From Desulfamplus sp. (GTDB taxonomy: Bacteria > Desulfobacterota > Desulfobacteria > Desulfobacterales > Desulfobacteraceae), in contig JADFZJ010000018.1 in assembly GCA_015232555.1 (NCBI GenBank), positions 4,934 through 68,933 of the forward strand: DNA of 64,000 bases. Direction: 5' to 3'. The notes under the pieces were generated by a model. That model was not told where the DNA came from and ran no database searches. It was given only the letters and a program-made list of their open reading frames with translations. This document shows positions 1 to 64,000 of this stretch, one piece after another. The position numbers and the translations under genes were made by a program. Positions within the stretch are counted from its first letter, which is position 1. Every line of letters begins with the position of its first letter.

Positions 1-530
1 TGCCTATGATCAACTACTAAATCAGTCCATTTCGATAATTCACCTGTTTCTTGACATTTGACCCGTCCTCTGACTGAATATTTATCAAAATATTCTTGTT
101 TAACGGATCTAATATCACTATGTAGAGAATTTCTACAGGCGATGTAGAATAAATTTTCAGGATTATATTCCCTCTTATTAATCATCATTAAGTATGAAAT
201 ATATTGACTGGTATTATCGGTGTAAAAAACTTCAAAGCATTTAGTATTAAACTGCACCTTTGCCACTTTGATGTCTTCAATTTCTAATCCATCTTCATCA
301 ACTTCCTCATTATCGTCATAGTAGATTTCCTCTTCAATATTTTGTTCTGAATTCTCATTTTCTGCCAGATCGCTACAATATGCATAATTAAGTAAATCAA
401 TAAGGTCATCAAAGTCAGAGTCATTCAAAGATTGTCCAAAATCATAAGCATTAAGAATGGCTCTGTAATGAGCAATTGCATCTTTTTTAAACTTGAATTC
501 TTTTTGTCCTATTCTAAATGTTTTTTTCAT
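1..530 (-). CDS. DCL/DUF3223-like protein, 3' end runs off the window; possible HNH-like motif begins at the edge
   Basis: Translated by hand; absent from the ORF track because it is open at the edge. ATG at 530: MKKTFRIGQKEFKFKKDAIAHYRAILNAYDFGQSLNDSDFDDLIDLL...KCFEVFYTDNTSQYISY...FYIACRNSLHSDIRSVKQEYFDKYSVRGRVKCQETGELSKWTDLVVDHR. There is no stop in 176 codons. Family assignment is from recalled resemblance to bacterial DCL-family proteins. Confidence 0.6.
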   Translation of the reverse strand, partial: MKKTFRIGQKEFKFKKDAIAHYRAILNAYDFGQSLNDSDFDDLIDLLNYAYCSDLAENENSEQNIEEEIYYDDNEEVDEDGLEIEDIKVAKVQFNTKCFEVFYTDNTSQYISYLMMINKREYNPENLFYIACRNSLHSDIRSVKQEYFDKYSVRGRVKCQETGELSKWTDLVVDHR

Positions 531-600
531 TTGATAGTCTACTGGTTGCCGAACATAATAATATTGTTATAATTGAAGCATTCTTGTTTAAAAATGGTCA

Positions 601-1473
601 TTAAGCATCAAGAAAACCGGTTAAAGGAGAAGATGCAGTTGCAAATTTTTGGCTCACTGCCTGACCCGCAAGAAATGCCCTTCTACCAGCAGATACAGCC
701 TCTGCAAATGCTTTTGCCATCATTATAGGGTTGTCTGATGTTGCAATTGCTGTATTGACAAGGCAGGCATCAGCACCAGATTCCATTGCTATACATGCGT
801 GAGAAGGCTTTCCAATACCAGCATCGACAATAACTGGAATGTTGATCTCTTCAATCAAAATACGGATCATCTCCTCTGTCTTTAGACCTTTGTTTGTTCC
901 TATGGGTGCACCAAGAGGCATTACAGCAGCAGCACCAGCACTTACCAAATCTCGTGCAACATAAAGGTCTGGATTTATATATGGAAACACCTTAAACCCC
1001 TCTTTTGCCAAAATCTCAGTTGCCTTTACAGTTTCATAACCATTTGGCAGAAGATATCTATTATCTGTAATAACCTCTATCTTTATCCAGTTGCCGCACC
1101 CCGCAGCCTTTGCAAGTCTTGCTATCCTTACAGCCTCGTCCGCTGTTCTTGCTCCTGATGTGTTGGGCATCAACTGCATATAAGATGGTATATGCTGCAT
1201 AACATTGTCAGTTTTTGAATTAAAATCAACCCTTCTTAGAGCAACTGTGATAACGCCTGCACCAGAACTTTTGCACACATCAGGAATAACTGCATCAGAA
1301 GCGTATTTGCCCGTACCTATGAAAAGACGGCTTTTAAGCTCTTTTCCTCCAACCTTAAATATATCTTTATCTAAACTGCTGTTATGTACGATGCCTCTAT
1401 CTAAAACATTTTCATTGCTATTTAAAGTCTGTTCATTGTTATTAATATTTTCCAACTTATCCACCTCCGACAA
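601..1473 (-). CDS. thiG: thiazole synthase ThiG
   Basis: Motifs [71 protein letters not shown]. True start may be GTG at 1464, coupled to the thiS stop. Confidence 0.97.
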
Positions 1474-1660
1474 ATCTTAATATTTCAAGAATATCTTTAT
1501 CTTTAATAAAAGCTGTCTCATAATTTTCACGCAGAATAATCTCTCTGTTCAGCTCAACAACAACTGTATTGGAATTTATGCCTTTAGATGATAAAAATGA
1601 GCTTATATATACAGGCTCATCACTTAAAGAGACGCTTTCGCCGTTTACTGTTATTACCAT
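1457..1660 (-). CDS. thiS: sulfur carrier protein ThiS
   Basis: 67 aa, ITVNGE...[10 protein letters not shown]...[10 protein letters not shown]-terminus; directly upstream of thiG. Confidence 0.96.
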
Positions 1661-1758
1661 TTTGCTCCTTATATGTTTTTATTTTTGTTATTTTTGTTTT
1701 TCTTCTTTTTTTGTTGTTATTGATTTATTGATTTTTGTTCTTTTTTTGCTGGTCTTGA

Positions 1759-1810
1759 TTATGCAGGAATTTCAATCAACAATAATTACAGCAAAGCTGA
1801 TTATATTCTA
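1759..1810 (+). repeat. dispersed ~55-bp repeat, copy 1
   Basis: TTATGCAGGAATTTCAATCAACAATAATTACAGCAAAGCTGATTATATTCTA matches the copies at 12502, 18728, 51661, 52981, 53032 and 53432. Confidence 0.85.
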
Positions 1811-1813
1811 AAC

Positions 1814-1843
1814 AAAAAAAGCCACCCTAAAAGGGCAGCTTTT
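1814..1843 (-). terminator. intrinsic terminator of the TPP riboswitch expression platform
   Basis: Minus strand AAGCTGCCCT-TTT-AGGGTGGCTT followed by a U-run, between the aptamer and thiS. Confidence 0.8.
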
Positions 1844-1884
1844 AACGTCAAACAGTATAAAATCAGAACATCATAAAGTTTAAC

Positions 1885-1972
1885 TCATCGCTTCCCTACG
1901 GCAGTATTAACTGCATCAGGTTCAAAGGGTCTGATACGAATCATCTCAGCCTTAAAAACGGCTCCCCCGCAT
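1885..1972 (-). promoter_or_regulatory. TPP riboswitch (THI element)
   Basis: Minus strand GGGGAGCC...GGCTGAGA...GACCCTTTGAACCTGATGCAGTTAATACTGCCGTAGGGAAGC has the canonical CTGAGA, ACCTGAT and GTAGGGAAG motifs upstream of thiSG. Confidence 0.95.
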
Positions 1973-2067
1973 AAATCTATTTTAATATAGATAGGTTATA
2001 AAACTTCTACTGTCAACAATTCATTTGAGTATTATACAACTTCCCTGAAATCATAGAATAATAGCGG

Positions 2068-3162
2068 TTAGATGGCAAGATCCAACTGCTGAATTGTACC
2101 TGCCTTTCCGTTTTCCTCAAGATAGATGCCTGTCCTTCGTATCTGACCAAGAGTATTTTGACTTTGCTGCTGTTTGATTGTAAACTCTGTCTCAGTGCTT
2201 GTAACGGCAATTGCTCCAACACCGCTCTCTTTAAGGCTTTTTAACTGTGCATTTTCTGGTGTATCTCCTGACCAGAGCGACAGCTTTTCAAAGGCAGCAT
2301 CATTTTCATCAATCCATCCGTTTTTATCATCATCAAGCTGTGCAAGCTCTTGAAATCCATTGTTTGAAGCTGGACCAAACATCTCTTTTCCGTTATTTAC
2401 TACTCCGTCTTGATTTTTATCAAAAACAAGAAAACCGCTTCCTGATGATAGCCATGGAATCTCCTCCTCTTTTCCGTCAGAATTAAGATCAAATTTGAAT
2501 TTTACATCAGTCAGTTCTGCTGGTTGACCGCTGAAATTGACAACAAGAGGGTCTATAAGGCTGCTATCTCCCACTATTTGCGATCTGTTTTCTGAATAAA
2601 ATTCACGTTTCATATCAAGGTGCAGTTTGAAATTGATAGATTCTCCGCTCTCTGTTTTAACATTTCCCAAAGCATTAAACTGAGTGGCTTCTGACTCGTA
2701 ATGAGAATTGAATTCTGTTATTCTCACCCGTCTTGGTGCTGATGCAATTGGCTGGCTGCTTTGAGCATTACTATTTAAAGAGTTGTTTGGTATTGAGTCT
2801 GAAGATGATAATAATGTTAAAGATGATAGACTGGATGAAGAAGCCGTTGATGTTCTATCTGTCTGAAATCCTGAAATATCAGTCAATTTAATTTTTTTTC
2901 CCATCATAGCGTCAAGCATTCTCTTCATAGCAGCAAGTTTTGGGTCAGTCGGTGTCTCATCCTCTGGAGAGGCAGGAGGCACATCTGTTTTGGCAGAAAA
3001 AAGTCTTGGAGTAATGTTTATTTTATTTCGTATGGGTGATGATAGTTTAGGTGAAGCTCTATTTCCATGCTCTTCTAATATTTCAACCTCCCTTGTTGAA
3101 ACATGGTTCTCTTCATATTTTCTCTCTGCATTAAAAGATATCTGTGAGGATGCTATTTTCAT
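2068..3162 (-). CDS. conserved hypothetical protein with C-terminal DxDxDG (EF-hand/VCBS-like) repeats
   Basis: 364 aa with DPLVVNF, FDLNSDGKEE, GSGFLVFDKNQDGVVNNGKEMFG and LDDDKNGWIDENDAAF; preceded by a sigma28-type promoter. Confidence 0.75.
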   Translation of the reverse strand: MKIASSQISFNAERKYEENHVSTREVEILEEHGNRASPKLSSPIRNKINITPRLFSAKTDVPPASPEDETPTDPKLAAMKRMLDAMMGKKIKLTDISGFQTDRTSTASSSSLSSLTLLSSSDSIPNNSLNSNAQSSQPIASAPRRVRITEFNSHYESEATQFNALGNVKTESGESINFKLHLDMKREFYSENRSQIVGDSSLIDPLVVNFSGQPAELTDVKFKFDLNSDGKEEEIPWLSSGSGFLVFDKNQDGVVNNGKEMFGPASNNGFQELAQLDDDKNGWIDENDAAFEKLSLWSGDTPENAQLKSLKESGVGAIAVTSTETEFTIKQQQSQNTLGQIRRTGIYLEENGKAGTIQQLDLAI

Positions 3163-3218
3163 CTTTTCCTCCTTTTTCTATGTCGCTTAGATTATCTATA
3201 TTCTCCATCATTTAAATA

Positions 3219-3245
3219 CTATCGGCACAATCTTATTTCAGTTTA
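3219..3245 (-). promoter_or_regulatory. sigma28 (FliA)-type promoter
   Basis: Minus strand TAAA-CTGAAATAAGATTGT(15 nt)-GCCGATAG, against the consensus TAAA-N15-GCCGATAA; 57 nt upstream of the ATG at 3162. Confidence 0.8.
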
Positions 3246-3343
3246 AAAAAACTTGGCTCTTATAGGATTTAGTGGTTTTGATATGGTAAGAGAATATTTC
3301 ATAATGCCATAAAACGTGGCAAAACCCTGATTCACTACCTGAT

Positions 3344-3497
3344 TGAGTTGCTTGTAAAATAAGACCATGAAACACAATAAGAGCCAACCACAAAATATCG
3401 AATTGACAACGCCATGAGTTGCATTACTTTTGAGTTAGATATAAAAAAACTCATATTAAAGCAAATATGCAACTCATATTAAAAAATATTCAACTCA
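3344..3497 (+). promoter_or_regulatory. clpB sigma70 promoter with six TGAGTT/AACTCA half-sites
   Basis: TTGACA at 3403-3408 and TACTTT at 3425-3430. TGAGTT at 3344, 3415, 3431 and AACTCA at 3448, 3471, 3492. Perfect inverted repeat ATGAGTTGCAT (3414-3424) / ATGCAACTCAT (3467-3477). Confidence 0.55.
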
Positions 3498-3510
3498 TGG
3501 AGGAATAAAT

Positions 3511-6195
3511 ATGCAATTCGATAAATTCACAATAAAATCACAGCAAACTATTCAGGCTGCCCAATCAATTGCCTTGAGAAAAAATCATCAGTCAATTGAG
3601 CCTGTCCATATTTTAAAAGCAATGATGGAGGATAAAGATGGGTTTATACCTTCTATCATTAAAAGAGCTTGTGGAATTACAACAGATAGCCAAGTTACAG
3701 AGCAGTTACTCAAAACGATTGAGCGTGCCTTAGATAAATTAGTGCAGGTTACTGGTTCTGCAAGTGATATCTATCTTTCAAAGGATACGAAACGCGTTCT
3801 TGACAGAGCTTTTGTTGAAGCTCAGGAGATGAAAGATCAGTATGTCAGCCTTGAACATATCCTTCTTGCATTAATTCATGTGTCAGGACCTCATCAGGAG
3901 CTATTTAAAGGAGTCGGACGTGATGGTCTGAGCGAAAAAAAAAGTGGTCTCACAAGAGATATGGTTCTATCAGCACTTAAAGATATCCGCGGCAATCAGA
4001 CCATTACAGACCAAAATCCAGAAGAGAAATATCAGGCACTTGAACGATTTGGCAGAAACCTTACTGAACTTGCAAGTGCAGGTAAACTTGACCCTGTTAT
4101 TGGAAGAGATGAAGAGGTTCGGCGAATTGTTCAGGTTCTCTCGCGAAGACGCAAAAACAATCCCGTTCTAATCGGCGAACCCGGAGTTGGAAAAACAGCA
4201 ATTGTTGAAGGGCTTGCCCAAAGAATTGTAGCAGGCGATGTATCAGAGAGTCTTAAAAACAGAAAAGTTATAGCCCTTGATATGGGTGCTCTTGTTGCTG
4301 GTGCAAAATATAGAGGAGAATTTGAGGAGCGTTTAAAAGCAGTTCTCAAAGAGGTTGAGGCTTCACAAGGCGAAGTCGTGCTCTTTATTGACGAGCTTCA
4401 CACAGTTGTAGGTGCTGGAGCTGCTGAAGGTTCAATGGATGCCTCTAATATGCTCAAGCCCGCTTTAGCCCGTGGAACTTTAAGATGCGTGGGTGCAACA
4501 ACCCTTGATGAGTATCGTAAATATATTGAAAAAGATGCAGCTCTTGAGCGTAGATTCCAGCCTGTATTTGCTGCAGAGCCTTCAGTTGAGGCGACAATCT
4601 CAATTTTAAGAGGTCTTAAAGAGAAATATGAGGTTCATCACGGCGTTAGAATAAAAGACTCTGCAATTGTTGCGGCTGCCACTCTATCGCAGCGGTATAT
4701 TGCAGACAGATTTCTTCCAGATAAGGCAATTGATCTTATTGATGAGGCTGCATCTCGCCTTAGAATTGAGATTGACAGTATGCCGCTTGTGATTGACGAA
4801 GTTCAAAGACGAATGGTTCAAGCTGAGATTGAGCGTCAGGCACTAACAAAAGAGAAAGACTCTGCATCAATGGAGAGGCTTGCCAAGTTGGAGAAAAAGA
4901 TTGAACAGATGAAAGCAGACATTGAGCCGATGCGGCAGCATTGGGAGAGTGAAAAAAGGCTTATTCAGGAGATAACCACAATCAGAGAAAAGATTGATCA
5001 GGCACAGACGGAGGCAAAGATTGCAGAACGTGAAGGAGATTTGGCTAAGGTTGCTCAAATTAAGTACGGTACAATCGAAGATTTGCAGCGGCAGATTAAC
5101 GCAAGAAAATCAGAGCTTGACAAACTTCAGCAAGATAAAAGAATGCTCAAAGAAGATGTTGAAGACTCTGATATTGCTGATGTTGTCTCAGCATGGACAG
5201 GTATTCCAGTATCTCGAATGCTAAAAGGCGAGCAGGAAAAACTTGTTCAGATGGAGTCTCATATCCAAAAACGGGTTATTGGTCAACGAAAGGCAATTGA
5301 TGCTGTAGCAAATGCGGTTAGAAGGGCACGTTCAGGGTTGCAGTCAGCAGATAGACCGATTGGAACATTTATGTTTATGGGTCCAACTGGAGTTGGAAAG
5401 ACCGAGCTTGCCAAAGCACTTGCTGAGTTTATCTTTGATACTGAACAGGCAATGGTTCGTATTGATATGTCTGAGTATATGGAGAAACATTCAGTAGCCC
5501 GCCTTATTGGTGCTCCTCCTGGTTATGTAGGATATGAAGAGGGCGGAGCATTGACAGAGGCTGTCAGACGCAGACCTTACGCTGTTCTTCTGTTTGATGA
5601 GATTGAAAAGGCTCACCCTGATGTTTTCAATATTTTGCTTCAGGTGCTTGATGACGGCAGAATGACAGACGGGCACGGCAGGACAGTTGATTTTACCAAC
5701 ACCATAATTATTATGACCTCAAATGTTGGAAGTCAGTTTATACAAGATTCTGGGATATTTATGAGTAATGCCGACAAACTTTCCAAAAAATCAGATTTAT
5801 CAGACATTAAACTTTTTAACAAAAGTATGTCTGAAGTTCTTAAAGCATCATTCAAGCCTGAATTTTTAAACAGAATTGATGAGATAATAACCTTCCAAAA
5901 TCTTTCACAAGAAGATATTAAAGCAATTGCTAAGATTCAGATTAAGGCTTTGAACAAGCGTCTTGCACAGAGAAAAATTGAGGTTAAGCTCTCAGATAGT
6001 GCAATGGAGTTTATTGCAGATAAAGGATACGATCCAGCTTTTGGTGCAAGACCTTTAAAAAGAGTTATTCAGCAGTATATGGAAAATCCGCTTGCAATGG
6101 CTCTCTTAAAAGGCGACTTTAAAGATGGCGATACTATCAATTTTGAAGCAGATATGGATAAGACAGGTGAAGAGAGGCTTAAAATGGTAAAGTAA
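3511..6195 (+). CDS. clpB: chaperone ClpB
   Basis: Two AAA+ modules ([16 protein letters not shown]), coiled-coil middle domain, [26 protein letters not shown] and GARPLKR. Confidence 0.97.
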
Positions 6196-6202
6196 TTTAT
6201 AG

Positions 6203-6234
6203 ACAACCTCACCTAATAAAAAGGTGAGGTGTTT
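6203..6234 (+). terminator. probable clpB terminator
   Basis: ACCTCACCT-AATAAAA-AGGTGAGGT followed by GTTT, 8 nt after the stop. Confidence 0.65.
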
Positions 6235-6459
6235 ATATTGCACCCGCTGACTCTCATAATTCAATAAAAGTGTAACTATTTGATAAATGTTGTAGATCAA
6301 AATAGTATTGTTCAGAATCAGCTTGAGTTCACATATATCCTCAATGATTCATGCTATTCATACGTAGAGAATATAGTTTTTGTTAAAAATGATATGAAAA
6401 AAGAGTTTGTAAAAATCACCAACCCGCATAAATGAATTTATATATAACTGTATAGAACT

Positions 6460-6495
6460 AAAAAAGCCCTTGAGGTTGATTTCTCAAGGGCTTTT
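6460..6495 (-). terminator. terminator downstream of tRNA-Ala
   Basis: AAAAGCCCTTGAG...CTCAAGGGCTTTT inverted repeat with A/T tails. Confidence 0.75.
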
Positions 6496-6526
6496 AGACT
6501 TATATGGAATGTAGTGAAACTGTTTT

Positions 6527-6602
6527 TGGTGGAGCTAAGGGGGATCGAACCCCTGACCTCATGGCTGCCAGCCATGCACTCTCCCAGCTGAGCTACAGCC
6601 CC
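6527..6602 (-). tRNA. tRNA-Ala(GGC)
   Basis: GGGGCTGTAGCTCAGCTGGGAGAGTGCATGGCTGGCAGCCATGAGGTCAGGGGTTCGATCCCCCTTAGCTCCACCA; anticodon arm CATGG-CTGGCAG-CCATG, G3:U70 pair, encoded CCA. Confidence 0.97.
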
Positions 6603-6805
6603 ACAAAAAAAGTAGAACTTAGATAAACGATTATATTTTTTGTGTCAATGAAAAAAAATTTTTCTTTAAAAATAAATATTATAATAATATCCATTGACAC
6701 AAGGATTTATAAAAAGATAAAAGTTCAGTTTTATAAATATATTTTTTGAAATAAGTTATTGTATAAATAAGATGTTAATTATTTAAAGATAGAGTTAAGG
6801 AGATT

Positions 6806-8773
6806 TTGATGCTCAGGTTTATGCGTGAAAATACAGGGTCGTGGATTATTAAGATTATTCTTGGTCTTATTATTGTTGTGTTTATATTCCTTGGCATGGG
6901 CTCATTGGGAGACAACCGTGCAGATCAGGCTGCCATGATCAATGACATCCCAATCACCATTGATGAATACAACCGTTCATATCAAAATACGATTGAGCAG
7001 ATGAGGCAGCGATTTGGAAACAGCTTAAATGACGAACTGCTTAAGATGCTCAAAGTAAAAGAACAAGCTATGGATAGACTTATTGAAGATCGTCTTATTG
7101 CGGACGAGGCAGATAAGCTTGATATAAAGGTTTCTGATAAAGAACTTCAGGATTCACTGGTTTCTATTCCTGCATTTCAAAAGGATGGTGTATTTGATAT
7201 TCAAACCTATCGGATGGTGCTTACAGCCAACAGATTAGTACCCGCAACTTTTGAAGCCATGCAGCGTCAGACACTTCGGCAGTCTAAGTTTACAGATTTG
7301 GTATTAGGCGGCGTTAAAGTCTCTGACCTTGAAGCCCGAGAATGGTATATTCAAAACAACAGCGAAGTAGCTGTAGATTATGTTAAGTTTGATCCATCAT
7401 CATACACAGTTGCCCTCGATGATACTAAAATCAAGGAGTATTACGAGAAAAACAAAGATAATTACAAATCTGAACCTCAACTTAAGGTTCAGTATATTGG
7501 ATTCATGCCGGATGTTTATAAGGCAAAGGCAAGCGTGACACCAGAGAGTATAAAATCATACTATACTTCTAATCCTGATGAGTTCACTACACCTGAACAG
7601 GTGGAAGCCAGCCATATTCTAATTAAAGTGGATGAAACAGCACAACCAGAGGTAGTGGAGTCAGCCAAAAAAGAGGCTGATGATATATATAAAAAAGCTG
7701 CTGCTGGTGAAGATTTTGCACAGCTTGCTAAAATGTACTCTCAGGATCCATCAGCACAAGAGAACAACGGCTATCTTGGAAAATTTGCAAGGAACAGAAT
7801 GGTAAAGCCTTTTGAGGAGAAAGCATTTTCCATGAAAGCAGGCGAAATTAGCGAACCTGTAAAGACTCAATTCGGCTGGCACATAATACAGGTAAAATCA
7901 AAAACAGAGGCATCAAAGAAAACTCTTGCAGAGGCAACCCCACAGATAAAAGAGAAATTGTTAGCTGATGAGAGCAGAAATCTTGCATATAATGCAGCAG
8001 GTGAGTCATTTGATGCTGTTGTTGACGGAGACTCTCTTGAGCAAGCGGCTATTATTACAGGTAACAAGGTTATTGAGGTCGGTCCATTTACCATGAAAGG
8101 ACCAGATAAACTCCCCGAACAAGGACAAAATACCAATACAGACAATACAAATAGAGAGTTTCCGAATGGTCCTGAATTTGCTATGAAGATATTTAAACTC
8201 CCTATCAATGAGATAAGCGATATAATTGAAGTCGGAAACGCCTATTACATTGTAAAACCAATAGAAAAAAAAGAGCCTGTGATACTATCTTTTAATGAAG
8301 CAAAGGAGAGAGTAACAGCATCTCTTAAATCTGAACTACAAATTGAAGAGACAAAAAAAGCGGCTGAAGCATTTTTGGCTTCTGTAAAAAATGGTGAGAA
8401 AAACGCTGATGCTGCTACACGATTTATCAATGCTGCTAAAGAGAAGATGTTTGATGTGAAATCCACACCCCTTTTTAAGAAGGATGGCAATATACCTGAA
8501 CTCGGTAGAGAGCCTGAAATAGCCTCTGCTGCATTCAAGCTGTCAGAAAAAAACAGATTGGTATCTGAAGTTATAAAGGCTTCTGATGGCTCTTATTATG
8601 TTATTGCCTTTAAGGAGAAAAAGATACCAGGAGAAGATATCATCACTGAAAATCTTGCATCTATGAAAAAGCAGCTTATCAGCACAAAACAGGGTGCAAT
8701 ATATAGAGCATGGATCGATCAGTTGAAGAAAAGCAGTAAAATTGAGATTAAGCCTGGCTTAATTGACGGCTAA
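6806..8773 (+). CDS. ppiD: PpiD-like periplasmic chaperone (SurA N-terminal plus parvulin PPIase domains)
   Basis: N-terminal MLRFMRENTGSWIIKIILGLII membrane anchor; parvulin motifs EQVEASHILIK, GEDFAQLAKMYSQD and PVKTQFGWHII. Confidence 0.88.
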   Translation: MMLRFMRENTGSWIIKIILGLIIVVFIFLGMGSLGDNRADQAAMINDIPITIDEYNRSYQNTIEQMRQRFGNSLNDELLKMLKVKEQAMDRLIEDRLIADEADKLDIKVSDKELQDSLVSIPAFQKDGVFDIQTYRMVLTANRLVPATFEAMQRQTLRQSKFTDLVLGGVKVSDLEAREWYIQNNSEVAVDYVKFDPSSYTVALDDTKIKEYYEKNKDNYKSEPQLKVQYIGFMPDVYKAKASVTPESIKSYYTSNPDEFTTPEQVEASHILIKVDETAQPEVVESAKKEADDIYKKAAAGEDFAQLAKMYSQDPSAQENNGYLGKFARNRMVKPFEEKAFSMKAGEISEPVKTQFGWHIIQVKSKTEASKKTLAEATPQIKEKLLADESRNLAYNAAGESFDAVVDGDSLEQAAIITGNKVIEVGPFTMKGPDKLPEQGQNTNTDNTNREFPNGPEFAMKIFKLPINEISDIIEVGNAYYIVKPIEKKEPVILSFNEAKERVTASLKSELQIEETKKAAEAFLASVKNGEKNADAATRFINAAKEKMFDVKSTPLFKKDGNIPELGREPEIASAAFKLSEKNRLVSEVIKASDGSYYVIAFKEKKIPGEDIITENLASMKKQLISTKQGAIYRAWIDQLKKSSKIEIKPGLIDG

Positions 8774-8787
8774 TTCAGGAAATTATT

Positions 8788-11762
8788 ATGATAAAAATTA
8801 AAACGGCTTCTATCGTAAAAAAAGTTTCTACTAAAATGTGCCTTTTGAATTTGTTGATTGCATCATCTCTATCACTTATTTTAACCGCAGCTATGTTGAC
8901 ATCATGCACTGGTTTGAACAAAAACAACGAGATTACAGATAAAAATGCGGTGCAGTCATCTTACACGGTTTCTGATGCTAATTATAATAACTCTGCTCCT
9001 GCTGAGCATGGTACGTCCCCCCCCCCCCTGATCCTGCTCTGATTCAAGGAGTATTGCCCAACGGGATGCGTTACCTGCTTTTGAAAAACGCAACTCCTAA
9101 GGACAGAGTAAGTATGCACCTTAATATTCAGTCTGGTTCAATGCACGAACGTGATGATCAGCAGGGGGTTGCCCACTATGTAGAGCACATGCTTTTTAAT
9201 GGCTCAACTCATTTTAAACCGGGAGAGCTGATTGAGTATTTTCAGTCAATTGGCATGATGTTCGGGGCAGATGCCAATGCACAGACAGGTTTTTTTGAAA
9301 CTGTGTATGATATTCTTCTGCCAGCAGGGGACAAGGCAAACCTTCAAAAAGGGCTGTTGATTTTTCAAGATTATGCAGAAGGAGCACTGCTATTAGATTC
9401 AGAGATTGAACGAGAACGCGGAGTAATTCTTGCCGAGATGCGGGAAAGAGACTCTGTAGGTTTTAGGACTTTTAAGGAATCACTTGAGTTTGAACTCCCT
9501 GGGTCTCTTATTTCAAAACGACTTCCAATTGGAATTAAAAAGGTTATTGAGTCTGCAGACAGAAATCTTTTAAAAGATTACTATGATACATGGTACAGAC
9601 CAGATAATATGGCAATTATAATGGTTGGAGACTTTGATGTTGATACGGCAAAAAATCTTATTCAGGAGAGATTTTCTGCCATAAAACCCAGAGCATCTGC
9701 TGCGGAGCAGCCTTTTAATACTTGGGAAGCCCATGCCTCTGAAGAGGTTTTTTACCACTATGAACCAGAGGCAGGTAAAACTGATATCTCCATTGGCACT
9801 GTGACATGGATGCCTTTTGAGGCTGAAAGTATAACAACATTTAAAGAGCGGGTTCTTAGACGCATTGCCGATACAATAGTCCAAAATAGACTATCTAAAG
9901 ATGTAAGAAAAAAGGACAGCCATTTCTCAAATGCAGGGATTTATTCTGGTATATTTCTTCAAAATATCAGTTTTACTGCTATCTCAGCTCAGTGTTCTCC
10001 AGAAAAATGGCATCAAAGTCTCAGTGTTATAGAACAAACACTTCGCAGAGCGTTAGAACATGGATTCACTGAGCCTGAGCTTGATCGTGTAAAAGCAGAT
10101 TTCATTCTTGGTCTTGAAACTGCTGTAAAAGAGGCAACAACTCGTGAAAGCACTTCACTTGCAAGGGAGATTATAGCCTCTATAAATAAAAACAAAATAT
10201 TTTTATCCCCACAACAAGAAAAAGATATTTTGGAACCGTTTGTTGAAAACTTGACAATTGATGATGTAAATAGAGCATTTACAGAGACATGGTCTGCACA
10301 ACACCGTCTTATTGAGGTGACCGGTAATGTAACTCTTAAACTTGACAATACTACACCCGAAGCGTTTATTTTAAGTGCATACCATGAAAGCCAAAATATT
10401 GAAGTTGCCCAGATAGAAAATAATGATGATGTTTTGTTTCCCTATCTACCAGAGCCTAATGATAACGCCCAAATTGTAAGCGATAAAGAGAGTAAGCCTC
10501 TTGGAATTCGTATGATTGATTTTAAGAACGGTGTGAGGCTTAACATAAAAAAGACGGATTACAAAAAAGGGGAATTTATTTATAGACTTGATTTTGGAAG
10601 CGGAAAAAAGGCAGAGCCATGGAAAAAACCAGGACTTGCTCTTTTAACTCAAGGTGTAATCAATGAAAGCGGAGTAGGGCAATTGACCCGCGATGAGCTT
10701 GAGACCTCATTAGCCGGTAAAAATATCAGTTTTAGTTTTAGTGCAGATTCAGACTCTTTTATCTATTCAGGTTCATCTGCTCCGAATGAGACAACTCTTC
10801 TTTTTCAACTGCTTTACACGCTGATGTCAGATCCAGGGTTTGATCAAGAGGCTTTAAACCTGTTCAAAAACCGTTACAAACAGATGTTTCAGGAGCTTTT
10901 AAGCACTCCTGACGGCATGATGCAGTTTAAAGGCGAATCTTTTTTAGCAGGAGGAGATACCCGTTTTTCTATGCCTACACTTGAACAGATGGAACCGTTA
11001 AATATGAAAGATGTTAAAAAGTGGGTTACCCCCTTTTTCAAAGATTCAAACATGGAAATTTCAGTGGTAGGTGATCTTGATGTTGAAGAGGTTATTGCTT
11101 CTGTATCTAAATATTTTGGTGCTCTTCCGTTAAAAAAATCGTCAGAGCCAGGTGCTCAGGATAAACGAAACCACTTGGTTTTTCCAGAGGGAGGAAAGAT
11201 AGAACTGCCAGTTGACAGTAAGATTGACAAAGCACTTGTTGTAATGGCATTTCCTACGGATGATTTTTGGAAAATTCGACAGACCAGAAGATTGAATATT
11301 CTTTCTAAGATACTATCAGAAAGACTTCGTAAGACAGTTCGTGAAGAGCTTGGAGCAACATACTCCCCGTATGCCTATAATGATTCATCTCAGACATACG
11401 ACGGTTATGGTGTAATGCGGGCTGTTATAACGGTAGCACCTAACAAAGTAGATGAAATAATTACACACATGGAGATTATTGCAGATTCCATGACAAATCA
11501 GAAGATATCAGAGAAAGAGCTTAACCTTGTGCTTGAGCCAATCTGGACATATATAAAGGACACAAGAAGAACTAACAGCTATTGGCGTGATTCTGTTATG
11601 GCAGGCTCCTCATACCATCCTGAAAAGATAGAGTGGGCAGCTACTATGGATGAAGACTACCGTTCTGTTTCGCTAAATGAGATATGGGAGCTTGCCGAGA
11701 AATTTTGTAACAGAAAGCGTGGGGCATTTATTGTGATTCAACCGTCAAATGAACTGAATTGA
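8788..11762 (+). pseudogene. M16 family zinc protease (PqqL-like lipoprotein), frameshifted at a C12 tract
   Basis: ORF 8788-9042 carries the lipoprotein signal (LTSC). ORF 9054-11762 carries HYVEHMLF (HxxEH). The downstream frame reads PDPALIQGVLPNGMRY through the end of the poly-C, so +1 or -2 C joins the two. Confidence 0.8.
9017..9028 (+). repeat. C12 homopolymer tract
   Basis: GTACGT-CCCCCCCCCCCC-TGATCC, exactly at the frameshift. Confidence 0.9.
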
Positions 11763-12234
11763 ATCTTTTCTGGTTCATATTTTCACGGATAAATTTATCC
11801 AGTGCAAATATCTGCCTAAAATTAAGCTCGGTAAAGACCATGCTCATCTCTCTTATTTTCATTAAATATTCTGAAGAGAGGTTTGCAAAGTCAACTTCTT
11901 CAATAATCACAGAGGATTGACTCAGAAACGGCAGTTCACCGTTTAAGGGGATATCTCCAAAATAATAGCCGTAATTTTCTAAAAAAATAGACTTTTCCTG
12001 AGTTGATGATGTGTGGTGGTCATCCTTGTCAATATATTTAAATACAAGAGAACCACCTGACCTTGTGATTCCACCTGTATGTGTATTGCCAGTGTTTATA
12101 TTGACAATCTGGCCAATTTTATAGGAGGCGGGGCTTATGGCAGCATAGACTCCATCATTTGCATGGTCTTTTCTGCTCTTTCTCTTTCTGGTTCTGGTTC
12201 TTTTCTTATTAGCCTCTGCATTGTCTTTATACAT
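11728..12234 (-). CDS. hypothetical protein with basic N-terminal tail
   Basis: ATG at 12234 with GGAG upstream; NKKRTRTRKRKSRK N-terminus and a globular-looking C-terminal half; converges on the protease. Confidence 0.65.
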   Translation of the reverse strand: MYKDNAEANKKRTRTRKRKSRKDHANDGVYAAISPASYKIGQIVNINTGNTHTGGITRSGGSLVFKYIDKDDHHTSSTQEKSIFLENYGYYFGDIPLNGELPFLSQSSVIIEEVDFANLSSEYLMKIREMSMVFTELNFRQIFALDKFIRENMNQKRFNSVHLTVESQ

Positions 12235-12501
12235 ACTTCTCCTTGGTATCAACTCTTTTATCATTCAAATAAAATAAACATTGTTGCTGAATCAAAGCTC
12301 CTAAGTCACGAGAATAATAACAATATCATACACAACTTTAATGCAGCTATTGTTGGATTAAAATTCCAAAACTCCTGAACAAAAGAACAAGAAATATAAA
12401 CAACGTGAAAATTGTGGTTTCATAGTATGTATGACCATGTTTTGTCAAATCATTATCAAGGGGATTATCACTTTTTATGCAGTGTCGCTAATTTATCATT
12501 A

Positions 12502-12548
12502 AGGAATTTCAATCAAACCAGAATTACAGCGAAACTGCTTATGTTCAG
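12502..12548 (+). repeat. dispersed ~55-bp repeat, copy 2 (degenerate)
   Basis: AGGAATTTCAATCAAACCAGAATTACAGCGAAACTGCTTATGTTCAG. Confidence 0.75.
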
Positions 12549-12597
12549 ATGAATAGTTCCTAAAATTGAGTTTCAGTTTATTTGGTTCTTAATGTAA

Positions 12598-13086
12598 TTA
12601 ATCTAAATTTTCAGTAAACTGCATTAAATTACGGTCCTTTTTTACCTTTGCAGGATCAAATATCCTGCCATTTATGGCAATATATACGCCTGATGGAAGC
12701 GTCTGAACCGCTGCTACAGCACTGCCGAGATTAAAAGATGCGTCACTTGACTTGAAACATGCAGGTTTCATGGCTCCTGTAAGGACAATCACCTTATCTT
12801 CAATTGCCTTGAGTGCCATCGCTGTATCAACCATAGTATCTGTTCCGTGGGTAATCACAATATGCTTGCTATCTTCCTGTAAAACTGCATCGTGTATCAT
12901 TTTGCGATCTTCATAAGTCATATCAAGAGAGTCTTTTTGCAGCAGGGAGACAACCTCGTAATCAAAATTAACTCTTGCTTCACTTATAATATTCTCAATT
13001 CCAGGAGGTCCTACCTGATAATTACTCAACGCATCAAAATAGACTTTATCAATAGTACCACCAATGGCAAAAAATTTTATTTTCAT
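12598..13086 (-). CDS. single-domain L-asparaginase-like protein
   Basis: IGGTIDKVY, KDSLDMT, IVITHGTDTM, VLTGAMKPA...SDASFNLG; only the N-terminal asparaginase domain (162 aa). Confidence 0.88.
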   Translation of the reverse strand: MKIKFFAIGGTIDKVYFDALSNYQVGPPGIENIISEARVNFDYEVVSLLQKDSLDMTYEDRKMIHDAVLQEDSKHIVITHGTDTMVDTAMALKAIEDKVIVLTGAMKPACFKSSDASFNLGSAVAAVQTLPSGVYIAINGRIFDPAKVKKDRNLMQFTENLD

Positions 13087-13161
13087 CTGCTTTGCTCCTC
13101 AATTGTTACTATAATTTATTGGTATTTTACCTGCCATAATAAAAGGAGTATATAGAAAAAT

Positions 13162-14067
13162 ATGCTTACACGCAAAATATTCAAAATAATGCCTGCCCGA
13201 GTTATAGCAGCAATTTCAGGGCTTATTGTTTATATTATATTATCTGGATTTTATAACAATAATGCCGATAATAGTATTATCGCATCAGATAAAACCATTA
13301 ACAATAAATTAGGTATGACTTTTATCTATGTTCCAGCAGGAAAATTTTTTATGGGAAGCCCCAAGAACGAGATAGGAAGAGATTGGAATGAGGAACTTCA
13401 TTCTGTAAATATCTCAAAAGGCTTTTATATTCAAGAGACAGAAGTAACACAAGAACAATGGAAAAAACTTGTAGGGTTCAATCCATCCTCTTTTCCTGAT
13501 TGTGGAGAAAATTGTCCTGTAGATACTATTTCTTGGGGGCAGTGCATTGAATTTATAAGAGTTCTCAATGAGTGGGAAGGAACAAAAAAATACCGCCTTC
13601 CAACCGAAGCTGAGTGGGAGTATGCTTGTCGGGCGGGAAGTAACACGGCCTTTGCCAATGGTCATATTACGCAAAATTTGTGTTCTCCGCTTGATCCTGT
13701 GCTTGATGAGATAACATGGTACTGCGGCAACTCAGGTTATAAAAATCCGCCTGATGTTTTAAGACCTCATCCAGTCAAAACCAAAAAGCCAAACGCATGG
13801 GGAATTTATGACATGCATGGCAATGTTCAGGAGTGGTGCATGGACTCTTGCGGCTGGAAAAGCAGTTGGTTTGGCAGAACAGGGGTCGTTACATCAACCT
13901 ATAAAGACAATATTGTTGATCCTATCTCAAAAGAAGGAGAACACCGAATTTTAAGAGGAGGAGGCTGGCATCAGCCGCCTAAACACTGCAGAAGTGCAAA
14001 AAGAAGTTTTTATAAACCTACAGCAAAACGTAATAGTCTTGGATTTAGGATTGTGAGGGAACTTTGA
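13162..14067 (+). CDS. formylglycine-generating enzyme (FGE-sulfatase/SUMF1) domain protein with N-terminal anchor
   Basis: FFMGSP, ETEVTQEQW, YRLPTEAEWEYACRAG, PNAWGIYDMHGNVQEWC, RGGGW and SLGFRI. Confidence 0.9.
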   Translation: MLTRKIFKIMPARVIAAISGLIVYIILSGFYNNNADNSIIASDKTINNKLGMTFIYVPAGKFFMGSPKNEIGRDWNEELHSVNISKGFYIQETEVTQEQWKKLVGFNPSSFPDCGENCPVDTISWGQCIEFIRVLNEWEGTKKYRLPTEAEWEYACRAGSNTAFANGHITQNLCSPLDPVLDEITWYCGNSGYKNPPDVLRPHPVKTKKPNAWGIYDMHGNVQEWCMDSCGWKSSWFGRTGVVTSTYKDNIVDPISKEGEHRILRGGGWHQPPKHCRSAKRSFYKPTAKRNSLGFRIVREL

Positions 14068-14209
14068 TTGACATTTAAATAAATCAGATATAAACTTATT
14101 AAACTTTGTGTCAATAAAGTTTCCAATAGGGTAAACAAAATTCAAAAAAAGAGGATTTATAAAGTTATATAAGGAGAATTTACCCTTTTTACTATAAAGG
14201 AGGTGCAAG

Positions 14210-14968
14210 ATGTCTTTTTCAATCAATACCAACACAGCAGGTGCAAGAGCATTGAACTCGCTGAATCGATCAACAACAGATATGAGCAGTTCAATCCAAC
14301 GATTTGCCACGGGTAACAGAATAAACAGTGCTGCCGATGATGCCTCAGGCATGATGATTGCAGACTCACTTGGCAGCCAGGCTAAAAGTGCTGGGCAGAT
14401 GATTATGAACGCTAACGATAGTATCAGTATTGCACAGATTAAAGATGGTGCGTTAGGAGAGGCAACCTCCATAATGCAGGGAATAAGAGAAAGAGTTGTT
14501 CAAGCATCATCATCAACGTTGAATTCATCAGACAGAGCAGTAATTCAGCAGGATATTTCAAAATCACTTGAGTCTCTCGGTAAACTGTATGAAGGGGCAC
14601 AATTTAATGGTCAAAAATTGCTGTCTGATTCGCCTGGATTGTCATCTATAGCCCAGATTGATCTTTCGAGTGTAGAGAGCAGTCAGGCATCTCTTGAGAT
14701 GGTAGATGACGCTATTGAACAGACATCAAAAATGAGGTCTGACACAGGCTCAATTCAAAATCAGCTTGAATCAACTATAAACAGTCTTAGTTCAGGAATG
14801 ATAAACTCATACCAGTCAGAAGCTACCATAAAAGATGTCGATATTGCTCAAGAATCAATGAATATGAAACAGATCGAAAATCTTCGGACAGCAGGTATTT
14901 TTGCTCTGGCTCAGGCAAATGCACAGCCTAAAAATGTAATGTCATTGCTGGATCAGATGGCAGCATGA
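14210..14968 (+). CDS. short, divergent flagellin-family protein
   Basis: SINTN...GNRINSAADDASG...NANDSISIAQ N-domain and IKDVDIAQE...LAQAN..P C-domain; 252 aa with almost no variable domain. Confidence 0.85.
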   Translation: MSFSINTNTAGARALNSLNRSTTDMSSSIQRFATGNRINSAADDASGMMIADSLGSQAKSAGQMIMNANDSISIAQIKDGALGEATSIMQGIRERVVQASSSTLNSSDRAVIQQDISKSLESLGKLYEGAQFNGQKLLSDSPGLSSIAQIDLSSVESSQASLEMVDDAIEQTSKMRSDTGSIQNQLESTINSLSSGMINSYQSEATIKDVDIAQESMNMKQIENLRTAGIFALAQANAQPKNVMSLLDQMAA

Positions 14969-15078
14969 TTTGTTCTTGCTTTTAATGTATGTAGAAGTTT
15001 AATCGTTAGTTGTGCCTGTTAGGGCATATTCTTTAATAAAAAATAAATAGTGAATCGGAATAATAATCAGAGAAAACA

Positions 15079-15981
15079 ATGGACAATTATAACTCATTAC
15101 AGGAAGAAAAAGAGCCGGATGATCTGATGAAAGAGAATATCATCCGTAAAAACAAGAAAAAAATAGCACAAGGTTCAGATTTACCGGGAAAATCAATGCT
15201 CAAAAAAAGCGATCTATCGCTGGTCTTTATTGGAGCAGGTATCATTACATTAATTATTTTCTTTGTTTTTCTAAGACCATCAGATGAAGCAAAAACAGAT
15301 ATAGACAAAGAAATAACTGCAAATGCAGCTCCTCCTGTTGAGGAGACAGTTAAGGTTCTTGAACAGAAGCTGACTACACTTGAAGAGATGATGCAGGCAA
15401 TTAATGCAAGCCAGGCTGCAACTGAAGGAGAGCCGAGTGCCCAGATGCAGGATATCAAACCCTATGTAGCGAGAATTGAAAGAGTTGAAACAGCACTATC
15501 TGTTAAATTTGACGTTCTGACAGCAAGGGTTGATAAATTGGATGATAAATTATCTGCTATTATTAGAGATGTTGAAAAAAACAACCGAATAGTAAACAAC
15601 ATCAAGCAGACACCGCACTCACAACCTCAGCCCTCTAAACATACAGAAACAGCAGTTGATAAACAAGTTGCACCTAAAAAAGAGCAGTCAGAAACAAAAG
15701 CTCCTGCTAAAGTGAGCAGCAAGACTCCGGAGAAGAGCAATGTTACAGTAAATAAAACAGCAGCAAGCACGAAACCTGAAACTGCATCACCAGCTAAACA
15801 GAAGCAAAAACAACCAGAGAGCAAGAGCACTGCTACTGCCTATCATACAGTTGCCAAAGGTGATACTCTTTATAATATCAGTAAAAGATACGACACGACA
15901 GTTGAGCAGTTAAGAGCAATGAATAAAATGACCGTACAGGATGCTATCGTTATTGGTCAAAAGCTCATAGTAAAAAAATAA
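15079..15981 (+). CDS. membrane-anchored coiled-coil protein with C-terminal LysM domain
   Basis: One TM segment (LVFIGAGIITLIIFFVFL); YHTVAKGDTLYNISKRYDTTVEQLRAMNKM...IGQKL. Confidence 0.88.
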   Translation: MDNYNSLQEEKEPDDLMKENIIRKNKKKIAQGSDLPGKSMLKKSDLSLVFIGAGIITLIIFFVFLRPSDEAKTDIDKEITANAAPPVEETVKVLEQKLTTLEEMMQAINASQAATEGEPSAQMQDIKPYVARIERVETALSVKFDVLTARVDKLDDKLSAIIRDVEKNNRIVNNIKQTPHSQPQPSKHTETAVDKQVAPKKEQSETKAPAKVSSKTPEKSNVTVNKTAASTKPETASPAKQKQKQPESKSTATAYHTVAKGDTLYNISKRYDTTVEQLRAMNKMTVQDAIVIGQKLIVKK

Positions 15982-16007
15982 TACATATAGGCACTTTTTG
16001 AACTTGT

Positions 16008-16051
16008 TAGGAGCAGGGGAAATGGGGAAATCTAACTTAACCCTGCTCCTA
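16008..16051. terminator. hairpin between convergent lysM gene and trpCF
   Basis: TAGGAGCAGGG ... CCCTGCTCCTA perfect 11-bp inverted repeat. Confidence 0.6.
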
Positions 16052-16093
16052 TATTTTTATAATAATCTTTCTTCCCCGTTTTTACTAACCCGC

Positions 16094-17629
16094 TCATTTT
16101 ATTTGAGAGATAAATTTTTTAACCTTTTCAATATCCTTTTTCCCGGGTGAAAATTCCACGCCAGAACTCAAATCAACTCCCCAAGGATTGGCTGTATCTA
16201 TAGCTTTTTCTATGTTCTCAGGATTAATTCCTCCCGCAATGATTATTCTTAGCTCTTTTTTGTTATTGTTTGTGTTTGATGCCTCTGTTGCAAGCTCCCA
16301 GTTCCAGATCTCTCCATTTCCACCTGGCAGAACTCCTTTGCCATATTCCACCAAAATTGCATGAGCATCATCATACAGATGAGCCTTGCTAAGATGAGGA
16401 TCCTTTCCCGCAAATAGTGCTTTGATTACAATAAGCCCATCATCTGCAAGCTGCCTTACCAATTCAGGAGTTTCGTTGCCATGAAGTTGAACCGCTTTGA
16501 TAGAAGAGGCTTTCACTACCCGCATAATTGTTTTGTAATCTTCATCTACAAACACACCTGTAGTAATAATATGCTCAGGAAGTTTTTTGGTTATTTCTCC
16601 TACTGCATCTGGCGAGATATATCTTGGACTTTTTGGATAAAAGATAAAGCCAATAGCATCTGCACCAGCTTTGACACAGGCTAAAGCATCTTCAAGTGTG
16701 GTAAGACCACATATTTTTACAAATAATTTTTTGCCATTTACCACTCTATCTTCTGAAAAACAGTGTAGAGAATTATTAGATTTTATAGGATGGTTAGATT
16801 TATAACCTATACCTGTTTTTACAAGGCTCTGAATAAACTCTTTGGTATTTTCTGCTCTTACAATACTTTCACCCACTAAAAAATTGAAGATTTTGGAATC
16901 TATGCCTTTTTGTATATCGTCAGATGATGAGATACCGCTTGCTTCAACTGGAATCTGACCTTCAGTGAAAAATGGCACAACTCTTTTTGAGACATTCAGA
17001 TCAACTTCAAGAGTCTCAAGATTACGATTATTGATGCCGATTGTTCGAGCATTGGCATAAACAGCTTTGTCAAGCTCCCACTCTGAATTTATCTCAACAA
17101 GAGGCTCCATTTTAAGATCTCTTGCAAGTGCCACATAGTCCCGTAACTGCTCCTTTGATAGCATTGCAACAATAAGAAGAATTGAATCTGCACCAGCAGC
17201 TTTTGCTTCGTAAATCTGATAAGATGAGAGGGTAAAATCTTTTCTCAAGATAGGCAGTGATGTAATCTCTCTTACAGCCTTCAAATCATCAAGAGAACCT
17301 TTAAAATAGTGCTTTTCTGTCAAAACTGAAATCGCACAAGCCCCAGCTTTTGTATATTCGTCAGCATATTTTGCAGGATCAAGGTCTATCTTTATATCTC
17401 CTTTTGATGGCGAGGCTTTTTTAATCTCAGCAATAATTCCAACGCTGCCTGCTCTGCCCTTTTGAAGAGCGTCTAAAAACAGAAAAGGCTTACGATATAA
17501 GGGAGATTTAATATTTAAACTTTCTTCAGCCTCCTTTCTTATTTGAGTCAGTGGAACAATACGCTCTGACTCTGCAACATCCATTTTTTTCAGAGCAGTA
17601 ACTTCCCTTAAAAAACCTGATATTCCCAT
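16094..17629 (-). CDS. trpCF: bifunctional indole-3-glycerol-phosphate synthase / phosphoribosylanthranilate isomerase
   Basis: TrpC motifs IIAEIKKASPSKG, ISVLTE, LRKDF, IGINNRNL; then TrpF motifs VKICGLT, GFIFYPKSPRY, VQLHGNE, IAGGINPEN, VDLSSGVE..PGKKD. Confidence 0.93.
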   Translation of the reverse strand: MGISGFLREVTALKKMDVAESERIVPLTQIRKEAEESLNIKSPLYRKPFLFLDALQKGRAGSVGIIAEIKKASPSKGDIKIDLDPAKYADEYTKAGACAISVLTEKHYFKGSLDDLKAVREITSLPILRKDFTLSSYQIYEAKAAGADSILLIVAMLSKEQLRDYVALARDLKMEPLVEINSEWELDKAVYANARTIGINNRNLETLEVDLNVSKRVVPFFTEGQIPVEASGISSSDDIQKGIDSKIFNFLVGESIVRAENTKEFIQSLVKTGIGYKSNHPIKSNNSLHCFSEDRVVNGKKLFVKICGLTTLEDALACVKAGADAIGFIFYPKSPRYISPDAVGEITKKLPEHIITTGVFVDEDYKTIMRVVKASSIKAVQLHGNETPELVRQLADDGLIVIKALFAGKDPHLSKAHLYDDAHAILVEYGKGVLPGGNGEIWNWELATEASNTNNNKKELRIIIAGGINPENIEKAIDTANPWGVDLSSGVEFSPGKKDIEKVKKFISQIK

Positions 17630-17632
17630 CAG

Positions 17633-18670
17633 TTATCCATTCTCCTGTGTAAAATCTGCAAGCTGTTTGAGCTTTTCCATTGCCTTTCCAGAATCAATAG
17701 ATTCAGTTGCCTTTTTTATACCGTCATTTAAATTTTCAGCAGCATCAGTAGCAACCAATGCTGCGGCACTGTTAAGAAGCACAATATTTCGTTTTACCCC
17801 CTTCTCTCCATTCAAAATAGCTGTGGTAATTGAGGCATTAAAGTTTACGTCACCGCCTTTTATCTCTGAAGAGTCTGCATATTCACCAAAAAACTCTACT
17901 GGATCAAGATCGTAAGAGCGGATAATTCCGTCTTTTAGTTCTGAAATTCGGGTTGGGGCACAGACTGAAATCTCGTCTAAACCATCGTGCCCATGAACCA
18001 CAAATGCGTGGTAAGTACCAAGAAGTTTTAATGCCTGTGCAAACATTTCAGTAAGTTGCGGAGCAAATACTCCTAAAAGCTGGCATCGTGCAGCAGCAGG
18101 ATTGGTCAAAGGTCCAAGCATGTTAAAGATACTTCTGATCCCAACCTCTTTTCTCGCCTTTGCAGCATAACGCATGGCACTGTGAAAAGTTGGGGCAAAC
18201 AGAAATCCGATTCCGATTCCATTGACAGCCTCCTCAACAACCTCTGGCTGAGTGTTGATGTTGACCCCTAAAGCCTCCAAAACATCTGCACTTCCGCATT
18301 TGCTTGAGATGCTTCTGTTCCCATGTTTTGCAACGGTAACTCCACATCCTGCAACTACAAAGGCTGTGGTAGTTGAAATGTTAAAAGAGCCTGACAAATC
18401 TCCGCCTGTGCCGCAGGTATCTACAGCCTTGTTAGAAACAGTCTGGATTCTCGCGGCTTTTGCCCTCATTGCACGGGCAGCCCCTGCAAGCTCCTCAAAT
18501 GTCTCACCTTTGGCTGCAAGTGCACCTATAAATGCACCAATCTGTGAATCTGTAATTGTGCCAGAAAATATATCGGACATCATGTTGGACATCTGTTCTT
18601 CTGACAAATCCTGACGTTTGACAATTATTTTAAGATAGTCGGTAAAGTTCATCTGTTTATTATACTCCAA
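17633..18670 (-). CDS. trpD: anthranilate phosphoribosyltransferase
   Basis: DTCGTGGD, FNIST, VAKHGNRSISSKCGSADVLEALG, FNMLGPLTNP and VHGHDGLDE; the start may be ATG at 18652. Confidence 0.96.
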   Translation of the reverse strand: MEYNKQMNFTDYLKIIVKRQDLSEEQMSNMMSDIFSGTITDSQIGAFIGALAAKGETFEELAGAARAMRAKAARIQTVSNKAVDTCGTGGDLSGSFNISTTTAFVVAGCGVTVAKHGNRSISSKCGSADVLEALGVNINTQPEVVEEAVNGIGIGFLFAPTFHSAMRYAAKARKEVGIRSIFNMLGPLTNPAAARCQLLGVFAPQLTEMFAQALKLLGTYHAFVVHGHDGLDEISVCAPTRISELKDGIIRSYDLDPVEFFGEYADSSEIKGGDVNFNASITTAILNGEKGVKRNIVLLNSAAALVATDAAENLNDGIKKATESIDSGKAMEKLKQLADFTQENG

Positions 18671-18727
18671 GTTTGTTTATGCACTAAATTATTATGTATC
18701 AAATTTTAGTGCCTATTTAATAATTAA

Positions 18728-18785
18728 TTATTCAGGAATTGCAATCCAACAATAATTGCAGCAAAGCTGCTTATGTTTCTGATAT
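18728..18785 (+). repeat. dispersed ~55-bp repeat, copy 3
   Basis: TTATTCAGGAATTGCAATCCAACAATAATTGCAGCAAAGCTGCTTATGTTTCTGATAT. Confidence 0.85.
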
Positions 18786-18856
18786 TGTGATTTTATGAAT
18801 GATTACAGTCTGATAGTTATTTTGTCAAGATTTTTGTTTCTTTTTATAGAAACAAA

Positions 18857-19912
18857 TCACAGCACTGTTGATAATCTGCAAGCTACCTTAGTTTTAAGCT
18901 CGTTCAAATGGCAAACATTAAACTCTGCTGGAATAGCTCTCTGTTTGGCAAGTTTAAGCAAAAGGGAAAAGTGTTTTTCGACAAACTGTTGATCATCAGC
19001 AAAAAAGAGGATTTCAGGGGCAGCATTGATAAGGGCACGGCAAACCTCGTTGCTGTGTATTCTCAAGTCTGTCGTTGCACTGAAAAATTTATCAATATCT
19101 GTCTCTGACTGAATAATATTTGATATTTCTGAGGAAGAGAGAGGCTTGGAACAGAGCATTTTCCAGCTTTTTACGATCTTTGGCTGTGCAAAATCTTCGG
19201 AAAAACGGTAAGCCGAAAAGAAATTATCATTATCCAGAAAAAATGTCCTTGAAAAACCCAATGTTGCAAGACCTGTAAAGCAGGCAGAAGGGCAGAATAT
19301 GTCCTCTCTTGTGCCTGCAAAATCTGCCCATCCCCAAGGGTCAATCAATACAGCAAGAGGACCCTTGTTGAGCTTTGCGATCTCTCTTGCAACGCCCCCT
19401 TTCCCTGTCCAGCCGTCAACAAAAATTATGGTTCTGTCAGGAAAATCTCTCTCTATTGCCGAAAGTGCCACCTTATCAATGCCAATACCTACAAAAAGTG
19501 ACAAAGCTGCACCAACTGAACCAGGAAGCATCTGGCAGAGCCACTCTGTTATTGGCACTCCAGCCCTTAAAATTGAGACAAATAGAATTTTTTCAGGATT
19601 TGGCTGCCAGATTAAAATTGATGCTGCAAGTTTTCGAGCTGCCATATAAATTTTAGATTCAGATTTGTCGCTTGATTTAACTTGATGCCTGAATGCAGCT
19701 TCAACCTCCAGCCAAAAAGCATCGCTCAAATTTGGCTCAGGAGAAGGAGTTGACCAAAAAGTTATGCTGCCGTTATATGCTTTGCTCAGGGGACGAAAAA
19801 GATGAAGCTGGTTAAAGGGGTGAACTTCTTCCTCAAGTTTCAGATAAAAACGCTGATTCCATAGGAGATTATTAATTAAATATCGGTTTAACTTCAATAC
19901 CATGCTCTCCAA
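18857..19912 (-). CDS. StiP / PRTase_1-like protein of Ter-associated stress gene clusters
   Basis: FVSILRAGVP, GIGIDKVAL, IFVDGWTGKGG, DIFCPSA...GFSR and C-terminal NEVCRAL resemble the StiP family (SLARAGxP, FVDGWTGKG, GExTRVL); start uncertain. Confidence 0.72.
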   Translation of the reverse strand: MESMVLKLNRYLINNLLWNQRFYLKLEEEVHPFNQLHLFRPLSKAYNGSITFWSTPSPEPNLSDAFWLEVEAAFRHQVKSSDKSESKIYMAARKLAASILIWQPNPEKILFVSILRAGVPITEWLCQMLPGSVGAALSLFVGIGIDKVALSAIERDFPDRTIIFVDGWTGKGGVAREIAKLNKGPLAVLIDPWGWADFAGTREDIFCPSACFTGLATLGFSRTFFLDNDNFFSAYRFSEDFAQPKIVKSWKMLCSKPLSSSEISNIIQSETDIDKFFSATTDLRIHSNEVCRALINAAPEILFFADDQQFVEKHFSLLLKLAKQRAIPAEFNVCHLNELKTKVACRLSTVL

Positions 19913-21095
19913 GTTTTACGACCGCCTCCTGTTCTATATCTTTGTCAATTGGGTCACACAGGATAAAAACAGGATTCAGATCACGATTTTTGAGATTTTC
20001 GTAATTATATAGATAATATCTCTCTGCAAAGCTGATTTTGCTGAAAATTGATCTGTTGTCAACCTGCCATGGACTTAATGAAATCTGCTGAAACCTGATC
20101 TTATCATTTGACAGGGCAAGGCAGGCAGCCAAATCAATCGCCTCTCCAACTGCAAGTATTGTTCTTTTTGGTAACTCTTCGCTTTTTCGCCATTCAGACG
20201 AGATTTTATCAAAAGGCAGCCTCCATAGATCAGAGCAGATGAAATCGCCTGATTTAATGGCAAGAGCTGGTCTTTTTGAAGGAAGATGCCAGCCATTAAA
20301 TGTAGAGATTTGGCTATTATATTTATTATGCCCTGTAAAATTATCACTCACATTAGAACCTAACAAAGTAGAATTAGGCTTTTCATTGACATTATAACCT
20401 AACGAAGCAGGATTAGGATTTTCACTCATTACATTTAGGGTATGCACAGTGCACTCAATTTTATGCTGGGCAGTTTTTAGATAAAAATCAGATTTTTGCT
20501 CACTGTTACGAAAATCGGCAAAAGCAAATACACGCACACGGCTGATTTCAAGATGTTCGGACAACTGAACCATTAAATTATAAACTGTGTTGCCGCTGGT
20601 AATCTCATCTTCAACAATCCATATCTCCTTGAATGGTGAAGGCTCTCTTCTTATGCTACTGTTGTAGAGTTTAGATATTTTAGAAGAGCTTTTAGTATCA
20701 ATATTAGTGTTAATATATGTAGCAAGTGATGGGGACAATAAAGGTAGCGGCAATATATGATCCGGTCCGTGAGAGTGGCTCTCCTTGAAGGCTATTCCTG
20801 ATAAAGGTCTTCGGGTGGAGTATAAAATGCTGGTGTCAAGATTTCGTTCAAGCGTCTCTATATACATTAACAACGCAGGGATAATGCCAGATTCTGTAAG
20901 ACCAATAATTAATACCTGCTCTTGCATAGTATCCTGATTAATTCTTAAATCTTGAATCAATGCTGATAAATAGCCTTTGCATCTTAAAAAATCAGCAGAG
21001 GACGCGGGGTGTATTTTCCCAAGACATGCAAGTGTAAAAGCATCTTCTCTGAGCGGGTTATTCTCTCTTTTTAAGTGATAAAAATCTTTGGGCAA
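19872..21095 (-). CDS. PRTase_2 / TRSP-like phosphoribosyltransferase of Ter-associated clusters
   Basis: IIGLTESG, YSTR, FKESHSHGPDH and the PRPP-binding motif WIVEDEITSGNT; overlaps the StiP-like gene. Confidence 0.75.
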   Translation of the reverse strand: MPKDFYHLKRENNPLREDAFTLACLGKIHPASSADFLRCKGYLSALIQDLRINQDTMQEQVLIIGLTESGIIPALLMYIETLERNLDTSILYSTRRPLSGIAFKESHSHGPDHILPLPLLSPSLATYINTNIDTKSSSKISKLYNSSIRREPSPFKEIWIVEDEITSGNTVYNLMVQLSEHLEISRVRVFAFADFRNSEQKSDFYLKTAQHKIECTVHTLNVMSENPNPASLGYNVNEKPNSTLLGSNVSDNFTGHNKYNSQISTFNGWHLPSKRPALAIKSGDFICSDLWRLPFDKISSEWRKSEELPKRTILAVGEAIDLAACLALSNDKIRFQQISLSPWQVDNRSIFSKISFAERYYLYNYENLKNRDLNPVFILCDPIDKDIEQEAVVKLGEHGIEVKPIFN

Positions 21096-21231
21096 CTATT
21101 TTTTTCCTTACATAAAACTATATGTTCAAGGTGAAAGTTTAATTGTTTGCTTTGTCTATGAAGACATAATTTTTATATAACTTCAATGCAATGACTTACG
21201 CAACGAAAAATGAAAGTTAGTTAAGAGACTT

Positions 21232-24200
21232 TCATATAATATCAGACTTTTTTTCAACAACCTGCTGCAAACCCCTTATTGATTCAATTACAGGTCTTAA
21301 TACATTTTCCAAATTATCTATCAAGGTTTCAACAGAGTTTGTATCATTTTTAGATATTGCCTGCTCTAATGCCCATGCAGCATTATAAATATCATCAGCA
21401 GAGATATTTCCAGCAGCACCTTTAACAGAGTGAGCCATACGTTCTGCTTTATAAAGTTCTCCATTTTTTATTAAGGTTCGTATATCCTCAGCAGCAGATG
21501 CGTAATCCTTTAGAAAGTATGAAAGTAACTCTCTGTAGAGCCTTTTGTCTTTTAAGGCTCTATTGAGTCCTGACTCAACATCAATACCAGATATTTTATC
21601 AGGAAAATAAATCTCATCATCTTGTTTAACATAACCATCTTTAGAATAGGGAACACTTTTTTCTTCAACTAACCCAATGCCTGTTCTGTCAGCCTCTTTG
21701 TCTCTTGACTCTCTATATTTACTGACTGAATCTGTTTTTATCCATTGTGAAAGAATATTAAATAGATGTGCAGGGTCTATCGGCTTGCTTATGTAATCAT
21801 TCATTCCAGCATTAATACACGCCTCTTTTGAACCGCTTATGGCATGAGCAGTCATTGCAATAATAGGCAGATGTTTGAAACGTAAATCTTTACGGATTAG
21901 AGAGGTCGCTTCATAGCCTCCCATTACAGGCATCTGAACATCCATAAACACAAGATCATATTTCTGGGTTTTAAACTTGATGTTCATATCTATGTTAGCA
22001 ATTAAGGCTTCAATTGCCTCTTTACCGTTATTTGCAATATCTACAGTAATACCTGTGCTTTCAATAAGCTCTTTTGCTAAATGCTGATTCAAAAGATTAT
22101 CTTCAACAAGCAGAACCTTAGCACCGAACAAAAAATTAGTTAAACCACTTAATTCTGAATTTGCCACAAAACGGCTGCTGCAAATCTCAGAACTGTAATC
22201 AAATTTTGCAGTAAAAGAGAAAATGCTTCCTTTTTCAGGTTCACTCTCTACCTCTATATTGCCGTTCATCATCTCAATTAACCGTTTGGAAATGGCAAGC
22301 CCTAATCCAGTGCCTCCAAATTTGCGGGTAACTGATGTGTCTGCCTGAGAAAATGCTTCAAAAAGTCTGCTTTGCTCTTCATAGCTCATTCCAATGCCAG
22401 AGTCTTTGACTGAAAATTTCAGGATACAAAAATCTTTATTGCCTTCGGCTGGTTTAACACTAAGCGGCTCTACGATGAGCATCACATAACCTGACTCTGT
22501 GAATTTTACTGCATTATTTGCAAGATTGATTAAAACCTGTCCAAGGCGTACAGGATCTCCTCTCAAATTTAAAGGAACGCTGCTTTTAACATCAATAGTC
22601 AGTTCTATCCCTTTTTCTGAGGCTTTTACAGAGATCATATCTACTGTGTGTTTTATTACATCTTCAAGATTAAAATCAATACACTCTAATTGCAACTTTT
22701 CCGCCTCTATTTTGGAAAAATCAAGAATATCGTTGATTAATTCAAGAAGAGTTCTGGCTGAAACATCGATCTTGTTTAGGTAATCCCGCTGCTTTACTGA
22801 CAAATCAGTTTTAATGGCAAGTCCTAAAAAACCTATTATAGCATTCATAGGCGTTCTTATTTCGTGGCTCATGTTTGCCAAAAATTCGCTTTTAACTTTT
22901 GTTGCTGATTCAGCAGACTCTTTGGCTTTAATCAGCTCCTCTTTCTGTTTTTCAAGCTGCAATGTGCGTATTTTCACAAGTTCATGGACATTGTCACTGG
23001 CTTCTTTTAATGCTGTTATCATGCTCATAACAGCATTACCCAACACATCATCGGCTGATCTTGGTGTAACAGTGATATCCAAATTGCCCATACTTACCGC
23101 TTTAGCAGCACCTACCATCTCCTGAATATAAAGAATAAGTCTGCCAAACGACTGCTCTAATAATCCGATCTCATCATTTGACGAAAACCTCTCTATTTTA
23201 CAGTCAATATCTCCATCTGCAAGCCTGTCAGCCGTAGCTGCAAGAGATTTGATGGGTTTGACCATCTTAACCACAAAATATCCCATAATAACCAGAATAA
23301 GAGTAGTAAGCCAGAATAACACAAGGCTTATATTCAGTGATGAACGATATCTTTTTTCGATATCGTTTTTTAGTTTATCTGCCGAAATTTTAATCTGTTT
23401 ATCAATGTCAGCAGCGGCTGTCATAATACTATTCTGTTCATTCTTCATATCCTGCAATATCGGTTCAAACTCCAGCATAAGCTGACGTAAGTCTATTAAA
23501 TTCTTATTGTAAAGAGCTATGTTATGCCTCAGTGTTCTTGAGATATCTCCGAAAATTACTCCTGACGTTGTAACTTTAAGAAGTGCGGAATCAAACTCAT
23601 CAAGCGTTACTGATATATCTTTTATATCTTCATTGTTGCAGCTCTCTTGATTAACAACATCCGCTCCTCCTGCATTGTTGCAGTTCTCCTGATTAACAAC
23701 ACCTGCTCCTCCTGAATTGTTAATACGTTCGTTTACTCTATCAAGATATAGCGATATAAGCTTTGAAACCTGAAAAATAATTTGAAATCTAAACTGACGG
23801 TAAATAGGAAGTTGTGAACGAAGTTCTGATACTATGTAGGATAGTCCTTTATCTTCACCTTCGATGATCAGCTTTGTCTCTGCATAAGATATGGTATCAT
23901 CTAAAGAGGAGAGAGAATCTGCTATTATTTTGTCAATAGCGTTAAGAGTCTGTAATTGGTCATAGATTTTTGAGCATTGATTAATTATAGCCTCTAACTT
24001 TGCAACGAAATTTTTAAGCTGCCTATTCAAATCTTGAGGAAGAATATCTCCATGTTTATAGATAGTATGTCTTAAATTATCTAACAGAGGCTTTCCATCT
24101 GAGGCTGAAAATTTTTTCTGACTGGTGAATGTATTGATCATAAAAGTTGTATCTGAAAATAGCTGGCTCAACTCTCTGGAGACTATTGCATTGTCAATCA

Positions 24201-24351
24201 TATTGGTTACATCTTTATCCACAATAGTTATAATGGTTCGCTCAACATTCTTAAATAACAGGATATTTATCAAAAGAATTCCTGAAGCACCGATAAATAT
24301 CAAAAATGTTATAATAATAAGTTTAGTTATTATACTTGAACTAAATCGCAT
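21232..24351 (-). CDS. hybrid sensor histidine kinase (TM-HAMP-HisKA-HATPase-REC-HPt)
   Basis: [46 protein letters not shown] and the HPt motif [11 protein letters not shown]. Confidence 0.93.
23633..23721. repeat. in-frame 42-bp tandem duplication in the kinase periplasmic domain
   Basis: Two 42-nt units encoding [14 protein letters not shown] / [14 protein letters not shown]. Confidence 0.85.
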
Positions 24352-24405
24352 ATTGTCTCCGTTACTCTTAGCAATTAGCTGTCAGCTATTGTAAACGCAT
24401 TTAAC

Positions 24406-25809
24406 CTATTGAGGTGAGTCTATATATTGGTTTATCTGCTGATTTAGCTCTTTCATTGCTTTATCAGCAGGTTTCTTTCCTGATATTATTTCTGAAAGTG
24501 CCTTGCCTGTTTTCTCAAATATAAATGGTCCCTCCTTAATTATCGGAAGATAATTTGAATTTCCATGTGTTAAGGACTCTGTCATGCTGCTGGTAAATGC
24601 TCCGAATTTTTCTTTATATATTGGGCTGTGTAGAGCAGTTTTAGAGGTAACACCACAATTTGGTTCAATCTCAAGACCTTTTAGTTGAACCTTTTTTGAT
24701 GTAGCCCATGAAATAAATAGAAATGCCGCATCTCTGTTTTTACTGTATCTGTTTATGTACATCTGGTGAGTAACTAAAGCTGTATGCCCCCCTTTCAATT
24801 TTGCACCTAATTTTACAGGCATTAAAGCATATCCAGTTTTTCCAGCCACTCTTGATTTTACAGGGTCTTCATTAAAAGCACCATTTACAGTTGCATCAAT
24901 AGACATTGCAGCTTTCCCTCTGATAAATATATCTCGGTTTTCTATCCATCCAAACTGATTATAAGCAGGAGGTGCATATTTATTGAGTAAAGCAGCATAA
25001 AATTGTGCGGCTTCAACTGCTTCTGGAGTAAAGAGATCAGCTTGTCCTTGATCGTTCAGCCAATGCCCTCCAAATCCCCATAAAAACGATGCCCATATAT
25101 ATACGGAATGGATTCCTTCTCTTCCCCTCAATGTAATCCCATAAATCTGATTTTTGCTCTGCTCCTTGATCTGCCTTGCTGCATCCATAAGCTCTTCCAT
25201 TGTTTCAGGGACTTTTATTTTATACTGCTCAAAAAGGTCTTTTCTGTAATATAAAAAGGTGCTCTCTCCATACATAGGTAGACCATATAGAGTATTCCCA
25301 AGTTTTGCATCATTAATATAGGCTTCTACAAAGTCGCTTATATCAATATACCGCCCTAATCCACTGCTGTTTTGATCTATATTGATACTCGTATTATCTA
25401 TATTGGTGCTCTTGTTATCTTTTGTCTTACTATCTGAATCTGTTATATATTCTGTCAAAGGTTGGATATGTCCACTTACAGCCCATTCAACAGCATTTAT
25501 CCATGCGTCCATATAGACATCATATTCTGCTGATCTGCTGTTTAAGGTAGTTTTTGCCTTGTTTGTCTGCATTTCAAACGGTAAAACCTCTATATTGACC
25601 GCTATACCAGTTTCTGCCTCAAATTCAGGCAGCAATTTTGCAACAACCTTCTGTGTAGGGTGTTCTTCCATTAATGCGTTGAGCCTGACTCCTTCAAAAG
25701 GCTTATCAATAGCAGATGAAGTTGAGATATAAAAAAGATAAAACAGAACAGATAAACTAACTACATAAGACAATTGAGCAGTGAACGATTTTTTCATGAT
25801 GCTATCCAT
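24406..25809 (-). CDS. sugar-type ABC extracellular solute-binding protein (family 1)
   Basis: FEAETGIAVNIE, LYGLPMYGESTFLYYRKDLF, FLWGFGG, AFLFISWATS; no permease nearby. Start is probably ATG at 25797. Confidence 0.88.
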   Translation of the reverse strand: MDSIMKKSFTAQLSYVVSLSVLFYLFYISTSSAIDKPFEGVRLNALMEEHPTQKVVAKLLPEFEAETGIAVNIEVLPFEMQTNKAKTTLNSRSAEYDVYMDAWINAVEWAVSGHIQPLTEYITDSDSKTKDNKSTNIDNTSINIDQNSSGLGRYIDISDFVEAYINDAKLGNTLYGLPMYGESTFLYYRKDLFEQYKIKVPETMEELMDAARQIKEQSKNQIYGITLRGREGIHSVYIWASFLWGFGGHWLNDQGQADLFTPEAVEAAQFYAALLNKYAPPAYNQFGWIENRDIFIRGKAAMSIDATVNGAFNEDPVKSRVAGKTGYALMPVKLGAKLKGGHTALVTHQMYINRYSKNRDAAFLFISWATSKKVQLKGLEIEPNCGVTSKTALHSPIYKEKFGAFTSSMTESLTHGNSNYLPIIKEGPFIFEKTGKALSEIISGKKPADKAMKELNQQINQYIDSPQ

Positions 25810-25830
25810 TAAATACTTTTTTAAGAGTTC

Positions 25831-25896
25831 CTATACCTCAACACAGCTAAACATAAAGCATGATAACGAAACGGTTAAAACAATGATTTTTTTCAT
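25831..25896 (-). other. 21-codon signal-peptide-like ORF with strong RBS (remnant or small protein)
   Basis: AAGGAGAAAGAACT-ATG, then MKKIIVLTVSLSCFMFSCVEV-TAG. Confidence 0.35.
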
Positions 25897-25914
25897 AGTT
25901 CTTTCTCCTTTAGT

Positions 25915-26325
25915 TCACGAAAGAATAACTTTAAATTTTCTATTCCCTTGTATCCGATAAATTGTAAAATCTCTGTCTATGGTCGCAATAGTGTCCAAAT
26001 TCAGTTTTTCAGCAAGGTATACAAGGCAGGAGTCAGCAAAGTCCATTGGCAGGTCACGATATTTTTCTGTCAATTCTTTAATCCTTCCAAAATCTCTGTT
26101 TTCGATATTTACCAGTTCAACTGCTCCTCTATGTATCCACTCAATAAAATCTATCTGGGCATTTCTGTTAAAATCGAGCAGGTGCAGTGTCTCTGTAATT
26201 GACACAAGGGTTGTAATCAGAGGATATTTATTAGATTTTATAAACTTGATAACCTCATTGTGGTATTTATCAGAAGCATCAAACAAAGCTATTAACGGAC
26301 CGGAATCTATAAGTATTTTTTTCAT
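25915..26325 (-). CDS. vapC: PIN-domain toxin (VapC family)
   Basis: ILIDSGPLIALFD, ITET, MDFADSCLV and IATIDRDF are the PIN acidic tetrad motifs. Confidence 0.9.
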   Translation of the reverse strand: MKKILIDSGPLIALFDASDKYHNEVIKFIKSNKYPLITTLVSITETLHLLDFNRNAQIDFIEWIHRGAVELVNIENRDFGRIKELTEKYRDLPMDFADSCLVYLAEKLNLDTIATIDRDFTIYRIQGNRKFKVILS

Positions 26326-26570
26326 TGTCTTTTGACTTTGGCTTTGAGCTTATCTTTTATCAAATCCTTACGATTCTCCGATAAGTTTCCAAGACTACTT
26401 GAATATTTACCAAACAAATCCTTACCAGTTTCCCATGCGTTGGGCTGTTCAAGTTTGGAAATATATTCATTAATACTCTGACGGATTAACTCTGATTTAG
26501 TTAAACCCATTATTTTTGCAGTATTATTAATTGTTTGCTCTAACTCAGGGTTCAGTCTCAATGTAATCAT
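26322..26570 (-). CDS. ribbon-helix-helix (CopG-like) antitoxin
   Basis: MITLRLNPELEQTI...GLTKSELIRQSI; overlaps the vapC start by 4 nt. Confidence 0.85.
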   Translation of the reverse strand: MITLRLNPELEQTINNTAKIMGLTKSELIRQSINEYISKLEQPNAWETGKDLFGKYSSSLGNLSENRKDLIKDKLKAKVKRQ

Positions 26571-26582
26571 TTTATCACCTCC

Positions 26583-26622
26583 GTATTACATCTAAGTAAT
26601 ACAAAGTTAATTGAGATGTCAA
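26583..26622 (-). promoter_or_regulatory. TA promoter with palindromic operator over the -10 region
   Basis: Minus-strand TTGACA at 26622-26617; GTATTAC-N6-GTAATAC perfect inverted repeat at 26583-26602. Confidence 0.6.
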
Positions 26623-26817
26623 CCTCATTCTTAAAGCGGTCTTCTGAAAACCACTTCTCAGAAAACAGCCTTCTCCATGTCTAATTGGTAATAATAGTAA
26701 ATGAAAAACAATTTAACCTTGACAGAGTAAATGAATAACCATAATATATATAAATATTAAGTTAAATGAATCAGTTATAAAAAATCAAGAATAGTTAGAA
26801 GAGATTTGGAATACAAA

Positions 26818-27014
26818 ATGATTAGAAAAATTTTAGGATTTATCTTTGCAGTTTTAGCGGTAATGCAAATAATTATGGCTGATGCTTATGCTGATACCAT
26901 CAAAGCCGTAGGAATAGAATATTGTCCATAGAGCCTGCTGTACAAAGAATCAGCGGCGAACTCGCTGTAATACTTTCTAAATACGGTATTGAAGATTGGG
27001 AAAAAGATGACTAA
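26818..27014 (+). pseudogene. internally deleted family-3 solute-binding protein gene
   Basis: MIRKILGFIFAVLAVMQIIMADAYADTIKAVGIEYCP* (26818-26931) abuts IEPAVQRISGELAVILSKYGIEDWEKDD* in another frame (26928-27014). Confidence 0.65.
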
Positions 27015-29109
27015 AAAATTAACTTACGAAGAGTTAGAGCAGCGGAATAAAGAGTTAGAGTTGATTAACTCTGAGTATAAAAAAATAATGCTTAATAATA
27101 GCTGCGTTCCAAAAGATTACAACGTAAGTAGTTGTCCATACAGAGATACTAATACATATATCACCGAGCAGATAAGGACAGAAGAAGCATTAAGGGAGAG
27201 CGAAAGAAAATATCGTCTTATTGCTGATAATGCAGGAGATGTTATTTTTACTTTGGATTTAAATCTAAATTATACATATGTAAGCCCGTCAGTATATAAG
27301 CTCAGAGGTTTAACGCAAGAAGAGCTTATAAATCGTAATATCAAAGAGACCTTAACACCTAAATCTATGGAAATGGTTCTAACTCTTATCTCAGAACAGT
27401 TGGAAATTCAAAAAGAGTCTAACCATGACCCTGTGGTTATTGAGCTGGAGATGATAAGCAAAGACGGCAAAGTTCTCTGGACAGAGGTTAAAGCATCATT
27501 TCTTCGTAATAGAGATGGTAATATTTCAGGAATATTAGGTGTAACTCGCAATATCACTGAGCGTAAGCGTACAGAAGAAAAACTGCGTCTGACTCAATAT
27601 TCAATTAACAATATTGCAGACAGTATTTTCTGGATAGACAGATACGCAAATTTTCTCTTTGTAAATAGTGCTGCTTGCAAAAATCTTGGGTATTCTCAAG
27701 AAGAGTTACTTAAGATGAATATTTTTGATGTTGATCCTGTATTTGATAAAGAAAAATTGGAAGATCATTGGGAGAAAATTTCTAAACCAGGTGAGTTTGT
27801 TGTAATTGAGACGACTCATCTAACTAAGGATGGCAGAAAAATTCCTGTAGAGGTTACTTCCAATTTATTAGAATATGAGGGGAAACAATACAATATTGCT
27901 GTTGCCCGAGACATAACCATACGTAAACAGTCCGAGGCAAAGCAGAAAGAGCTTGAAGCCACTAACAGAAGACTTCAAAAGGCTGAAAGTCTTAGTCAAA
28001 TGGCTGGAGGAATTGCCCACTTATTCAATAACTATCTTTACGTTGTAACTGGAAATTTAGAACTTGCTTTGGAAGAGTTGTCTAAAGAATCGTTAATACG
28101 TGAGAACCTCTTTGAAGCACTCAAAGCTGCCCGCCGCTGTGCAGATGTCAGCGGGTCAATGCTGACATATCTTGGGCAAATTATTGTTCAGCGTGAATCC
28201 ATTGATATTACAGAATTTTGTAGGACAAATCTGCCTCAGCTTCAATTGTTAGTGAATAAAGGCATCACAATAGATGGAAATCTAACAGACAATCAATTTA
28301 TTGTCAGTGCTAATGCGGGTCAGATGCAGCAAATTCTTAATAATCTTATTATCAATGCATCTGAGAGCATAGGCAAAAATAAAGGCAGAATAGTGCTGGC
28401 TACAAAGATTATGTCAGCCTATGATATTCTTCAATTTAATATACTGCCTGTTGATTGCAAGCCGTCTGAAGATATATATGCCTGTATCGAAGTTACAGAT
28501 ACAGGATGTGGAATTCCCGAAAAAAATATTTACAAACTATTTGACCCTTTTTTTACGACTAAATTCACAGGAAGAGGTTTAGGACTTGCAGTTGTATTGG
28601 GAATAGTTAAAACATGGGGCGGTATGATTGGTGTGAGGAGTGAAGAAGGTTATGGAAGCTCCTTTATGGTTTTTCTCCCCCTTTCTGTAAAAAATACAGT
28701 TCAGCAGTCAATCGAGCCTGCCCAAAAGCAACAAAGAAATTCGTGCTTTACTGTATTGCTGGTTGAAGATCATGAGATGGTTCGTAATATGACAAAAACT
28801 ATGCTAAAACGCATAGGTTTTGAAGTTATAACGACTGTAAATGGATTTGAAGCTATAGATATGTTCAAACAGCATAAAGACTCTATCTGTTGCCTGATAA
28901 CTGATCTTTCCATGCCAGAATTGGATGGATGGGCAACATTAGCAGAAATAAAAAAAATTAACCCCGATATTCCAGCTATTTTAGCAAGCGGATATGATGA
29001 AGCTTTTGCCATGTCTGGAGATAATAAAGAGAAGCCGCATGCTTTTCTGCATAAACCCTACTCAATGACTGATTTGAAGCGTGCTTTAGAACAGGCTCTA
29101 AAAGGTTAA
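27007..29109 (+). CDS. cytoplasmic PAS-PAS hybrid histidine kinase with C-terminal REC
   Basis: MTKKLTYEELEQR start, two PAS/PAC domains, MAGGIAHLFNN, DPFFTTKFTGRGLGLA and LITDLSMP. The ATG at 27007 overlaps the remnant stop. Confidence 0.9.
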   Translation: MTKKLTYEELEQRNKELELINSEYKKIMLNNSCVPKDYNVSSCPYRDTNTYITEQIRTEEALRESERKYRLIADNAGDVIFTLDLNLNYTYVSPSVYKLRGLTQEELINRNIKETLTPKSMEMVLTLISEQLEIQKESNHDPVVIELEMISKDGKVLWTEVKASFLRNRDGNISGILGVTRNITERKRTEEKLRLTQYSINNIADSIFWIDRYANFLFVNSAACKNLGYSQEELLKMNIFDVDPVFDKEKLEDHWEKISKPGEFVVIETTHLTKDGRKIPVEVTSNLLEYEGKQYNIAVARDITIRKQSEAKQKELEATNRRLQKAESLSQMAGGIAHLFNNYLYVVTGNLELALEELSKESLIRENLFEALKAARRCADVSGSMLTYLGQIIVQRESIDITEFCRTNLPQLQLLVNKGITIDGNLTDNQFIVSANAGQMQQILNNLIINASESIGKNKGRIVLATKIMSAYDILQFNILPVDCKPSEDIYACIEVTDTGCGIPEKNIYKLFDPFFTTKFTGRGLGLAVVLGIVKTWGGMIGVRSEEGYGSSFMVFLPLSVKNTVQQSIEPAQKQQRNSCFTVLLVEDHEMVRNMTKTMLKRIGFEVITTVNGFEAIDMFKQHKDSICCLITDLSMPELDGWATLAEIKKINPDIPAILASGYDEAFAMSGDNKEKPHAFLHKPYSMTDLKRALEQALKG

Positions 29110-29273
29110 AATTAACATTATGAATATAAGCCGCTTCGCTGCAATTTTACCAGCCTACTGCTTTTTCAATGTTTAATTATAAGGCTTTCAGAATTACCCG
29201 CATAATTAAAAAGATATTGAAAAACTATGATTTTCTGCATATATTAATCAGCTTTACAGCTTTATAATATGAA

Positions 29274-29298
29274 TGTAACTTTTTAGCAAAAAGCTACA
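29274..29298. promoter_or_regulatory. candidate palindromic operator upstream of the glutamate synthase operon
   Basis: TGTAACTTTTT-AGC-AAAAAGCTACA; arms match at 10 of 11 positions. Confidence 0.4.
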
Positions 29299-29351
29299 AC
29301 TATTAATAATATATTGCTCAATCAATTGAAAATAACAAGGAGAAAAGAAGA

Positions 29352-30482
29352 ATGTGCCGTCTGTTTGCACTTACAAGCAAAGACCCTGTATCTCCAATGG
29401 AAGCCATAAAAGCTCTTGATGTTATGAAAGAGGGACATGATGGTTCTGGCGTGGGTATTCTGCTTCGTGATCTGGGTGGTCCCTTTGAAGAGATGAAGGA
29501 TGCCCCCATTCTGTCGGGCATTTTCAGTGAAGAGGGGATAAGAAAACTCGATTTCTTTATGATGGAACAGGGCTTTATGACCAAATATAAGATGAGCATT
29601 AAAGTCCCTAAAACTAAAATGGAGGGTGTTCCTAAAAGAGGTCTATACCTTTTGCGTGCCTATGAATATCCTGAATCATGGGAGCACCTTGATCAGGAGG
29701 AGCTTGCCACCAGACTTATGATGACCCGTCTAAGAATACGTCAGATGGGTGAAGAAAAAGATGATATGATTGTTTTCTCCTTTTGGCCTGATACCATTAT
29801 GATAAAAGAGCTTGGTGATCCGCTTGAGATTGCCCGCTATCTTGGGCTTGACAGAAAAGACCTGACAGCAAGAACAATAATGGTTCAAGGAAGGCAGAAC
29901 ACCAATTATGCAATCAATCTGTATGCGTGCCATCCTTTTTTTATAAAAGGTTACTCCACTATGACCAACGGAGAAAACACGGCGTTTATCCCTATTCGGG
30001 ATTTTCTCTCTTCCAGAAAATTTCCGGGGTATACTGGATATCAGTCTGACTCAGAAGTATTTGCCCATATTCTACACTATACAATGTCTGATTTAGGGCT
30101 TGGATTAGATACCTACAAGCATGTAATTACGCCTCTTCAAGACAAAGGTATTGAAAATCACCCAAACTCTATATTTTTGAACCATCTTAAAAAATCGTGC
30201 AGGCAGCTTATCATAGACGGTCCTAACTGTGTGATTGGCGTACTTCCTGACAACACAATGTTTATGGCTCAAGACAGAAAGAAACTCAGACCAGGAGTGG
30301 TTGGCGGAAGACCAGGAATGTTTGCCTTCTCCTCTGAAATATGCGGACTTGATGCTGTTATTCCAGACAGAGACAAAAATAAAGATATTCAACCCATGCA
30401 CCTTGACACAGCTATTGTAAGCCCAGACAGGCAGGAGATAAAAATATGTCGTCAAACAGAACAATTAAACCTTCCTCTTTAA
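29352..30482 (+). CDS. glutamate synthase, class II glutamine amidotransferase subunit (GltB1-like)
   Basis: N-terminal MCRL (Ntn Cys2), EGHDGSG, QGRQNTN, ACHPF, NGEN, SDSE, DRKKLRP. Confidence 0.88.
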   Translation: MCRLFALTSKDPVSPMEAIKALDVMKEGHDGSGVGILLRDLGGPFEEMKDAPILSGIFSEEGIRKLDFFMMEQGFMTKYKMSIKVPKTKMEGVPKRGLYLLRAYEYPESWEHLDQEELATRLMMTRLRIRQMGEEKDDMIVFSFWPDTIMIKELGDPLEIARYLGLDRKDLTARTIMVQGRQNTNYAINLYACHPFFIKGYSTMTNGENTAFIPIRDFLSSRKFPGYTGYQSDSEVFAHILHYTMSDLGLGLDTYKHVITPLQDKGIENHPNSIFLNHLKKSCRQLIIDGPNCVIGVLPDNTMFMAQDRKKLRPGVVGGRPGMFAFSSEICGLDAVIPDRDKNKDIQPMHLDTAIVSPDRQEIKICRQTEQLNLPL

Positions 30483-32194
30483 GTGTTAGCGATCTACCGT
30501 GGCAGATAGATTGGAAAAAGGAGAGGTGTACCTTGTGCGGGCAGTGCACTGCTGTCTGCCCTGTTCAGGCTATCTCCCTTTCTGTTTTCAGAAAGAGAAA
30601 TATTGCAGCTATAAATCCATCAAATCTGCTTAACTCTTCAAGTCGAGCAGCTTCAAAGAGCTTTGTTTGCTCAAGCAATCAGACTGATTCCTCTGAATTT
30701 TCTCAACCAATAGGCTCTTTCAATCAGTTTAATGCGGAAGAACAGCCTCTCTCCCCTTTTGAGACTTACTACGGAATAAGGCAGAAAACCAGCATTGAAG
30801 AGGCTTGTATCGGGTGTGCAATGTGTTCAATGGTCTGCCCAAATGATGCAATTCAGCCTCATAGAAACCATGAAATAGACAGATATCGTTTTCACATCAA
30901 TCAAGATGGAGAACCACGAAAACGTGGTGGCAGAAGGAATTCTACAGCTTCTCTGCTTGACAGAATCAAGTTCATAAGAATTTCTATGCTTACAGACCCT
31001 GCTCTTGATGCTGGACGCCATGAATTTGAACTTAGAACTCTGCTTGGTAGAATCCTGCCTCCAAAAGAGAACATGGAGTGTCTGAGAAACAATGGCTGGA
31101 TTCCGCCTGTTCGGGAGATTTATCCGCTTATCATTGGCGGTATGTCTTTTGGTGCACTCTCTCCAACAATGTGGGAAGGTCTTCAGATGGGTGTTGCCTA
31201 CCTAAATGAACAGCTTGGAATGCCTGTGAGAATATCAACTGGTGAAGGCGGCTGCCCCCCAAGACTTTTGAGAAGCAGATTTCTCAAATATGTGATTCTC
31301 CAGATTGCAAGCGGCTACTTTGGCTGGGACGAGATTATACATGCAATTCCACACATGAAGGAAGACCCTTGTGCTATTGAAGTTAAGTATGGTCAAGGTG
31401 CAAAACCAGGAGACGGCGGACTTCTTATGTGGCATAAAGTGAACAAACTTATTGCAGCCATCAGAGGCGTACCCCAGGGTGTGAGTCTGCCAAGTCCTCC
31501 TACCCACCAGACCCAATATTCAATCGAAGAGTCTGTTGCAAAGATGATTATCTCAATGTCAATGGCATGGGGTTTTAGGGTGCCTGTTTATCCTAAAATA
31601 TCCGCATCTTCAACATCGCTTGCCGTTCTTAACAACCTCACAAGAAACGAATATGCGTCTGGTCTTGTGATTGACGGTGAAGACGGCGGAACAGGTGCTG
31701 CCTACTCTGTCTCTATGGATCACATGGGACACCCGATTGCCTCATGTATCAGAGATAACTATCTTAACTTAGTTCATCTTGGAAAACAGAATGAAATTCC
31801 CATATTTGCAGGTGGAGGTATTGGAAAAAACGGCAACCTTGCAGCAAATGCAGCAGCACTTATAATGCTTGGTGCAAGCGGTGTTCAGATTGGAAAATAT
31901 GTGATGCAGGCAGCAGCAGGCTGTATTGGTACCGAAACCGACAGATGCAATATGTGCAATACAGGTGTCTGCCCAAAGGGAATTACATCTCAAGATCCAA
32001 GACTCTACAGAAGACTTGACCCTGAAGATGTTGCCCAGCGTATTGTTGAACTCTTTGTCTCATTTGATATTGAACTTAAAAAAATAGTTGCCCCTTTAGG
32101 ACGCTCCACATCTCTTCCTATTGGCATGTCAGATGCTCTTGGTATTGATGATTATCAGGTGGCACAGCGTCTTAATATCAAGTATGTGGTCTAA
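30446..32194 (+). CDS. glutamate synthase FMN-binding subunit with N-terminal 4Fe-4S domains (GltB2-like)
   Basis: Two CxxCxxCxxxCP motifs, MSFGALS, TGEGG, QIASGYFG, EVKYGQGAKPGDGG and a [3Fe-4S]-type CNMCNTGVCPKGITSQ. Confidence 0.9.
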   Translation: MSSNRTIKPSSLSVSDLPWQIDWKKERCTLCGQCTAVCPVQAISLSVFRKRNIAAINPSNLLNSSSRAASKSFVCSSNQTDSSEFSQPIGSFNQFNAEEQPLSPFETYYGIRQKTSIEEACIGCAMCSMVCPNDAIQPHRNHEIDRYRFHINQDGEPRKRGGRRNSTASLLDRIKFIRISMLTDPALDAGRHEFELRTLLGRILPPKENMECLRNNGWIPPVREIYPLIIGGMSFGALSPTMWEGLQMGVAYLNEQLGMPVRISTGEGGCPPRLLRSRFLKYVILQIASGYFGWDEIIHAIPHMKEDPCAIEVKYGQGAKPGDGGLLMWHKVNKLIAAIRGVPQGVSLPSPPTHQTQYSIEESVAKMIISMSMAWGFRVPVYPKISASSTSLAVLNNLTRNEYASGLVIDGEDGGTGAAYSVSMDHMGHPIASCIRDNYLNLVHLGKQNEIPIFAGGGIGKNGNLAANAAALIMLGASGVQIGKYVMQAAAGCIGTETDRCNMCNTGVCPKGITSQDPRLYRRLDPEDVAQRIVELFVSFDIELKKIVAPLGRSTSLPIGMSDALGIDDYQVAQRLNIKYVV

Positions 32195-32276
32195 AGTTAC
32201 AAATTGAGTTTTTAGCCATAGGGTATTTAAAAAGAGTGCAATTTCAAAAGAGTATGTGGTTTAGGAGAAATTTTTA

Positions 32277-34790
32277 ATGAATACAAATACATTTTATGTG
32301 AATATTCCGGGCAGACAAGGTGATAAAAGAATTCCTTCCCGCGTTCTTGAAGAGATGATTCAGAATGCTGTCGAGCAGGGACATCGGGCTATAGAGGTTA
32401 ATGCTTATGGTCAGCACGGAATTGGAGGAAGACTCTGGAAAGCTGGAAGTGATAAGATAAAGATACGAATTCAGGGACAATCTGGTCAGAGAACTGGCTC
32501 ACTTGGATTTCCAAACACTGAAATTGAGGTCATGGGTCCAGCTTCTGATGATATTGGCTGGCTCAATGCGGGTGCCGAGATAGTTGTTCATGGTAACGCA
32601 TCCAATGGTGTAATGAACGGAGCAGCACAAGGCAAGGTCTATATTGGAGGAAATATAGGTGCCAGAGGCATGACCATGACCAAACGAAATCCACGTTTTG
32701 AACCTCCTGAACTGTGGGTTATTGGTTCTGCAGGCGACTATTTTGGAGAGTTCATGGCTGGTGGGATTGCTGTTGTGTGCGGTTATAATTCAAGCAGAGA
32801 CTTACACCCGCGTAAAGATGGCAGAGATGAATCAAACTCCATATTAAGCCAAAGTGTTTTAGGTTACCGCCCATTAGTTGGAATGGTAGGAGGCAAGGTC
32901 TTCTGCCGTGGAGATGCTACTGGTTTTAGCAAAAATGATGCAAAAGTTATCCCAATAACGGATCTTGATTGGGATTGGCTCTGCATAAATCTGAAGGTTT
33001 TTCTCCAGAAAATCAACAAACTGCAACTATTTGATAATCTATCCAAGCGTTCGGAATGGACACTTATCAGGGCAAAGACACCGCAGGAAAAACTTATTGG
33101 AAAAGGTCGTCTCTCAATGCAGTCGTTCCGTCAAGATGTGTGGGACAGAGAGCTTGGCAAAGGCGGACTTATAGGAGATCTCCAAGAAGTTGAGAGGGGA
33201 GCAATTCCTCTGATTACTAAAGGCGATTTAAGACGTATGGTGCCTATGTGGGAACATGCAAAATATAAAGCTCCATGTCAGGCAAACTGTCCAACTGGTA
33301 TTCCTGTTCAGGAGAGGTGGCATCTTATCCGTCAAGGGCTTGCTGATGAGGCAACGTCAATGGGGCTTAAATACACACCATTTCCAGCAACTGTTTGTGG
33401 TTATCTCTGCCCAAATCCATGTATGGCATCATGCACAAAAAATCTTCAATATATGACTCCAGTAAATGTCAAACTTCTTGGACGTGCTGGAGAAAGTAGC
33501 GAACTGCCTTTAGATGCTCTTCCATCAGTTGCTGAGAAAAGCGGTAAAAGAATTGCTGTAATTGGTGCGGGACCGGGTGGTATCTCTGTGGCTTGGCATC
33601 TTACTTTAAAAGGACATGAGGCAGTTCTATTTGATGAGTCTAAACAGATTGGCGGTAAAATATCATCTGTTATTCCAGATTCAAGACTACCAAAAGAGAC
33701 TCTTAATAAAGAGTTGGAGCGGGTAAAAAAGTTTATTCCAGATATAAGGCTTGAACAAAAGATTACACCTAAAAGTTTTCAGAAGATCAAAAAAGAGTTT
33801 GATTATGTAATTGTTGCTGCTGGTGCGAGAAAACCTCGAATGCTTCCAATTCAGGGCGTTGAATTTGCAATTTCTGCAAATGATTTCTTGGCAAAGGCAA
33901 AGGAGAATCAGTCAAATCAAACTGATACTTTTATCAAAGCAATAAGATTAAAAGAGAATCAGACAAAAGCGGTTGATAGTCAGGTAAAAACAGGTGAAAA
34001 TCAAGCTCAAGCTATTGATAATCAGATAAAACCTCTTAAAAAAGTTGTGATAATTGGTGCTGGAAACGTAGGTTGTGATGTTGCAACCGAAGCTCACAGA
34101 ATGGGTGCTGAAACTATAACGTTAATTGATGTTCAAAAACCAGCAGCATTTGGCAAGGAAAAAGAGGATGCTGAGGCTGTTGGTGCAACATTCCAATGGC
34201 CATGTTTTACAAGAGAGATAACCCCGAATGGAGTTATACTTGATGACGGAGAGACACTTGAGGCAGATACTGTCGTTATCTCAATTGGTGATGTTCCTGA
34301 TACTGAGTTTCTTGGAAAAGATATAGCTACCAGAAATGGTTTTGTCTCTGTTAACGAGTTCAACCAGACCTCTGATTCCGCGGTCTTTGCAATTGGAGAT
34401 ATTGTAGGTCCCGGGCTTTTGACTCATGCTATTGGTGCAGGCAAACGAACTGCCGAAGCCATTGACAGCATAATTAACGGGAAAGAGCCAAAGCCTGTTG
34501 ATGCTCGCAAAGAGATTGATAAATCACGCATATCTCTTGAATACTTCAATCCAATGATTAAAAGCTATAACTCGCTTGAGGAGTGCGGGTCAGAGTGTGC
34601 ATCGTGCGGGCGATGCCGTGATTGCAGTATCTGCGTTCATGTCTGCCCCGAAAGTGCAATTGATCGATTTGAGTCAGAAGATGGATCTTATGAATATAGG
34701 GCTGATCCTCAAAAGTGCATTGGTTGCGGGTTTTGTACTGGGGCTTGTCCGTGCGGTATCTGGAATCTCGTTTCTAATACTGCGGTGTAA
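32277..34790 (+). CDS. fused GXGXG (GltB3) + GltD-like NAD(P)H oxidoreductase + 4Fe-4S dicluster
   Basis: GXGXG repeats (EFMAGG), APCQANCPTGI, VCGYLCPNPCMASC, two GAGxxG Rossmann motifs and C-terminal CxxCxxCxxxCP motifs. Confidence 0.88.
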   Translation: MNTNTFYVNIPGRQGDKRIPSRVLEEMIQNAVEQGHRAIEVNAYGQHGIGGRLWKAGSDKIKIRIQGQSGQRTGSLGFPNTEIEVMGPASDDIGWLNAGAEIVVHGNASNGVMNGAAQGKVYIGGNIGARGMTMTKRNPRFEPPELWVIGSAGDYFGEFMAGGIAVVCGYNSSRDLHPRKDGRDESNSILSQSVLGYRPLVGMVGGKVFCRGDATGFSKNDAKVIPITDLDWDWLCINLKVFLQKINKLQLFDNLSKRSEWTLIRAKTPQEKLIGKGRLSMQSFRQDVWDRELGKGGLIGDLQEVERGAIPLITKGDLRRMVPMWEHAKYKAPCQANCPTGIPVQERWHLIRQGLADEATSMGLKYTPFPATVCGYLCPNPCMASCTKNLQYMTPVNVKLLGRAGESSELPLDALPSVAEKSGKRIAVIGAGPGGISVAWHLTLKGHEAVLFDESKQIGGKISSVIPDSRLPKETLNKELERVKKFIPDIRLEQKITPKSFQKIKKEFDYVIVAAGARKPRMLPIQGVEFAISANDFLAKAKENQSNQTDTFIKAIRLKENQTKAVDSQVKTGENQAQAIDNQIKPLKKVVIIGAGNVGCDVATEAHRMGAETITLIDVQKPAAFGKEKEDAEAVGATFQWPCFTREITPNGVILDDGETLEADTVVISIGDVPDTEFLGKDIATRNGFVSVNEFNQTSDSAVFAIGDIVGPGLLTHAIGAGKRTAEAIDSIINGKEPKPVDARKEIDKSRISLEYFNPMIKSYNSLEECGSECASCGRCRDCSICVHVCPESAIDRFESEDGSYEYRADPQKCIGCGFCTGACPCGIWNLVSNTAV

Positions 34791-34821
34791 GATAACTTTT
34801 AAGATGTGTTATATTAGTGGG

Positions 34822-34848
34822 AAGGGCAATCTTTATGGTTGCCCTTTT
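34822..34848 (+). terminator. probable terminator after the glutamate synthase operon
   Basis: AAGGGCAAT-CTTTATG-GTTGCCCTT followed by TT. Confidence 0.65.
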
Positions 34849-34943
34849 CTTTAGGGTAAAAATAATGAATATCTTTGTTTGTGAATTACCTGAGCAGAAT
34901 ATTCAATCAAATCTCTTTGAAGAACTAAACAAAGGAGGGTTTA

Positions 34944-35729
34944 ATGAGAAATTTTTTTTTGGCAAGCATAATGTTGCTATTGGCAAGTATCGCGTATGCT
35001 GATGAATGTGAGCCGTGCAAAAAAATCATCGTAAGCGGAAATTTTGAATATCCGCCACTCACATGGCAGGATAAGAAAAACCCTGATAAAATTATCGGAT
35101 TTGCTATTGAACTGTTAGAAATCGCCTGCAAAGACATTGGGATAGAAGTTGAGGGAAAGTTTGTCGGTCCATGGGCAAGGACACAGAACGAAGTAAAAAA
35201 TGGAAATGTGGATATGATCGGAGGAATGTATATAACCGAAGAGCGAAAAAAATACATGGACTATATTATTCCACCGATTATTATGGATCCAACGGTTGTC
35301 TTTGTAAAAAAAGGAGACAAGTTCAAGTTTGAAATATGGGAGGATTTGATCGGATTGAGTGGCGGTGCCCCTATCGGTAACAGCTATGGAGAAGAATTCG
35401 ACAGATTTGCGAAAGAAAAGCTGTCTATAGAAAGAGTCTCAACACTGGTGCAAGCGTTCAAAAAACTCGAATCAGGGCGTAATAGATATCTTGTGTACGG
35501 GCTTTATCCAGGACTTGCGGGTGCAGAGATAACAGGATTCAGGGATAAAATTGATTATCTGCCAAATTCTGTTATTTCAGAAGGTCTCTATTTTACAATT
35601 TCAAAAAAATCTCCCTGCAACTGCCAGAAGATAAAGGAGCATCTGACAAAAAAAGTGAAAGAGTTTTCCAGCCAAAAACTTCCCGAGCAACTGATGGAGA
35701 AATACCTGAAAATATGGAAAGAACAGTGA
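34944..35729 (+). CDS. orphan family-3 (polar amino acid type) solute-binding protein
   Basis: Signal peptide, EYPPL, GFAIEL, GPWAR and GEEFD; no permease or ATPase adjacent. Confidence 0.85.
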   Translation: MRNFFLASIMLLLASIAYADECEPCKKIIVSGNFEYPPLTWQDKKNPDKIIGFAIELLEIACKDIGIEVEGKFVGPWARTQNEVKNGNVDMIGGMYITEERKKYMDYIIPPIIMDPTVVFVKKGDKFKFEIWEDLIGLSGGAPIGNSYGEEFDRFAKEKLSIERVSTLVQAFKKLESGRNRYLVYGLYPGLAGAEITGFRDKIDYLPNSVISEGLYFTISKKSPCNCQKIKEHLTKKVKEFSSQKLPEQLMEKYLKIWKEQ

Positions 35730-35830
35730 TAATTGACTAAAACTAAATTTATGACCTTGAACAGTATACATAGATATTATTAGAAATAGTGGTGACTTTT
35801 ATACCATTTTAAACAAGCAGGTAAAATAAA

Positions 35831-36985
35831 ATGAAAGCATTATTAGCACTTGAAGATGGCAGAACATTCCCCTGCAGAAGTTTTACAGGACATGGGGAAG
35901 CAAAGGGAGAGGTGGTTTTCAACACCAGCATGACAGGTTATCAGGAAATCTTAACAGACCCATCATATTATGGACAGATGGTTACCATGACCTATCCAAT
36001 GATGGGTAATTACGGAGTCTGTCCTGAAGATGTTGAATCAAACAAAATTCAGGCAGCAGCCTTGATTGTAAGAGAATATGTAGATTTTCCAAGCAATTGG
36101 CGTTCTACAGGCACACTTGCCAATTATCTGAAAAAAGAGGGCATTTTAGGTGTTGAAGATTTAGACACCAGAGCTTTGACTCGGCATATCAGAGAAGCAG
36201 GGGCTATGAGAGCTGTAATCTCAACATCAGACCTTGACCCTGCTTCGCTTGTGAAAAAGGCAAAACAGATACCACTAATGGAAGGGTGCAATCTTGCAGA
36301 AAAAGTAACCACTGAGACACCATATTTTTGGAAAAATAACCGCCCTGAATTTATAAAGTTGGATTTTATAAGTGGGTGTAATTTGGCTGATGTGTCAATC
36401 TGGAGGCACAAAGGGGAAAAGCACTCTGTTGTGGCGTTAGATTTTGGTATAAAATACAATATTATCAGATGTCTTGAAGATGTTGGTTGCGAGGTTCTTG
36501 TTGTGCCAGCGTCAACTACTGCTGATGAAATTAAACGTCTTGAGCCAGATGGAATTTTTCTATCAAACGGACCTGGCGACCCTGAGCCTCTCCATCAGGC
36601 TGTTGAAACAATAAAGGCTCTTTTGGGCTACAAGCCAATATTTGGAATATGCCTTGGAATGCAGCTTTTAGGGCTTGCAATGGGTGCAAAAACCTACAAG
36701 ATAAAGTTTGGACACAGAGGTGGAAATCAGCCTGTTAAAAACTTTTCAACTAATAAAGTTGAGATAACTTCACAAAATCACGGGTTTGCAGTTGATATTA
36801 AATCGCTTAAGTGTTCAGCAGTAAATGCAGTTATGACCCACATCAACTTAAATGAAGAGTCATTAGAGGGCATTAAAGATGAATCATTAAAGGTGTTTGC
36901 TGTTCAGTATCACCCAGAGGCATCGCCGGGTCCCCATGATGCAGCTTATCTTTTTCAGCAGTTCGCGAATATGATGAGTAAATAA
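35831..36985 (+). CDS. carA: carbamoyl-phosphate synthase small subunit
   Basis: GEVVFNTSMTGYQEILTDPSY, LSNGPGDP, FGICLG, HRGGNQP, TSQNHGF and QYHPEASPGPHD. Confidence 0.97.
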   Translation: MKALLALEDGRTFPCRSFTGHGEAKGEVVFNTSMTGYQEILTDPSYYGQMVTMTYPMMGNYGVCPEDVESNKIQAAALIVREYVDFPSNWRSTGTLANYLKKEGILGVEDLDTRALTRHIREAGAMRAVISTSDLDPASLVKKAKQIPLMEGCNLAEKVTTETPYFWKNNRPEFIKLDFISGCNLADVSIWRHKGEKHSVVALDFGIKYNIIRCLEDVGCEVLVVPASTTADEIKRLEPDGIFLSNGPGDPEPLHQAVETIKALLGYKPIFGICLGMQLLGLAMGAKTYKIKFGHRGGNQPVKNFSTNKVEITSQNHGFAVDIKSLKCSAVNAVMTHINLNEESLEGIKDESLKVFAVQYHPEASPGPHDAAYLFQQFANMMSK

Positions 36986-37087
36986 AAGAAGAATTGCCAA
37001 ATACAAGCCTTAAATAATGGATATATATGAATATTTTTGCTGAAATAAACTGCATTTGTTAGCGAATAAAAATTAAGGAGGTAAATA

Positions 37088-38022
37088 TTGACAACGACCA
37101 AGGCGTTCTTTTCTCAAACGGACAATATCAGTAAAATCATTGCCGATGAAATATTAGCAGCAAAAAAGTATGTTTTATTAGCAATGTACACTTTAAGAGC
37201 CTGTTTAAAAATTATTTGTAACATGTAAAAATCTTTCCTCACGAACCAATATAGAGCCAAAAGAGCCTTTTGTGACTCAAGCAGATTCTACACAGTAATC
37301 CATTAAGACGGACAAGGTTGCAATATAAAGACTTCATTTGAGCAAACATGTTAAAAATTGTGATTACTTGCAAAGCAAACTGAGGGTTACAATTAATTTT
37401 TAAACAGGCTCTAAGAGACCTCCAAATGATTGAGGCTTTAAAAAAAGCTAAAGCAAATGAAATAGAAATTCTTCTTATTTTTGACCAAAGACAGATGCAC
37501 AATAATCAAAGCATATTCTTTACCCTTAATAATGCAGGATTAACTTTCAGAACATTGAACATTGAAAATGCCAGTATGCATCATAAATTTATTGTGATTG
37601 ATGATATTACTACAATTACAGGATCATTTAATTGGACTCACAGTGCACAGAAAAAGAATTATGAGAATATCGTGATAATCAAAGACTCAGTAGTAACAGA
37701 ACAGTATAAAAACGAATTTGATAGAATACGGCAGAGAATTACTTCAAACCCTATTGATGATATTTTAAAACAAAAAGAGCTTTTAGAAAAAAGATTACAA
37801 GAAGGAATAAAAGAAAAGGAACGAGAAGAGAAATTAAGAAAAGAACGAGAAGAACGATTAAGAAAAGAACGAGAAGAACAGGATAAAAAACATGATTTTG
37901 AATTAGCTATGTTTGAAATAGCAAGTGGGCAAGGTTATAATAATGCAATCCGAAGAATAAAGAATGCAGCGTCATTAGGGCATAGAGAAGCTCAACTTTG
38001 GCTATCAAAACACTATAAGTAA
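37088..38022 (+). pseudogene. PLD-family (HKD) nuclease-like gene with coiled coil and Sel1-like tail, disrupted by a MITE
   Basis: TTG at 37088 after AAGGAGG gives MTTTKAFFSQTDNISKIIADEILAAKKYVLLAMYTLR. Removing the MITE and one TAA continues in frame as DLQMIEALKK...MHHKFIVIDD...TGSFNWT. Confidence 0.85.
37197..37411. mobile_element. 215-bp MITE with 26-bp terminal inverted repeats and TAA target duplication
   Basis: Left end GAGCCTGTTTAAAAATTATTTGTAAC and right end GTTACAATTAATTTTTAAACAGGCTC match at 25/26; TAA at 37194-37196 and 37412-37414; no coding capacity. Confidence 0.92.
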
Positions 38023-38044
38023 AGCCACTTTTGGACGAACTATT

Positions 38045-38203
38045 TTAAAAGGCGGTGTGAGGGGCAAATATGCGGCAAAATACAGCGAGGGAACTAATCT
38101 TATATTGTTAGCACCTGATGTAGCTGAGGTTTTTAAAGATAATGAATCTGTAAACGAAGCATTAAGGTTATTAATCAAAATTGCAGAAAAAAAAGTTGCT
38201 TAA
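38045..38203 (+). pseudogene. 5'-truncated BrnA-like antitoxin
   Basis: LKGGVRGKYAAKYSEGTNLILLAPDVAEVFKDNESVNEALRLLIKIAEKKVA*; no start codon or RBS found, and no BrnT-type toxin upstream. Confidence 0.65.
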
Positions 38204-38237
38204 CAACTCAGAGCATCAACGTTTTGTCAAACGTATT

Positions 38238-38295
38238 AACAGCTTTGCTTAAAAAAAGTCCTGATATATTAAAGCCGATTTTGGAGAGTTGTTAA
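38238..38295 (+). repeat. 58-bp direct repeat, copy 1
   Basis: AACAGCTTTGCTTAAAAAAAGTCCTGATATATTAAAGCCGATTTTGGAGAGTTGTTAA, 55/58 identical to 39065-39122. Confidence 0.9.
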
Positions 38296-38346
38296 AATAA
38301 TAGGTTTTGAATTTTTAATTATAAATAACATAGAAAAATATTTATT

Positions 38347-38832
38347 ATGAATACTAATGTTTATATTGAGACAACAGTTATTAGTTATTTAACAGCTTGG
38401 CGGAGTCCTCATCTGATTATGGCTGCTCATCAAGAAGCTACTCGTCAATGGTGGGACGAAGAGCGTCATCATTTTAATCTATTTGTCTCTGAAGCAGTTA
38501 TTCAGGAGGCTTCTTCTGGAGATGTTAAAGCTGCTGAGAGAAGGCTTCAAGTGTTAGAAAATATTCCTGAATTAAAAATCACACATGAAGTAAGTGAATT
38601 AGCCAAAAAATTAATTCATGAAGCTAATCTGCCTGTTAAAGCAAGTATGGATGCTATTCATATTGCAGTTGCAACAGCAAATGGAATGGATTATCTGCTT
38701 ACATGGAATTGCAAACACATTGCTAATGCAACTCTTCAAAGACGTATGCGTTTGATTTTTGAAAATATGGGTTATTTGCTACCAACAATTTGTACTCCAC
38801 TTCAACTTATTGAGGAGAAAAGATATGTTTAA
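38347..38832 (+). CDS. PIN-domain protein (VapC-type toxin)
   Basis: VYIETTVISYL, VSEAVIQE, DAIHIAVA...DYLLTWNCKHIAN and PTICTP. Confidence 0.88.
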   Translation: MNTNVYIETTVISYLTAWRSPHLIMAAHQEATRQWWDEERHHFNLFVSEAVIQEASSGDVKAAERRLQVLENIPELKITHEVSELAKKLIHEANLPVKASMDAIHIAVATANGMDYLLTWNCKHIANATLQRRMRLIFENMGYLLPTICTPLQLIEEKRYV

Positions 38833-39001
38833 TGATCCAATAATCGAAGAAATTCAAAAAATTCGTGATGAATATGCTAAAAGTTTCAAATATGATCTTG
38901 ATGCTATTTGTGAAGACCTCATTAATAAGCAAAATATGCAAGAAAAGAAGCTGATTTCATTTCCGCCTAAACTGGTTGAACCGATTAAAAAATCAGCTTA
39001 A
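38825..39001 (+). CDS. small partner protein of the PIN gene (putative antitoxin)
   Basis: ATG at 38825 overlaps the PIN stop; MFNDPIIEEIQKIRDEYAKSFKYDLDAICEDL. Confidence 0.72.
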   Translation: MFNDPIIEEIQKIRDEYAKSFKYDLDAICEDLINKQNMQEKKLISFPPKLVEPIKKSA

Positions 39002-39064
39002 CAGCTTATCAATCAGCTTCATGCAAGATGGACAGACCTAAAAATCGAAATTGTCGAAAGCATG

Positions 39065-39122
39065 AACAGCTTTGCTTAAAAAACGTCCTGATATATTAAA
39101 GCCGATTTTAGAGGGTTGTTAA
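39065..39122 (+). repeat. 58-bp direct repeat, copy 2
   Basis: AACAGCTTTGCTTAAAAAACGTCCTGATATATTAAAGCCGATTTTAGAGGGTTGTTAA. Confidence 0.9.
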
Positions 39123-39161
39123 GTTTGGGAATTACAAGATTGATAAAAACGGAGGAATAAA

Positions 39162-39338
39162 ATGGAAAGAATCATAAATATCCACATAGAAAGACTACCA
39201 GAAGGCTTTTATCTTGCCACATCAGAATCAGTGCAAGGTCTTATTGCTCAAGGCAGGACGGTCTCTGAAACTCTTGAAATTGCCCGTGATGTTGCAAGAA
39301 AGCTGATAGAAGCACGAAAGGAGAGAAATAATGGGTAA
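39162..39338 (+). CDS. HicB-like antitoxin (no HicA partner)
   Basis: GGAGG RBS; MERIINIHIERLPEGFYLATSESVQGLIAQGRTVSETLEIARDVARKLIEARKERNNG, translated by hand (58 aa, below the ORF track cutoff). Confidence 0.75.
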   Translation: MERIINIHIERLPEGFYLATSESVQGLIAQGRTVSETLEIARDVARKLIEARKERNNG

Positions 39339-39720
39339 TGACAAAATACAATACTGGAGCGATTTATCAGATTATGACATTGATACTGCCGAAGCAATGT
39401 TAAACACAAAAAGATATTTGTATGTTGGATTCATGACGCATCAGTCGATTGAGAAAACATTAAAAGCATATTACGTAAAGATTCATAATGAAACAGCACC
39501 ATCTTCTCATAACCTTTCATATCTTGCAAAAAAATCAGGTCTATATGAAGAATTCACCGAAGATCAAAAAGCATTTACTGATATTTTAGAACCCATGAAT
39601 ATTGAGTGCCGATACCCCGCTTATAAAGATAGGTTGTTTCAAAGTTTGACTGATGAACGATGTAAAGAAATCTTAAAAAATACAAAGGAACTTCAGGAAT
39701 GGATCAAGCAGAGATTATAA
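39331..39720 (+). CDS. HEPN domain protein
   Basis: YWSDLSDYDIDTAEAML, FMTHQSIEKTLKA, HNLSYLA and NIECRYP. Confidence 0.88.
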   Translation: MGNDKIQYWSDLSDYDIDTAEAMLNTKRYLYVGFMTHQSIEKTLKAYYVKIHNETAPSSHNLSYLAKKSGLYEEFTEDQKAFTDILEPMNIECRYPAYKDRLFQSLTDERCKEILKNTKELQEWIKQRL

Positions 39721-39998
39721 AGATACTCAAGCAATATAAACAACTTATACAAAAACAGATACCTCTTGATAAAATGATACTTTTCGGTTCTTATGCAAAA
39801 GGCAGGCAGCATAAAGACAGTGATTTTGATGTGGCAATTGTTGTTGATGAGTTAGCTGGCGACTATTTATTGACAAGATCATTGTTGTGGAAAATAAGAC
39901 GGGAAATTGACGATAGAATTGAGCCTTTTGTAATAGAGACAAAATACGATAAAAGCGGTTTTTTAGATGAAGTTATGAAAGAAGGTATTTTGATATAA
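39699..39998 (+). CDS. minimal nucleotidyltransferase (MNT)
   Basis: ILFGSYAKG...DSDFDVAIV and IEP; overlaps the HEPN gene. Confidence 0.9.
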   Translation: MDQAEIIKILKQYKQLIQKQIPLDKMILFGSYAKGRQHKDSDFDVAIVVDELAGDYLLTRSLLWKIRREIDDRIEPFVIETKYDKSGFLDEVMKEGILI

Positions 39999-40028
39999 AT
40001 TAAGAAAAAGCGATACAATAATATTAAA

Positions 40029-40256
40029 ATGGTAACTTTAAAAAAGCAGGATGTAGGAAATTGGCTTTTAGTAGAATACATGTCAACTTTACATAACGTT
40101 CATGAAAAACTTCATTTTTTTGAGAATAAGTATAATCAGTCATGGGAAGAATTTGATATAAATAATGCAACATCCGTGCATGAAGATTTTGCCAAATGGG
40201 ATGATTATATTGAGTGGAAAGCCTATGTAAAAATGTGTGAGGAACTTTCCACATAA
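40029..40256 (+). CDS. small hypothetical protein, antitoxin-like
   Basis: FFENKYNQSWEEF...EDFAKWDDYIEWKAY pattern, recalled from small proteins found next to TA toxins; function not established. Confidence 0.55.
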   Translation: MVTLKKQDVGNWLLVEYMSTLHNVHEKLHFFENKYNQSWEEFDINNATSVHEDFAKWDDYIEWKAYVKMCEELST

Positions 40257-40734
40257 TAAAAAAGACTTGATTAAAAAACATTCACTCATGTGCAAGTTGC
40301 TTGCTCTCAAAGCTGATGACAGAGGCATTGAGAGGGAATATATTATAAGAGAGATTTACAACGCTGCCGCTACAATGGGGGAAAACCTTGATAATGAAAA
40401 GAAACTTTTGATAGAGCAGTGGGTAAGTGCATATAAAGAACTGCCAGAAGAGACCGTCCAAAAGATAAAAAAGGAGGTTAAAATGACTTTTACTGCAACA
40501 ACAATATCAGAGCATTATATCAATGAAGGCAGGCTTGAGGGGATAAAGGAAGGTAAACTTGAGGGTAAACTTGAGGGGATAAAGGAAGGTGAAATCAAAG
40601 GTCAGATTAAGTTACTTGAATCGCTTTTATTATCAGGTGTTTTGACAAGTGAAAAATACTATGAGATGGTTGCCCCCCTGAAAAAGCAGTTGGAGAGCAT
40701 AGGGCTCTCAATAAAAGTTAAAAAGGAACAATAA
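40237..40734 (+). pseudogene. C-terminal remnant of an Rpn/YhgA-like protein with an internal start at 40483
   Basis: EGRLEGIKEGKLEGKLEGIKEGEIKG repeats and TTISEHY; no PD-(D/E)XK N-domain; AAGGAGGTTAAA-ATG at 40483. Confidence 0.65.
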
Positions 40735-40740
40735 AACAAA

Positions 40741-43700
40741 ATGCCAAAACGTACAGATATAAAAAAGATTCTTATTATTGGAGCAGGTCCGATTATTATT
40801 AGTCAAGCCTGCGAATTTGATTATTCAGGCACTCAAGCGTGCAAGGCTTTGAAAGAGGAGGGTTATGAGGTAGTTTTAATCAACTCAAACCCTGCTACTA
40901 TAATGACTGACCCTGATACAGCCGACAGAGTATATATTGAGCCTGTAACACCTGAAACCGTTGAAAAGGTAATTGCCAAAGAGCGACCAGATGCACTTCT
41001 GCCGACACTTGGGGGACAGACAGGTCTTAATACTGCGGTTGAGGTGGCAAAAAGGGGAATTCTTGAACGATACAATGTTGAGATGATAGGAGCTTCTGTT
41101 GAAGCTATCAAAAAAGCAGAAGATAGAGAGCTTTTCCGCGATGCCATGAACCGGATCAATTTACGTATTCCAAGAAGTGGTTTTGCTAAAAACATGCACG
41201 AAGTTGATAAGGTTGCCGAAGAGATTGGCTTTCCAATAATTGTTCGCCCAAGTTTTACACTTGGTGGAACAGGCGGCGGTGTTGCCTACAATCCTGAAGA
41301 GCTTGCTGTTCTTTCTAAAAAAGGGCTTGATGCAAGTTTCATAGGTCAGGTGATGCTTGAGGAGTCGGTTCTTGGCTGGAAAGAGTATGAACTTGAGGTT
41401 ATGCGGGATCACGCGGGCAATGTTGTTATAATCTGTTCGATTGAAAATATTGATCCTATGGGAGTTCACACAGGAGACAGCATAACAGTTGCCCCTGCCC
41501 AAACCCTTTCTGATAAAGAGTATCAGATGCTCAGAGATGCCTCAATTGCAATCATGCAGGAGATTGGCGTTGATACTGGAGGCTCTAATGTTCAGTTTGC
41601 CATAAATCCTTCTAATGGAGAGATGATCATTGTTGAAATGAACCCAAGAGTATCCAGAAGCTCTGCACTTGCATCTAAAGCTACTGGCTTTCCAATTGCA
41701 AAGATTGCGGCAAAATTGGCAGTTGGATTTACTCTTGATGAGATTAAAAATGATATAACAGGTGAAACTCTTGCCTGTTTTGAACCATCTATTGATTACT
41801 GCGTAGTAAAAATTCCACGCTGGACATTTGAGAAATTTCCTGAAACTGATGATATTTTGACCACTGCCATGAAATCGGTTGGTGAAACAATGTCAATTGG
41901 CAGAACATTTAAAGAGGCTCTGCAAAAAGGTTTACGTTCTCTTGAAATCGGAAGATTTGGATTTGGTGCAGATGGCAAGGACCCTGTATCTGGCTCGGTT
42001 TCAAGAACTGAACTTGAATATAGACTTGCAACACCAAATTCCCAGAGGATTTTTTATATCAAATATGCTCTTGAGAATGGCATGTCAATTGAGGCAATAA
42101 ACGAACTTACAGGTATTGATCCCTGGTTTCTCTACCAGATGAAGCAGCTTGTGGAATTTCAAAAAACCGTAGAGACGCATGGACGTGCATCTCTACAATC
42201 TAATCGTGCGTCTTCACAATCTAATCTTGAATCTTTGCAATCTAATCTTACGTATCCACAATCTATAATCTCTTATGAGACCATGGAAAAGGCAAAAAGA
42301 TGGGGATTTTCAGATAGACAGCTTGCACATCTTACAGGTTTTTCAGAAGAGCAGATTGAAAGTTACAGAAAAAAACTTGGTATTGTGCCAGTCTATAAAC
42401 TTGTTGATACCTGTGCCGCAGAGTTCAGAGCTGCCACGCCATATTATTACTCAACATACGAAAAAGAGTGCGAGGCAAGAATATCAGACCGTAAAAAAGT
42501 GATGATTTTAGGTGGTGGTCCAAACCGAATCGGACAGGGAATTGAGTTTGACTACTGCTGTGTTCAAGCATCTTTTGCCTTGAGAGAAGAGGGTGTTGAG
42601 AGCATCATGGTCAACAGCAATCCTGAAACCGTCAGTACAGATTATGATACATCAGATAAACTCTACTTTGAACCTCTGACCCGTGAAGATGTTCTGCACA
42701 TTGTTGAGAAAGAAAAACCTGACGGCGTTATTGTGCAGTTTGGCGGGCAGACTCCGTTGAACCTTGCAACAGTACTTAAAAAAGCAGGGGTTCCAATTAT
42801 CGGTACAAGCCCTGAAAGCATTGATATGGCGGAAAACCGTGATCTGTTTCAGGCAATGCTCAGAAAACTTGATATTGCCCAGCCTGCCAACGGAATTGCG
42901 ACAAACTTTCCAGAAGCTCAAAAAGTTGCCCGTGAAATTGGCTATCCAGTCATGGTTAGACCCTCGTTTGTTTTAGGAGGGCGTGCCATGAAGATAGTGT
43001 ATGAGCCAAAAGAGCTTGAGGAGTATTTTAACCTTGCAATATCAGCATCCCCTGATCACCCTGTATTGATTGACCAATTTTTAGAAGATGCGTTTGAACT
43101 TGATGTTGATGCAATTTCCGATGGTAACCGCACCATAATAGGTGGAATGATGGAGCACATTGAGGAGGCTGGAATTCATTCAGGAGATTCTGCCTGTGTT
43201 CTGCCTCCCTACAGCATACCTGCCCATTTGATTCAGGAGATGGCTGATGCTACCCGGGCACTTGCAAAAGAGCTGAAAGTTATAGGGCTTATGAATATCC
43301 AATTTGCCATTATGGATGGAAAACTTTACGTGATTGAGGTCAATCCAAGAGCATCAAGAACAGTTCCATTTGTCAGTAAGGCTACAGGTGTTCCTTTGGC
43401 AAAACTTGCCACAAAGGTTATGCTTGGAAAAACTCTTGATGAACTGGGATTGACAAAAGAGGTGATACCTCTCCACTATTCGGTAAAAGAGGCTGTCATG
43501 CCTTTTGACAGGTTTGACAAGGTTGATCCTGTGCTTGGACCTGAAATGAAATCAACTGGAGAAGTTATGGGCATTGACATGGAGCTTGGGGCAGCCTTTG
43601 CAAAAGCCCAGCTTGGTGCAGGTCAAAATCTTCCAACCGAAGGGACTGTCTTTATAAGTGTTCAAGATAGAGATAAAATGTCCGCCCTTCCAGTTGCAAA

Positions 43701-44055
43701 AGAGTTCTATCAGATGGGATTCAAGCTCATTGCCACACGGGGAACTGCGATGTTTCTTCAAGATAATGCAATTCCTGCAAAAGTTGTGGAAAAGGTATCT
43801 ACAGGCAGACCTCATGTAGTTGATGCTGTTAAAAATAATGAGATTCAGCTTATTTTAAACACAGGGGCAAGCAGCCAGACAAAGATGGACGGCTACGAAA
43901 TTAGAAGGTCTGCAATAAGATATAAAATCCCTTATGCAACAACAACCGATGGTGCAAAGGCAATTTGCAGGGCAATCAAGGCATTGAAAAAAGAGCCTTT
44001 AACTGTAAAGTCGATTCAAGAGTATCATGCACCGTTTAATTCAAAAGTAGGTTAA
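40741..44055 (+). CDS. carB: carbamoyl-phosphate synthase large subunit
   Basis: [30 protein letters not shown], two ATP-grasp halves and an MGS domain. Confidence 0.98.
42169..42267 (+). repeat. 28-bp REP-like palindrome plus four 21-bp tandem units, in frame within carB
   Basis: GTAGAGACGCATGGACGTGCATCTCTAC (42169-42196), then units at 42184, 42205, 42226 and 42247; encodes [32 protein letters not shown]. Confidence 0.85.
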
Positions 44056-44061
44056 ACTAAT

Positions 44062-45672
44062 TTGAGATATATAATGAAATCAACCGAAGTAACATCACAG
44101 TTAACTACTACGGACAAAGCCAGTGAATGGGCTACACACTATTTAGGTAAAAATGTTACAATATCAAATATATCATATTTAATTCAGTATGGTAGAATAA
44201 AAAAATATGAAAATAATGGAAGAACATTAGTTAATTTATCTGAGTTAAAAGAGTATTATCAAACACAGGTTCATCCAAAGGAAAAAGAATGGAAACAAAA
44301 CCTTGGTAATGACCTTAATTGGATTCTATCTTTTGACCAATATAAAGAATCTGAACGGACAAAGCATGTTCATAGACTCCACCCATACAAAGGTAAATTT
44401 ATTCCTCAGTTGGTGGAGTATTTTATTGACGACCATGTTGATGAGTTCAAACAAGATGTGTTTTTTCGTAAAGGAGATATTATCCTTGATCCATTTTGTG
44501 GCAGTGGCACAACTCTTGTGCAGGCAAATGAACTTGGTATAAATGGGATTGGTATTGATATTTCAGCTTTTAATTCATTTATTAGCAACTCAAAACTTCT
44601 AAAATATGATCTTGTAGAGCTTACAAAAACCTTATCTTCTATTACTGTTAAGCTAAAAGAATTTCAAAAAGAGTTCAATAATCTTAAATTTGATCAACAT
44701 ATTTTAGAAGAGTTGAAAAAGTTCAACGATAAATATTTTCCATCTCCAGATTATAGAAGATGGGTAAGGATTAAACAAATTGATGAGAAAGCCTATGGAA
44801 ATGAAAAAGAGAGGATATTTAAAGATATTTACTATCAACTGTTAGATAAATATCAAGTAACTGTAAAACAGGATAACGGAATATCTTTTATTGATACATG
44901 GTTTTTAGCCCCTGTTAGAAAAGAAATTGATTTTGTCTTTGAGCAGGTGAAACAGATCCAATGTGTGCCAACCAGAAAAATAGCTGGAATTATATTGAGC
45001 AGAACTATCCGCTCATGCAGGGCAACAACACATGCTGACCTTGCAACTCTTATATCTCCAGTTACTGAGACATATTATTGCAAGAAACATGGAAAAATCT
45101 GTAAACCTATTTTTTCAATTCTTAGCTGGTGGCAAAGATATAGCAATGATACTATTAAACGTCTCAAAGAATTCGATCGATTAAGGACAGACGCATATCA
45201 GTTCTGTTTAACAGGAGATAGCAGAAACATTGATATTTTAGCTCAATTAAAAGCTAAATATAAAATCTTAGCAAATCTTGTAGAGAATAAGAAAATTCAA
45301 GGTATTTTTTCAAGTCCTCCTTATGTTGGTTTAATTAATTACCACGAACAACACGCATACGCCTATGATCTATTTGGATTTGAAAGAAACGATGATTCAG
45401 AGATAGGGAATCTATACAAAGGACAGGGGAAAGATGCACGAAACTCTTATGTTGAAGGGGTTTCTGAAGTTTTAAATAACTGTAAGAATTATTTGGTTGA
45501 TGATTATAATATTTTTCTTGTAGCAAATGATAAGTGGAATCTTTATCCTAAAATTGCTCAGAAATCTGATATGATAATTGTAAATCAATATAAAAGACCA
45601 GTTTTGAATAGAGTAGAAAAAGGGCAGGCTGCCTATTCTGAAATTATATTTCATCTAAAATCTAAAAATTAA
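44062..45672 (+). CDS. type II amino-DNA methyltransferase (probably N4-C) with N-terminal HTH-like segment
   Basis: HRLHPYKGKFIPQL, motif I DPFCGSGTT preceding motif IV SSPPY; start probably ATG at 44074. Confidence 0.88.
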   Translation: MRYIMKSTEVTSQLTTTDKASEWATHYLGKNVTISNISYLIQYGRIKKYENNGRTLVNLSELKEYYQTQVHPKEKEWKQNLGNDLNWILSFDQYKESERTKHVHRLHPYKGKFIPQLVEYFIDDHVDEFKQDVFFRKGDIILDPFCGSGTTLVQANELGINGIGIDISAFNSFISNSKLLKYDLVELTKTLSSITVKLKEFQKEFNNLKFDQHILEELKKFNDKYFPSPDYRRWVRIKQIDEKAYGNEKERIFKDIYYQLLDKYQVTVKQDNGISFIDTWFLAPVRKEIDFVFEQVKQIQCVPTRKIAGIILSRTIRSCRATTHADLATLISPVTETYYCKKHGKICKPIFSILSWWQRYSNDTIKRLKEFDRLRTDAYQFCLTGDSRNIDILAQLKAKYKILANLVENKKIQGIFSSPPYVGLINYHEQHAYAYDLFGFERNDDSEIGNLYKGQGKDARNSYVEGVSEVLNNCKNYLVDDYNIFLVANDKWNLYPKIAQKSDMIIVNQYKRPVLNRVEKGQAAYSEIIFHLKSKN

Positions 45673-45684
45673 GAATATAAAATA

Positions 45685-46467
45685 ATGGCTCTATCAATAA
45701 ATCAAAAAGATAAAATTATAAATCTCTTATCAAAAAAGATTATAAGCAAGCTATCGTCTTATGGACGAGAAACAACATCAATGCCTTTTCTTGCACGCCT
45801 TATACAAGATAATGAGAAAATTGCTGCTTATTCGTTCATCCACTCAATGGCTACAACGTTAGGAATGTCTATTTATGAAGATGTATCTGTTATTATTGCC
45901 TCTGAAACTTCAGATGAATGTTTTAGAAATTATGGTGTTGGAGGCGTTATTTCAAAAGAGCAAAAATCTGTAATTGATCGTATTGTGTCTGAACTAAGAA
46001 ATGGAACAAGAACTGCAAATATTGATACAGAAATAGACGAGATATTAAAGGCTTCTACTTATAATGGAGAATTTCAAAAATCTGGTAATATCTCAGATTT
46101 TTATATGAAACGAGATGGAAAAGAACATTATTTTGAAATAAAAACAGTTAAGCCAAATATTGACGTATTTGAGAAAAGTAAAACAAAACTTCTTGAATGG
46201 GTTGCAAGAAAGAGAACTGCTGTTAATGTTTTTCTTGCATTTCCATATAACCCATACCATCCTAAACCATATTATAGATTTACTGAAGTTGGTATGATGA
46301 ACCCTCCAAATGATTTTTTAGTTGGTGATGAATATTGGGATTTTATTGGTGGTAAAAACACTTTCATAGAGTTACTGGACGTCTTTAACGAAGTTGGTCA
46401 GACATTTAAAGAGAAACTTGATAAAAAATTTAAAGATATAGCAAAAGAAAAACTTGATTCATACTAA
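45685..46467 (+). CDS. type II restriction endonuclease, TdeIII/MjaII-like
   Basis: HSMATTLG, D...FEIKTVKPN (PD-(D/E)XK) and FPYNPY.P.PY motifs typical of the RE_TdeIII family; adjacent to the MTase. Confidence 0.8.
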   Translation: MALSINQKDKIINLLSKKIISKLSSYGRETTSMPFLARLIQDNEKIAAYSFIHSMATTLGMSIYEDVSVIIASETSDECFRNYGVGGVISKEQKSVIDRIVSELRNGTRTANIDTEIDEILKASTYNGEFQKSGNISDFYMKRDGKEHYFEIKTVKPNIDVFEKSKTKLLEWVARKRTAVNVFLAFPYNPYHPKPYYRFTEVGMMNPPNDFLVGDEYWDFIGGKNTFIELLDVFNEVGQTFKEKLDKKFKDIAKEKLDSY

Positions 46468-46487
46468 AACCTGATACTTTTTCTAAG

Positions 46488-47933
46488 TTGAGTATGGCTA
46501 AAATGGAAAATACAATGATTGATAACAATATACCTAAAGAAGAGTGCGGTGTTTTTGGAATATACAGACACCCAGAGGCTGCCCAATTGACCTATTTTGG
46601 GCTTTATGCACTTCAGCACAGAGGGCAGGAGAGTGCTGGGATTTCAGTTGCAAGAGATAAGGATAAAATCTTCTCCCACAAAGGTATGGGGCTTGTCCAT
46701 GATATCTTTGAGATGGAAGATTTAAAAAAGATAGAGGGCGGCGGAGGCAGTGCAATTGGTCATGTCCGCTACTCTACAACTGGAGATTCAAACCTTACCA
46801 ATGCACAGCCGTTTGTAGTTCAGCATAAAGGTCGTGCTTATGCTGTTGCCCATAACGGCAATTTGGTAAATGCTCATATCTTGAAAAATGAACTGGAAGA
46901 GAATGGCTCAATATTTCAGACCACAATGGATAGCGAGGTTTTTCTCCATCTGTTTATTAAAAATCTCAGACAGGGGAATGTTATTCAGGCTATACAGAAG
47001 GCGGTCACAAAGATTGAGGGTGCTTATTCTTTTGTGCTTTTGACCTGTAAGGGGGAAGTGATTGGAGTAAAAGACCCGCATGGATTCCGTCCTCTTGCAC
47101 TTGGCAAACTAAATGGGCACTATGTGCTTGCATCAGAAACCTGTGCATTTGATTTGGTTCAGGCTGAATTTGTTCGTGAGCTTGACCCTGGAGAAATTGT
47201 CATTATTAACGAAGATGGGGTTCAGAGCATCAAACCTGAAAATCCACCTGAAAAACGATCTCTTTGCATATTTGAGTATATCTATTTTGCAAGACCAGAC
47301 AGCACCATCTGCGGAACAAATGTCTATCAAATGAGAAAGGCACTTGGTCGCCAGCTCGCACGAGAGTCTCATGTTGATGCTGATTTTGTTATGCCTTTTC
47401 CAGATTCAGGTAACTATTCAGCAATCGGGTATGCAGAGGAGTCTGGCATTCCGTTTGAGATGGCAATGATAAGAAACCACTACGTTGGAAGAAGTTTTAT
47501 TCAGCCAACCCAGCACATGAGAGATTTTGCAGTAAGAGTAAAGCTCAATCCAGTAAGAGAGCTTATAAAAAACAAAGAGATTATAATTATTGAAGATTCG
47601 ATAATTCGCGGTACCACTGCAAAAACCAGAGTTCAGGCTCTGCGTGATCTTGGGGCAAAAAAGATTCATATGCGGATAAGCTGCCCGCCGCACCGTTTCC
47701 CCTGCTATTACGGCATTGATTTTTCTACAAAAGGAGAGCTTGTAGCTGCAACAAAAACAGAAGAGGAGCTTACCCATTTCTTAGGATTAGATACTCTTCA
47801 TTATCTATCAATTGAAGGAATGCTTGAGGCAAGCGGTGTTGAAAATCCTATAAACAACTTTTGCAAGGCGTGCTTTGACGGCTCATATCCAGTGGCTTTT
47901 GACCCTGGAATTTCAAAGAAGTGTATGGGATAG
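46488..47933 (+). CDS. purF: amidophosphoribosyltransferase
   Basis: EECGVFG, LQHRGQESAG, GHVRYST, CIFEYIYFARPDS, IEDSIIRGTT and CKACFDG. Confidence 0.97.
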   Translation: MSMAKMENTMIDNNIPKEECGVFGIYRHPEAAQLTYFGLYALQHRGQESAGISVARDKDKIFSHKGMGLVHDIFEMEDLKKIEGGGGSAIGHVRYSTTGDSNLTNAQPFVVQHKGRAYAVAHNGNLVNAHILKNELEENGSIFQTTMDSEVFLHLFIKNLRQGNVIQAIQKAVTKIEGAYSFVLLTCKGEVIGVKDPHGFRPLALGKLNGHYVLASETCAFDLVQAEFVRELDPGEIVIINEDGVQSIKPENPPEKRSLCIFEYIYFARPDSTICGTNVYQMRKALGRQLARESHVDADFVMPFPDSGNYSAIGYAEESGIPFEMAMIRNHYVGRSFIQPTQHMRDFAVRVKLNPVRELIKNKEIIIIEDSIIRGTTAKTRVQALRDLGAKKIHMRISCPPHRFPCYYGIDFSTKGELVAATKTEEELTHFLGLDTLHYLSIEGMLEASGVENPINNFCKACFDGSYPVAFDPGISKKCMG

Positions 47934-47969
47934 ATATCTTTTATATATGAGACACAAAATTTAGGATTA

Positions 47970-47999
47970 TAAGAGCCTGTTTAAATATTCAGGCTTTTA
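47970..47999 (+). terminator. hairpin after purF that begins with the MITE terminal sequence
   Basis: TAAGAGCCTGTTTAAA (identical to target plus left end of the MITE), closing with CAGGCTTTT. Confidence 0.5.
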
Positions 48000-48016
48000 A
48001 TCTTAGGAGTTGCACC

Positions 48017-49102
48017 ATGAAAAAACAGACGGTTGCATTTTCAAAAAACTCATCAAATCTCTTTTTTCACATTTTGACAAAGTGTAATTTGTCCTGCCGC
48101 CACTGTTACATAAATACAGAACAGCATGGAACAAATACCTTGAGTATTGAAACGATAAAAGAGTGGCTATATCTGTTTGCTCAATTTTCTAAAAAATCTG
48201 AACAGATTAATGTTATATTTTTAGGTGGAGAGCCGACTCTTCACCCTGATTTAGCTATTGCAATAAAAGAGGCAAGAAGGCTTGGATTCAAATCTATCAC
48301 TATTGATACTAACGGCTATCTTTTCCACAACATACTTGAAAAAATCACTCCAGATGATGTTGATTTTATCAGCTTTTCATTAGATGGAGCAACTGAAGAG
48401 ACTAACGATTTTATCCGAGGAAAAGGCAGTTATCAAACTGTAATTGCAGGAATCAAAAAAGCTGTGGATTTGGGATTTTCGACCTCAATGATCTATACGG
48501 TCAGTTCTGATAATCTGCATGAGCTTGCACTTATGCCAAATTTACTTAAATCTCTTTTGAGCAAAGGTGCTGGAATTGAGCGTTTTTTTATACAAGTCGT
48601 TGGTATTCGTGGCTCATCAGCAGATAAAAGTAAAACGAGCATAGACGAATATGAAAAAAATAAAGCACGAGACGAAAAGATAGAGACTATCAATCGTCAA
48701 GTATCTAAGGAGTCATGGCTTGAAACAGTGCCAGAGGTGGCTCATCAAGTGGCACAACTGGGGATTACAGTCACATATCCTAAGGTGTTTCTTGAAGATA
48801 CAGAGAAGTTTGAGTGTGCAGGAGTTGTTGCTGACAACTACTTTATATTTCCTAATGGTAGAGTTTATCGCTGCCCTTTGTGCGAAGATTATCCGCTTCA
48901 TAGTATTGAAATAATTGGTAGTGATCGCGTTATCGCCCCAACCCTCAAAATTAATGAGAGCGATCTTTTTGAACTCAACATTCCTGAAGGGTGTGTGATG
49001 AACAAACTTATTCAGCCCGGAAATTTGGAGTATAATAGCGATGGCACTCCTTGTTATAAAATTGCCTGCTGTATGCTAAAAGAGGAGATATCAAAGAGTT
49101 GA
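48017..49102 (+). CDS. radical SAM protein with Cys-containing C-terminal (SPASM/twitch-like) region
   Basis: CNLSCRHC, LGGEPTLHP, SFSLDG, FPNGRVYRCPLC and terminal ACC. Confidence 0.88.
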   Translation: MKKQTVAFSKNSSNLFFHILTKCNLSCRHCYINTEQHGTNTLSIETIKEWLYLFAQFSKKSEQINVIFLGGEPTLHPDLAIAIKEARRLGFKSITIDTNGYLFHNILEKITPDDVDFISFSLDGATEETNDFIRGKGSYQTVIAGIKKAVDLGFSTSMIYTVSSDNLHELALMPNLLKSLLSKGAGIERFFIQVVGIRGSSADKSKTSIDEYEKNKARDEKIETINRQVSKESWLETVPEVAHQVAQLGITVTYPKVFLEDTEKFECAGVVADNYFIFPNGRVYRCPLCEDYPLHSIEIIGSDRVIAPTLKINESDLFELNIPEGCVMNKLIQPGNLEYNSDGTPCYKIACCMLKEEISKS

Positions 49103-49120
49103 TTGAGCTTTTTGAACCAT

Positions 49121-51640
49121 TCACAACACACTGGCAACTGCTCTTGACAACTGTTCTATTGAATAGGGCTTTTTGAGGTATCCCCCTATACCCATCTGAC
49201 AAGCCATTTTCACATCTTCGCTTTCTGAAAAACCACTTGCAATAATTGCCTTTTGTAGTGGATTTGTCTGAACAATCTGCTCATAGGTCTCACGTCCATT
49301 TATCCCTGGTGCCATTATCATATCAAGCAATACCATATCAACTCTATTGGACTTTAGATACTCTACAGCCTTTTCTCCTGACTCTACACTAACTACTTCA
49401 TAATTCAAAATAGTGAGCATACGGGTAGCAACATCAATCTGACAAGGTTCATCATCAACCACAAGAATCTTCTGTCCATTGCCCCGTAACAGTTCTACGT
49501 TTTTTGAATATCTCTCTTTTTTGTCATTACTGTTTATCTTATCCAAAGATGCAGGCTCAATTGAGGGAAAATAGAGATCAAATGATGTTCCATTGCTGCT
49601 GCTTTTGACAACAATTGTGCCATTGTGATCTTGAACAGTATTCCATACAACAGTAAGCCCAAGCCCTGTTCCGCTTTTACCCATGACTTTTCTGGTGTAG
49701 AACGGCTCAAAAATATGTTTAAGATCGTTATCAGATATCCCCTTACCAGTATCAGTGACATTAAGAACAGTATAAGTCCCCTGTGCTACTCCTTTAGATG
49801 TGGCATCTTCTTCATCAATAAGCTCGTTGCGAGTAGAAATTGAAACGCTACCTAAACCGTTAATAGATTCTTCCGCATTCATCATAAGATTCATTATGGT
49901 TTTTATGATATGAATCCCTGAACAGGATATGCTGGCACAATCAGGAGCAAGATGCGTGTTATACTCAACACTGAAATTAGACTCTTGCAGCTTCTGAAAC
50001 TCAGGAGAATCAAGATATTGTAGAATAAGTTCATTCAAATTTTCGATATTTCTGCTGTTTGCCGCACCTCGTGCAAGGGTAAGAAGATCAGCCACTACTG
50101 AGGCCGCTCTCTGCCCTGACTCCATCATAGCTCTTACAGGCGGTTCAAGATCACTCCCTTCAGGAAGCTGCATTAGAATAATTTCAGGATAACCGATAAC
50201 GCCAGATAGAATATTATTGAGATCATGTGCAACACCAGCAGCAAGCACTCCAACCGCCTCCATTTTTTCTGCCCTATGAAGACGCTTTTGACTCTCAATA
50301 AGTTCAGATGTTCTCTGTTCAACCTTCTCTTCAAGATCGTTTACAAGAGAGTCAATACGCATTGCCATTAAATTAAATGTACGGTTAAGTTGCCCCAGTT
50401 CGTCTGAGCCATCTTCATCAGAAGATATTTTCACATTTTCAGAAGAGCCACCACCCATTTTGGGGGGTTCATCTGTGTTATTTATAGGAAATTGCATATT
50501 ATTCTGTCTAAAGGCTGCCGCCATATCTGTCAAAGCTGTTACTCGTTTTGTGATGCTGACATTTAGAATCTGAAAAATTAATATAGCAAAACAGATACCT
50601 ATAAAAGTTACCATAGTTATAATTGCAGTTGAGACAAGATAAGAATTAGTGATTCCCGCACTCGATTTCTTTAACTCCTCTTCCGCAAGTTTTACAAGGG
50701 TTTTGGAAATAAGATCGACAGCATCAGCCTGAATGGAAAAGTCATTCATTTTACCTTTGAGTTGTACATCAACTGAAACTATCTCTTCAGCAATCTTAAG
50801 CCACTGTTCAGTAAGATCAATCAGCTTTTGACGCTGCACTTGATTGATGTAGATAGAATTGAAAATCTCATCTTTAAGTGTAAAAGCCAAATTAAAGGCA
50901 GACTGCATTAAAAAACGCTGGCGGCTTATTCGATATTTAAAACCTAAAATGTTGATCTGATAAGCTAACTGCTTCATATAGCTCACTTTTGAATCAATAT
51001 CAGAAGAAGTGGTTTTAGTATTAAATTCAGATGTCAGAGTGTCAAATTCAGAGAGAATATTCTCAAAACAGCGGTCAAAGCGTGCCTCCAGCCCCTTTTC
51101 TGGCAGAAACAACTGTGTTGCCAATTTTACAGATTCAAGGGTTGTCTCTGAAAAACGGTTCGCAAAGGAGAGATAACGATTGAGATCAATATGTTTTTTT
51201 TCAAGAGTTGGCTTGATGTTGACAATTGGTTCTATGTAGGAGCTTTTCCGATGTTCTAAATCAGATGTTGAGAGCATCGCTTTTAACATCAAGCTATCCT
51301 TTAGCACCCGTTCAATCTCTTTTATTGATGGCTCAACATACTTTTTACGTGCATTTTCAAAGCCAATCAGATGCTGTATAAGAAAAAATGTGTTAGTAAG
51401 TCTCCTTGCTCTCTCCATACCTCTGTCCATCTCAAGGACTAACTGCTGTATCTTACCGCTAAAGTGAATGGATCGTTCCGCATTTGATACTGAACGTAAG
51501 GCAATATAACCTGTCAGAGCCACAATGATTATTAAAATCAGTAACAGTCCAAAAGCAATGCCAAACTTGTAAGAGATATTCATCCTTTGCCATATTGACT
51601 TGGTTACTGACCAACGTGTTATAGATTTAGCAGAACGCAT
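49121..51640 (-). CDS. hybrid sensor histidine kinase (TM-HAMP-HisKA-HATPase-REC)
   Basis: AAGVAHDLNNIL, IFEPFYTRK...GTGLGL and VLLDMIMAPG; start possibly ATG at 51583. Confidence 0.92.
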   Translation of the reverse strand: MRSAKSITRWSVTKSIWQRMNISYKFGIAFGLLLILIIIVALTGYIALRSVSNAERSIHFSGKIQQLVLEMDRGMERARRLTNTFFLIQHLIGFENARKKYVEPSIKEIERVLKDSLMLKAMLSTSDLEHRKSSYIEPIVNIKPTLEKKHIDLNRYLSFANRFSETTLESVKLATQLFLPEKGLEARFDRCFENILSEFDTLTSEFNTKTTSSDIDSKVSYMKQLAYQINILGFKYRISRQRFLMQSAFNLAFTLKDEIFNSIYINQVQRQKLIDLTEQWLKIAEEIVSVDVQLKGKMNDFSIQADAVDLISKTLVKLAEEELKKSSAGITNSYLVSTAIITMVTFIGICFAILIFQILNVSITKRVTALTDMAAAFRQNNMQFPINNTDEPPKMGGGSSENVKISSDEDGSDELGQLNRTFNLMAMRIDSLVNDLEEKVEQRTSELIESQKRLHRAEKMEAVGVLAAGVAHDLNNILSGVIGYPEIILMQLPEGSDLEPPVRAMMESGQRAASVVADLLTLARGAANSRNIENLNELILQYLDSPEFQKLQESNFSVEYNTHLAPDCASISCSGIHIIKTIMNLMMNAEESINGLGSVSISTRNELIDEEDATSKGVAQGTYTVLNVTDTGKGISDNDLKHIFEPFYTRKVMGKSGTGLGLTVVWNTVQDHNGTIVVKSSSNGTSFDLYFPSIEPASLDKINSNDKKERYSKNVELLRGNGQKILVVDDEPCQIDVATRMLTILNYEVVSVESGEKAVEYLKSNRVDMVLLDMIMAPGINGRETYEQIVQTNPLQKAIIASGFSESEDVKMACQMGIGGYLKKPYSIEQLSRAVASVL

Positions 51641-51660
51641 AAGATTTTTCTCTCTATTTT

Positions 51661-51716
51661 ATTATTCAGGAATTTCAATCAACACTAATTGTAGCGAAAC
51701 TGCTTATATTCTGATA
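51661..51716 (+). repeat. dispersed ~55-bp repeat, copy 4
   Basis: ATTATTCAGGAATTTCAATCAACACTAATTGTAGCGAAACTGCTTATATTCTGATA. Confidence 0.85.
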
Positions 51717-51731
51717 TGTAATTTAGAGGTT

Positions 51732-53135
51732 TTATTCAGAAGTGTTTGGATTATAAACAAAGATAACATTGGACTGAAGGGCTTCAACCCCGCCATTCGG
51801 CTCATCTAACCGAAGCACATTAAAAACAGGATATGCACAATCACCAAAAAGATCGCAGTTAAGTGAACCGCTGACTCCTTCAATCTCTCGTCCATGATAG
51901 AGAGCATCTCTTAACGCCTGCCTTCCAATGCGTAAAGTTCCATCTTTTTCCTTGGAAGATGCAGCTTCAATTGCCTTGAAAAGCAGCATTGCAGCATCAA
52001 ATGCACATAAATAGTAACTTGTAGAAGGAAACTCACCATATTTTTTAGTATAGCTGACTTTAATATTGTTGGTGCCAATTCCCCTACAGTATGAAGGTCC
52101 TACAAAATAGACTCCCTTTCCATAATCTTTTACACTTTGGATAAACGAGTTTTCAATTAGTGCCCCATCAGTCATCATTATAATCTTTTCCATGCCAGCA
52201 GTTTTTTTAGCTTGAATCAAAAGATGATTCCCTTCAGGCTGAAACAGCGGAAAGAATACAAATTCTGCACCAGAGAGCTTAACAGCCTCTATAACTGGCT
52301 GCATCTCTTTATCTCCTTTATTAATGGCAGCATCAAGCACAACATCTCCTCCAAGCTGTTTAAAGGCATTGATAAATCCAATCGTCATGCCAGTGGTGTA
52401 GATATCTCCATCATTGATTGTAGCAGCCTTTTTAACTTTAAGTTCATGCCATGCAAAAATGGCAGCAGCTTTACCTGCATGTTCATCGTTGGCAGCAGTT
52501 CTGAAATAACCAGCCTGCCAGTGAGTTGCCCTTTTTCCATTTACAGAGGTGAGAAACTGAGCACTGTTGTTTCCCGAAATCATCGTAAGACCAGCCTTGC
52601 TCATAATTTTTGAGGCTGTGACTGCCGAACCTGAACAGGTAGTTCCAAAAATGGCTATTGTCTGCGGGTCCGCGATAACCTTTAAAGCGGCATTTGCACC
52701 ACCTTCGGGTGTACATCCGCTATCTTCAATCTGAAGCGAAATCGGGTGGTTGGCTATTGTGTTGTTCCATCTCTCCATTGCAAGTTCAAGCCCCCGTATC
52801 TGCTCCTGCCCTAAAGGAGCAATATCTCCGCTCAATGCCTGAAGCACGGCTATTTTGAATGGCTCACCCTCATTAAGATAGACACATCCTATGGTATCTG
52901 TGCATTCGGAAGTTTTAGAATCATTGGTTGCATTAATTTTGTCACATCCTGAAAATAACAAAAACTGAAATACAAAGAAAATAATCAGTTTCGCTACAAT
53001 TATTGTTGGATTGAACTTCCTAAACAAAAACATAATCAGCTTTGCTGTAATTATTGTTGGGTTGAAACTCCTAAACAAAAAAAATAAAAAATATATACAT
53101 ACAAAACAAAATTTTTGAGGTGGTGCTTCCTGCAT
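51732..53135 (-). CDS. branched-chain amino acid type (LivJ-like) solute-binding lipoprotein with repeat-expanded signal peptide
   Basis: GGAGGAAAA-ATG at 53135, lipobox LFSGC at residues 60-64, EDSGC, GTTCSGSA, YFRTAAND and AFDAA. Confidence 0.87.
   Translation of the reverse strand: MQEAPPQKFCFVCIYFLFFLFRSFNPTIITAKLIMFLFRKFNPTIIVAKLIIFFVFQFLLFSGCDKINATNDSKTSECTDTIGCVYLNEGEPFKIAVLQALSGDIAPLGQEQIRGLELAMERWNNTIANHPISLQIEDSGCTPEGGANAALKVIADPQTIAIFGTTCSGSAVTASKIMSKAGLTMISGNNSAQFLTSVNGKRATHWQAGYFRTAANDEHAGKAAAIFAWHELKVKKAATINDGDIYTTGMTIGFINAFKQLGGDVVLDAAINKGDKEMQPVIEAVKLSGAEFVFFPLFQPEGNHLLIQAKKTAGMEKIIMMTDGALIENSFIQSVKDYGKGVYFVGPSYCRGIGTNNIKVSYTKKYGEFPSTSYYLCAFDAAMLLFKAIEAASSKEKDGTLRIGRQALRDALYHGREIEGVSGSLNCDLFGDCAYPVFNVLRLDEPNGGVEALQSNVIFVYNPNTSE
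52981..53082 (-). repeat. dispersed repeat, copies 5 and 6 (two tandem 51-bp units, in frame)
   Basis: ATAATCAGTTTCGCTACAATTATTGTTGGATTGAACTTCCTAAACAAAAAC and ATAATCAGCTTTGCTGTAATTATTGTTGGGTTGAAACTCCTAAACAAAAAA are reverse complements of the consensus. Confidence 0.88.
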
Positions 53136-53431
53136 TTTTCCTCCAGACATATTATGATTTTTTATTAATTTATATGACTTTATAAGTTTATAAATTTGAT
53201 ATCCGTAACATAACAACTATATTTTTACAAGTCTATTTTTTTATACTTAATTAAATAATTTACCCCCCCCCATGAGACAAATGTAACGACGATTATCATA
53301 CTTATTGTATAAAATATCATACATAACAGTTTCATAAACCTATCTCTCTATCTTCAAATATTACTTGAGAGAAAACGATCTGTTTGGTAGTAATATCCCC
53401 CGATCTCATAACAGCAAGAAGTAATTTTTTT

Positions 53432-53487
53432 ATTATTCAGGAATTTCAATACAACAATAATTACAATGAAGCTGCTTATTTTCTAAT
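53432..53487 (+). repeat. dispersed ~55-bp repeat, copy 7
   Basis: ATTATTCAGGAATTTCAATACAACAATAATTACAATGAAGCTGCTTATTTTCTAAT. Confidence 0.82.
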
Positions 53488-53527
53488 AAGATTCAGGAGT
53501 AATTACTAAAGATAGGAAGAGATAATT

Positions 53528-54355
53528 ATGGAGAGGGATAAATATAAGGAGTCTGTTATTGAAACAGTCTTCTTTTTAAAAAATAGAGGTGTTCAAACAC
53601 CTCCAATTGCATTTTTAACAGGTACAGGACTTGGAAACAGCACGGCTTCAATGAATATTGCTGCAAAATTCAGATATAGTGATATTCCAAATTTTCCAGT
53701 ATCAACCGTAGAGACGCATCAAGGAGAACTGCTGTTTGGAACAATGTGCAATAAAAATATTATGGTAATGCAGGGAAGATTTCACCTTTACGAAGGTTAT
53801 TCCCCCCTGGAGGTTACATTTCCAATAAGGGTAATGCAAGAGCTTGGAGTTAAATATCTTGTTATCAGCAACGCCTCTGGAGGTCTTAATCTTAATTTTT
53901 CAACTGGAGATGTAATGGTTATCAGCGACCATATAAATTTGAGTGGTCATAATCCATTAATTGGTAGAAATATTGACGAGTGGGGAATAAGATTTCCTGA
54001 TATGACAGAAGTTTATGACAAGCAGCTTGCAAAAATGGCTATCAATGCATCACAAAAAGCAGCCATACCAGTTCAGCAGGGAGTCTACGCAGGGCTTTGC
54101 GGACCTTCTCTTGAAACTCCTGCTGAAACCCGTTTTCTTAAAACTATCGGGGCAGATGCAGTTGGATTTTCAACGGTAATAGAGGCAATTGCAGGGATTC
54201 ATGCTGGAATGAAAATACTTGGACTTGCAACTATTACAAATATCAATAATCCTGATGCTCCTGAAAAGGCAACTATTGAAGATATTATAAAAACAGCCAA
54301 TCAAGCTTCTATACATGTAAATACTATATTAAAAGGCATCCTTGAAAAAATTTAG
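53528..54355 (+). CDS. punA: purine nucleoside phosphorylase (trimeric PunA/XapA type)
   Basis: GTGLG, MQGRFHLYEGY, SNASGG, DHINL and GPSLETPAE. Confidence 0.92.
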   Translation: MERDKYKESVIETVFFLKNRGVQTPPIAFLTGTGLGNSTASMNIAAKFRYSDIPNFPVSTVETHQGELLFGTMCNKNIMVMQGRFHLYEGYSPLEVTFPIRVMQELGVKYLVISNASGGLNLNFSTGDVMVISDHINLSGHNPLIGRNIDEWGIRFPDMTEVYDKQLAKMAINASQKAAIPVQQGVYAGLCGPSLETPAETRFLKTIGADAVGFSTVIEAIAGIHAGMKILGLATITNINNPDAPEKATIEDIIKTANQASIHVNTILKGILEKI

Positions 54356-54364
54356 GGAGAAAAG

Positions 54365-55636
54365 ATGAGTCAAATCGTATTAATAAATATCAGCGGGAAA
54401 GACAGAAAAGGTATTAACTGCCGTTTTACAAGCATTCTTGCACAGTACAACGTAAATATTTTGGATATAGGGCAATCTGTAATCCATGAGAATATTCTGC
54501 TTGGCATACTTGTAGAGATTCCTGTTGAGAGTGATTTTCCAGCCATATTCAAGGATATTCTGTTTGAAGGTTACAAACTCTCCTTGCATATTGATATTGA
54601 GGCTGTTCAAAAGGAGGATTATCAAAAATGGGTCGGTTCTCAGGGGCGAGAGAGGAGAATCATAACCCTTTTAGGAAAAAAACTTACAGCACTTCAGATA
54701 GCACGAGTCACGTCAGTTATTGCAGATAAAAACCTGAATATTGATAATATTTCACGCCTTACGGGTCGTATCTCTTTAGATAAAAGCAGAGAGCAGCAGC
54801 ATACAGATAATAAAGAAGAAAATCACAACACCAGCACACCCTCCAGAGCATGTATTCAACTTGCAGTTAGCGGCAAGCCATCAAGCATAAAATCAATGAG
54901 AGGAGATTTTATGCAGATATCGCAGGAGACAGGTATTGATATCTCTTTTCATATCGACAATATCTACAGCAAAAACAGAAAACTTGTAGTTTTTGATATG
55001 GACTCAACCCTTATTCAGGCTGAAGTTATTGACGAGCTTGCAAAGATGGCAGGAGTTGGAAATAAAGTGGCGGCAATCACTGAATCTGCCATGAGAGGAG
55101 AGATTGATTTTAAGGAGAGTTTCCGCAAAAGAGTGGCTCTGCTCAAAGGCTTAAAAGCTGAACAACTTGAAAATCTTGCCCAGACTCTGCCTCTGTCAGA
55201 AGGGGTTGAGCTTGTAACTAAAACGCTTAAAGAGCTTGGCTATAAATTAGGAATACTTTCAGGTGGATTTACCTTTGTAGGCAACTATTTAAAAGAGAAA
55301 CTAAATTTTGACTATCTTTACGCCAACAGGCTCGAAATCTCAAACGGCGAAGTTACAGGCGAAGTTACAGGCGAAATCATTGACGGAGAGCGAAAGGCAC
55401 AACTTCTCAGAGAAATTGCAGCAAAAGAGAATATATCAATTGAGCAGACAATAGCGGTCGGAGATGGTGCAAACGATCTTCCAATGATAACGATAGCTGG
55501 TCTTGGCGTAGCTTATAATGCAAAACCTCTTGTTCGGGAAAAAGCTGCAAGCAATATTTCAAATGTGGGACTTGATGGACTTCTCTATTTTATTGGTATG
55601 CGTGATAGGGAAATCAACAGGGTACATAACAGTTGA
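54365..55636 (+). CDS. serB: phosphoserine phosphatase with two ACT domains
   Basis: Two ACT domains, FDMDSTLIQAEVIDELA, LSGGF and AVGDGANDL. Confidence 0.95.
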   Translation: MSQIVLINISGKDRKGINCRFTSILAQYNVNILDIGQSVIHENILLGILVEIPVESDFPAIFKDILFEGYKLSLHIDIEAVQKEDYQKWVGSQGRERRIITLLGKKLTALQIARVTSVIADKNLNIDNISRLTGRISLDKSREQQHTDNKEENHNTSTPSRACIQLAVSGKPSSIKSMRGDFMQISQETGIDISFHIDNIYSKNRKLVVFDMDSTLIQAEVIDELAKMAGVGNKVAAITESAMRGEIDFKESFRKRVALLKGLKAEQLENLAQTLPLSEGVELVTKTLKELGYKLGILSGGFTFVGNYLKEKLNFDYLYANRLEISNGEVTGEVTGEIIDGERKAQLLREIAAKENISIEQTIAVGDGANDLPMITIAGLGVAYNAKPLVREKAASNISNVGLDGLLYFIGMRDREINRVHNS

Positions 55637-55686
55637 CTTTATAATTACGTAAATATATATATCACAAATACGCAATCCATATTAGA

Positions 55687-55709
55687 CGTTAGATATAATA
55701 TATATCTAA
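55687..55709. promoter_or_regulatory. perfect 10-bp palindrome upstream of the Lys-rich wHTH gene
   Basis: CGTTAGATAT-AAT-ATATCTAACG. Confidence 0.55.
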
Positions 55710-55766
55710 CGCAGCTTAACGTGAAATATCATTAATAATATCAAGACAATAAAGGAATAGAGAAAA

Positions 55767-56264
55767 ATGAAAATTGAAATCAAAATTGAACTTGACAAAA
55801 ATTCACAGGAATTGATTCAGACTACGTTAAACAAAGTTGCAGAAAATCTCGTTGGATTTGTGAATATGTTTGAGAAATTTACTATTAAAACAGAAAATAT
55901 TGTTGCAAAAAAAGACGATATTAGTGCGGAAAAACAGACAAAAAAGACAGAATCTGGTTCTACTAAAGATAGTATTAACGTTGCTACAAAGCCTGAATCT
56001 AAACAGCCAGAGCCAGCAAAGACGACTAAAAAGAGCACAGTTACTAAAAGCAAAGTCTCTAAAACTACAGCTAACAGCAAAAACAAGAAGACCTCTTTAG
56101 AGATAGTTTTAAACACGATTAAAAAAAGAGGCGGTATTAATGTTGAAGATTTGAAAAAAGAGACTGGTTTTACTGCCAGAAAAGTTGCAGATGCTGTTTA
56201 CAGATTAAAAAAGACAGGCAAAATTGATAAAACTGATGAAGGGCTTTATGTTCCGATTGGGTAA
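55767..56264 (+). CDS. Lys/Thr-rich protein with C-terminal winged-helix-like domain
   Basis: Low-complexity KT/KS linker, then LEIVLNTIKKRGGINVEDLKKETGFTARKVADAVYRLKKTGKI...GLY. Confidence 0.7.
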   Translation: MKIEIKIELDKNSQELIQTTLNKVAENLVGFVNMFEKFTIKTENIVAKKDDISAEKQTKKTESGSTKDSINVATKPESKQPEPAKTTKKSTVTKSKVSKTTANSKNKKTSLEIVLNTIKKRGGINVEDLKKETGFTARKVADAVYRLKKTGKIDKTDEGLYVPIG

Positions 56265-56336
56265 AAAAATTCAAACCACTTTTTTAAAAGCTCAACATTG
56301 ACTGACAACCAAGGTTTATAAAGTTCAAGGAATTTT

Positions 56337-57572
56337 ATGAAAAATCAAAAAATTTACAGGCAATTACAAGAACATCTAAATAAGATGCCCGTTGGTTTTC
56401 CTGCTACTAAATCAGGAGCAGACATAAAGCTGTTAATGAGCATTTTCACACCTGAAGAGGCAAAAATAGCCCGTTTTTTAACCTATAAACTTGAAAATAT
56501 TGAACAGATTTTTGATAGGTTAAAACAGTCATCATCAACTATTATCGAATCCCACGAACACCTTACAAAAATACTTGATCGAATTCAGAAAAAAGGCGGG
56601 ATTGAGTCAAAGATAAAAGATGGAGTGCGATATTATTGCAATGCCCCGCTTGTAGTAGGGATATACGAAATGCAGGTAAACCGCCTTACACCTGAATTTT
56701 TAGAAAATTTTAATCAATATAGTAGTGATATTAACTTTGCCCTTGAGTTTTTAAGCACTAAAAAACCGCAGATGCGGACTATTCCAATTCAAAAAAGTAT
56801 CACCTCGACTAACCATGTCAGCCATTTTGATGAGGTAGTAAAGCTATTTGAAAACGCGGAATCGCCATTTGTTGTTCTTGAGTGTATATGTCGTAAAAAA
56901 AGAGCACTTGAAGAAAAACCCTGTAAAGTTACTAACAGACAAGAGACTTGTATTGCTGTTGGAGAATTTGCATCTACTGCTCTTTTAATGAATATAGGAC
57001 GAGAAATCAGCAGAGATAATGCAATTTCCATAATTGAGCAAAACCAGAAAGAGGGGTTAGTGCTTCAACCATCTAATACTGAAAAGATTGAGTTTATCTG
57101 CTCCTGCTGTGGCTGTTGCTGCGGAATGCTGAGTATCCATAAGATGCTTCCCATACCTGTTGAGTTCTGGTCTTCAAATTTTTATGCGGTCGTAGATTCT
57201 AATGCCTGCAATGGCTGCGGCGTGTGCGAAAGAAGGTGTCAGGTAGGGGCTGTAAAAATTGTGGATAAGTCTTCCCAAAAAATTCGGCTGACACGCTATG
57301 GTAAAGAGTATGTCTCTCCCGAAGGCTCTGCTAAAGCTGTTGTTGATCTCAATGTCTGTATAGGATGCGGTTTATGTGTTCCAACATGTTCTAAAAAAGC
57401 GGTTTCACTTGTAAAGAAGGGTGAAGAGACAAAGCCCCCGCTTAATAGAGAAGAACTTTATGAGGTAATCATGTCACACAAGCAGGGAACTCTCGGACGA
57501 CTGAAAACAGCAGGACGACTTGTTAAAGGTATGATTAAGACGGGCAACACCTCTTTACTTAAAAAACCGTAA
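56337..57572 (+). CDS. 4Fe-4S binding protein
   Basis: ECICR, ICSCCGCCCG and two CxxCxxCxxxC ferredoxin motifs. Confidence 0.87.
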   Translation: MKNQKIYRQLQEHLNKMPVGFPATKSGADIKLLMSIFTPEEAKIARFLTYKLENIEQIFDRLKQSSSTIIESHEHLTKILDRIQKKGGIESKIKDGVRYYCNAPLVVGIYEMQVNRLTPEFLENFNQYSSDINFALEFLSTKKPQMRTIPIQKSITSTNHVSHFDEVVKLFENAESPFVVLECICRKKRALEEKPCKVTNRQETCIAVGEFASTALLMNIGREISRDNAISIIEQNQKEGLVLQPSNTEKIEFICSCCGCCCGMLSIHKMLPIPVEFWSSNFYAVVDSNACNGCGVCERRCQVGAVKIVDKSSQKIRLTRYGKEYVSPEGSAKAVVDLNVCIGCGLCVPTCSKKAVSLVKKGEETKPPLNREELYEVIMSHKQGTLGRLKTAGRLVKGMIKTGNTSLLKKP

Positions 57573-57746
57573 TAATCATTGTTTTTTAAATCTATAACCA
57601 TTGATTTTAACATAAAATAGTGCCAATACCCAAAAAATATTCCTAAATTTTAGCAATCAACTTGCCTGTAGAGCTGGTTTCATATCCCGGTAAAAGAGCC
57701 AGCTCTTCTCTAAATGCTTTAGTCTGTAATATATCCAGGAAATGTA

Positions 57747-59126
57747 ATGACAGCAGGACCACGCGGACCAATGCTGCTTCAAGATGTTTGGTTTATGGAA
57801 AAATTAGCCCATTTTGACAGAGAAGTTATTCCAGAGAGAAGAATGCACGCCAAAGGTTCTGGTGCTTATGGAAATTTTACAGTAACTCACGATATCACCA
57901 AATATACCAAAGCAAAGATTTTCTCAGAGATTGGTAAAAAAACAGGCCTGTTTGTCCGCTTTTCCACAGTTGCAGGTGAACGCGGTGCTGCTGATGCAGA
58001 GCGTGACATCAGAGGTTTTGCCATTAAATTTTATACAGAACAGGGCAACTGGGATTTAGTCGGCAACAACACACCAGTATTTTTCATGCGTGATCCTTTA
58101 AAATTTCCTGATCTTAACCATGCTGTTAAACGCGATCCACGCACAAACTTGAGAAGTGCAAAGAACAACTGGGATTTTTGGACATCTTTGCCAGAAGCTC
58201 TACATCAGGTTACGGTTGTAATGAGCGATAGGGGAATTCCAGCAACTTACCGCAATATGCACGGATTTGGAAGCCACACATTTAGTTTTATCAATGCAAA
58301 CAATGAACGTTATTGGGTCAAATTTCACCTTCGCACTCAGCAGGGAATAAAAAATCTGACAGATCAAGAGGCAGAGGCAGTTGTCGGAAAGTGTCGTGAA
58401 AGCCATCAGCGTGATCTGTATGAGAGCATTGAACGCGGCGATTTCCCACGTTGGACAATGTTTGTTCAAATTATGCCGGAAAAAGAAGCTGCAACATGCC
58501 CATACAACCCGTTTGACCTTACAAAGGTCTGGTTTCACAAAGATTATCCTCTGATTGAAGTTGGTATCATAGAGCTTAACAAAAATCCTGAAAACTACTT
58601 TGCAGAGGTTGAGCAGTCTGCATTTAATCCCGCAAACATTGTTCCGGGAATTGGCTTTTCACCAGACAAGATGCTTCAAGGAAGGTTATTCTCTTATGGA
58701 GATGCCCAGCGTTACCGTTTAGGTGTAAATCATCACCTAATTCCTGTTAATAAAGCAAGGTGTCCTTTCCACAGCTATCACCGTGATGGTGCAATGAGGG
58801 TTGACGGAAACTATGGAAGCACACTTGGATATCAGCCAAACAGTTATGGAGAGTGGCAGGAGCAGCTAAATTTTTCAGAGCCGCCATTGAGCCTTGAAGG
58901 TGCAGCAGACCACTGGAACCATCGTGTTGATGAAGATTACTACTCTCAGCCCGGAAAACTCTTTCGCCTAATGAATGAAGATGAGAAAGCCCGCCTCTTT
59001 GCCAACACAGCAAGGGCTATGGGAGATGCACCAGAAGAGATTAAACGCCGTCATATCGGAAACTGCATGAAAGCAGACACAGCTTATGGAAAAGGAGTTG
59101 CTGAGGCAATGGGGATAAATTTGTAG
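57747..59126 (+). CDS. katA: monofunctional heme catalase, N-terminally shortened
   Basis: [31 protein letters not shown] and [12 protein letters not shown]; an in-frame TAG at 57720-57722 excludes the usual N-terminal arm. Confidence 0.92.
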
Positions 59127-59177
59127 TACTTTGGGAGTTATACTATTCAAGGTCATAGACTGAATTTTACATAAACT

Positions 59178-59205
59178 GTAGAGACGAACGGTCGTGCGTC
59201 TCTAC
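59178..59205 (+). repeat. 28-bp REP-like palindrome (intergenic copy)
   Basis: GTAGAGACGAACGGTCGTGCGTCTCTAC between convergent katA and rsmE; same element as in carB. Confidence 0.85.
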
Positions 59206-59225
59206 TTAGATATAAAAAGGTACTA

Positions 59226-60035
59226 CTAAATATCACCAAAGATATTTTGAACAAGTGTACATGCAGCAATTGATGCGGTTTCAGCTCTTAAAATCCGTTT
59301 CCCAAGAGAAAAGGATTGAAAGCCATTTTTTAGGGCAATAGATATCTCCTGTTCTGAAAAACCCCCTTCAGGACCAACCATCACAATTATTTTACGTTGT
59401 TCACCTACACTTGGAATATTGCTCAGACGCTCACGTATCGCATCAACTGGAATTGTCGACTTTTCCCAGAAAGCTATCTTTTCATCATAGCATTCTGCTT
59501 CGTTTATCATCTTATCATAAGACATTGGTTGGTGAACTATCGGCAAAAGACTTCGTCCGCACTGTTTGATTGACTCTCTTGCAATGCGTTCCCACCGTTC
59601 AACTCTAACATCTGTAGTTTTTCTGTTTGAGTATGATTTTGGAATGGCAAAATCGGCTTCTTTTCTTTGGATAGCATCAGGGCAGGGAACAGAACGTGAT
59701 GCAAAGAAGGGTATCCACTCTTTAATTCCAAGCTCTGTAAGATGGCGTAAAATAACATCCATCTTTTTGTCTTTAAGCATTCCCTGAGCAATTGTGATAT
59801 GTGCAGGTGATTCTGCATCTAAAAATCTCTTGCTGATAATTTTAAATATCACCTGTTTAGAGGTTGCAGCTTCAATTTCAGCCATATAGTGGTTGCCATG
59901 ACCATCTGCAAGCTCCACGCTGTTTCCACTACCAAGCCTTAAAACATTAACAAGATGTTTGGCATCTTGACCAGTTATTGTGGCAATATTGCCATCAATA
60001 TCATCAGGGTTGATATAAAATCGATGTATGGACAT
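59226..60035 (-). CDS. rsmE: 16S rRNA m3U1498 methyltransferase
   Basis: HLVNVLRL, TELGI, ESIKQCGR, VGPEGGFS and LGKRILRAETA. Confidence 0.96.
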   Translation of the reverse strand: MSIHRFYINPDDIDGNIATITGQDAKHLVNVLRLGSGNSVELADGHGNHYMAEIEAATSKQVIFKIISKRFLDAESPAHITIAQGMLKDKKMDVILRHLTELGIKEWIPFFASRSVPCPDAIQRKEADFAIPKSYSNRKTTDVRVERWERIARESIKQCGRSLLPIVHQPMSYDKMINEAECYDEKIAFWEKSTIPVDAIRERLSNIPSVGEQRKIIVMVGPEGGFSEQEISIALKNGFQSFSLGKRILRAETASIAACTLVQNIFGDI

Positions 60036-60079
60036 TATAGATTCTCCGCGATCATAACAATCTTTGCCAGCAGTGGTTT

Positions 60080-63000
60080 TTATCTCTCTTTACTTTGGGG
60101 AGAAACATAAAGAGCTATCTCTTTGAGTATCTTTTTAGTTTCTACAAGCGAACGGGAAATCTTTTTATTTCGCGAACCAAGATTTATTTTAAGGACATTT
60201 TCTGACGTATATTCATACTCAAAACCATTAAGCGGGAAATGACGAAAAGGTCTTTTTTGGTGAATTTCAGAAAAGACAAGCACAATAGAATTAAGAGTAA
60301 CATCCATCTTCTTTACACCAGCTTTTATTGCAAAAATTCTGAGCATAATCTTTAGGAGCATGTTCAGCCCCTCTTCAGGCAATTTGCCAAACCTGTCAAT
60401 CAGCTCTTTTTGCATGGTGGTGATTTCAGAGATGTCTGTCATCTGGGAGAGCCTTCTATAAATTGTGAGCCTCTGCTCTATGGACTGAACATAATCCTCT
60501 GGAATATGGGCGGACATTGTTATGTTGATCTCGGGTTCAAGTGCTGGTATCAAAGGTTTTCCCTTAAGATCGCACACAGCCTCATCAAGAAGTTTTAGGA
60601 ACATATCATATCCAACTGCTGCAATATGACCAGACTGTGAAGCACCAAGTGCAGAACCAGCCCCTCTTATCTGTAAATCTTTCATGGCAATCTGAAATCC
60701 AGCCCCAAGGTCACGGTGTTCCATCAATGCAGCAAGTCTTTTTTTTGCATCACGGGAGAGATTGTTTTCATCTTGAACAAACAGATAGGCATAAGCCTGC
60801 TCCTCTCCTCTGCCAACTCTGCCTCGTAACTGATAAATCTGAGCAAGCCCAAACCGTTCAGCCTTGTTGATTATCATTGTATTTGCAGACGGAATATCAA
60901 GCCCTGACTCAACAATGGTTGTGCAGACAAGCATATCAATATTACGGTTTATAAAATCAACCATAACCTTTTCCAATGCAGCTTCTGGCAATCTTCCATG
61001 TGCGACACCAATTCTCACCTCTGGGACAAGCTGCTGGAGCTTTTCCACCATTTTGAAGATAGTTTCAATCTCATTGTGGATGAAAAATATCTGCCCCCCT
61101 CTTGCCAACTCTTTTTTAACAGCATCAGCCACAACTGCATCACTATATTCCGAGATATATGAGACAATTGCCTGTCTGTCTTCTGGAGGAGTTGAAATAA
61201 CGCTGATATCTCTCATGCCTGTCAAAGAAAGATGCAACGTTCTTGGAATCGGGGTGGCAGTGAGTGCAAGCACATCAACAGTGGTTCGTTTTGATTTAAT
61301 AGCCTCCTTGTGTTTAACTCCAAAACGCTGCTCCTCATCAATAACCAACAACCCTAAAGATTTGAATGAAACATCTTTTTGCAGCAGACGGTGAGTTCCA
61401 ATAACAATATCTATCTTGCCAGATGCAAGTCCGCTCAAAATCTGTCTCTGCTCCTTTGTGGTTCTGAATCTTGAGAGAGCCTCAACCGTTACAGGCCAGC
61501 TCTTGAAACGCTCTCTGAATGTGTGAAGATGCTGTTCGGCAAGAATTGTAGTTGGAACAACTATTGCCACCTGTTTTCTATCATTGACAGCCTTGAATGC
61601 CGCTCTTATCGCCACCTCTGTCTTTCCGTAACCCACATCTCCGCACACCAATCTGTCCATCGGGGTCTCATCTTCCATATCAGACAAAACATCATCAATT
61701 GCCTTCAACTGGTCAGGGGTCTCATCATAGGGAAATGATGCCTGAAATTCATCATACAAGCTGTCAGATTGGCTGAATGCGTGTCCATCTTGAACCCTTC
61801 TTTCGGCGTAGAGCTTTAGCAGCTCCCCTGCCATCTTTTCTACCTCTTTTTTTGCCTTTGCAGTTGACTTTATCCATGTTTTTCCACCGATTTTGTCGAG
61901 AATTGGATTATATCCCTCAACACCTATATATTTTTCAACCATCTCCATTCGGTCAACTGGAAGATAGAGCCTATCATCATCTTTATAGGCAATCTGGATA
62001 AAATCACCTGACAGACCATCTATAGTGATGGTTTTTAACCCCTCATACCTTCCAAGACCATGTTCCAAATGGACAACAATATCACCCTCTTTCAGCTCTT
62101 CTGGGGTGATGAATCGGCTCTTTGCCCGTTTGGTGCTCCTATTCAAAAACCTTTTTTTGACTCCAAATATCTCCTGATCCGTAATTATGGCAATTCCACT
62201 CTCATGGTGAACAAAACCTGATGAAAGATTTCCTACCATATAATATGTTGGTGCTATAGTTTTTTGCTTGTTGATTTTATTAATTGCAATATTAGTCTCA
62301 GAAAGAGAGTTATTAATCTTAGTTGTTAGATTATTAAAGTTTATAGAATTAAAAGGTTGCAGCTCAATACCATAAGGTTTCAATAAAGATATAAGCCGTC
62401 CAGCCTGAGCATCGCTTGTGCATACTGCAACGGATGCAATATTAGAGTTACGGTTACTGATAAACCAGTCCGCAAGGGGCTGTAAAATGTGGTCATCATG
62501 CGAACTTATACTATCTCTCTTTGACAGGGATGTTTGTAATTGGGCAGAAATATATGAGTTATTCTTGAAATTTAAGTTAAAATTAGAGTCAAAGTTCTTA
62601 TTATAATTTGTGCAATCTGCATTACAATCAGAAGTGTAAGAATAGGTGGGTTCTAAAACCAAATCCCTGAAAGCAACTCTTTTTCTATTCTCAATATCCA
62701 AATAAGAGATAAAATCACTCCACTGCATGTAAATTGATTCTGGCAACACACAGAGTTTTTTCTCTTGCTTTGCACGATCATAATTTTCTATAGCCTGACT
62801 ATGAAGATTATCAGATATGGAGGCAAGCTCTTCAGGTCTGTCCATCAAAAAAAGGGTATCCTCAGGCAGATAATTGACAAAAGTATCTGTCTCTCCATAG
62901 ACAATCGAAATAAGACTCTCTATCTCTGGAAATCTTCCAAGCTCCTTTAGCTTTTCCACATAATCCTTGACTTTAGCAGGTGAAAGACCGCAATCACTGC

Positions 63001-63754
63001 CTGCTTGACGTAATCTTGCTATAACATGAGGCAGATTGTTTTTTTCCATAATCACCTCATTTGGAGGGATGATTACAGCCTCTTGAATCTCATCAACTCC
63101 ACGCTGAGTCACAGGCGAGAAGTAACGCAAAGATTCCACAAAATCGCCAAACAGCTCAATTCTGACAGGATTCTCATAATTGGGAGAAAAGATATCAAGA
63201 ATACCGCCTCTTACCGCATAATCACCAGGCTCTTCCACAAGTGATGTCCGCATATAGCCGTTTGCATTGAGACGGGCAACCAAAAGGTCTCTGTCAAGAG
63301 TTTCACCATTTTGAACGATATCAACCGATTTGGAGAGCACATTTTTAGGAACACTCTTTTGAAGAAGGGTATCCACACTTGTAATGATAAAATAGTGGCG
63401 GGTAAGCTCAATCAGTTTATAAAGAACCGAAATCCTCAAAGCTGAGGTGGTTGCATGGTAAGATACTGATTTGAATGGCTGAATATGATATCCAGGAAAA
63501 TAAAGAACGGAAGATTGCATCTCTGGCATGAAAAAGAGCAGCTCATCCATAAAACGGATTGCATCTCTTGGTGTTGGAAATATCGCAACTGTGCTGCAAC
63601 CGCTCTTCTTAAATGTTGCACACTCCTTAAATACTTTTGCTGCAACGTATGCCTTTGATGAACCGTAACAGCCTGTCAAATTTACAAAAAAGGATGATGT
63701 TTTTCCTGATTTATTGATATCTTCTTTTATAAAGTCCAAAAAATTTTTCAGCAT
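60080..63754 (-). CDS. mfd: transcription-repair coupling factor
   Basis: UvrB-like module (RGGILDIF), RID (VVHLEHGLGRY), CGDVGYGKTEVA, DEEQRFGV, YQLRGRVGR and TRCF domain. Confidence 0.97.
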   Translation of the reverse strand: MLKNFLDFIKEDINKSGKTSSFFVNLTGCYGSSKAYVAAKVFKECATFKKSGCSTVAIFPTPRDAIRFMDELLFFMPEMQSSVLYFPGYHIQPFKSVSYHATTSALRISVLYKLIELTRHYFIITSVDTLLQKSVPKNVLSKSVDIVQNGETLDRDLLVARLNANGYMRTSLVEEPGDYAVRGGILDIFSPNYENPVRIELFGDFVESLRYFSPVTQRGVDEIQEAVIIPPNEVIMEKNNLPHVIARLRQAGSDCGLSPAKVKDYVEKLKELGRFPEIESLISIVYGETDTFVNYLPEDTLFLMDRPEELASISDNLHSQAIENYDRAKQEKKLCVLPESIYMQWSDFISYLDIENRKRVAFRDLVLEPTYSYTSDCNADCTNYNKNFDSNFNLNFKNNSYISAQLQTSLSKRDSISSHDDHILQPLADWFISNRNSNIASVAVCTSDAQAGRLISLLKPYGIELQPFNSINFNNLTTKINNSLSETNIAINKINKQKTIAPTYYMVGNLSSGFVHHESGIAIITDQEIFGVKKRFLNRSTKRAKSRFITPEELKEGDIVVHLEHGLGRYEGLKTITIDGLSGDFIQIAYKDDDRLYLPVDRMEMVEKYIGVEGYNPILDKIGGKTWIKSTAKAKKEVEKMAGELLKLYAERRVQDGHAFSQSDSLYDEFQASFPYDETPDQLKAIDDVLSDMEDETPMDRLVCGDVGYGKTEVAIRAAFKAVNDRKQVAIVVPTTILAEQHLHTFRERFKSWPVTVEALSRFRTTKEQRQILSGLASGKIDIVIGTHRLLQKDVSFKSLGLLVIDEEQRFGVKHKEAIKSKRTTVDVLALTATPIPRTLHLSLTGMRDISVISTPPEDRQAIVSYISEYSDAVVADAVKKELARGGQIFFIHNEIETIFKMVEKLQQLVPEVRIGVAHGRLPEAALEKVMVDFINRNIDMLVCTTIVESGLDIPSANTMIINKAERFGLAQIYQLRGRVGRGEEQAYAYLFVQDENNLSRDAKKRLAALMEHRDLGAGFQIAMKDLQIRGAGSALGASQSGHIAAVGYDMFLKLLDEAVCDLKGKPLIPALEPEINITMSAHIPEDYVQSIEQRLTIYRRLSQMTDISEITTMQKELIDRFGKLPEEGLNMLLKIMLRIFAIKAGVKKMDVTLNSIVLVFSEIHQKRPFRHFPLNGFEYEYTSENVLKINLGSRNKKISRSLVETKKILKEIALYVSPQSKER

Positions 63755-63808
63755 TTTTTTCTTGATTTTATATTATATAAGCATTAATGGTAAACTAAAT
63801 TTTAACAA

Positions 63809-63884
63809 GCCGGCGTAACTCAGTTGGTAGAGTAGCTGATTCGTAATCAGCAAGCCACCAGTTCGACTCTGGTCGTCGGCTCCA
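63809..63884 (+). tRNA. tRNA-Thr(CGT)
   Basis: GCCGGCGTAACTCAGTTGGTAGAGTAGCTGATTCGTAATCAGCAAGCCACCAGTTCGACTCTGGTCGTCGGCTCCA; anticodon arm GCTGA-TTCGTAA-TCAGC. Confidence 0.95.
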
Positions 63885-63892
63885 GAATTATC

Positions 63893-63928
63893 AAGCCTGT
63901 CAAGCGTTTCAGCTTTTCAGGCTTTTTT
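63893..63928 (+). terminator. terminator after tRNA-Thr
   Basis: AAGCCTG...CAGGCTT followed by a T-run. Confidence 0.65.
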
Positions 63929-64000
63929 GTTTTCTCTCTAAAACTCACTTTTTTGAGTGTTTTTGTATGCAGTTTGCAGACAAAACGCATACAGATTTTT

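Follow-up and report, generated by a model that had tools for sequence, protein, structure and literature searches.

A 51-nt high-copy repeat in Desulfamplus as a probable miniature of an IS91-family insertion sequence

IS91-family and ISCR elements move neighbouring genes by rolling-circle transposition, and to our knowledge the minimal requirements of their ends are known only from a few laboratory constructs, at about 80-90 bp per end. Elements of the IS91 family have two different ends and a target tetranucleotide next to oriIS, and do not duplicate their target; in IS801 and IS1294, terIS contains a single subterminal palindrome next to the cleavage site 5'-GTTC (PMC13181058). Reduced forms have been described both in the laboratory, as a mini-IS91 consisting of 89 bp of terIS and 82 bp of oriIS (PMC13181058), and in nature, as IS801 miniatures of 229, 360 and 679 nt that arose by one-ended transposition in Pseudomonas syringae (PMC3189936). 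Our literature searches found no paper on natural high-copy ori-ter miniatures of IS91-type elements and nothing relevant on repeats in Desulfamplus.

Here we analysed a short dispersed repeat in a 64-kb stretch of Desulfamplus DNA (the window) and in related genomes. The repeat is selfish DNA of a known kind, unusually small and high-copy, and not a regulatory RNA. Judged from its sequence, it very probably derives, as a non-autonomous miniature, from an insertion sequence of the IS91 family (HUH Y2, rolling-circle), a reading to which we assign a probability of about 0.9.

Copies in the window and across the genus

A 19-mer search allowing up to 3 mismatches located 6 sites in the window versus 0.08 expected by chance, and an nhmmer profile recovered all 7 full copies, whose 51-nt units lay within 0-6 nt of the positions given in the original prediction. 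The count of five intergenic and two coding copies made there was also right, the coding pair being tandem copies in the signal peptide of a lipoprotein.

Copy 1 (1759-1808, plus strand, 50 nt, E = 2e-12) occupies part of the thiS leader, with the TPP-riboswitch terminator on one side and the Shine-Dalgarno sequence of thiS on the other, and is transcribed in reverse (R) orientation together with thiS-thiG; it is missing in genomes G013 and G005, whose flanks are 94-97% identical. Copy 2 (12496-12546, plus strand, 51 nt, E = 4.5e-13) is intergenic, within a stretch of about 630 nt that is not present in G013, and about 110 bp from it lies a degenerate copy with small insertions in inverted orientation (12324-12382, minus strand, E = 4.8e-4, model positions 8-54). 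Copy 3 (18728-18778, plus strand, 51 nt, E = 1.2e-16), 58 nt upstream of a trpD-like gene (17633-18670, minus strand; Pfam Glycos_transf_3), stands at a break in synteny with G005 and G013. Copy 4 (51662-51711, plus strand, 50 nt, E = 8e-14), 22 nt upstream of the start of a hybrid histidine kinase gene (49121-51640, minus strand), is directly preceded by a target-like TATTTTA at 51655-51661; the syntenic locus of G005 has a clean 58-nt gap where this copy sits, and the syntenic stretches of G003 and G010 are also without it. Copy 5 (53433-53483, plus strand, 51 nt, E = 3.7e-13) is intergenic, 45 nt upstream of a purine nucleoside phosphorylase-like gene (53528-54355, plus strand), and is missing from the syntenic G005 locus. 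A metagenome scan with this neighbouring phosphorylase protein returned no close relatives, the best match having 74% amino acid identity. The coding pair, copies 6 (52977-53027, minus strand, E = 1.2e-12) and 7 (53028-53078, minus strand, E = 1.7e-13), forms a head-to-tail doublet with copy 7 as the upstream and copy 6 as the downstream unit, inserted in frame in a periplasmic-binding lipoprotein whose G005 ortholog has neither unit. A solo fragment of the terIS end, AATTGCAGCGAAGCGGCTTATATTC, was found at 29122-29146 (minus strand, E = 1.3e-3, model positions 34-58).

The 3.8-Mb Desulfamplus metagenome-assembled genome (MAG) that holds the window (G000) contains about 166 matches at E < 1e-3, distributed over 148 loci (130 single and 18 double), which roughly bears out the expectation of hundreds of copies genome-wide. 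The flanks of these copies were unique, indicating that in G000 the copies do not mark the ends of some longer repeat or IS. Across 14 genomes of the genus, copy numbers were 0, 1, 1, 3, 7, 7, 10, 27, 33, 35, 121, at least 136, at least 136 and at least 140, with no more than 135 candidates scored; outside the genus, a single copy turned up, in one other genus, and a further 25 genomes of the family or order had none. Comparison with the closest relatives, the check that had been proposed for mobility, revealed 9 loci (12 units) whose orthologous sites are empty in the sister species G005 and/or G013.

Among the 18 doublets, 17 are head-to-tail with a period of 51 nt. Identity between the two units of a doublet was 0.79, versus 0.80 for random pairs; since the units are as diverged as random pairs, doublets represent separate insertions beside a resident copy, and an origin by local tandem duplication was ruled out.

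A direct join of two IS91-type ends

A full-length IS with both ends of the repeat was found in a congener, Desulfamplus MAG nS315bin44 (G004), which supports the proposal that the repeat is a very short non-autonomous mobile element. This IS spans 1,579 bp (L010:1574-3152) and, in transposase orientation, has AGAAC|ATAAGCAGCTTCGCTGCAATTATTGTTG as its left end and GAATTGAAATTCCTGAGTAA|CAAAATA as its right end. Its ORF pieces (L010:1634-2707) match PF14319 Zn_Tnp_IS91 (3e-9) and PF04986 Y2_Tnp (6e-18 and 8e-11), all above cut-offs. The nhmmer model aligned at positions 2-31 to the ori end and at positions 26-59 to the ter end. Both matches are on one strand and are separated by 1.5 kb, and the ends of the IS are the two halves of the short repeat. 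A second G004 copy is 90% identical, with contig-end fragments besides, and the transposase gene is frameshifted in both copies. The transposase showed no DNA similarity to the named ISs searched.

On the F strand, the mobile unit opens with the last 20 nt of the parent's oriIS (TTRYTCAGGAATTTCAATYC), and the last 31 nt of its terIS follow without a spacer; this sum of 51 nt matches the period of the head-to-tail doublets. The subterminal palindrome of the parent's ori end, ATTCA-TCAG-TGAAT, is missing from the 20-nt ori part, a point that weighs against the IS91 reading. The ter part comprises AACAATAATT, the palindrome GCAGC-GAA-GCTGC, TTAT and a terminal GTTC at a sharp right boundary. Of the 98 copies scored, 66 carry GTTC there, and ATTC and GTTT are the next most frequent. 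An internal stem had been noted as kept across variants: the stem itself is present, with 87% of cells paired, but its covariation did not exceed that of shuffles, so its persistence among variants gives no sign that structure is under selection. The ori end GGATTGAAATTCCT aligned with the oriIS of ISCR27, GGTTGAACTTCCT (sequence from PMC8894482), sharing TTGAAnTTCCT, and 1-8 of 2000 shuffles scored as high; the match to ISCR1 was weaker. As the same junction is common to all genomes, one internal deletion probably made the mini-element once.

The ends had been described as imperfectly inverted, which did not hold, as the left end does not match the reverse complement of the right end and the left flank is instead a degenerate direct copy of the right end. 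Nor did we find a target duplication in the range of 2-9 bp: the two flanks shared k-mers (k = 2-9) no more often than shuffled pairings did, whether the unit was delimited at 51, 58 or 59 nt. The flanks adjoining the ori end (n = 107) were TTTA in 32 cases, GTTC in 13 (mostly doublets), TTAA in 8, ATTT in 6, TTCA in 5 and CTTG in 3. The left-flank motif TATTTTA (TATGTTC in doublets) resembles the ter end in an AT-shifted form, and could also be part of the element.

By analogy with IS91, IS801 and IS1294, a cognate transposase acting in trans would nick the element at its ori end and behind the terminal GTTC, and one strand would then be transferred to a new site without duplication of the target, the ori end being set beside a target similar to the ter end of the element itself. 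This target would be TAT-TTTA for most solo copies and the TAT-GTTC of a resident copy for doublets, the latter giving rise to 51-nt head-to-tail pairs. We infer the cleavage positions and the single-strand intermediate of the mini-element from these relatives. As G004 and G012 yielded the only IS copies, and these carry frameshifts or other disruptions, mobilisation in trans is deduced rather than seen.

In sequence terms, the features fit elements of the IS801/IS1294 type. The parent IS combines Zn_Tnp_IS91 and Y2_Tnp with two unlike ends and no target duplication, its ter end has one subterminal palindrome followed by 5'-GTTC, its ori end abuts a ter-like motif that may be the target, and its size of about 1.58 kb is typical of this branch. 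It differs from those elements in its host, a marine genus of Desulfobacterota, in having broken genes in all copies found, and in its AT-rich TAT-TTTA flank, the dominant TTTA departing from the canonical GTTC/CTTG target. Like the IS801 miniatures and mini-IS91, which move with transposase supplied in trans, the Desulfamplus element is gene-less and keeps the essential ori end. However, the IS801 miniatures are low-copy, each a continuous stretch of the right end bounded by a surrogate tetranucleotide, and have no ter palindrome, whereas the Desulfamplus element is an ori-ter fusion; at 51 nt (20 + 31), it is far below the laboratory minimum tested, and a genome holds from 120 to at least 166 copies of it. 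Non-autonomous Helitrons and Helentrons are likewise rolling-circle transposons reduced to two asymmetric ends, with a hairpin a few nucleotides from the 3' end, no target duplication, high copy number, head-to-tail arrays and a persistence beyond their autonomous partners. Helitrons are far larger, their insertion point lies between an A and a T, and the enzyme class differs, being RepHel with a helicase in Helitrons and a bacterial Y2 transposase here. The repeat family is in this sense the bacterial counterpart of those Helitrons that have lost their genes and crowd the genomes of eukaryotes.

Other readings of the repeat

A variant that shares the IS91 origin takes the whole 58-59 nt (TATTTTATTA...GTTC) as the mobile unit, inserted without a sequence-specific target, with doublets formed by recombination or by overlap of similar end motifs. 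We consider this variant unlikely. It is favoured by the conservation of TATTTTATTA in G003, G008 and G010 even beside a GC-rich, unrelated outer flank, and by the occurrence of TATTTTG/TATGTTT at the corresponding place in both full-length IS copies. However, doublets and triplets have a period of 51 nt with a single TATGTTC per junction, the left motif aligns with pre-existing G013 sequence at C18:119471, and IS91-family elements require a flanking target next to oriIS (PMC13181058). The left motif also carries 0.2-1.3 bits per position against about 1.4 for the right, and this lesser conservation is the pattern of a tolerated target and not of a copied sequence. The IS91-derived 51-nt unit meets an obstacle of its own at the thiS site, where the relatives have TTATATCT exactly at the place of the right end of the G000 element, with no relationship on the side of the G000 left flank. 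This is not the pattern that a simple insertion would leave, and it counts against our preferred reading.

Copies might instead have been co-opted by the host as portable expression signals, either as an outward promoter or as a weak bidirectional terminator or mRNA-stabilising hairpin, which we regard as quite improbable. Orientation relative to genes is biased (co-directional R:F 60:28, p = 8e-4), and when the loci are read in the R orientation, 84 of 125 are followed by a gene start, often at a distance of 13-60 nt. This bias could reflect selection or function rather than purely selfish spread, and expression signals would account for both the orientation and the position near gene starts; a preference for TAAAAT-like, -10-like target sequence, however, gives the same bias without function. 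The ori end contains a -35-like TTGGAT 16 nt from a -10-like TAAAAT flank, and outward promoters near oriIS are described for ISCR1 (PMC6218425), but a promoter scan did not call the copies, and a constitutive promoter at copy 1, downstream of the TPP-riboswitch terminator, would defeat the riboswitch. For the terminator version, the hairpin followed by a T-rich run was flagged as terminator-like on both strands. Against either version, the neighbouring genes have no common function, the same genes in sister species are without copies, and no covariation was detected.

A REP/REPIN-type element moved by a RAYT (Y1 HUH), or a palindrome-associated element derived from IS200/IS605, is very improbable. 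The repeat is similar to REP/REPIN-RAYT systems and to MITEs (for example Correia and MITEPsy1) in being short, mostly intergenic, high-copy and non-coding, with hairpin potential (a stable GCGAAGC-type mini-hairpin) and some copies tolerated in frame inside genes, and the genome has two Y1_Tnp genes; but neither gene (C51:26698 and C36:38350) has copies beside it, pairs are head-to-tail and not inverted, and both ends match a Y2-encoding IS of the IS91 family, not a Y1 element. The REP/RAYT reading is contradicted by these Y1_Tnp loci and by the orientation of the doublets, and the MITE-like part of the original prediction failed with it, as the repeat has neither the terminal inverted repeats nor the target-site duplication that define a MITE, nor any link to a DDE transposase.

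The alternative suggestion of a repeated RNA or protein-binding element is not supported either, and a conserved family of structured small RNAs or cis-regulatory RNAs is hardly credible: two small stems can be drawn and many copies lie in 5' leaders or between operon genes, but RNAalifold gave no consensus structure on either strand, hairpin covariation was no higher than in shuffles, mutual information revealed no pairing signal beyond a flank-type correlation, Rfam gave no match at gathering score or at E <= 1, and copies occur in both orientations and range from 0 to at least 136 within one genus. The covariation tests already contradict a structured RNA. Among minor candidates, a Bacteroidota-type promoter or leader was dropped once the host was Desulfamplus, the sigma-54 and IHF consensus sequences did not match by eye, and a relation to CRISPR repeats, considered for an ATTGAAA-like motif, was rejected, the CRISPR repeat of the genome, GTTATCTATCCCCATGAGGGGTTATGAGAG, being unrelated.

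Age of the copies and their effect on genomes

The original prediction had proposed looking for a cognate transposase flanked by the repeat; a cognate one exists in the congener, of IS91 type and not a RAYT, and none is present in the G000 assembly. The assemblies of the four highest-copy genomes (G000, G003, G008 and G010) contained no cognate IS or transposase, and when 14 genomes of the genus and 151 of the family were screened for a cognate transposase that is still intact, only the broken copies of G004 and G012 were recovered, all other IS91-like genes being at most 38% identical. G000 has a single IS91-like gene, on C36; it shares about 30% identity with the G004 transposase and is likewise disrupted. 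Copies in G000 are about 11% diverged from the consensus; given this divergence and the lack of an assembled cognate transposase, they are probably old and by now probably immobile relics.

More speculatively, the 51-nt ori-ter fusion might be a complete and efficient rolling-circle substrate, the smallest natural transposon of its class, which burst independently in several Desulfamplus lineages, outlived its transposase and prefers -10-like TAAAAT sites, the ori end rebuilding promoters at gene starts, with some copies domesticated as leaders, signal-peptide extensions or operon spacers. We offer this extended scenario as a conjecture that is more probably wrong than right in full. A natural family of more than 100 copies built from 20 nt of ori and 31 nt of ter allows the minimal substrate and the choice of target to be defined directly and in testable form.

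Much of the odd intergenic sequence that is conserved among Desulfamplus MAGs is explained by the repeat, and anyone searching these genomes for regulatory RNAs or motifs should mask its copies first. The repeat also accounts for some assembly breaks and for in-frame protein insertions of 17 codons, the length of copy 6 in the lipoprotein signal peptide, where the TTATG of copy 7 supplies a possible internal ATG.

Copy number and anatomy of the repeat

A search of the window with the first 19 bases of the repeat as originally reported (≤3 mismatches) returned 6 sites against 0.08 expected, and a profile built from the copies recovered all seven dispersed copies of the original prediction. Two further minus-strand pieces came out of the profile search: an eighth, degenerate copy at 12324-12382 and, at 29122-29146, a fragment holding 25 nt of the right end. 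Across the whole Desulfamplus assembly (G000; 3.8 Mb, 106 contigs, 96% complete), a refined profile (E<1e-3) identified 166 copies at 148 loci, 130 of them single and 18 double, with no longer array, and 17 of the 18 doublets were head-to-tail at a period of ~51 nt. Mean identity of the copies was 88.5% to the consensus, TATTTTATTATTCAGGAATTTCAATCCAACAATAATTGCAGCGAAGCTGCTTATGTTCT, and 80% to one another. Each copy had unique flanks, indicating that the repeat does not form the end of any longer repeated sequence in this genome. Its CRISPR arrays, at the start of contig C6 and from C18:181605 onward, carry a repeat (GTTATCTATCCCCATGAGGGGTTATGAGAG, with 33 and 15 occurrences) that has no relation to the dispersed one.

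The right limit of the repeat is sharp, directly past GTTC(T), and conservation is lower over the 9-10 nt at the left. These left nucleotides proved to repeat the right-end TTATGTTCT directly, in degenerate form, and are not the imperfectly inverted counterpart that had been proposed, and no target-site duplication was found at any plausible boundary. The stem GCAGC-GAA-GCTGC was paired in 87% of cells, its covariation did not exceed that of shuffled data, mutual information revealed no paired columns, and RNAalifold returned no structure on either strand. Rfam gave no match to the repeat at the gathering score or at E≤1; its only features in the window were a TPP riboswitch and two tRNAs.

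An IS91-family parent and its two ends

In Desulfamplus MAG nS315bin44 (G004), a pattern scan returned loci that carry no more of the repeat than its right 33 nt, which there end a longer repeated sequence. This sequence is a 1,579-bp element (extracted locus L010:1574-3152) whose ORF pieces match Zn_Tnp_IS91 (PF14319) and Y2_Tnp (PF04986), thus supplying the cognate transposase-bearing IS envisaged at the outset. In transposase orientation the element starts AGAAC|ATAAGCAGCTTCGCTGCAATTATTGTTG and ends with GAATTGAAATTCCTGAGTAA, then CAAAATA. These ends match the two halves of the repeat, which is therefore a fusion of 20 nt from the parent ori end (TTRYTCAGGAATTTCAATYC as read on the F strand) with 31 nt from its ter end (AACAATAATTGCAGCGAAGCTGCTTATGTTC); the sum, 51 nt, equals the doublet period. 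The ori-ter junction was identical in every genome sampled, and this single shared junction points to the mini-element having arisen once.

Members of the IS91 family have two unlike ends, no target duplication, a target tetranucleotide beside oriIS, and a single subterminal palindrome adjoining the terIS cleavage site, which is 5'-GTTC in IS801 and IS1294 (PMC13181058). The Desulfamplus repeat fits in its unlike ends, its palindrome beside GTTC and its lack of target duplication, and the motif beside its ori end may correspond to the target tetranucleotide. Its ori end also has TTGAAnTTCCT in common with the published oriIS of ISCR27 (PMC8894482). The nearest described relatives are the IS801 pieces of 229, 360 and 679 nt that arise by one-ended transposition (PMC3189936) and the laboratory mini-IS91 with ends of 89 + 82 bp (PMC13181058), while non-autonomous Helitrons come near in function; in the literature searched, no natural high-copy ori-ter miniature was described.

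In the assemblies, the parent IS was found only in G004, as at least two copies and some fragments at contig ends, every one of them carrying frameshifts or stops. Among the other genomes, G012 holds one relative at 65-70% identity, which appears interrupted by ~1.9 kb of inserted DNA (G012:C7:1263652-1266681), and G009 a small fragment. Neither the parent nor pieces of it were found in the four highest-copy assemblies, including G000, where the sole IS91-like gene (contig C36) is ~30% identical to the parent's and disrupted by another IS. This unrelated gene (C36:4300-6300, locus L138) encodes a zinc finger and the HUH motif HPHVH, and is split, the interruption being a DDE-type transposase gene on the opposite strand. 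Since multi-copy ISs are often missing from MAGs, the absence of the parent from assemblies is not proof; together with the 11% divergence of the copies, it suggests that present-day copies are relics of old lineage-specific bursts.

Target choice and doublet formation

Directly outside the ori end, solo copies show TAT-TTTA (TTTA in 32 of 107), and doublets show TAT-GTTC, which there is the adjoining unit's ter end. The repeat may therefore be described as one that would prefer targets resembling its own ter end, as IS801 and IS1294 do, in which target and ter site are both GTTC. That TATTTTA is instead part of the element seems unlikely: it is conserved even in the GC-richer flanks of other genomes, but the 51-nt doublet period and the lower conservation of the left motif argue against its inclusion, as does locus C18:119471, where the left motif aligns with sequence already present in the related genome G013.

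Units within a doublet are as diverged as random pairs (identity 0.79 versus 0.80), which rules out local duplication and indicates separate insertions beside a resident copy. In a triplet from another Desulfamplus genome (L036, G008:C33:11162-11268), the leading unit is old and diverged and the two after it are nearly identical.

Distribution, empty sites and gene context

When one genome of each species was scanned for the exact pattern, the motif turned up only in MAGs of Desulfamplus and in a single MAG of an uncultured Desulfobacterales. A sequence-only covariance model run over 41 related genomes counted 0, 1, 1, 3, 7, 7, 10, 27, 33, 35, 121, at least 136, at least 136 and at least 140 copies across Desulfamplus genomes, with scoring limited to 135 candidates; another genus had one copy, and 25 further family and order genomes had zero. 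Apart from that one copy, the repeat is limited to Desulfamplus, with very uneven counts. The well-preserved copy outside Desulfamplus (L022, G015:C3:1864083-1864140) suggests horizontal transfer or an older origin.

The closest relatives of G000, G005 and G013 (genes ~77-91% identical), have 7 copies each. Consistent with the mobility originally proposed, orthologous sites in G005 / G013 lack the window copies at 1759, 51662, 52977/53028 and 53433, and the C18 loci 105648 (doublet), 110905, 117951 and 119471 (doublet) are likewise empty there. The 51662 site is also empty in G003 and G010, which are more distant yet high-copy. The clearest empty site is the thiS leader, with flanks 94-97% identical. 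Here copy 1 sits between the terminator of the TPP riboswitch and the thiS ribosome-binding site, a position that makes strong outward promoter activity of the repeat unlikely. The riboswitch, with its terminator hairpin, controls thiS-thiG (window 1806-1978, minus strand, Rfam 73.8 bits).

Between terminator and thiS, the G000 leader exceeds those of G013 and G005 by ~107 nt, which comprise the mini-element and ~55 nt of A-rich sequence. The two relatives carry a ter-end-like TTATATCT or GATTCT exactly at the position of the G000 element right end (GATTATATTC), and nothing in them corresponds to the G000 left flank, which includes ~55 nt of T-rich sequence. A ter-like GCTTATTTTTT is also present at the empty C18:105648 site in G013. 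Such sequences could mean either that targets resemble the ter end or that deletions between similar end motifs left a footprint. Elsewhere in the window, the copy that precedes a trpD-like gene (18670-18860) sits exactly where synteny with both G005 and G013 is lost, and G013 is without ~630 nt around the inverted copy pair 12324-12546 (region 12264-13160), which adjoins a 162-aa asparaginase N-terminal ORF (12598-13086); it may be that these copies lie at points of rearrangement or deletion.

A crude ORF call placed 12 of 137 copies within ORFs. Between co-directional genes, the reverse (transposase-direction) orientation ran with the genes in 60 cases versus 28 against (p=8e-4), and a gene start lay on its downstream side at 84 of 125 loci, often 13-60 nt off. 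Possible explanations are a preference for -10-like TAAAAT targets, selection against the F orientation, where the hairpin precedes a U-rich run, and a strand bias of single-strand insertion. Within coding sequence, the doublet at 52977-53078 contributes 2 x 17 in-frame codons to the signal peptide of a periplasmic-binding lipoprotein (52977-53135, minus strand), the 34 extra residues being LFRSFNPTIITAKLIMF + LFRKFNPTIIVAKLIIF. In the G005 ortholog, which is without them, the peptide as far as the lipobox Cys is a normal one of 21 residues, and an internal ATG (TTATG) in the upstream unit would restore a signal peptide of normal length.

Follow-up and report, generated by a model that had tools for sequence, protein, structure and literature searches.

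Eukaryotic Tourist MITEs (PIF/Harbinger) have transposases related to those of IS5, duplicate a TWA target (TTA/TAA) on insertion, and carry G(A/G)GCCTGTTT termini. The element described in the present study is reminiscent of them in its TWA duplication and in the type of its terminus, but it is a bacterial element whose partner is assigned to the IS5 family. It also resembles the prokaryotic MITEs that are mobilised by IS5-family elements, because it is small and non-coding, has terminal inverted repeats matched by those of an IS of its own genome, makes a short target duplication, exists in near-identical copies, and splits a gene, whereas it differs from simple deletion MITEs in that its body shares only 26-34 terminal bases with its IS. 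Prokaryotic MITEs are known to inactivate genes, as exemplified by MITEAba12 in hns and by elements in the mcy genes of Anabaena and in avrA and hopX1 (PMC10969869). Because insertional inactivation by MITEs is so well documented (PMC10969869), the case reported here belongs to a known kind; it is a clean but ordinary inactivation of a gene by a mobile element and involves no new kind of element, architecture, or mechanism.

The product of the split gene can be compared with Nuc of pKM101 (1BYR), NucT of Helicobacter pylori (6EHI), and Zucchini/MitoPLD (4GGJ, 4GEL), which are homodimeric single-HKD endonucleases. As in these enzymes, each chain carries a single HxK(x)4D(x)6GSxN motif, and the catalytic domain is ~145 amino acids long. 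The protein of the present study lacks a signal peptide, in contrast with Nuc and NucT, which are exported, and lacks a mitochondrial anchor, in contrast with Zucchini, and it differs from all three in having at its C-terminus a K/E-rich helix whose length varies. It is also like DrmC of the DISARM system and DpdK of the Dpd system, in that these are its best PADLOC matches and that its gene lies among defence and TA genes. However, no drmA/B/D/E or dpd genes adjoin it, either in the window or on related contigs, and its neighbours are instead a type II R-M pair, PIN, HEPN-MNT, and carA/carB.

The window, which is the whole stretch of 64,000 nucleotides analysed in this study, comes from a Desulfamplus sp. 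genome assembly (GCA_015232555.1, contig JADFZJ010000018.1) of 3.82 Mb in 106 contigs with a G+C content of 37.8%. The proteins that cluster with its CarA and with a neighbouring binding protein likewise bear the name Desulfamplus sp. The features of the locus are collected in Table 1. The element inserted in the gene is a MITE: it contains no transposase gene, is bounded by terminal inverted repeats and a target duplication, has dispersed copies in the genome, and is matched at its ends by an IS. Its inverted ends were located by direct reading, by a pattern search, and by a repeat finder, and the arms found in these ways agree, which confirms the 26-bp inverted repeats of the original prediction; its TAA duplication was confirmed by direct reading. 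When the 26-mer of the MITE end was searched for with up to 3 mismatches across 100 shuffles of the window, 0 matches were obtained. The stop codon that terminates the 5' part of the gene, which had been placed inside the inverted repeat, lies instead a few nucleotides past it. The ends of the element would, if present as RNA, pair to form a long stem (z = -5.3). Promoter-like matches near the element were not above the shuffled expectation, and none pointed outward to the 3' ORF; the idea of an outward promoter in the MITE was rejected because those matches stayed within what shuffled sequences give.

Table 1. Features of the interrupted PLD gene and its surroundings (positions are those of the window).
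Feature	Position	Strand	Remarks
Type II REase remnant	37027..37047	+	First 7 codons, MNIFAEI (21 bp); alignment with L031 and L030
Shine-Dalgarno sequence AAGGAGG	37075..37081	+	6 nt upstream of the TTG start of the PLD gene
PLD gene, 5' part, codons 1-36	37088..37196	+	Encodes the first strand, first helix, and second strand of the PLD fold
Target copy TAA, left	37194..37196	.	Direct reading
MITE	37197..37411	+	215 bp, without coding capacity or an ORF of its own
Left terminal inverted repeat GAGCCTGTTTAAAAATTATTTGTAAC	37197..37222	+	Equals both ends of the 911-bp IS G000:C104:1052-1962
Premature stop TAA in the frame of the PLD gene	37226..37228	+	Element positions 30-32; 4 nt beyond the left inverted repeat
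Right terminal inverted repeat	37386..37411	-	1 mismatch against the left repeat (25/26 complementary)
Target copy TAA, right	37412..37414	.	Direct reading
PLD gene, 3' part	37415..38022	+	Catalytic PLD half, charged helix, and orphan tail
HKD catalytic block H-H-K-F-I-V-I-D...G-S-F-N-W-T...N-Y-E-N	37579..37668	+	Invariant columns in 50 homologs
24-bp tandem repeat, 2.9 copies	37811..37880	+	K/E/R-rich helix with KEREEKLR units; length and frame vary in orthologs
Orphan 44-aa tail ("Sel1-like")	37888..38019	+	Two short helices predicted; absent in intact orthologs

The genome-wide search for other copies that the original prediction had proposed yielded about 12 copies or fragments of the MITE, namely 7 full-length copies, including that of the window, which are 95-100% identical, and 5 fragments. 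Three full-length copies are identical to one another, with those at G000:C84:33257-33471 and G000:C67:17952-18166 showing 100% identity to the window copy, and the four others are ~95% identical. Because the window copy is identical to two others, the insertion can be regarded as recent, in agreement with what had been proposed. When the flanks of 28 element ends were compared, T was found at position -3 and A at position -1 in all 28, W at position -2 in 27, and a pyrimidine (Y) at position -4 in 25, and these counts define the target as Y-TWA-R, of which TWA is duplicated. Three of the 5 fragments are situated at contig ends, and all three have TWA beside the element end, as do the 2 other fragments. 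Matching triplets are present on both sides of 5 of the 7 full-length copies and also of the partner IS, and the remaining 2 full-length copies have TAA on one flank and TTA on the other. The unmatched TAA/TTA flanks of one of them, the C67 copy, are explained by its nesting within a truncated partner IS at IS position 664 (G000:C67:17952-18526), the far side of which is unrelated DNA. Only the window copy among the 7 full-length MITEs splits a long ORF, and there is therefore no pattern of genic targeting. In 60 genomes of the same family, the body of the MITE was not found, and only ends or IS relatives were present there. A second type of element, with the related end GAGCCTGTTTAAATATTATTTCTGAC and TAA flanks, was noticed at G000:C25:34718 and G000:C84:56409, and may represent a further family of MITEs or ISs that relies on a similar transposase.

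The partner IS on contig C104 is 911 bp long, has 26-bp ends identical to those of the MITE, and is flanked by TTA on both sides. It encodes two overlapping frames, with matches to PF13340 DUF4096 (6e-18) and PF01609 DDE_Tnp_1 (2e-21), and both frames match NF033580 transpos_IS5_3, with scores of 56 and 108 bits relative to a cut-off of 110 that is set for the whole protein. By these sequence comparisons the partner is assigned to the IS5 family, and the assignment of the MITE to an IS5-related element with a TWA target, which had been suggested from the terminal bases, is upheld by the identical 26-bp ends and by TWA at 27 of 28 ends. What the MITE and the IS have in common is limited to the terminal 26-34 nt, and the MITE was for this reason rejected as an internal-deletion derivative of the IS. 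Contigs C57, C66, C85, and C106 end in further copies of the IS, and the C104 copy is the only one fully assembled. The first frame of that copy has lost 1 nt after ...CQWREL, as called against an 86%-identical congener IS and the family profile. With this deletion and an A7 run, two frame changes would be needed to read the C104 transposase, of which the change at the A7 run may be programmed. Because of the deletion in C104, a working transposase would have to come from the copies at the contig ends. The IS has presumably mobilised the MITE in trans. The congener IS (L115:482-1384) itself has an in-frame stop and another frameshift.

The whole split gene spans 37088-38022, with the element placed after codon 36. 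The Shine-Dalgarno sequence is AAGGAGG also in L030 and L031 and AAGGAGA in L033, which are contigs of relatives. With the element in place, the list of open reading frames contains a 5' ORF of 46 aa (37088-37228) with a TTG start and a 3' ORF of 198 aa that runs from ATG 37426 to 38022 and has no Shine-Dalgarno sequence. Because only the 46-aa peptide uses the ribosome-binding site of the gene, and because the 198-aa remainder lacks both such a site and core elements of the fold, we infer that the split gene is a null allele. Removal of the element together with one TAA, which was performed by a script, gives an open frame of 238 codons with no internal stop that reads ...AMYTL-R-DLQMIEAL... 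across the junction, and retention of both TAA copies gives 239 aa with one extra Ile. The frame restoration and the junction of the original prediction therefore stand, and its length of 239 aa is corrected to 238 aa for the gene with one TAA. The wording that the element "cleanly inactivates" the gene is appropriate with respect to the open restored frame, but not with respect to codon 37, which encodes Arg, a residue never seen there in 47 homologs.

PF13091 PLDc_2 matches the 3' ORF with an E value of 4e-21 over profile positions 25-131 of 132, and as the match starts at position 25, the N-terminal part of the domain is missing from this ORF. The predicted single HKD motif (MHHKFIVID...GSFNWT...EN) is present, and M51, H52, K54, F55, G66, S67, N69, and E80, which are invariant in 50 homologs, are all intact in the window. 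When the intact ortholog was compared with PDB entries by sequence, mouse Zucchini/MitoPLD (4ggj, 5e-15), Nuc (1byr, 2e-12), and NucT (6ehi, 1e-9) were matched, and Foldseek with the AlphaFold model of the 198-aa ORF gave 4ggk (2e-5), 4ggj (5e-5), 1byr (1.5e-4), and 6ehi (5e-3), with 4gem also among the top matches. In the AF2 model of the ortholog P0003 (pLDDT 91), a strand (residues 3-8), a helix (14-23), and a second strand (28-33) precede the insertion point and a helix (39-50) follows it. With this layout, the insertion cuts the catalytic half off from three elements of the core. The gene codes for a small cytoplasmic single-HKD member of the PLD superfamily, nearest to Zucchini, Nuc, and NucT, and the sequence and fold matches agree with its earlier comparison to Nuc. 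The intact protein is likely a homodimeric phosphodiesterase that acts on nucleic acid, and judging from its genomic context and a generic PLD similarity, it possibly has a role in defence or in conflict between mobile elements.

The best PADLOC match of the intact ortholog is DrmC (1e-16), which reflects general PLD similarity. The NCBIfam scores are 58 bits for NucT, 46 for DrmC NF038319, and 29 for DpdK, relative to cut-offs of 211, 133, and 100, respectively. Membership in DISARM or Dpd was rejected because the scores are under the cut-offs and because no partner genes adjoin. Distant PLD homologs are larger and heterogeneous, and 147 ORFs neighbouring them were listed. A 240-aa homolog with 44% identity has a helical tail of its own (L131:6001-12019), and just downstream of it lie a 1720-aa SF1-type helicase with a DUF559/MTES_1575 nuclease-like domain and, nearby, an IS91-type transposase.

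Intact orthologs with the empty site, which the original prediction had called for, were found on three metagenome contigs of close relatives. The proteins (P0002, P0003, and P0004) are 187-194 aa long and 88-93% identical, and they open with MTTTKAFFSQTDNISKIIADEILAAK, having the same first 36 residues as the 5' ORF of the window. On either side of the element, the DNA of the orthologs can be aligned to the window. At the empty site, the sequence of L030 is ACACTT-TAA-CAGACC, in which TAA occurs once, precisely where the element sits in the window, and that of L031 and L033 is ACAC(T/C)T-TAT-CAGAC(A/C); the insertion is seen in one assembly and the empty site in related lineages, whose carA has 95% nucleotide identity, rather than in the same strain or population. 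Close orthologs of the gene came solely from metagenome contigs. A search of 60 related genomes found no such protein, and the best match to it among 185,579 species genomes shows 45% identity. At the first base after the duplication, the window has G where the orthologs have C, and codon 37 is consequently Arg, not Thr or Ser. The residue at this codon in 47 homologs is T in 29, N in 9, S in 5, C in 2, and G in 1, and R in none. Because this G makes the site fit Y-TWA-R, it may predate the insertion. E85N, V86I, and W142R are further lineage-specific replacements in the window allele, and position 142 is occupied by Lys in 11 of the 47 homologs.

The C-terminal region was described in the original prediction as a coiled coil followed by a Sel1-like tail, which together with the PLD domain would make an unusual architecture. 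In the model of the 198-aa ORF, a long helix (residues 110-167) and two short helices (171-183 and 187-196) appear with high confidence. The three intact orthologs, however, end within or just after a variable K/E-rich repeat run and do not have the tail. No match to Sel1 (PF08238), a repeat that usually comes in arrays of several units, was obtained from Pfam at E<=10 with either the tail alone or the last 98 aa, and the sole Pfam match for the tail, TPR_27 at 0.015, is below the cut-off. By eye, one AA..G...AQ..L...Y-like motif can be discerned, and the predicted helices of the tail would be compatible with one TPR/Sel1-like hairpin, which is not evidence of a domain. A search of 5.8 billion proteins with the tail returned the window's own protein alone, and nothing similar to the tail was found in its own genome by tblastn and blastn. 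The Sel1 domain was rejected on the grounds that the tail matches no profile, has no relatives, and is absent from the orthologs. The proposed PLD-coiled coil-Sel1 architecture does not hold up, because the tail is missing in orthologs and the charged helix is a variable tandem repeat, which make it a lineage-specific extension rather than a conserved design. In L030, more K/E-coding sequence continues past the stop codon (L030:1965-2120), which means that the C-terminus varies, through slippage or indels, between alleles that are themselves intact.

In related contigs, the islet between carA and carB begins with carA, a type II REase (365 aa), a D12 adenine methyltransferase, the PLD gene, and a small ORF, and continues with HEPN, MNT, carB, an N6_N4 methyltransferase, and a HinfI-like REase. 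PADLOC recognised the R-M pair of these contigs as REase_II PDLC03572 (2e-73) and MTase_II (4e-105). From the window, ~2.05 kb holding this pair is gone, and a deletion scar remains after carA (37027-37068). The REase of L030 has an in-frame internal deletion that reduces it to 108 aa; the methyltransferase and PLD genes of this contig remain intact. In the window, the stretch from the PLD gene to HEPN-MNT also contains a PIN module along with further small ORFs. The composition of the locus supports its interpretation as a variable defence/TA islet that is decaying in the lineage of the window. The possibility that the PLD protein serves as the nuclease of the adjoining R-M system is not favoured, because relatives have a separate 365-aa type II REase and also because the PLD gene is intact where the REase is internally deleted. 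At the far side of the islet, carB (40741-44055) contains an in-frame 21-bp tandem repeat of 3.9 copies (42184-42265), which encodes SLQSN-like units and adds ~21 residues to CarB, 1104 aa in the window as compared with 1078 aa in related contigs.

The explanation that we consider very probable is that a recent insertion of an IS5-family MITE, mobilised in trans, at a Y-TWA-R site turned a nuclease gene of the Nuc/Zucchini type, located in a decaying islet, into a null allele. The transposase of the IS, composed of a putative DUF4096 DNA-binding part and a DDE catalytic part, would recognise the ends common to the IS and the MITE. Insertion at Y-TWA-R would duplicate the central TWA, in this case at T-TAA-G inside codons 36-37. 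The insertion divides the PLD fold, leaving its first strand, helix, and strand on one side and the catalytic HKD half on the other. The element brings in a TAA stop after 30 nt, so that only the 46-aa peptide could be produced from the ribosome-binding site of the gene. The setting of this recent hit is a variable carA-carB islet, whose adjoining type II R-M pair has shrunk to 7 codons.

The main alternative, which partly overlaps this explanation and which we regard as unlikely, is that the gene was already dead or dispensable and that the insertion was a neutral hit in a decaying islet. Arg37, at a position occupied by T, N, S, C, or G in the 47 homologs, the W142R replacement, and the lineage-specific pair E85N and V86I are what such prior decay might leave behind, and the G that creates Arg37 also suits the target, suggesting that it preceded the insertion. 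The C-terminus points in the same direction, being unlike that of all intact orthologs in its repeat expansion and different downstream sequence, and so does the reduction of the R-M pair to 7 codons, for which the L030 REase represents an intermediate stage. On the other hand, the restored 238 codons contain no stop or frameshift, the catalytic motif is intact, and 3-4 lineage-specific replacements in 160 codons are not above the 7 of the intact L033 ortholog. W142R may be tolerated, considering the Lys at this position in some homologs. Given Arg37 and W142R, the gene may nevertheless have been impaired before the insertion.

The other readings deserve much less weight than insertion of a trans-mobilised MITE into a gene that it inactivates. 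The 3-bp duplication means that excision, with or without a footprint, keeps the frame, and the two possible products, 238 and 239 aa long, are both read from open frames. As the element family has been active recently and the 198-aa ORF is open and modelled with high confidence, one might imagine a reversible or regulatory switch, or that the element drives expression of a new and shorter protein from the 198-aa remainder. Such a role is quite improbable, because ATG 37426 has no ribosome-binding site, promoter-like matches do not exceed those in shuffles and none faces the 3' ORF, the product would lack the first two strands and the first helix of the core sheet, and the single genic copy among 7 gives no pattern of genic targeting. 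A more elaborate idea, which we also consider improbable, is that the gene, when intact, codes for a Nuc/Zucchini-type nuclease that acts by itself in defence or addiction, with a K/E-rich helix and tail diversified by tandem-repeat slippage, for which the MITE became a frame-preserving, reversible off-switch after the loss of the R-M pair. An assembly artefact, in which the repeat was mis-threaded into a contig of this metagenome-assembled genome, might be suspected because the draft consists of 106 contigs, with the repeat present in identical form at other places and contigs broken at other copies of it. A mis-join, however, would not give ends this exact, nor would it perfectly duplicate 3 bp that occur once in the orthologs, at a target that suits the preference of the family, and the contig runs on for tens of kb on either side; an artefact is thus extremely unlikely.

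For annotation, the findings mean that the two ORFs are best labelled as one pseudogene, the 215-bp repeat as a MITE, and the contig breaks as IS copies. Three stages of islet decay can be recognised among close relatives: the R-M pair is intact in the first, its REase is internally deleted in the second, and in the third, the R-M pair is gone and the PLD gene is split. The locus is thereby a modest illustration of how defence islets turn over, and a well-documented natural knock-out that comes with an active pair of a MITE and an IS5-family element in a Desulfamplus-like sulfate reducer.

Follow-up and report, generated by a model that had tools for sequence, protein, structure and literature searches.

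The carB gene of a Desulfamplus sp. carries within its coding sequence a 28-nt "double-foot" REP palindrome, which is read in frame and continues into an array of 21-nt units, each made of the right arm of the palindrome and an 8-nt tail. It is probable that an old REP insertion in carB was followed, in the lineage of this genome, by tandem duplication of the arm plus tail. The gene lies in a stretch of 64,000 nucleotides that was analysed as a whole and is called the window here. The window is part of a 3.82-Mb draft genome with 37.8% GC (G000), and the closest CarB proteins to the one encoded here are labelled Desulfamplus sp. A preliminary description of the window, made from its letters alone, had proposed that a REP-like palindrome was inserted in frame in carB and amplified afterwards, giving a snapshot of selfish DNA that creates new protein sequence.

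The insert in carB and its tandem units

The coordinates of the features are compiled in Table 1. Aligned with E. coli CarB structures, the encoded protein matches over its full length (1362 bits), with a break between E. coli residues 484 and 488. The palindrome is read in frame from codon 477 onwards and encodes a peptide of ten residues. It differs from the consensus of the genome, GTAGAGACGCACGGCCGTGCGTCTCTAC, at three positions. Its match to the second copy in the window had been noted before; the two agree at 24 of 28 positions. DNA folding gave a hairpin of -6.9 kcal/mol for the carB copy (z = -4.0), of -12.5 kcal/mol with a 12-bp stem for the consensus, and of -8.3 kcal/mol for the second copy, which is situated between two convergent ORFs. 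A search of Rfam at the carB insert site returned no family, and the literature, searched with the sequence itself, yielded nothing but primers and cloning oligos.

Table 1 Features of the carB insert and of the second REP copy in the window
Feature	Position	Strand	Remarks
carB, carbamoyl-phosphate synthase large subunit	40741..44055	+	ORF, 1104 aa; Pfam domains CPSase_L_D1, D2, D3, MGS
28-nt double-foot REP palindrome	42169..42196	+	5' GTAG, 3' CTAC; residues 477-486 of CarB
8-nt tail AATCTAAT	42197..42204	+	directly 3' of the carB REP
Array of four head-to-tail 21-nt units	42184-42267	+	each unit 13-nt right arm + 8-nt tail
Unit 1 (REP right arm + tail)	42184..42204	+	1/13 arm positions off the consensus arm
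Unit 2 (RASSQSN)	42205..42225	+	18/21 identical to unit 1
Unit 3 (LESLQSN)	42226..42246	+	17/21 identical to unit 1
Unit 4 (LTYPQSI)	42247..42267	+	14/21 identical to unit 1; most decayed
Second REP copy in the window	59178..59205		inside a truncated type-A MITE-like palindrome (about 59138-59220)

The earlier claim that the 3' part of the palindrome is repeated four times with decay was borne out: the period is 21, and units 1 to 4 deviate from the consensus right arm at 1, 2, 5 and 4 of the 13 positions, respectively. Tandem Repeats Finder reported the array at 42184-42265 with 3.9 copies of period 21, 75% matches and a score of 80. Moreover, the self-identity of the array at lag 21 is 0.73, and the maximum at any lag was 0.51 in 983 other 84-nt windows of carB. 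The array is a coding tandem repeat, its unit length being a multiple of three and its frame being kept open throughout. The tail AATCTAAT shows no difference among units 1-3, and unit 4 passes into native carB sequence (ATCTCT...), its 3' end being the junction that is seen in the sister species. The related sequence AATCTA.A is found in all five insert-bearing species, and the 8-nt tail of other REP copies in the genome is AATTTCAT. A G of the consensus is present in unit 2 and replaced by A in unit 1; thus, the duplication is older than this change in unit 1.

The draft comprises 106 contigs of metagenome-derived sequence, and repeats are error-prone in assembly. An artefact is nevertheless extremely unlikely because the ORF is open and in frame across the segment and four other assemblies have the element at the same site of carB. 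Furthermore, the only database protein with the array (P0126) is encoded on a separate 14-kb contig and is identical in that segment, which argues against a misassembly.

The REP family in the genome and the genus

The palindrome had been suspected to belong to a dispersed family. Indeed, an exact Hamming scan of the whole genome, allowing up to seven mismatches to GTAGAGACGCACGGCCGTGCGTCTCTAC, yielded 98 copies, and 0 in the shuffled genome, so that the carB 28-mer is one of many. Five of these copies are perfect, 18 have one mismatch and 23 have two. A loose motif test assigned about 60 of the 98 to the apex of one of two larger MITE-like palindromes; the remaining copies are solo. When coding and intergenic copies were counted, approximately six of the 98 were located deep in long ORFs, and these were always read in one of two stop-free frames, VETH..SL or RDA..VST. 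Their host genes are carB, a PKS gene, a heptosyltransferase-like gene, a CheW-repeat gene and two others. For annotation, this means that peptides such as the ten residues read from the carB palindrome or RDARPCVST should be taken as REP footprints and not as motifs when they occur in unrelated proteins.

Each of the 13 further genomes of the genus has the family, and none of the 17 genomes from other genera of its taxonomic family and order has it. The central six bases vary between species of the genus, and a master with a CGGCCG loop is abundant in G000, G004, G009 and G013. Presence and absence of the element differ at orthologous sites (carB, the CheW-repeat gene and the PKS gene; G004 versus G000). 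The footprints of the insertions are unlike: the net gain is 30 nt at one site, 40 nt with an 11-nt direct repeat are found at another, and a further insertion bears a direct repeat of approximately 10 nt. Thus, no single footprint can be defined. At the carB insert, a clean target-site duplication was sought and none was found. The copy in the PKS gene is perfect in G000, and its orthologues in two sister species are decayed and 6 nt shorter.

The hairpin and RAYT genes

The preliminary description had tied the palindrome to RAYT transposases. For other genomes, this tie was substantiated by an exact-pattern scan for the 28-mer in about 186,000 species genomes. Among the matches listed were Bacteroidota, Spirochaetota, Chloroflexota, Planctomycetota, Acidobacteriota, CPR groups, cyanobacteria, Parabeggiatoa and others; the genomes among these matches range from 31 to 67% GC, and a few central hexamers recur. 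Clustering of the ORFs around 80 foreign loci with a match uncovered a single recurrent family near the listed matches (7 of the 80 loci), namely a Y1/HuH protein that has the 28-mer in frame. Its member P0005 scored 80.4 bits with the NCBIfam model REP_Tyr_transpos, the cut-off of which is 80 bits. Among the 119 best homologues of P0005, 109 possess the motif between the HuH and Tyr halves, and in 105 it reads exactly VETHGRASL. The RAYT sequences of the foreign loci and of the congeners show PNHIH, PNHVH or PNHLH together with WQ and YI.NNP.

Three congeners (G009, G008 and G001) also have a RAYT gene, each with a variant hairpin inside. The gene of G008 contains 18-nt tandem copies of the left arm and that of G001 contains 15-nt repeats. 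Decayed left-arm copies are located upstream of the hairpin in 62 of 108 RAYT homologues, and a few homologues, for instance P0104, have copies of the right arm plus tail downstream of it. One RAYT peptide with such downstream copies (25 residues) is strikingly like the carB peptide.

However, the tie did not extend to G000 itself: in this assembly, which is 96% complete, a matching RAYT was found neither by tblastn with seven foreign and three congeneric RAYTs nor by a profile-guided search. The only two Y1 genes of G000 were considered as the cognate RAYT and rejected; they are of the IS200 type, and neither is near a REP copy. Judged by its sequence, the carB hairpin fits the kind that is recognised by the RAYT/TnpA_REP transposases of subclass 2.4.

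History of the carB site

The site was compared in 30 relatives. An empty site, the existence of which had been proposed as a check, is represented by a 27-nt linker encoding IVLAG.D.P in the congeners G001 and G012 and in other genera. Four sister species (G013, G005, G011 and G006) have a 42-nt linker, in which a decayed 28-mer is followed by AATCTA.A without extra units. The homology of their inserts to that of G000 is significant for all four (p < 0.002). In a carB tree calculated with the insert excluded, support is 100% for G000 as the sister of the clade with these four species. In G000 and G005 the palindrome can still form its hairpin, which in G005 has been kept (-8.2 kcal/mol) through a compensatory change from G:C to T:A; in G013, G011 and G006 the hairpin is decayed.

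The earlier proposal has to be qualified in two respects. The insertion is in frame, but it is not a clean addition: in the sister species the insert exceeds the empty linker by no more than 15 nt, which means that native codons (IVL.) were replaced. Moreover, the coding sequence is derived from a REP, but the insert is no fresh snapshot of selfish DNA turning into protein. It is older than the split of the five species, and their carB third-codon identity is only about 0.65 (0.63-0.66 between G000 and its nearest relatives), so that the insertion is old.

In five other congeners, this point of carB is occupied by unrelated inserts, 35-62 residues long, and the unrelated inserts of congeners amount to 0 to 53 extra residues. 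The insert of G008 holds a 21-nt array of its own, and those of G004 and G009 contain a different small palindrome family, of which the two genomes have a few copies. For G010, G003 and G008, homology of the inserts to the G000 array was also considered, which would make the array ancient; the similarity was not significant (p 0.2-0.7). The insert of G010 retains an exact 9-mer of the REP right arm. In the carB tree, G009 and G004 are nested within the sister clade, yet they have the different insert and the native IVLT restored. Thus, recombination has reshuffled this segment of carB, and a simple vertical history is an approximation.

Among the carB genes compared, the extra 21-nt units occur only in the lineage of G000. 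On grounds of simplicity, we consider it likely that this lineage gained three units rather than that the sister clade lost them. The converse, in which the common ancestor of the five species already had the array and the sister clade reduced it to a single unit, is rather unlikely, even though several observations speak for it. Unit 3 shares an identical stretch of 17 nt with the decayed arm and tail of the G006 orthologue, and four derived states are common to unit 3 and the arm of the G006 and G011 orthologues, so with regard to these states a collapsed ancestral array fits at least as well as a lineage-specific expansion. Furthermore, G000 is the single outgroup to the sister clade, which makes one gain and one loss equally parsimonious, and the units differ by 14-43%, which is comparable to the third-codon divergence between the species. 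However, a collapse requires two deletions or a complex one that left exactly the left arm and a single unit, and the shared states could have arisen in parallel through selection for the peptide E-S-L-Q. In addition, intermediate copy numbers were sought in other genomes and in database proteins and none were found.

Origin of the tandem units

The course of events that we favour, gain of the units in the lineage of G000, may be pictured as follows. In the ancestor from which the five-species Desulfamplus subclade descends, a 28-nt double-foot REP would have inserted into carB where it encodes the inter-helix loop of the oligomerisation domain. The REP would have replaced a few native codons and would have been translated since then as V/I-E-T-H-G-...-S-L-Q, persisting because the inter-helix loop presumably tolerates insertions. 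In the lineage of G000, the 3' arm with its 8-nt tail (21 nt, seven codons) would then have been duplicated in tandem three times, most likely because strands slipped and mispaired where the hairpin had stalled a replication fork. Afterwards the units would have diverged, and unit 1, being part of the hairpin, would have remained nearest to the family consensus. The simplest mechanism would thus be replication slippage stimulated by the hairpin, followed by slippage at the level of whole units. Microhomology that could account for the first duplication in the carB array was sought and not found. Arrays whose unit includes an arm of the REP are found repeatedly beside this element: in the whole genome, arrays with a period of at least 18 touch 6 of the 98 REP copies, compared with 8-11 of 1000 random sites (p about 0.001).

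The units could also have been added singly, as 5'-truncated copies, by a RAYT that repeatedly nicked and rejoined the DNA at the hairpin apex and at the 3' end of the element. The geometry of the array is suggestive in this respect: the unit begins one base past the centre of the palindrome, its last base is also the last base of the 8-nt tail, this tail accompanies several REP copies, and similar outward arrays are common within RAYT genes. The mismatches of 1, 2, 5 and 4 with growing distance from the hairpin look as if new units joined beside it, but such a gradient would also result if unit 1 were constrained by its place in the hairpin. Moreover, the assembly of G000, in spite of being 96% complete, yielded no RAYT, and we know of no biochemical precedent for an arm-duplication product made by such an enzyme. 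This route is therefore improbable, and slippage is the mechanism that we prefer.

A more general idea may be put forward tentatively, and we regard it as somewhat doubtful. REP hairpins of the subclass 2.4 type might seed arrays that grow outwards, with left-arm copies upstream and right-arm-plus-tail copies downstream, in whatever reading frame they enter, in host genes and RAYT genes alike, either via hairpin-stalled replication or via nicking and rejoining by the RAYT, and orthologous coding copies might be renewed towards the master sequence, for which the perfect PKS copy of G000 would be an example. If this were true, new low-complexity protein loops would arise from REPs repeatedly and predictably.

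Relation to known REP systems

For the TnpA_REP subclass 2.4 (RAYT group 4), "double foot" REPs with 5' GT[AG]G and 3' C[TC]AC have been described (Quentin et al. 2018; PMC6006769). According to that study, REPs also reside in frame within tnpA_REP, where they separate the HuH from the Tyr motif in a variable insertion domain that contains short repeats, and some genomes have retained REPs although they lack the gene. The carB REP and the consensus resemble the subclass in being palindromic hairpins of about 20-40 nt with GTAG...CTAC feet, in their patchy spread over Bacteroidetes, Cyanobacteria and other phyla, and in having many dispersed copies mostly outside genes in G000 and a REP inside the RAYT elsewhere. 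The RAYTs also have the motifs NH[IFV]H, WQ and YIxNNP, with NHLH as a conservative departure from the published pattern. A cognate tnpA_REP in the same genome, a further mark of the subclass, was not found in G000 (96% complete). Further differences are that the host gene is carB, that the organism is a Desulfamplus-like deltaproteobacterium, and that arm-plus-tail tandem units occur in a host gene, whereas the short repeats mentioned for the subclass are in the insertion domain of the RAYT (PMC6006769).

Intragenic REPs with GTAG and CGTC tags, including the Rickettsia palindromic elements (RPEs), have been reported in frame in ORFs of known proteins, singly or clustered and with up to 43-82 residues; loops or linkers presumably are the places where proteins put up with them (Di Nocera et al. 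2013; PMC3733652). The clusters in that report consist of whole REPs or dimers, whereas the carB array repeats only the 3' half and the tail, and the GTAG tag is unpaired at one end there, whereas both feet are present and mutually paired in the carB REP (PMC3733652). The carB REP is no RPE either because tag, length and host differ from the CGTC-tagged Rickettsia family and only the in-frame residence is shared. With the REPIN/RAYT systems of Pseudomonas and enterobacteria, the family shares short palindromes, a master sequence within the genome, near-identical copies and a link to a Y1/HuH transposase with one gene copy or hardly more (Bertels and Rainey 2011; PMC3116915). However, those systems involve RAYT groups 2 and 3, and REPINs are extragenic inverted REP doublets (PMC3116915). 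Unlike REPINs, about 60 of the 98 copies in G000 are found at the apex of larger MITE-like palindromes.

The small dispersed repeats (SDR) of heterocyst-forming cyanobacteria, a subject of Elhai et al. 2008 in Genome Research, are reportedly hairpins of 21-27 nt. They are said to be nested in minitransposons, embedded in short tandem repeats and in some cases intragenic, and reportedly no transposase was linked to them. Sequences and hosts differ from those of the carB REP.

In this context, the carB case is a clear but fairly ordinary example of an intragenic REP since both REPs inside genes (Di Nocera et al. 2013) and the double-foot class are already published. New are the host gene and the taxon, the stepwise series across species and the tandem units built from half an element. 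The site offers a natural series from non-coding selfish DNA to protein in an essential enzyme, comprising the empty site, a single REP, a decayed REP, and a REP with a 21-nt array. It also extends intragenic REPs and the double-foot family of RAYT subclass 2.4 to a genus of sulfate reducers. Moreover, REP hairpins may have a part in how coding tandem repeats are born, as is suggested by RAYT genes across phyla, which show the same pattern of arm duplication.

Consequences for CarB

The preliminary description had placed the insert in the variable loop of the oligomerisation region. This location was confirmed: the insert falls within the Pfam domain CPSase_L_D3 (oligomerisation domain), which in this protein has 105 residues over 79 profile positions, and it occupies the sole loop of the domain that varies by indels. 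Between the flanking invariant positions, 26 residues are present in 52 of 71 related CarB sequences and 52 in the CarB of G000. Residues 487-507 are the sole internal segment that is missing from more than 80% of the 70 other CarB sequences. In a full-length AlphaFold model based on the alignment of 71 sequences (pTM 0.85), residues 488-507 have a pLDDT below 50 and form a coil between confident helices. A single-sequence structure prediction of residues 401-580 reached a pLDDT of 49 and was too poor for use. The net gain is thus 26 extra residues in a CarB loop that is predicted to be disordered.

[quoted passage not shown] The insert is probably neutral for CarB function. The opposite view, that the segment is an adaptive feature of CarB, such as a flexible linker under selection or a hairpin in the mRNA by which translation is modulated, and that its likeness to the repeat family is secondary, is very unlikely. 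Retention of the left arm (V/I-E-T-H) in all five species and the compensatory change that maintained the G005 hairpin at -8.2 kcal/mol would agree with selection. However, the hairpin is decayed in three of the four sister species, congeners have unrelated inserts with 0 to 53 extra residues at the site, and the reported lack of effect of oligomerisation on E. coli CPSase regulation (PMC6245113) also speaks against an adaptive role. Moreover, the same peptide is encoded by the REP within unrelated genes and RAYTs.

Distribution of the REP

Two types of MITE-like palindromes, each of about 100 nt and bearing the REP (a 28-nt double-foot palindrome) at the apex, are dispersed throughout the studied genome G000 (see the table for examples). 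The ends of type A resemble TATACTGTTCAAGGTCATAAATTGAG, whilst those of type B resemble GAGTGTAGCCTTTTT. About 60 of this genome's 98 REP copies lie in palindromes of one type or the other. The REP was also found in insertions that are flanked by direct repeats. For instance, a CheW-repeat gene is longer by 51 nt, in frame, in G000 than in the sister species G013, and the addition comprises a 40-nt insert with the REP plus 11 nt of target sequence that are directly repeated, the two copies being identical at 10 of 11 positions. In the congener G004, an insert of about 100 nt contains the REP and is accompanied by a direct repeat of about 10 nt; the corresponding empty site is present in G000 (C68:13811).

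A perfect REP copy is located within a PKS gene of G000 encoding 2671 amino acids. The exactly matching site holds decayed copies that are 6 nt shorter in the sister species G005 and G013, and it is empty in G011, the net difference at the orthologous site being +30 nt. Because the copy in G000 is perfect although the site is old and shared, its sequence suggests that it has been renewed by gene conversion or re-insertion.

REP copies and related features located outside carB
Feature	Position	Locus	Remark
MITE-like palindrome	window 59138-59220		
MITE-like palindrome	G000:C106:16017-16125		
MITE-like palindrome	G000:C40:12180-12290		
CheW-repeat gene with REP-bearing insert	G000:C64:14791	L052	compared with G013, L053
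Perfect REP	G000:C51:65940-65967	L193	in frame in PKS gene; outside window
REP with arm-containing array	G000:C21:15890-15996		
REP with arm-containing array	G000:C29:113080-113150		
REP with arm-containing array	G000:C12:47550-47615		
REP with arm-containing array	G000:C40:100327-100425		
RAYT gene with variant double-foot REP	G008, L187:1813-1876	L187	REP in frame between HuH and Tyr halves
RAYT gene with variant double-foot REP	G001	L188	REP in frame between HuH and Tyr halves
RAYT gene with variant double-foot REP	G009	L186	REP in frame between HuH and Tyr halves
Repeats upstream of IS200-type tnpA	G000:C51:26300-26700	L031:1200-1460	tnpA at C51:26698

Tandem arrays and transposase genes

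Further REP copies in G000 have tandem arrays with units of 20-37 nt, which include one REP arm and lie to the left or right of the hairpin. Among the REP-associated tyrosine transposase (RAYT) genes of the congeners, that of G008 carries the left arm of its REP in two 18-nt tandem copies, and in that of G001 a 15-nt repeat forms a long array.

Upstream of the IS200-type tnpA gene of G000, a repeat of about 120 nt occurs twice; it is distinct from the REP and includes the GC-rich hairpin gccgtggggct.aagccctcggc. This repeat may form the end structure or belong to a different REP family.

Other inserts in the CarB loop

In G009 and G004 (loci L005 and L006), the same CarB loop is occupied by a GC-rich insert unlike that of G000. 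This insert has its own small palindrome, CCCTCTCC...GGAGAGGG, of which a genome search yielded 3-4 copies in G009 and G004 and none in G000 and G013. The insert terminates in GCTAC AATCAAT, resembling a REP foot followed by the tail. The carB gene of G008 (locus L016) contains an independent 21-nt tandem array at this loop, which shows no significant similarity to the array in G000 carB; its SATSSIT-type units add 62 extra residues.
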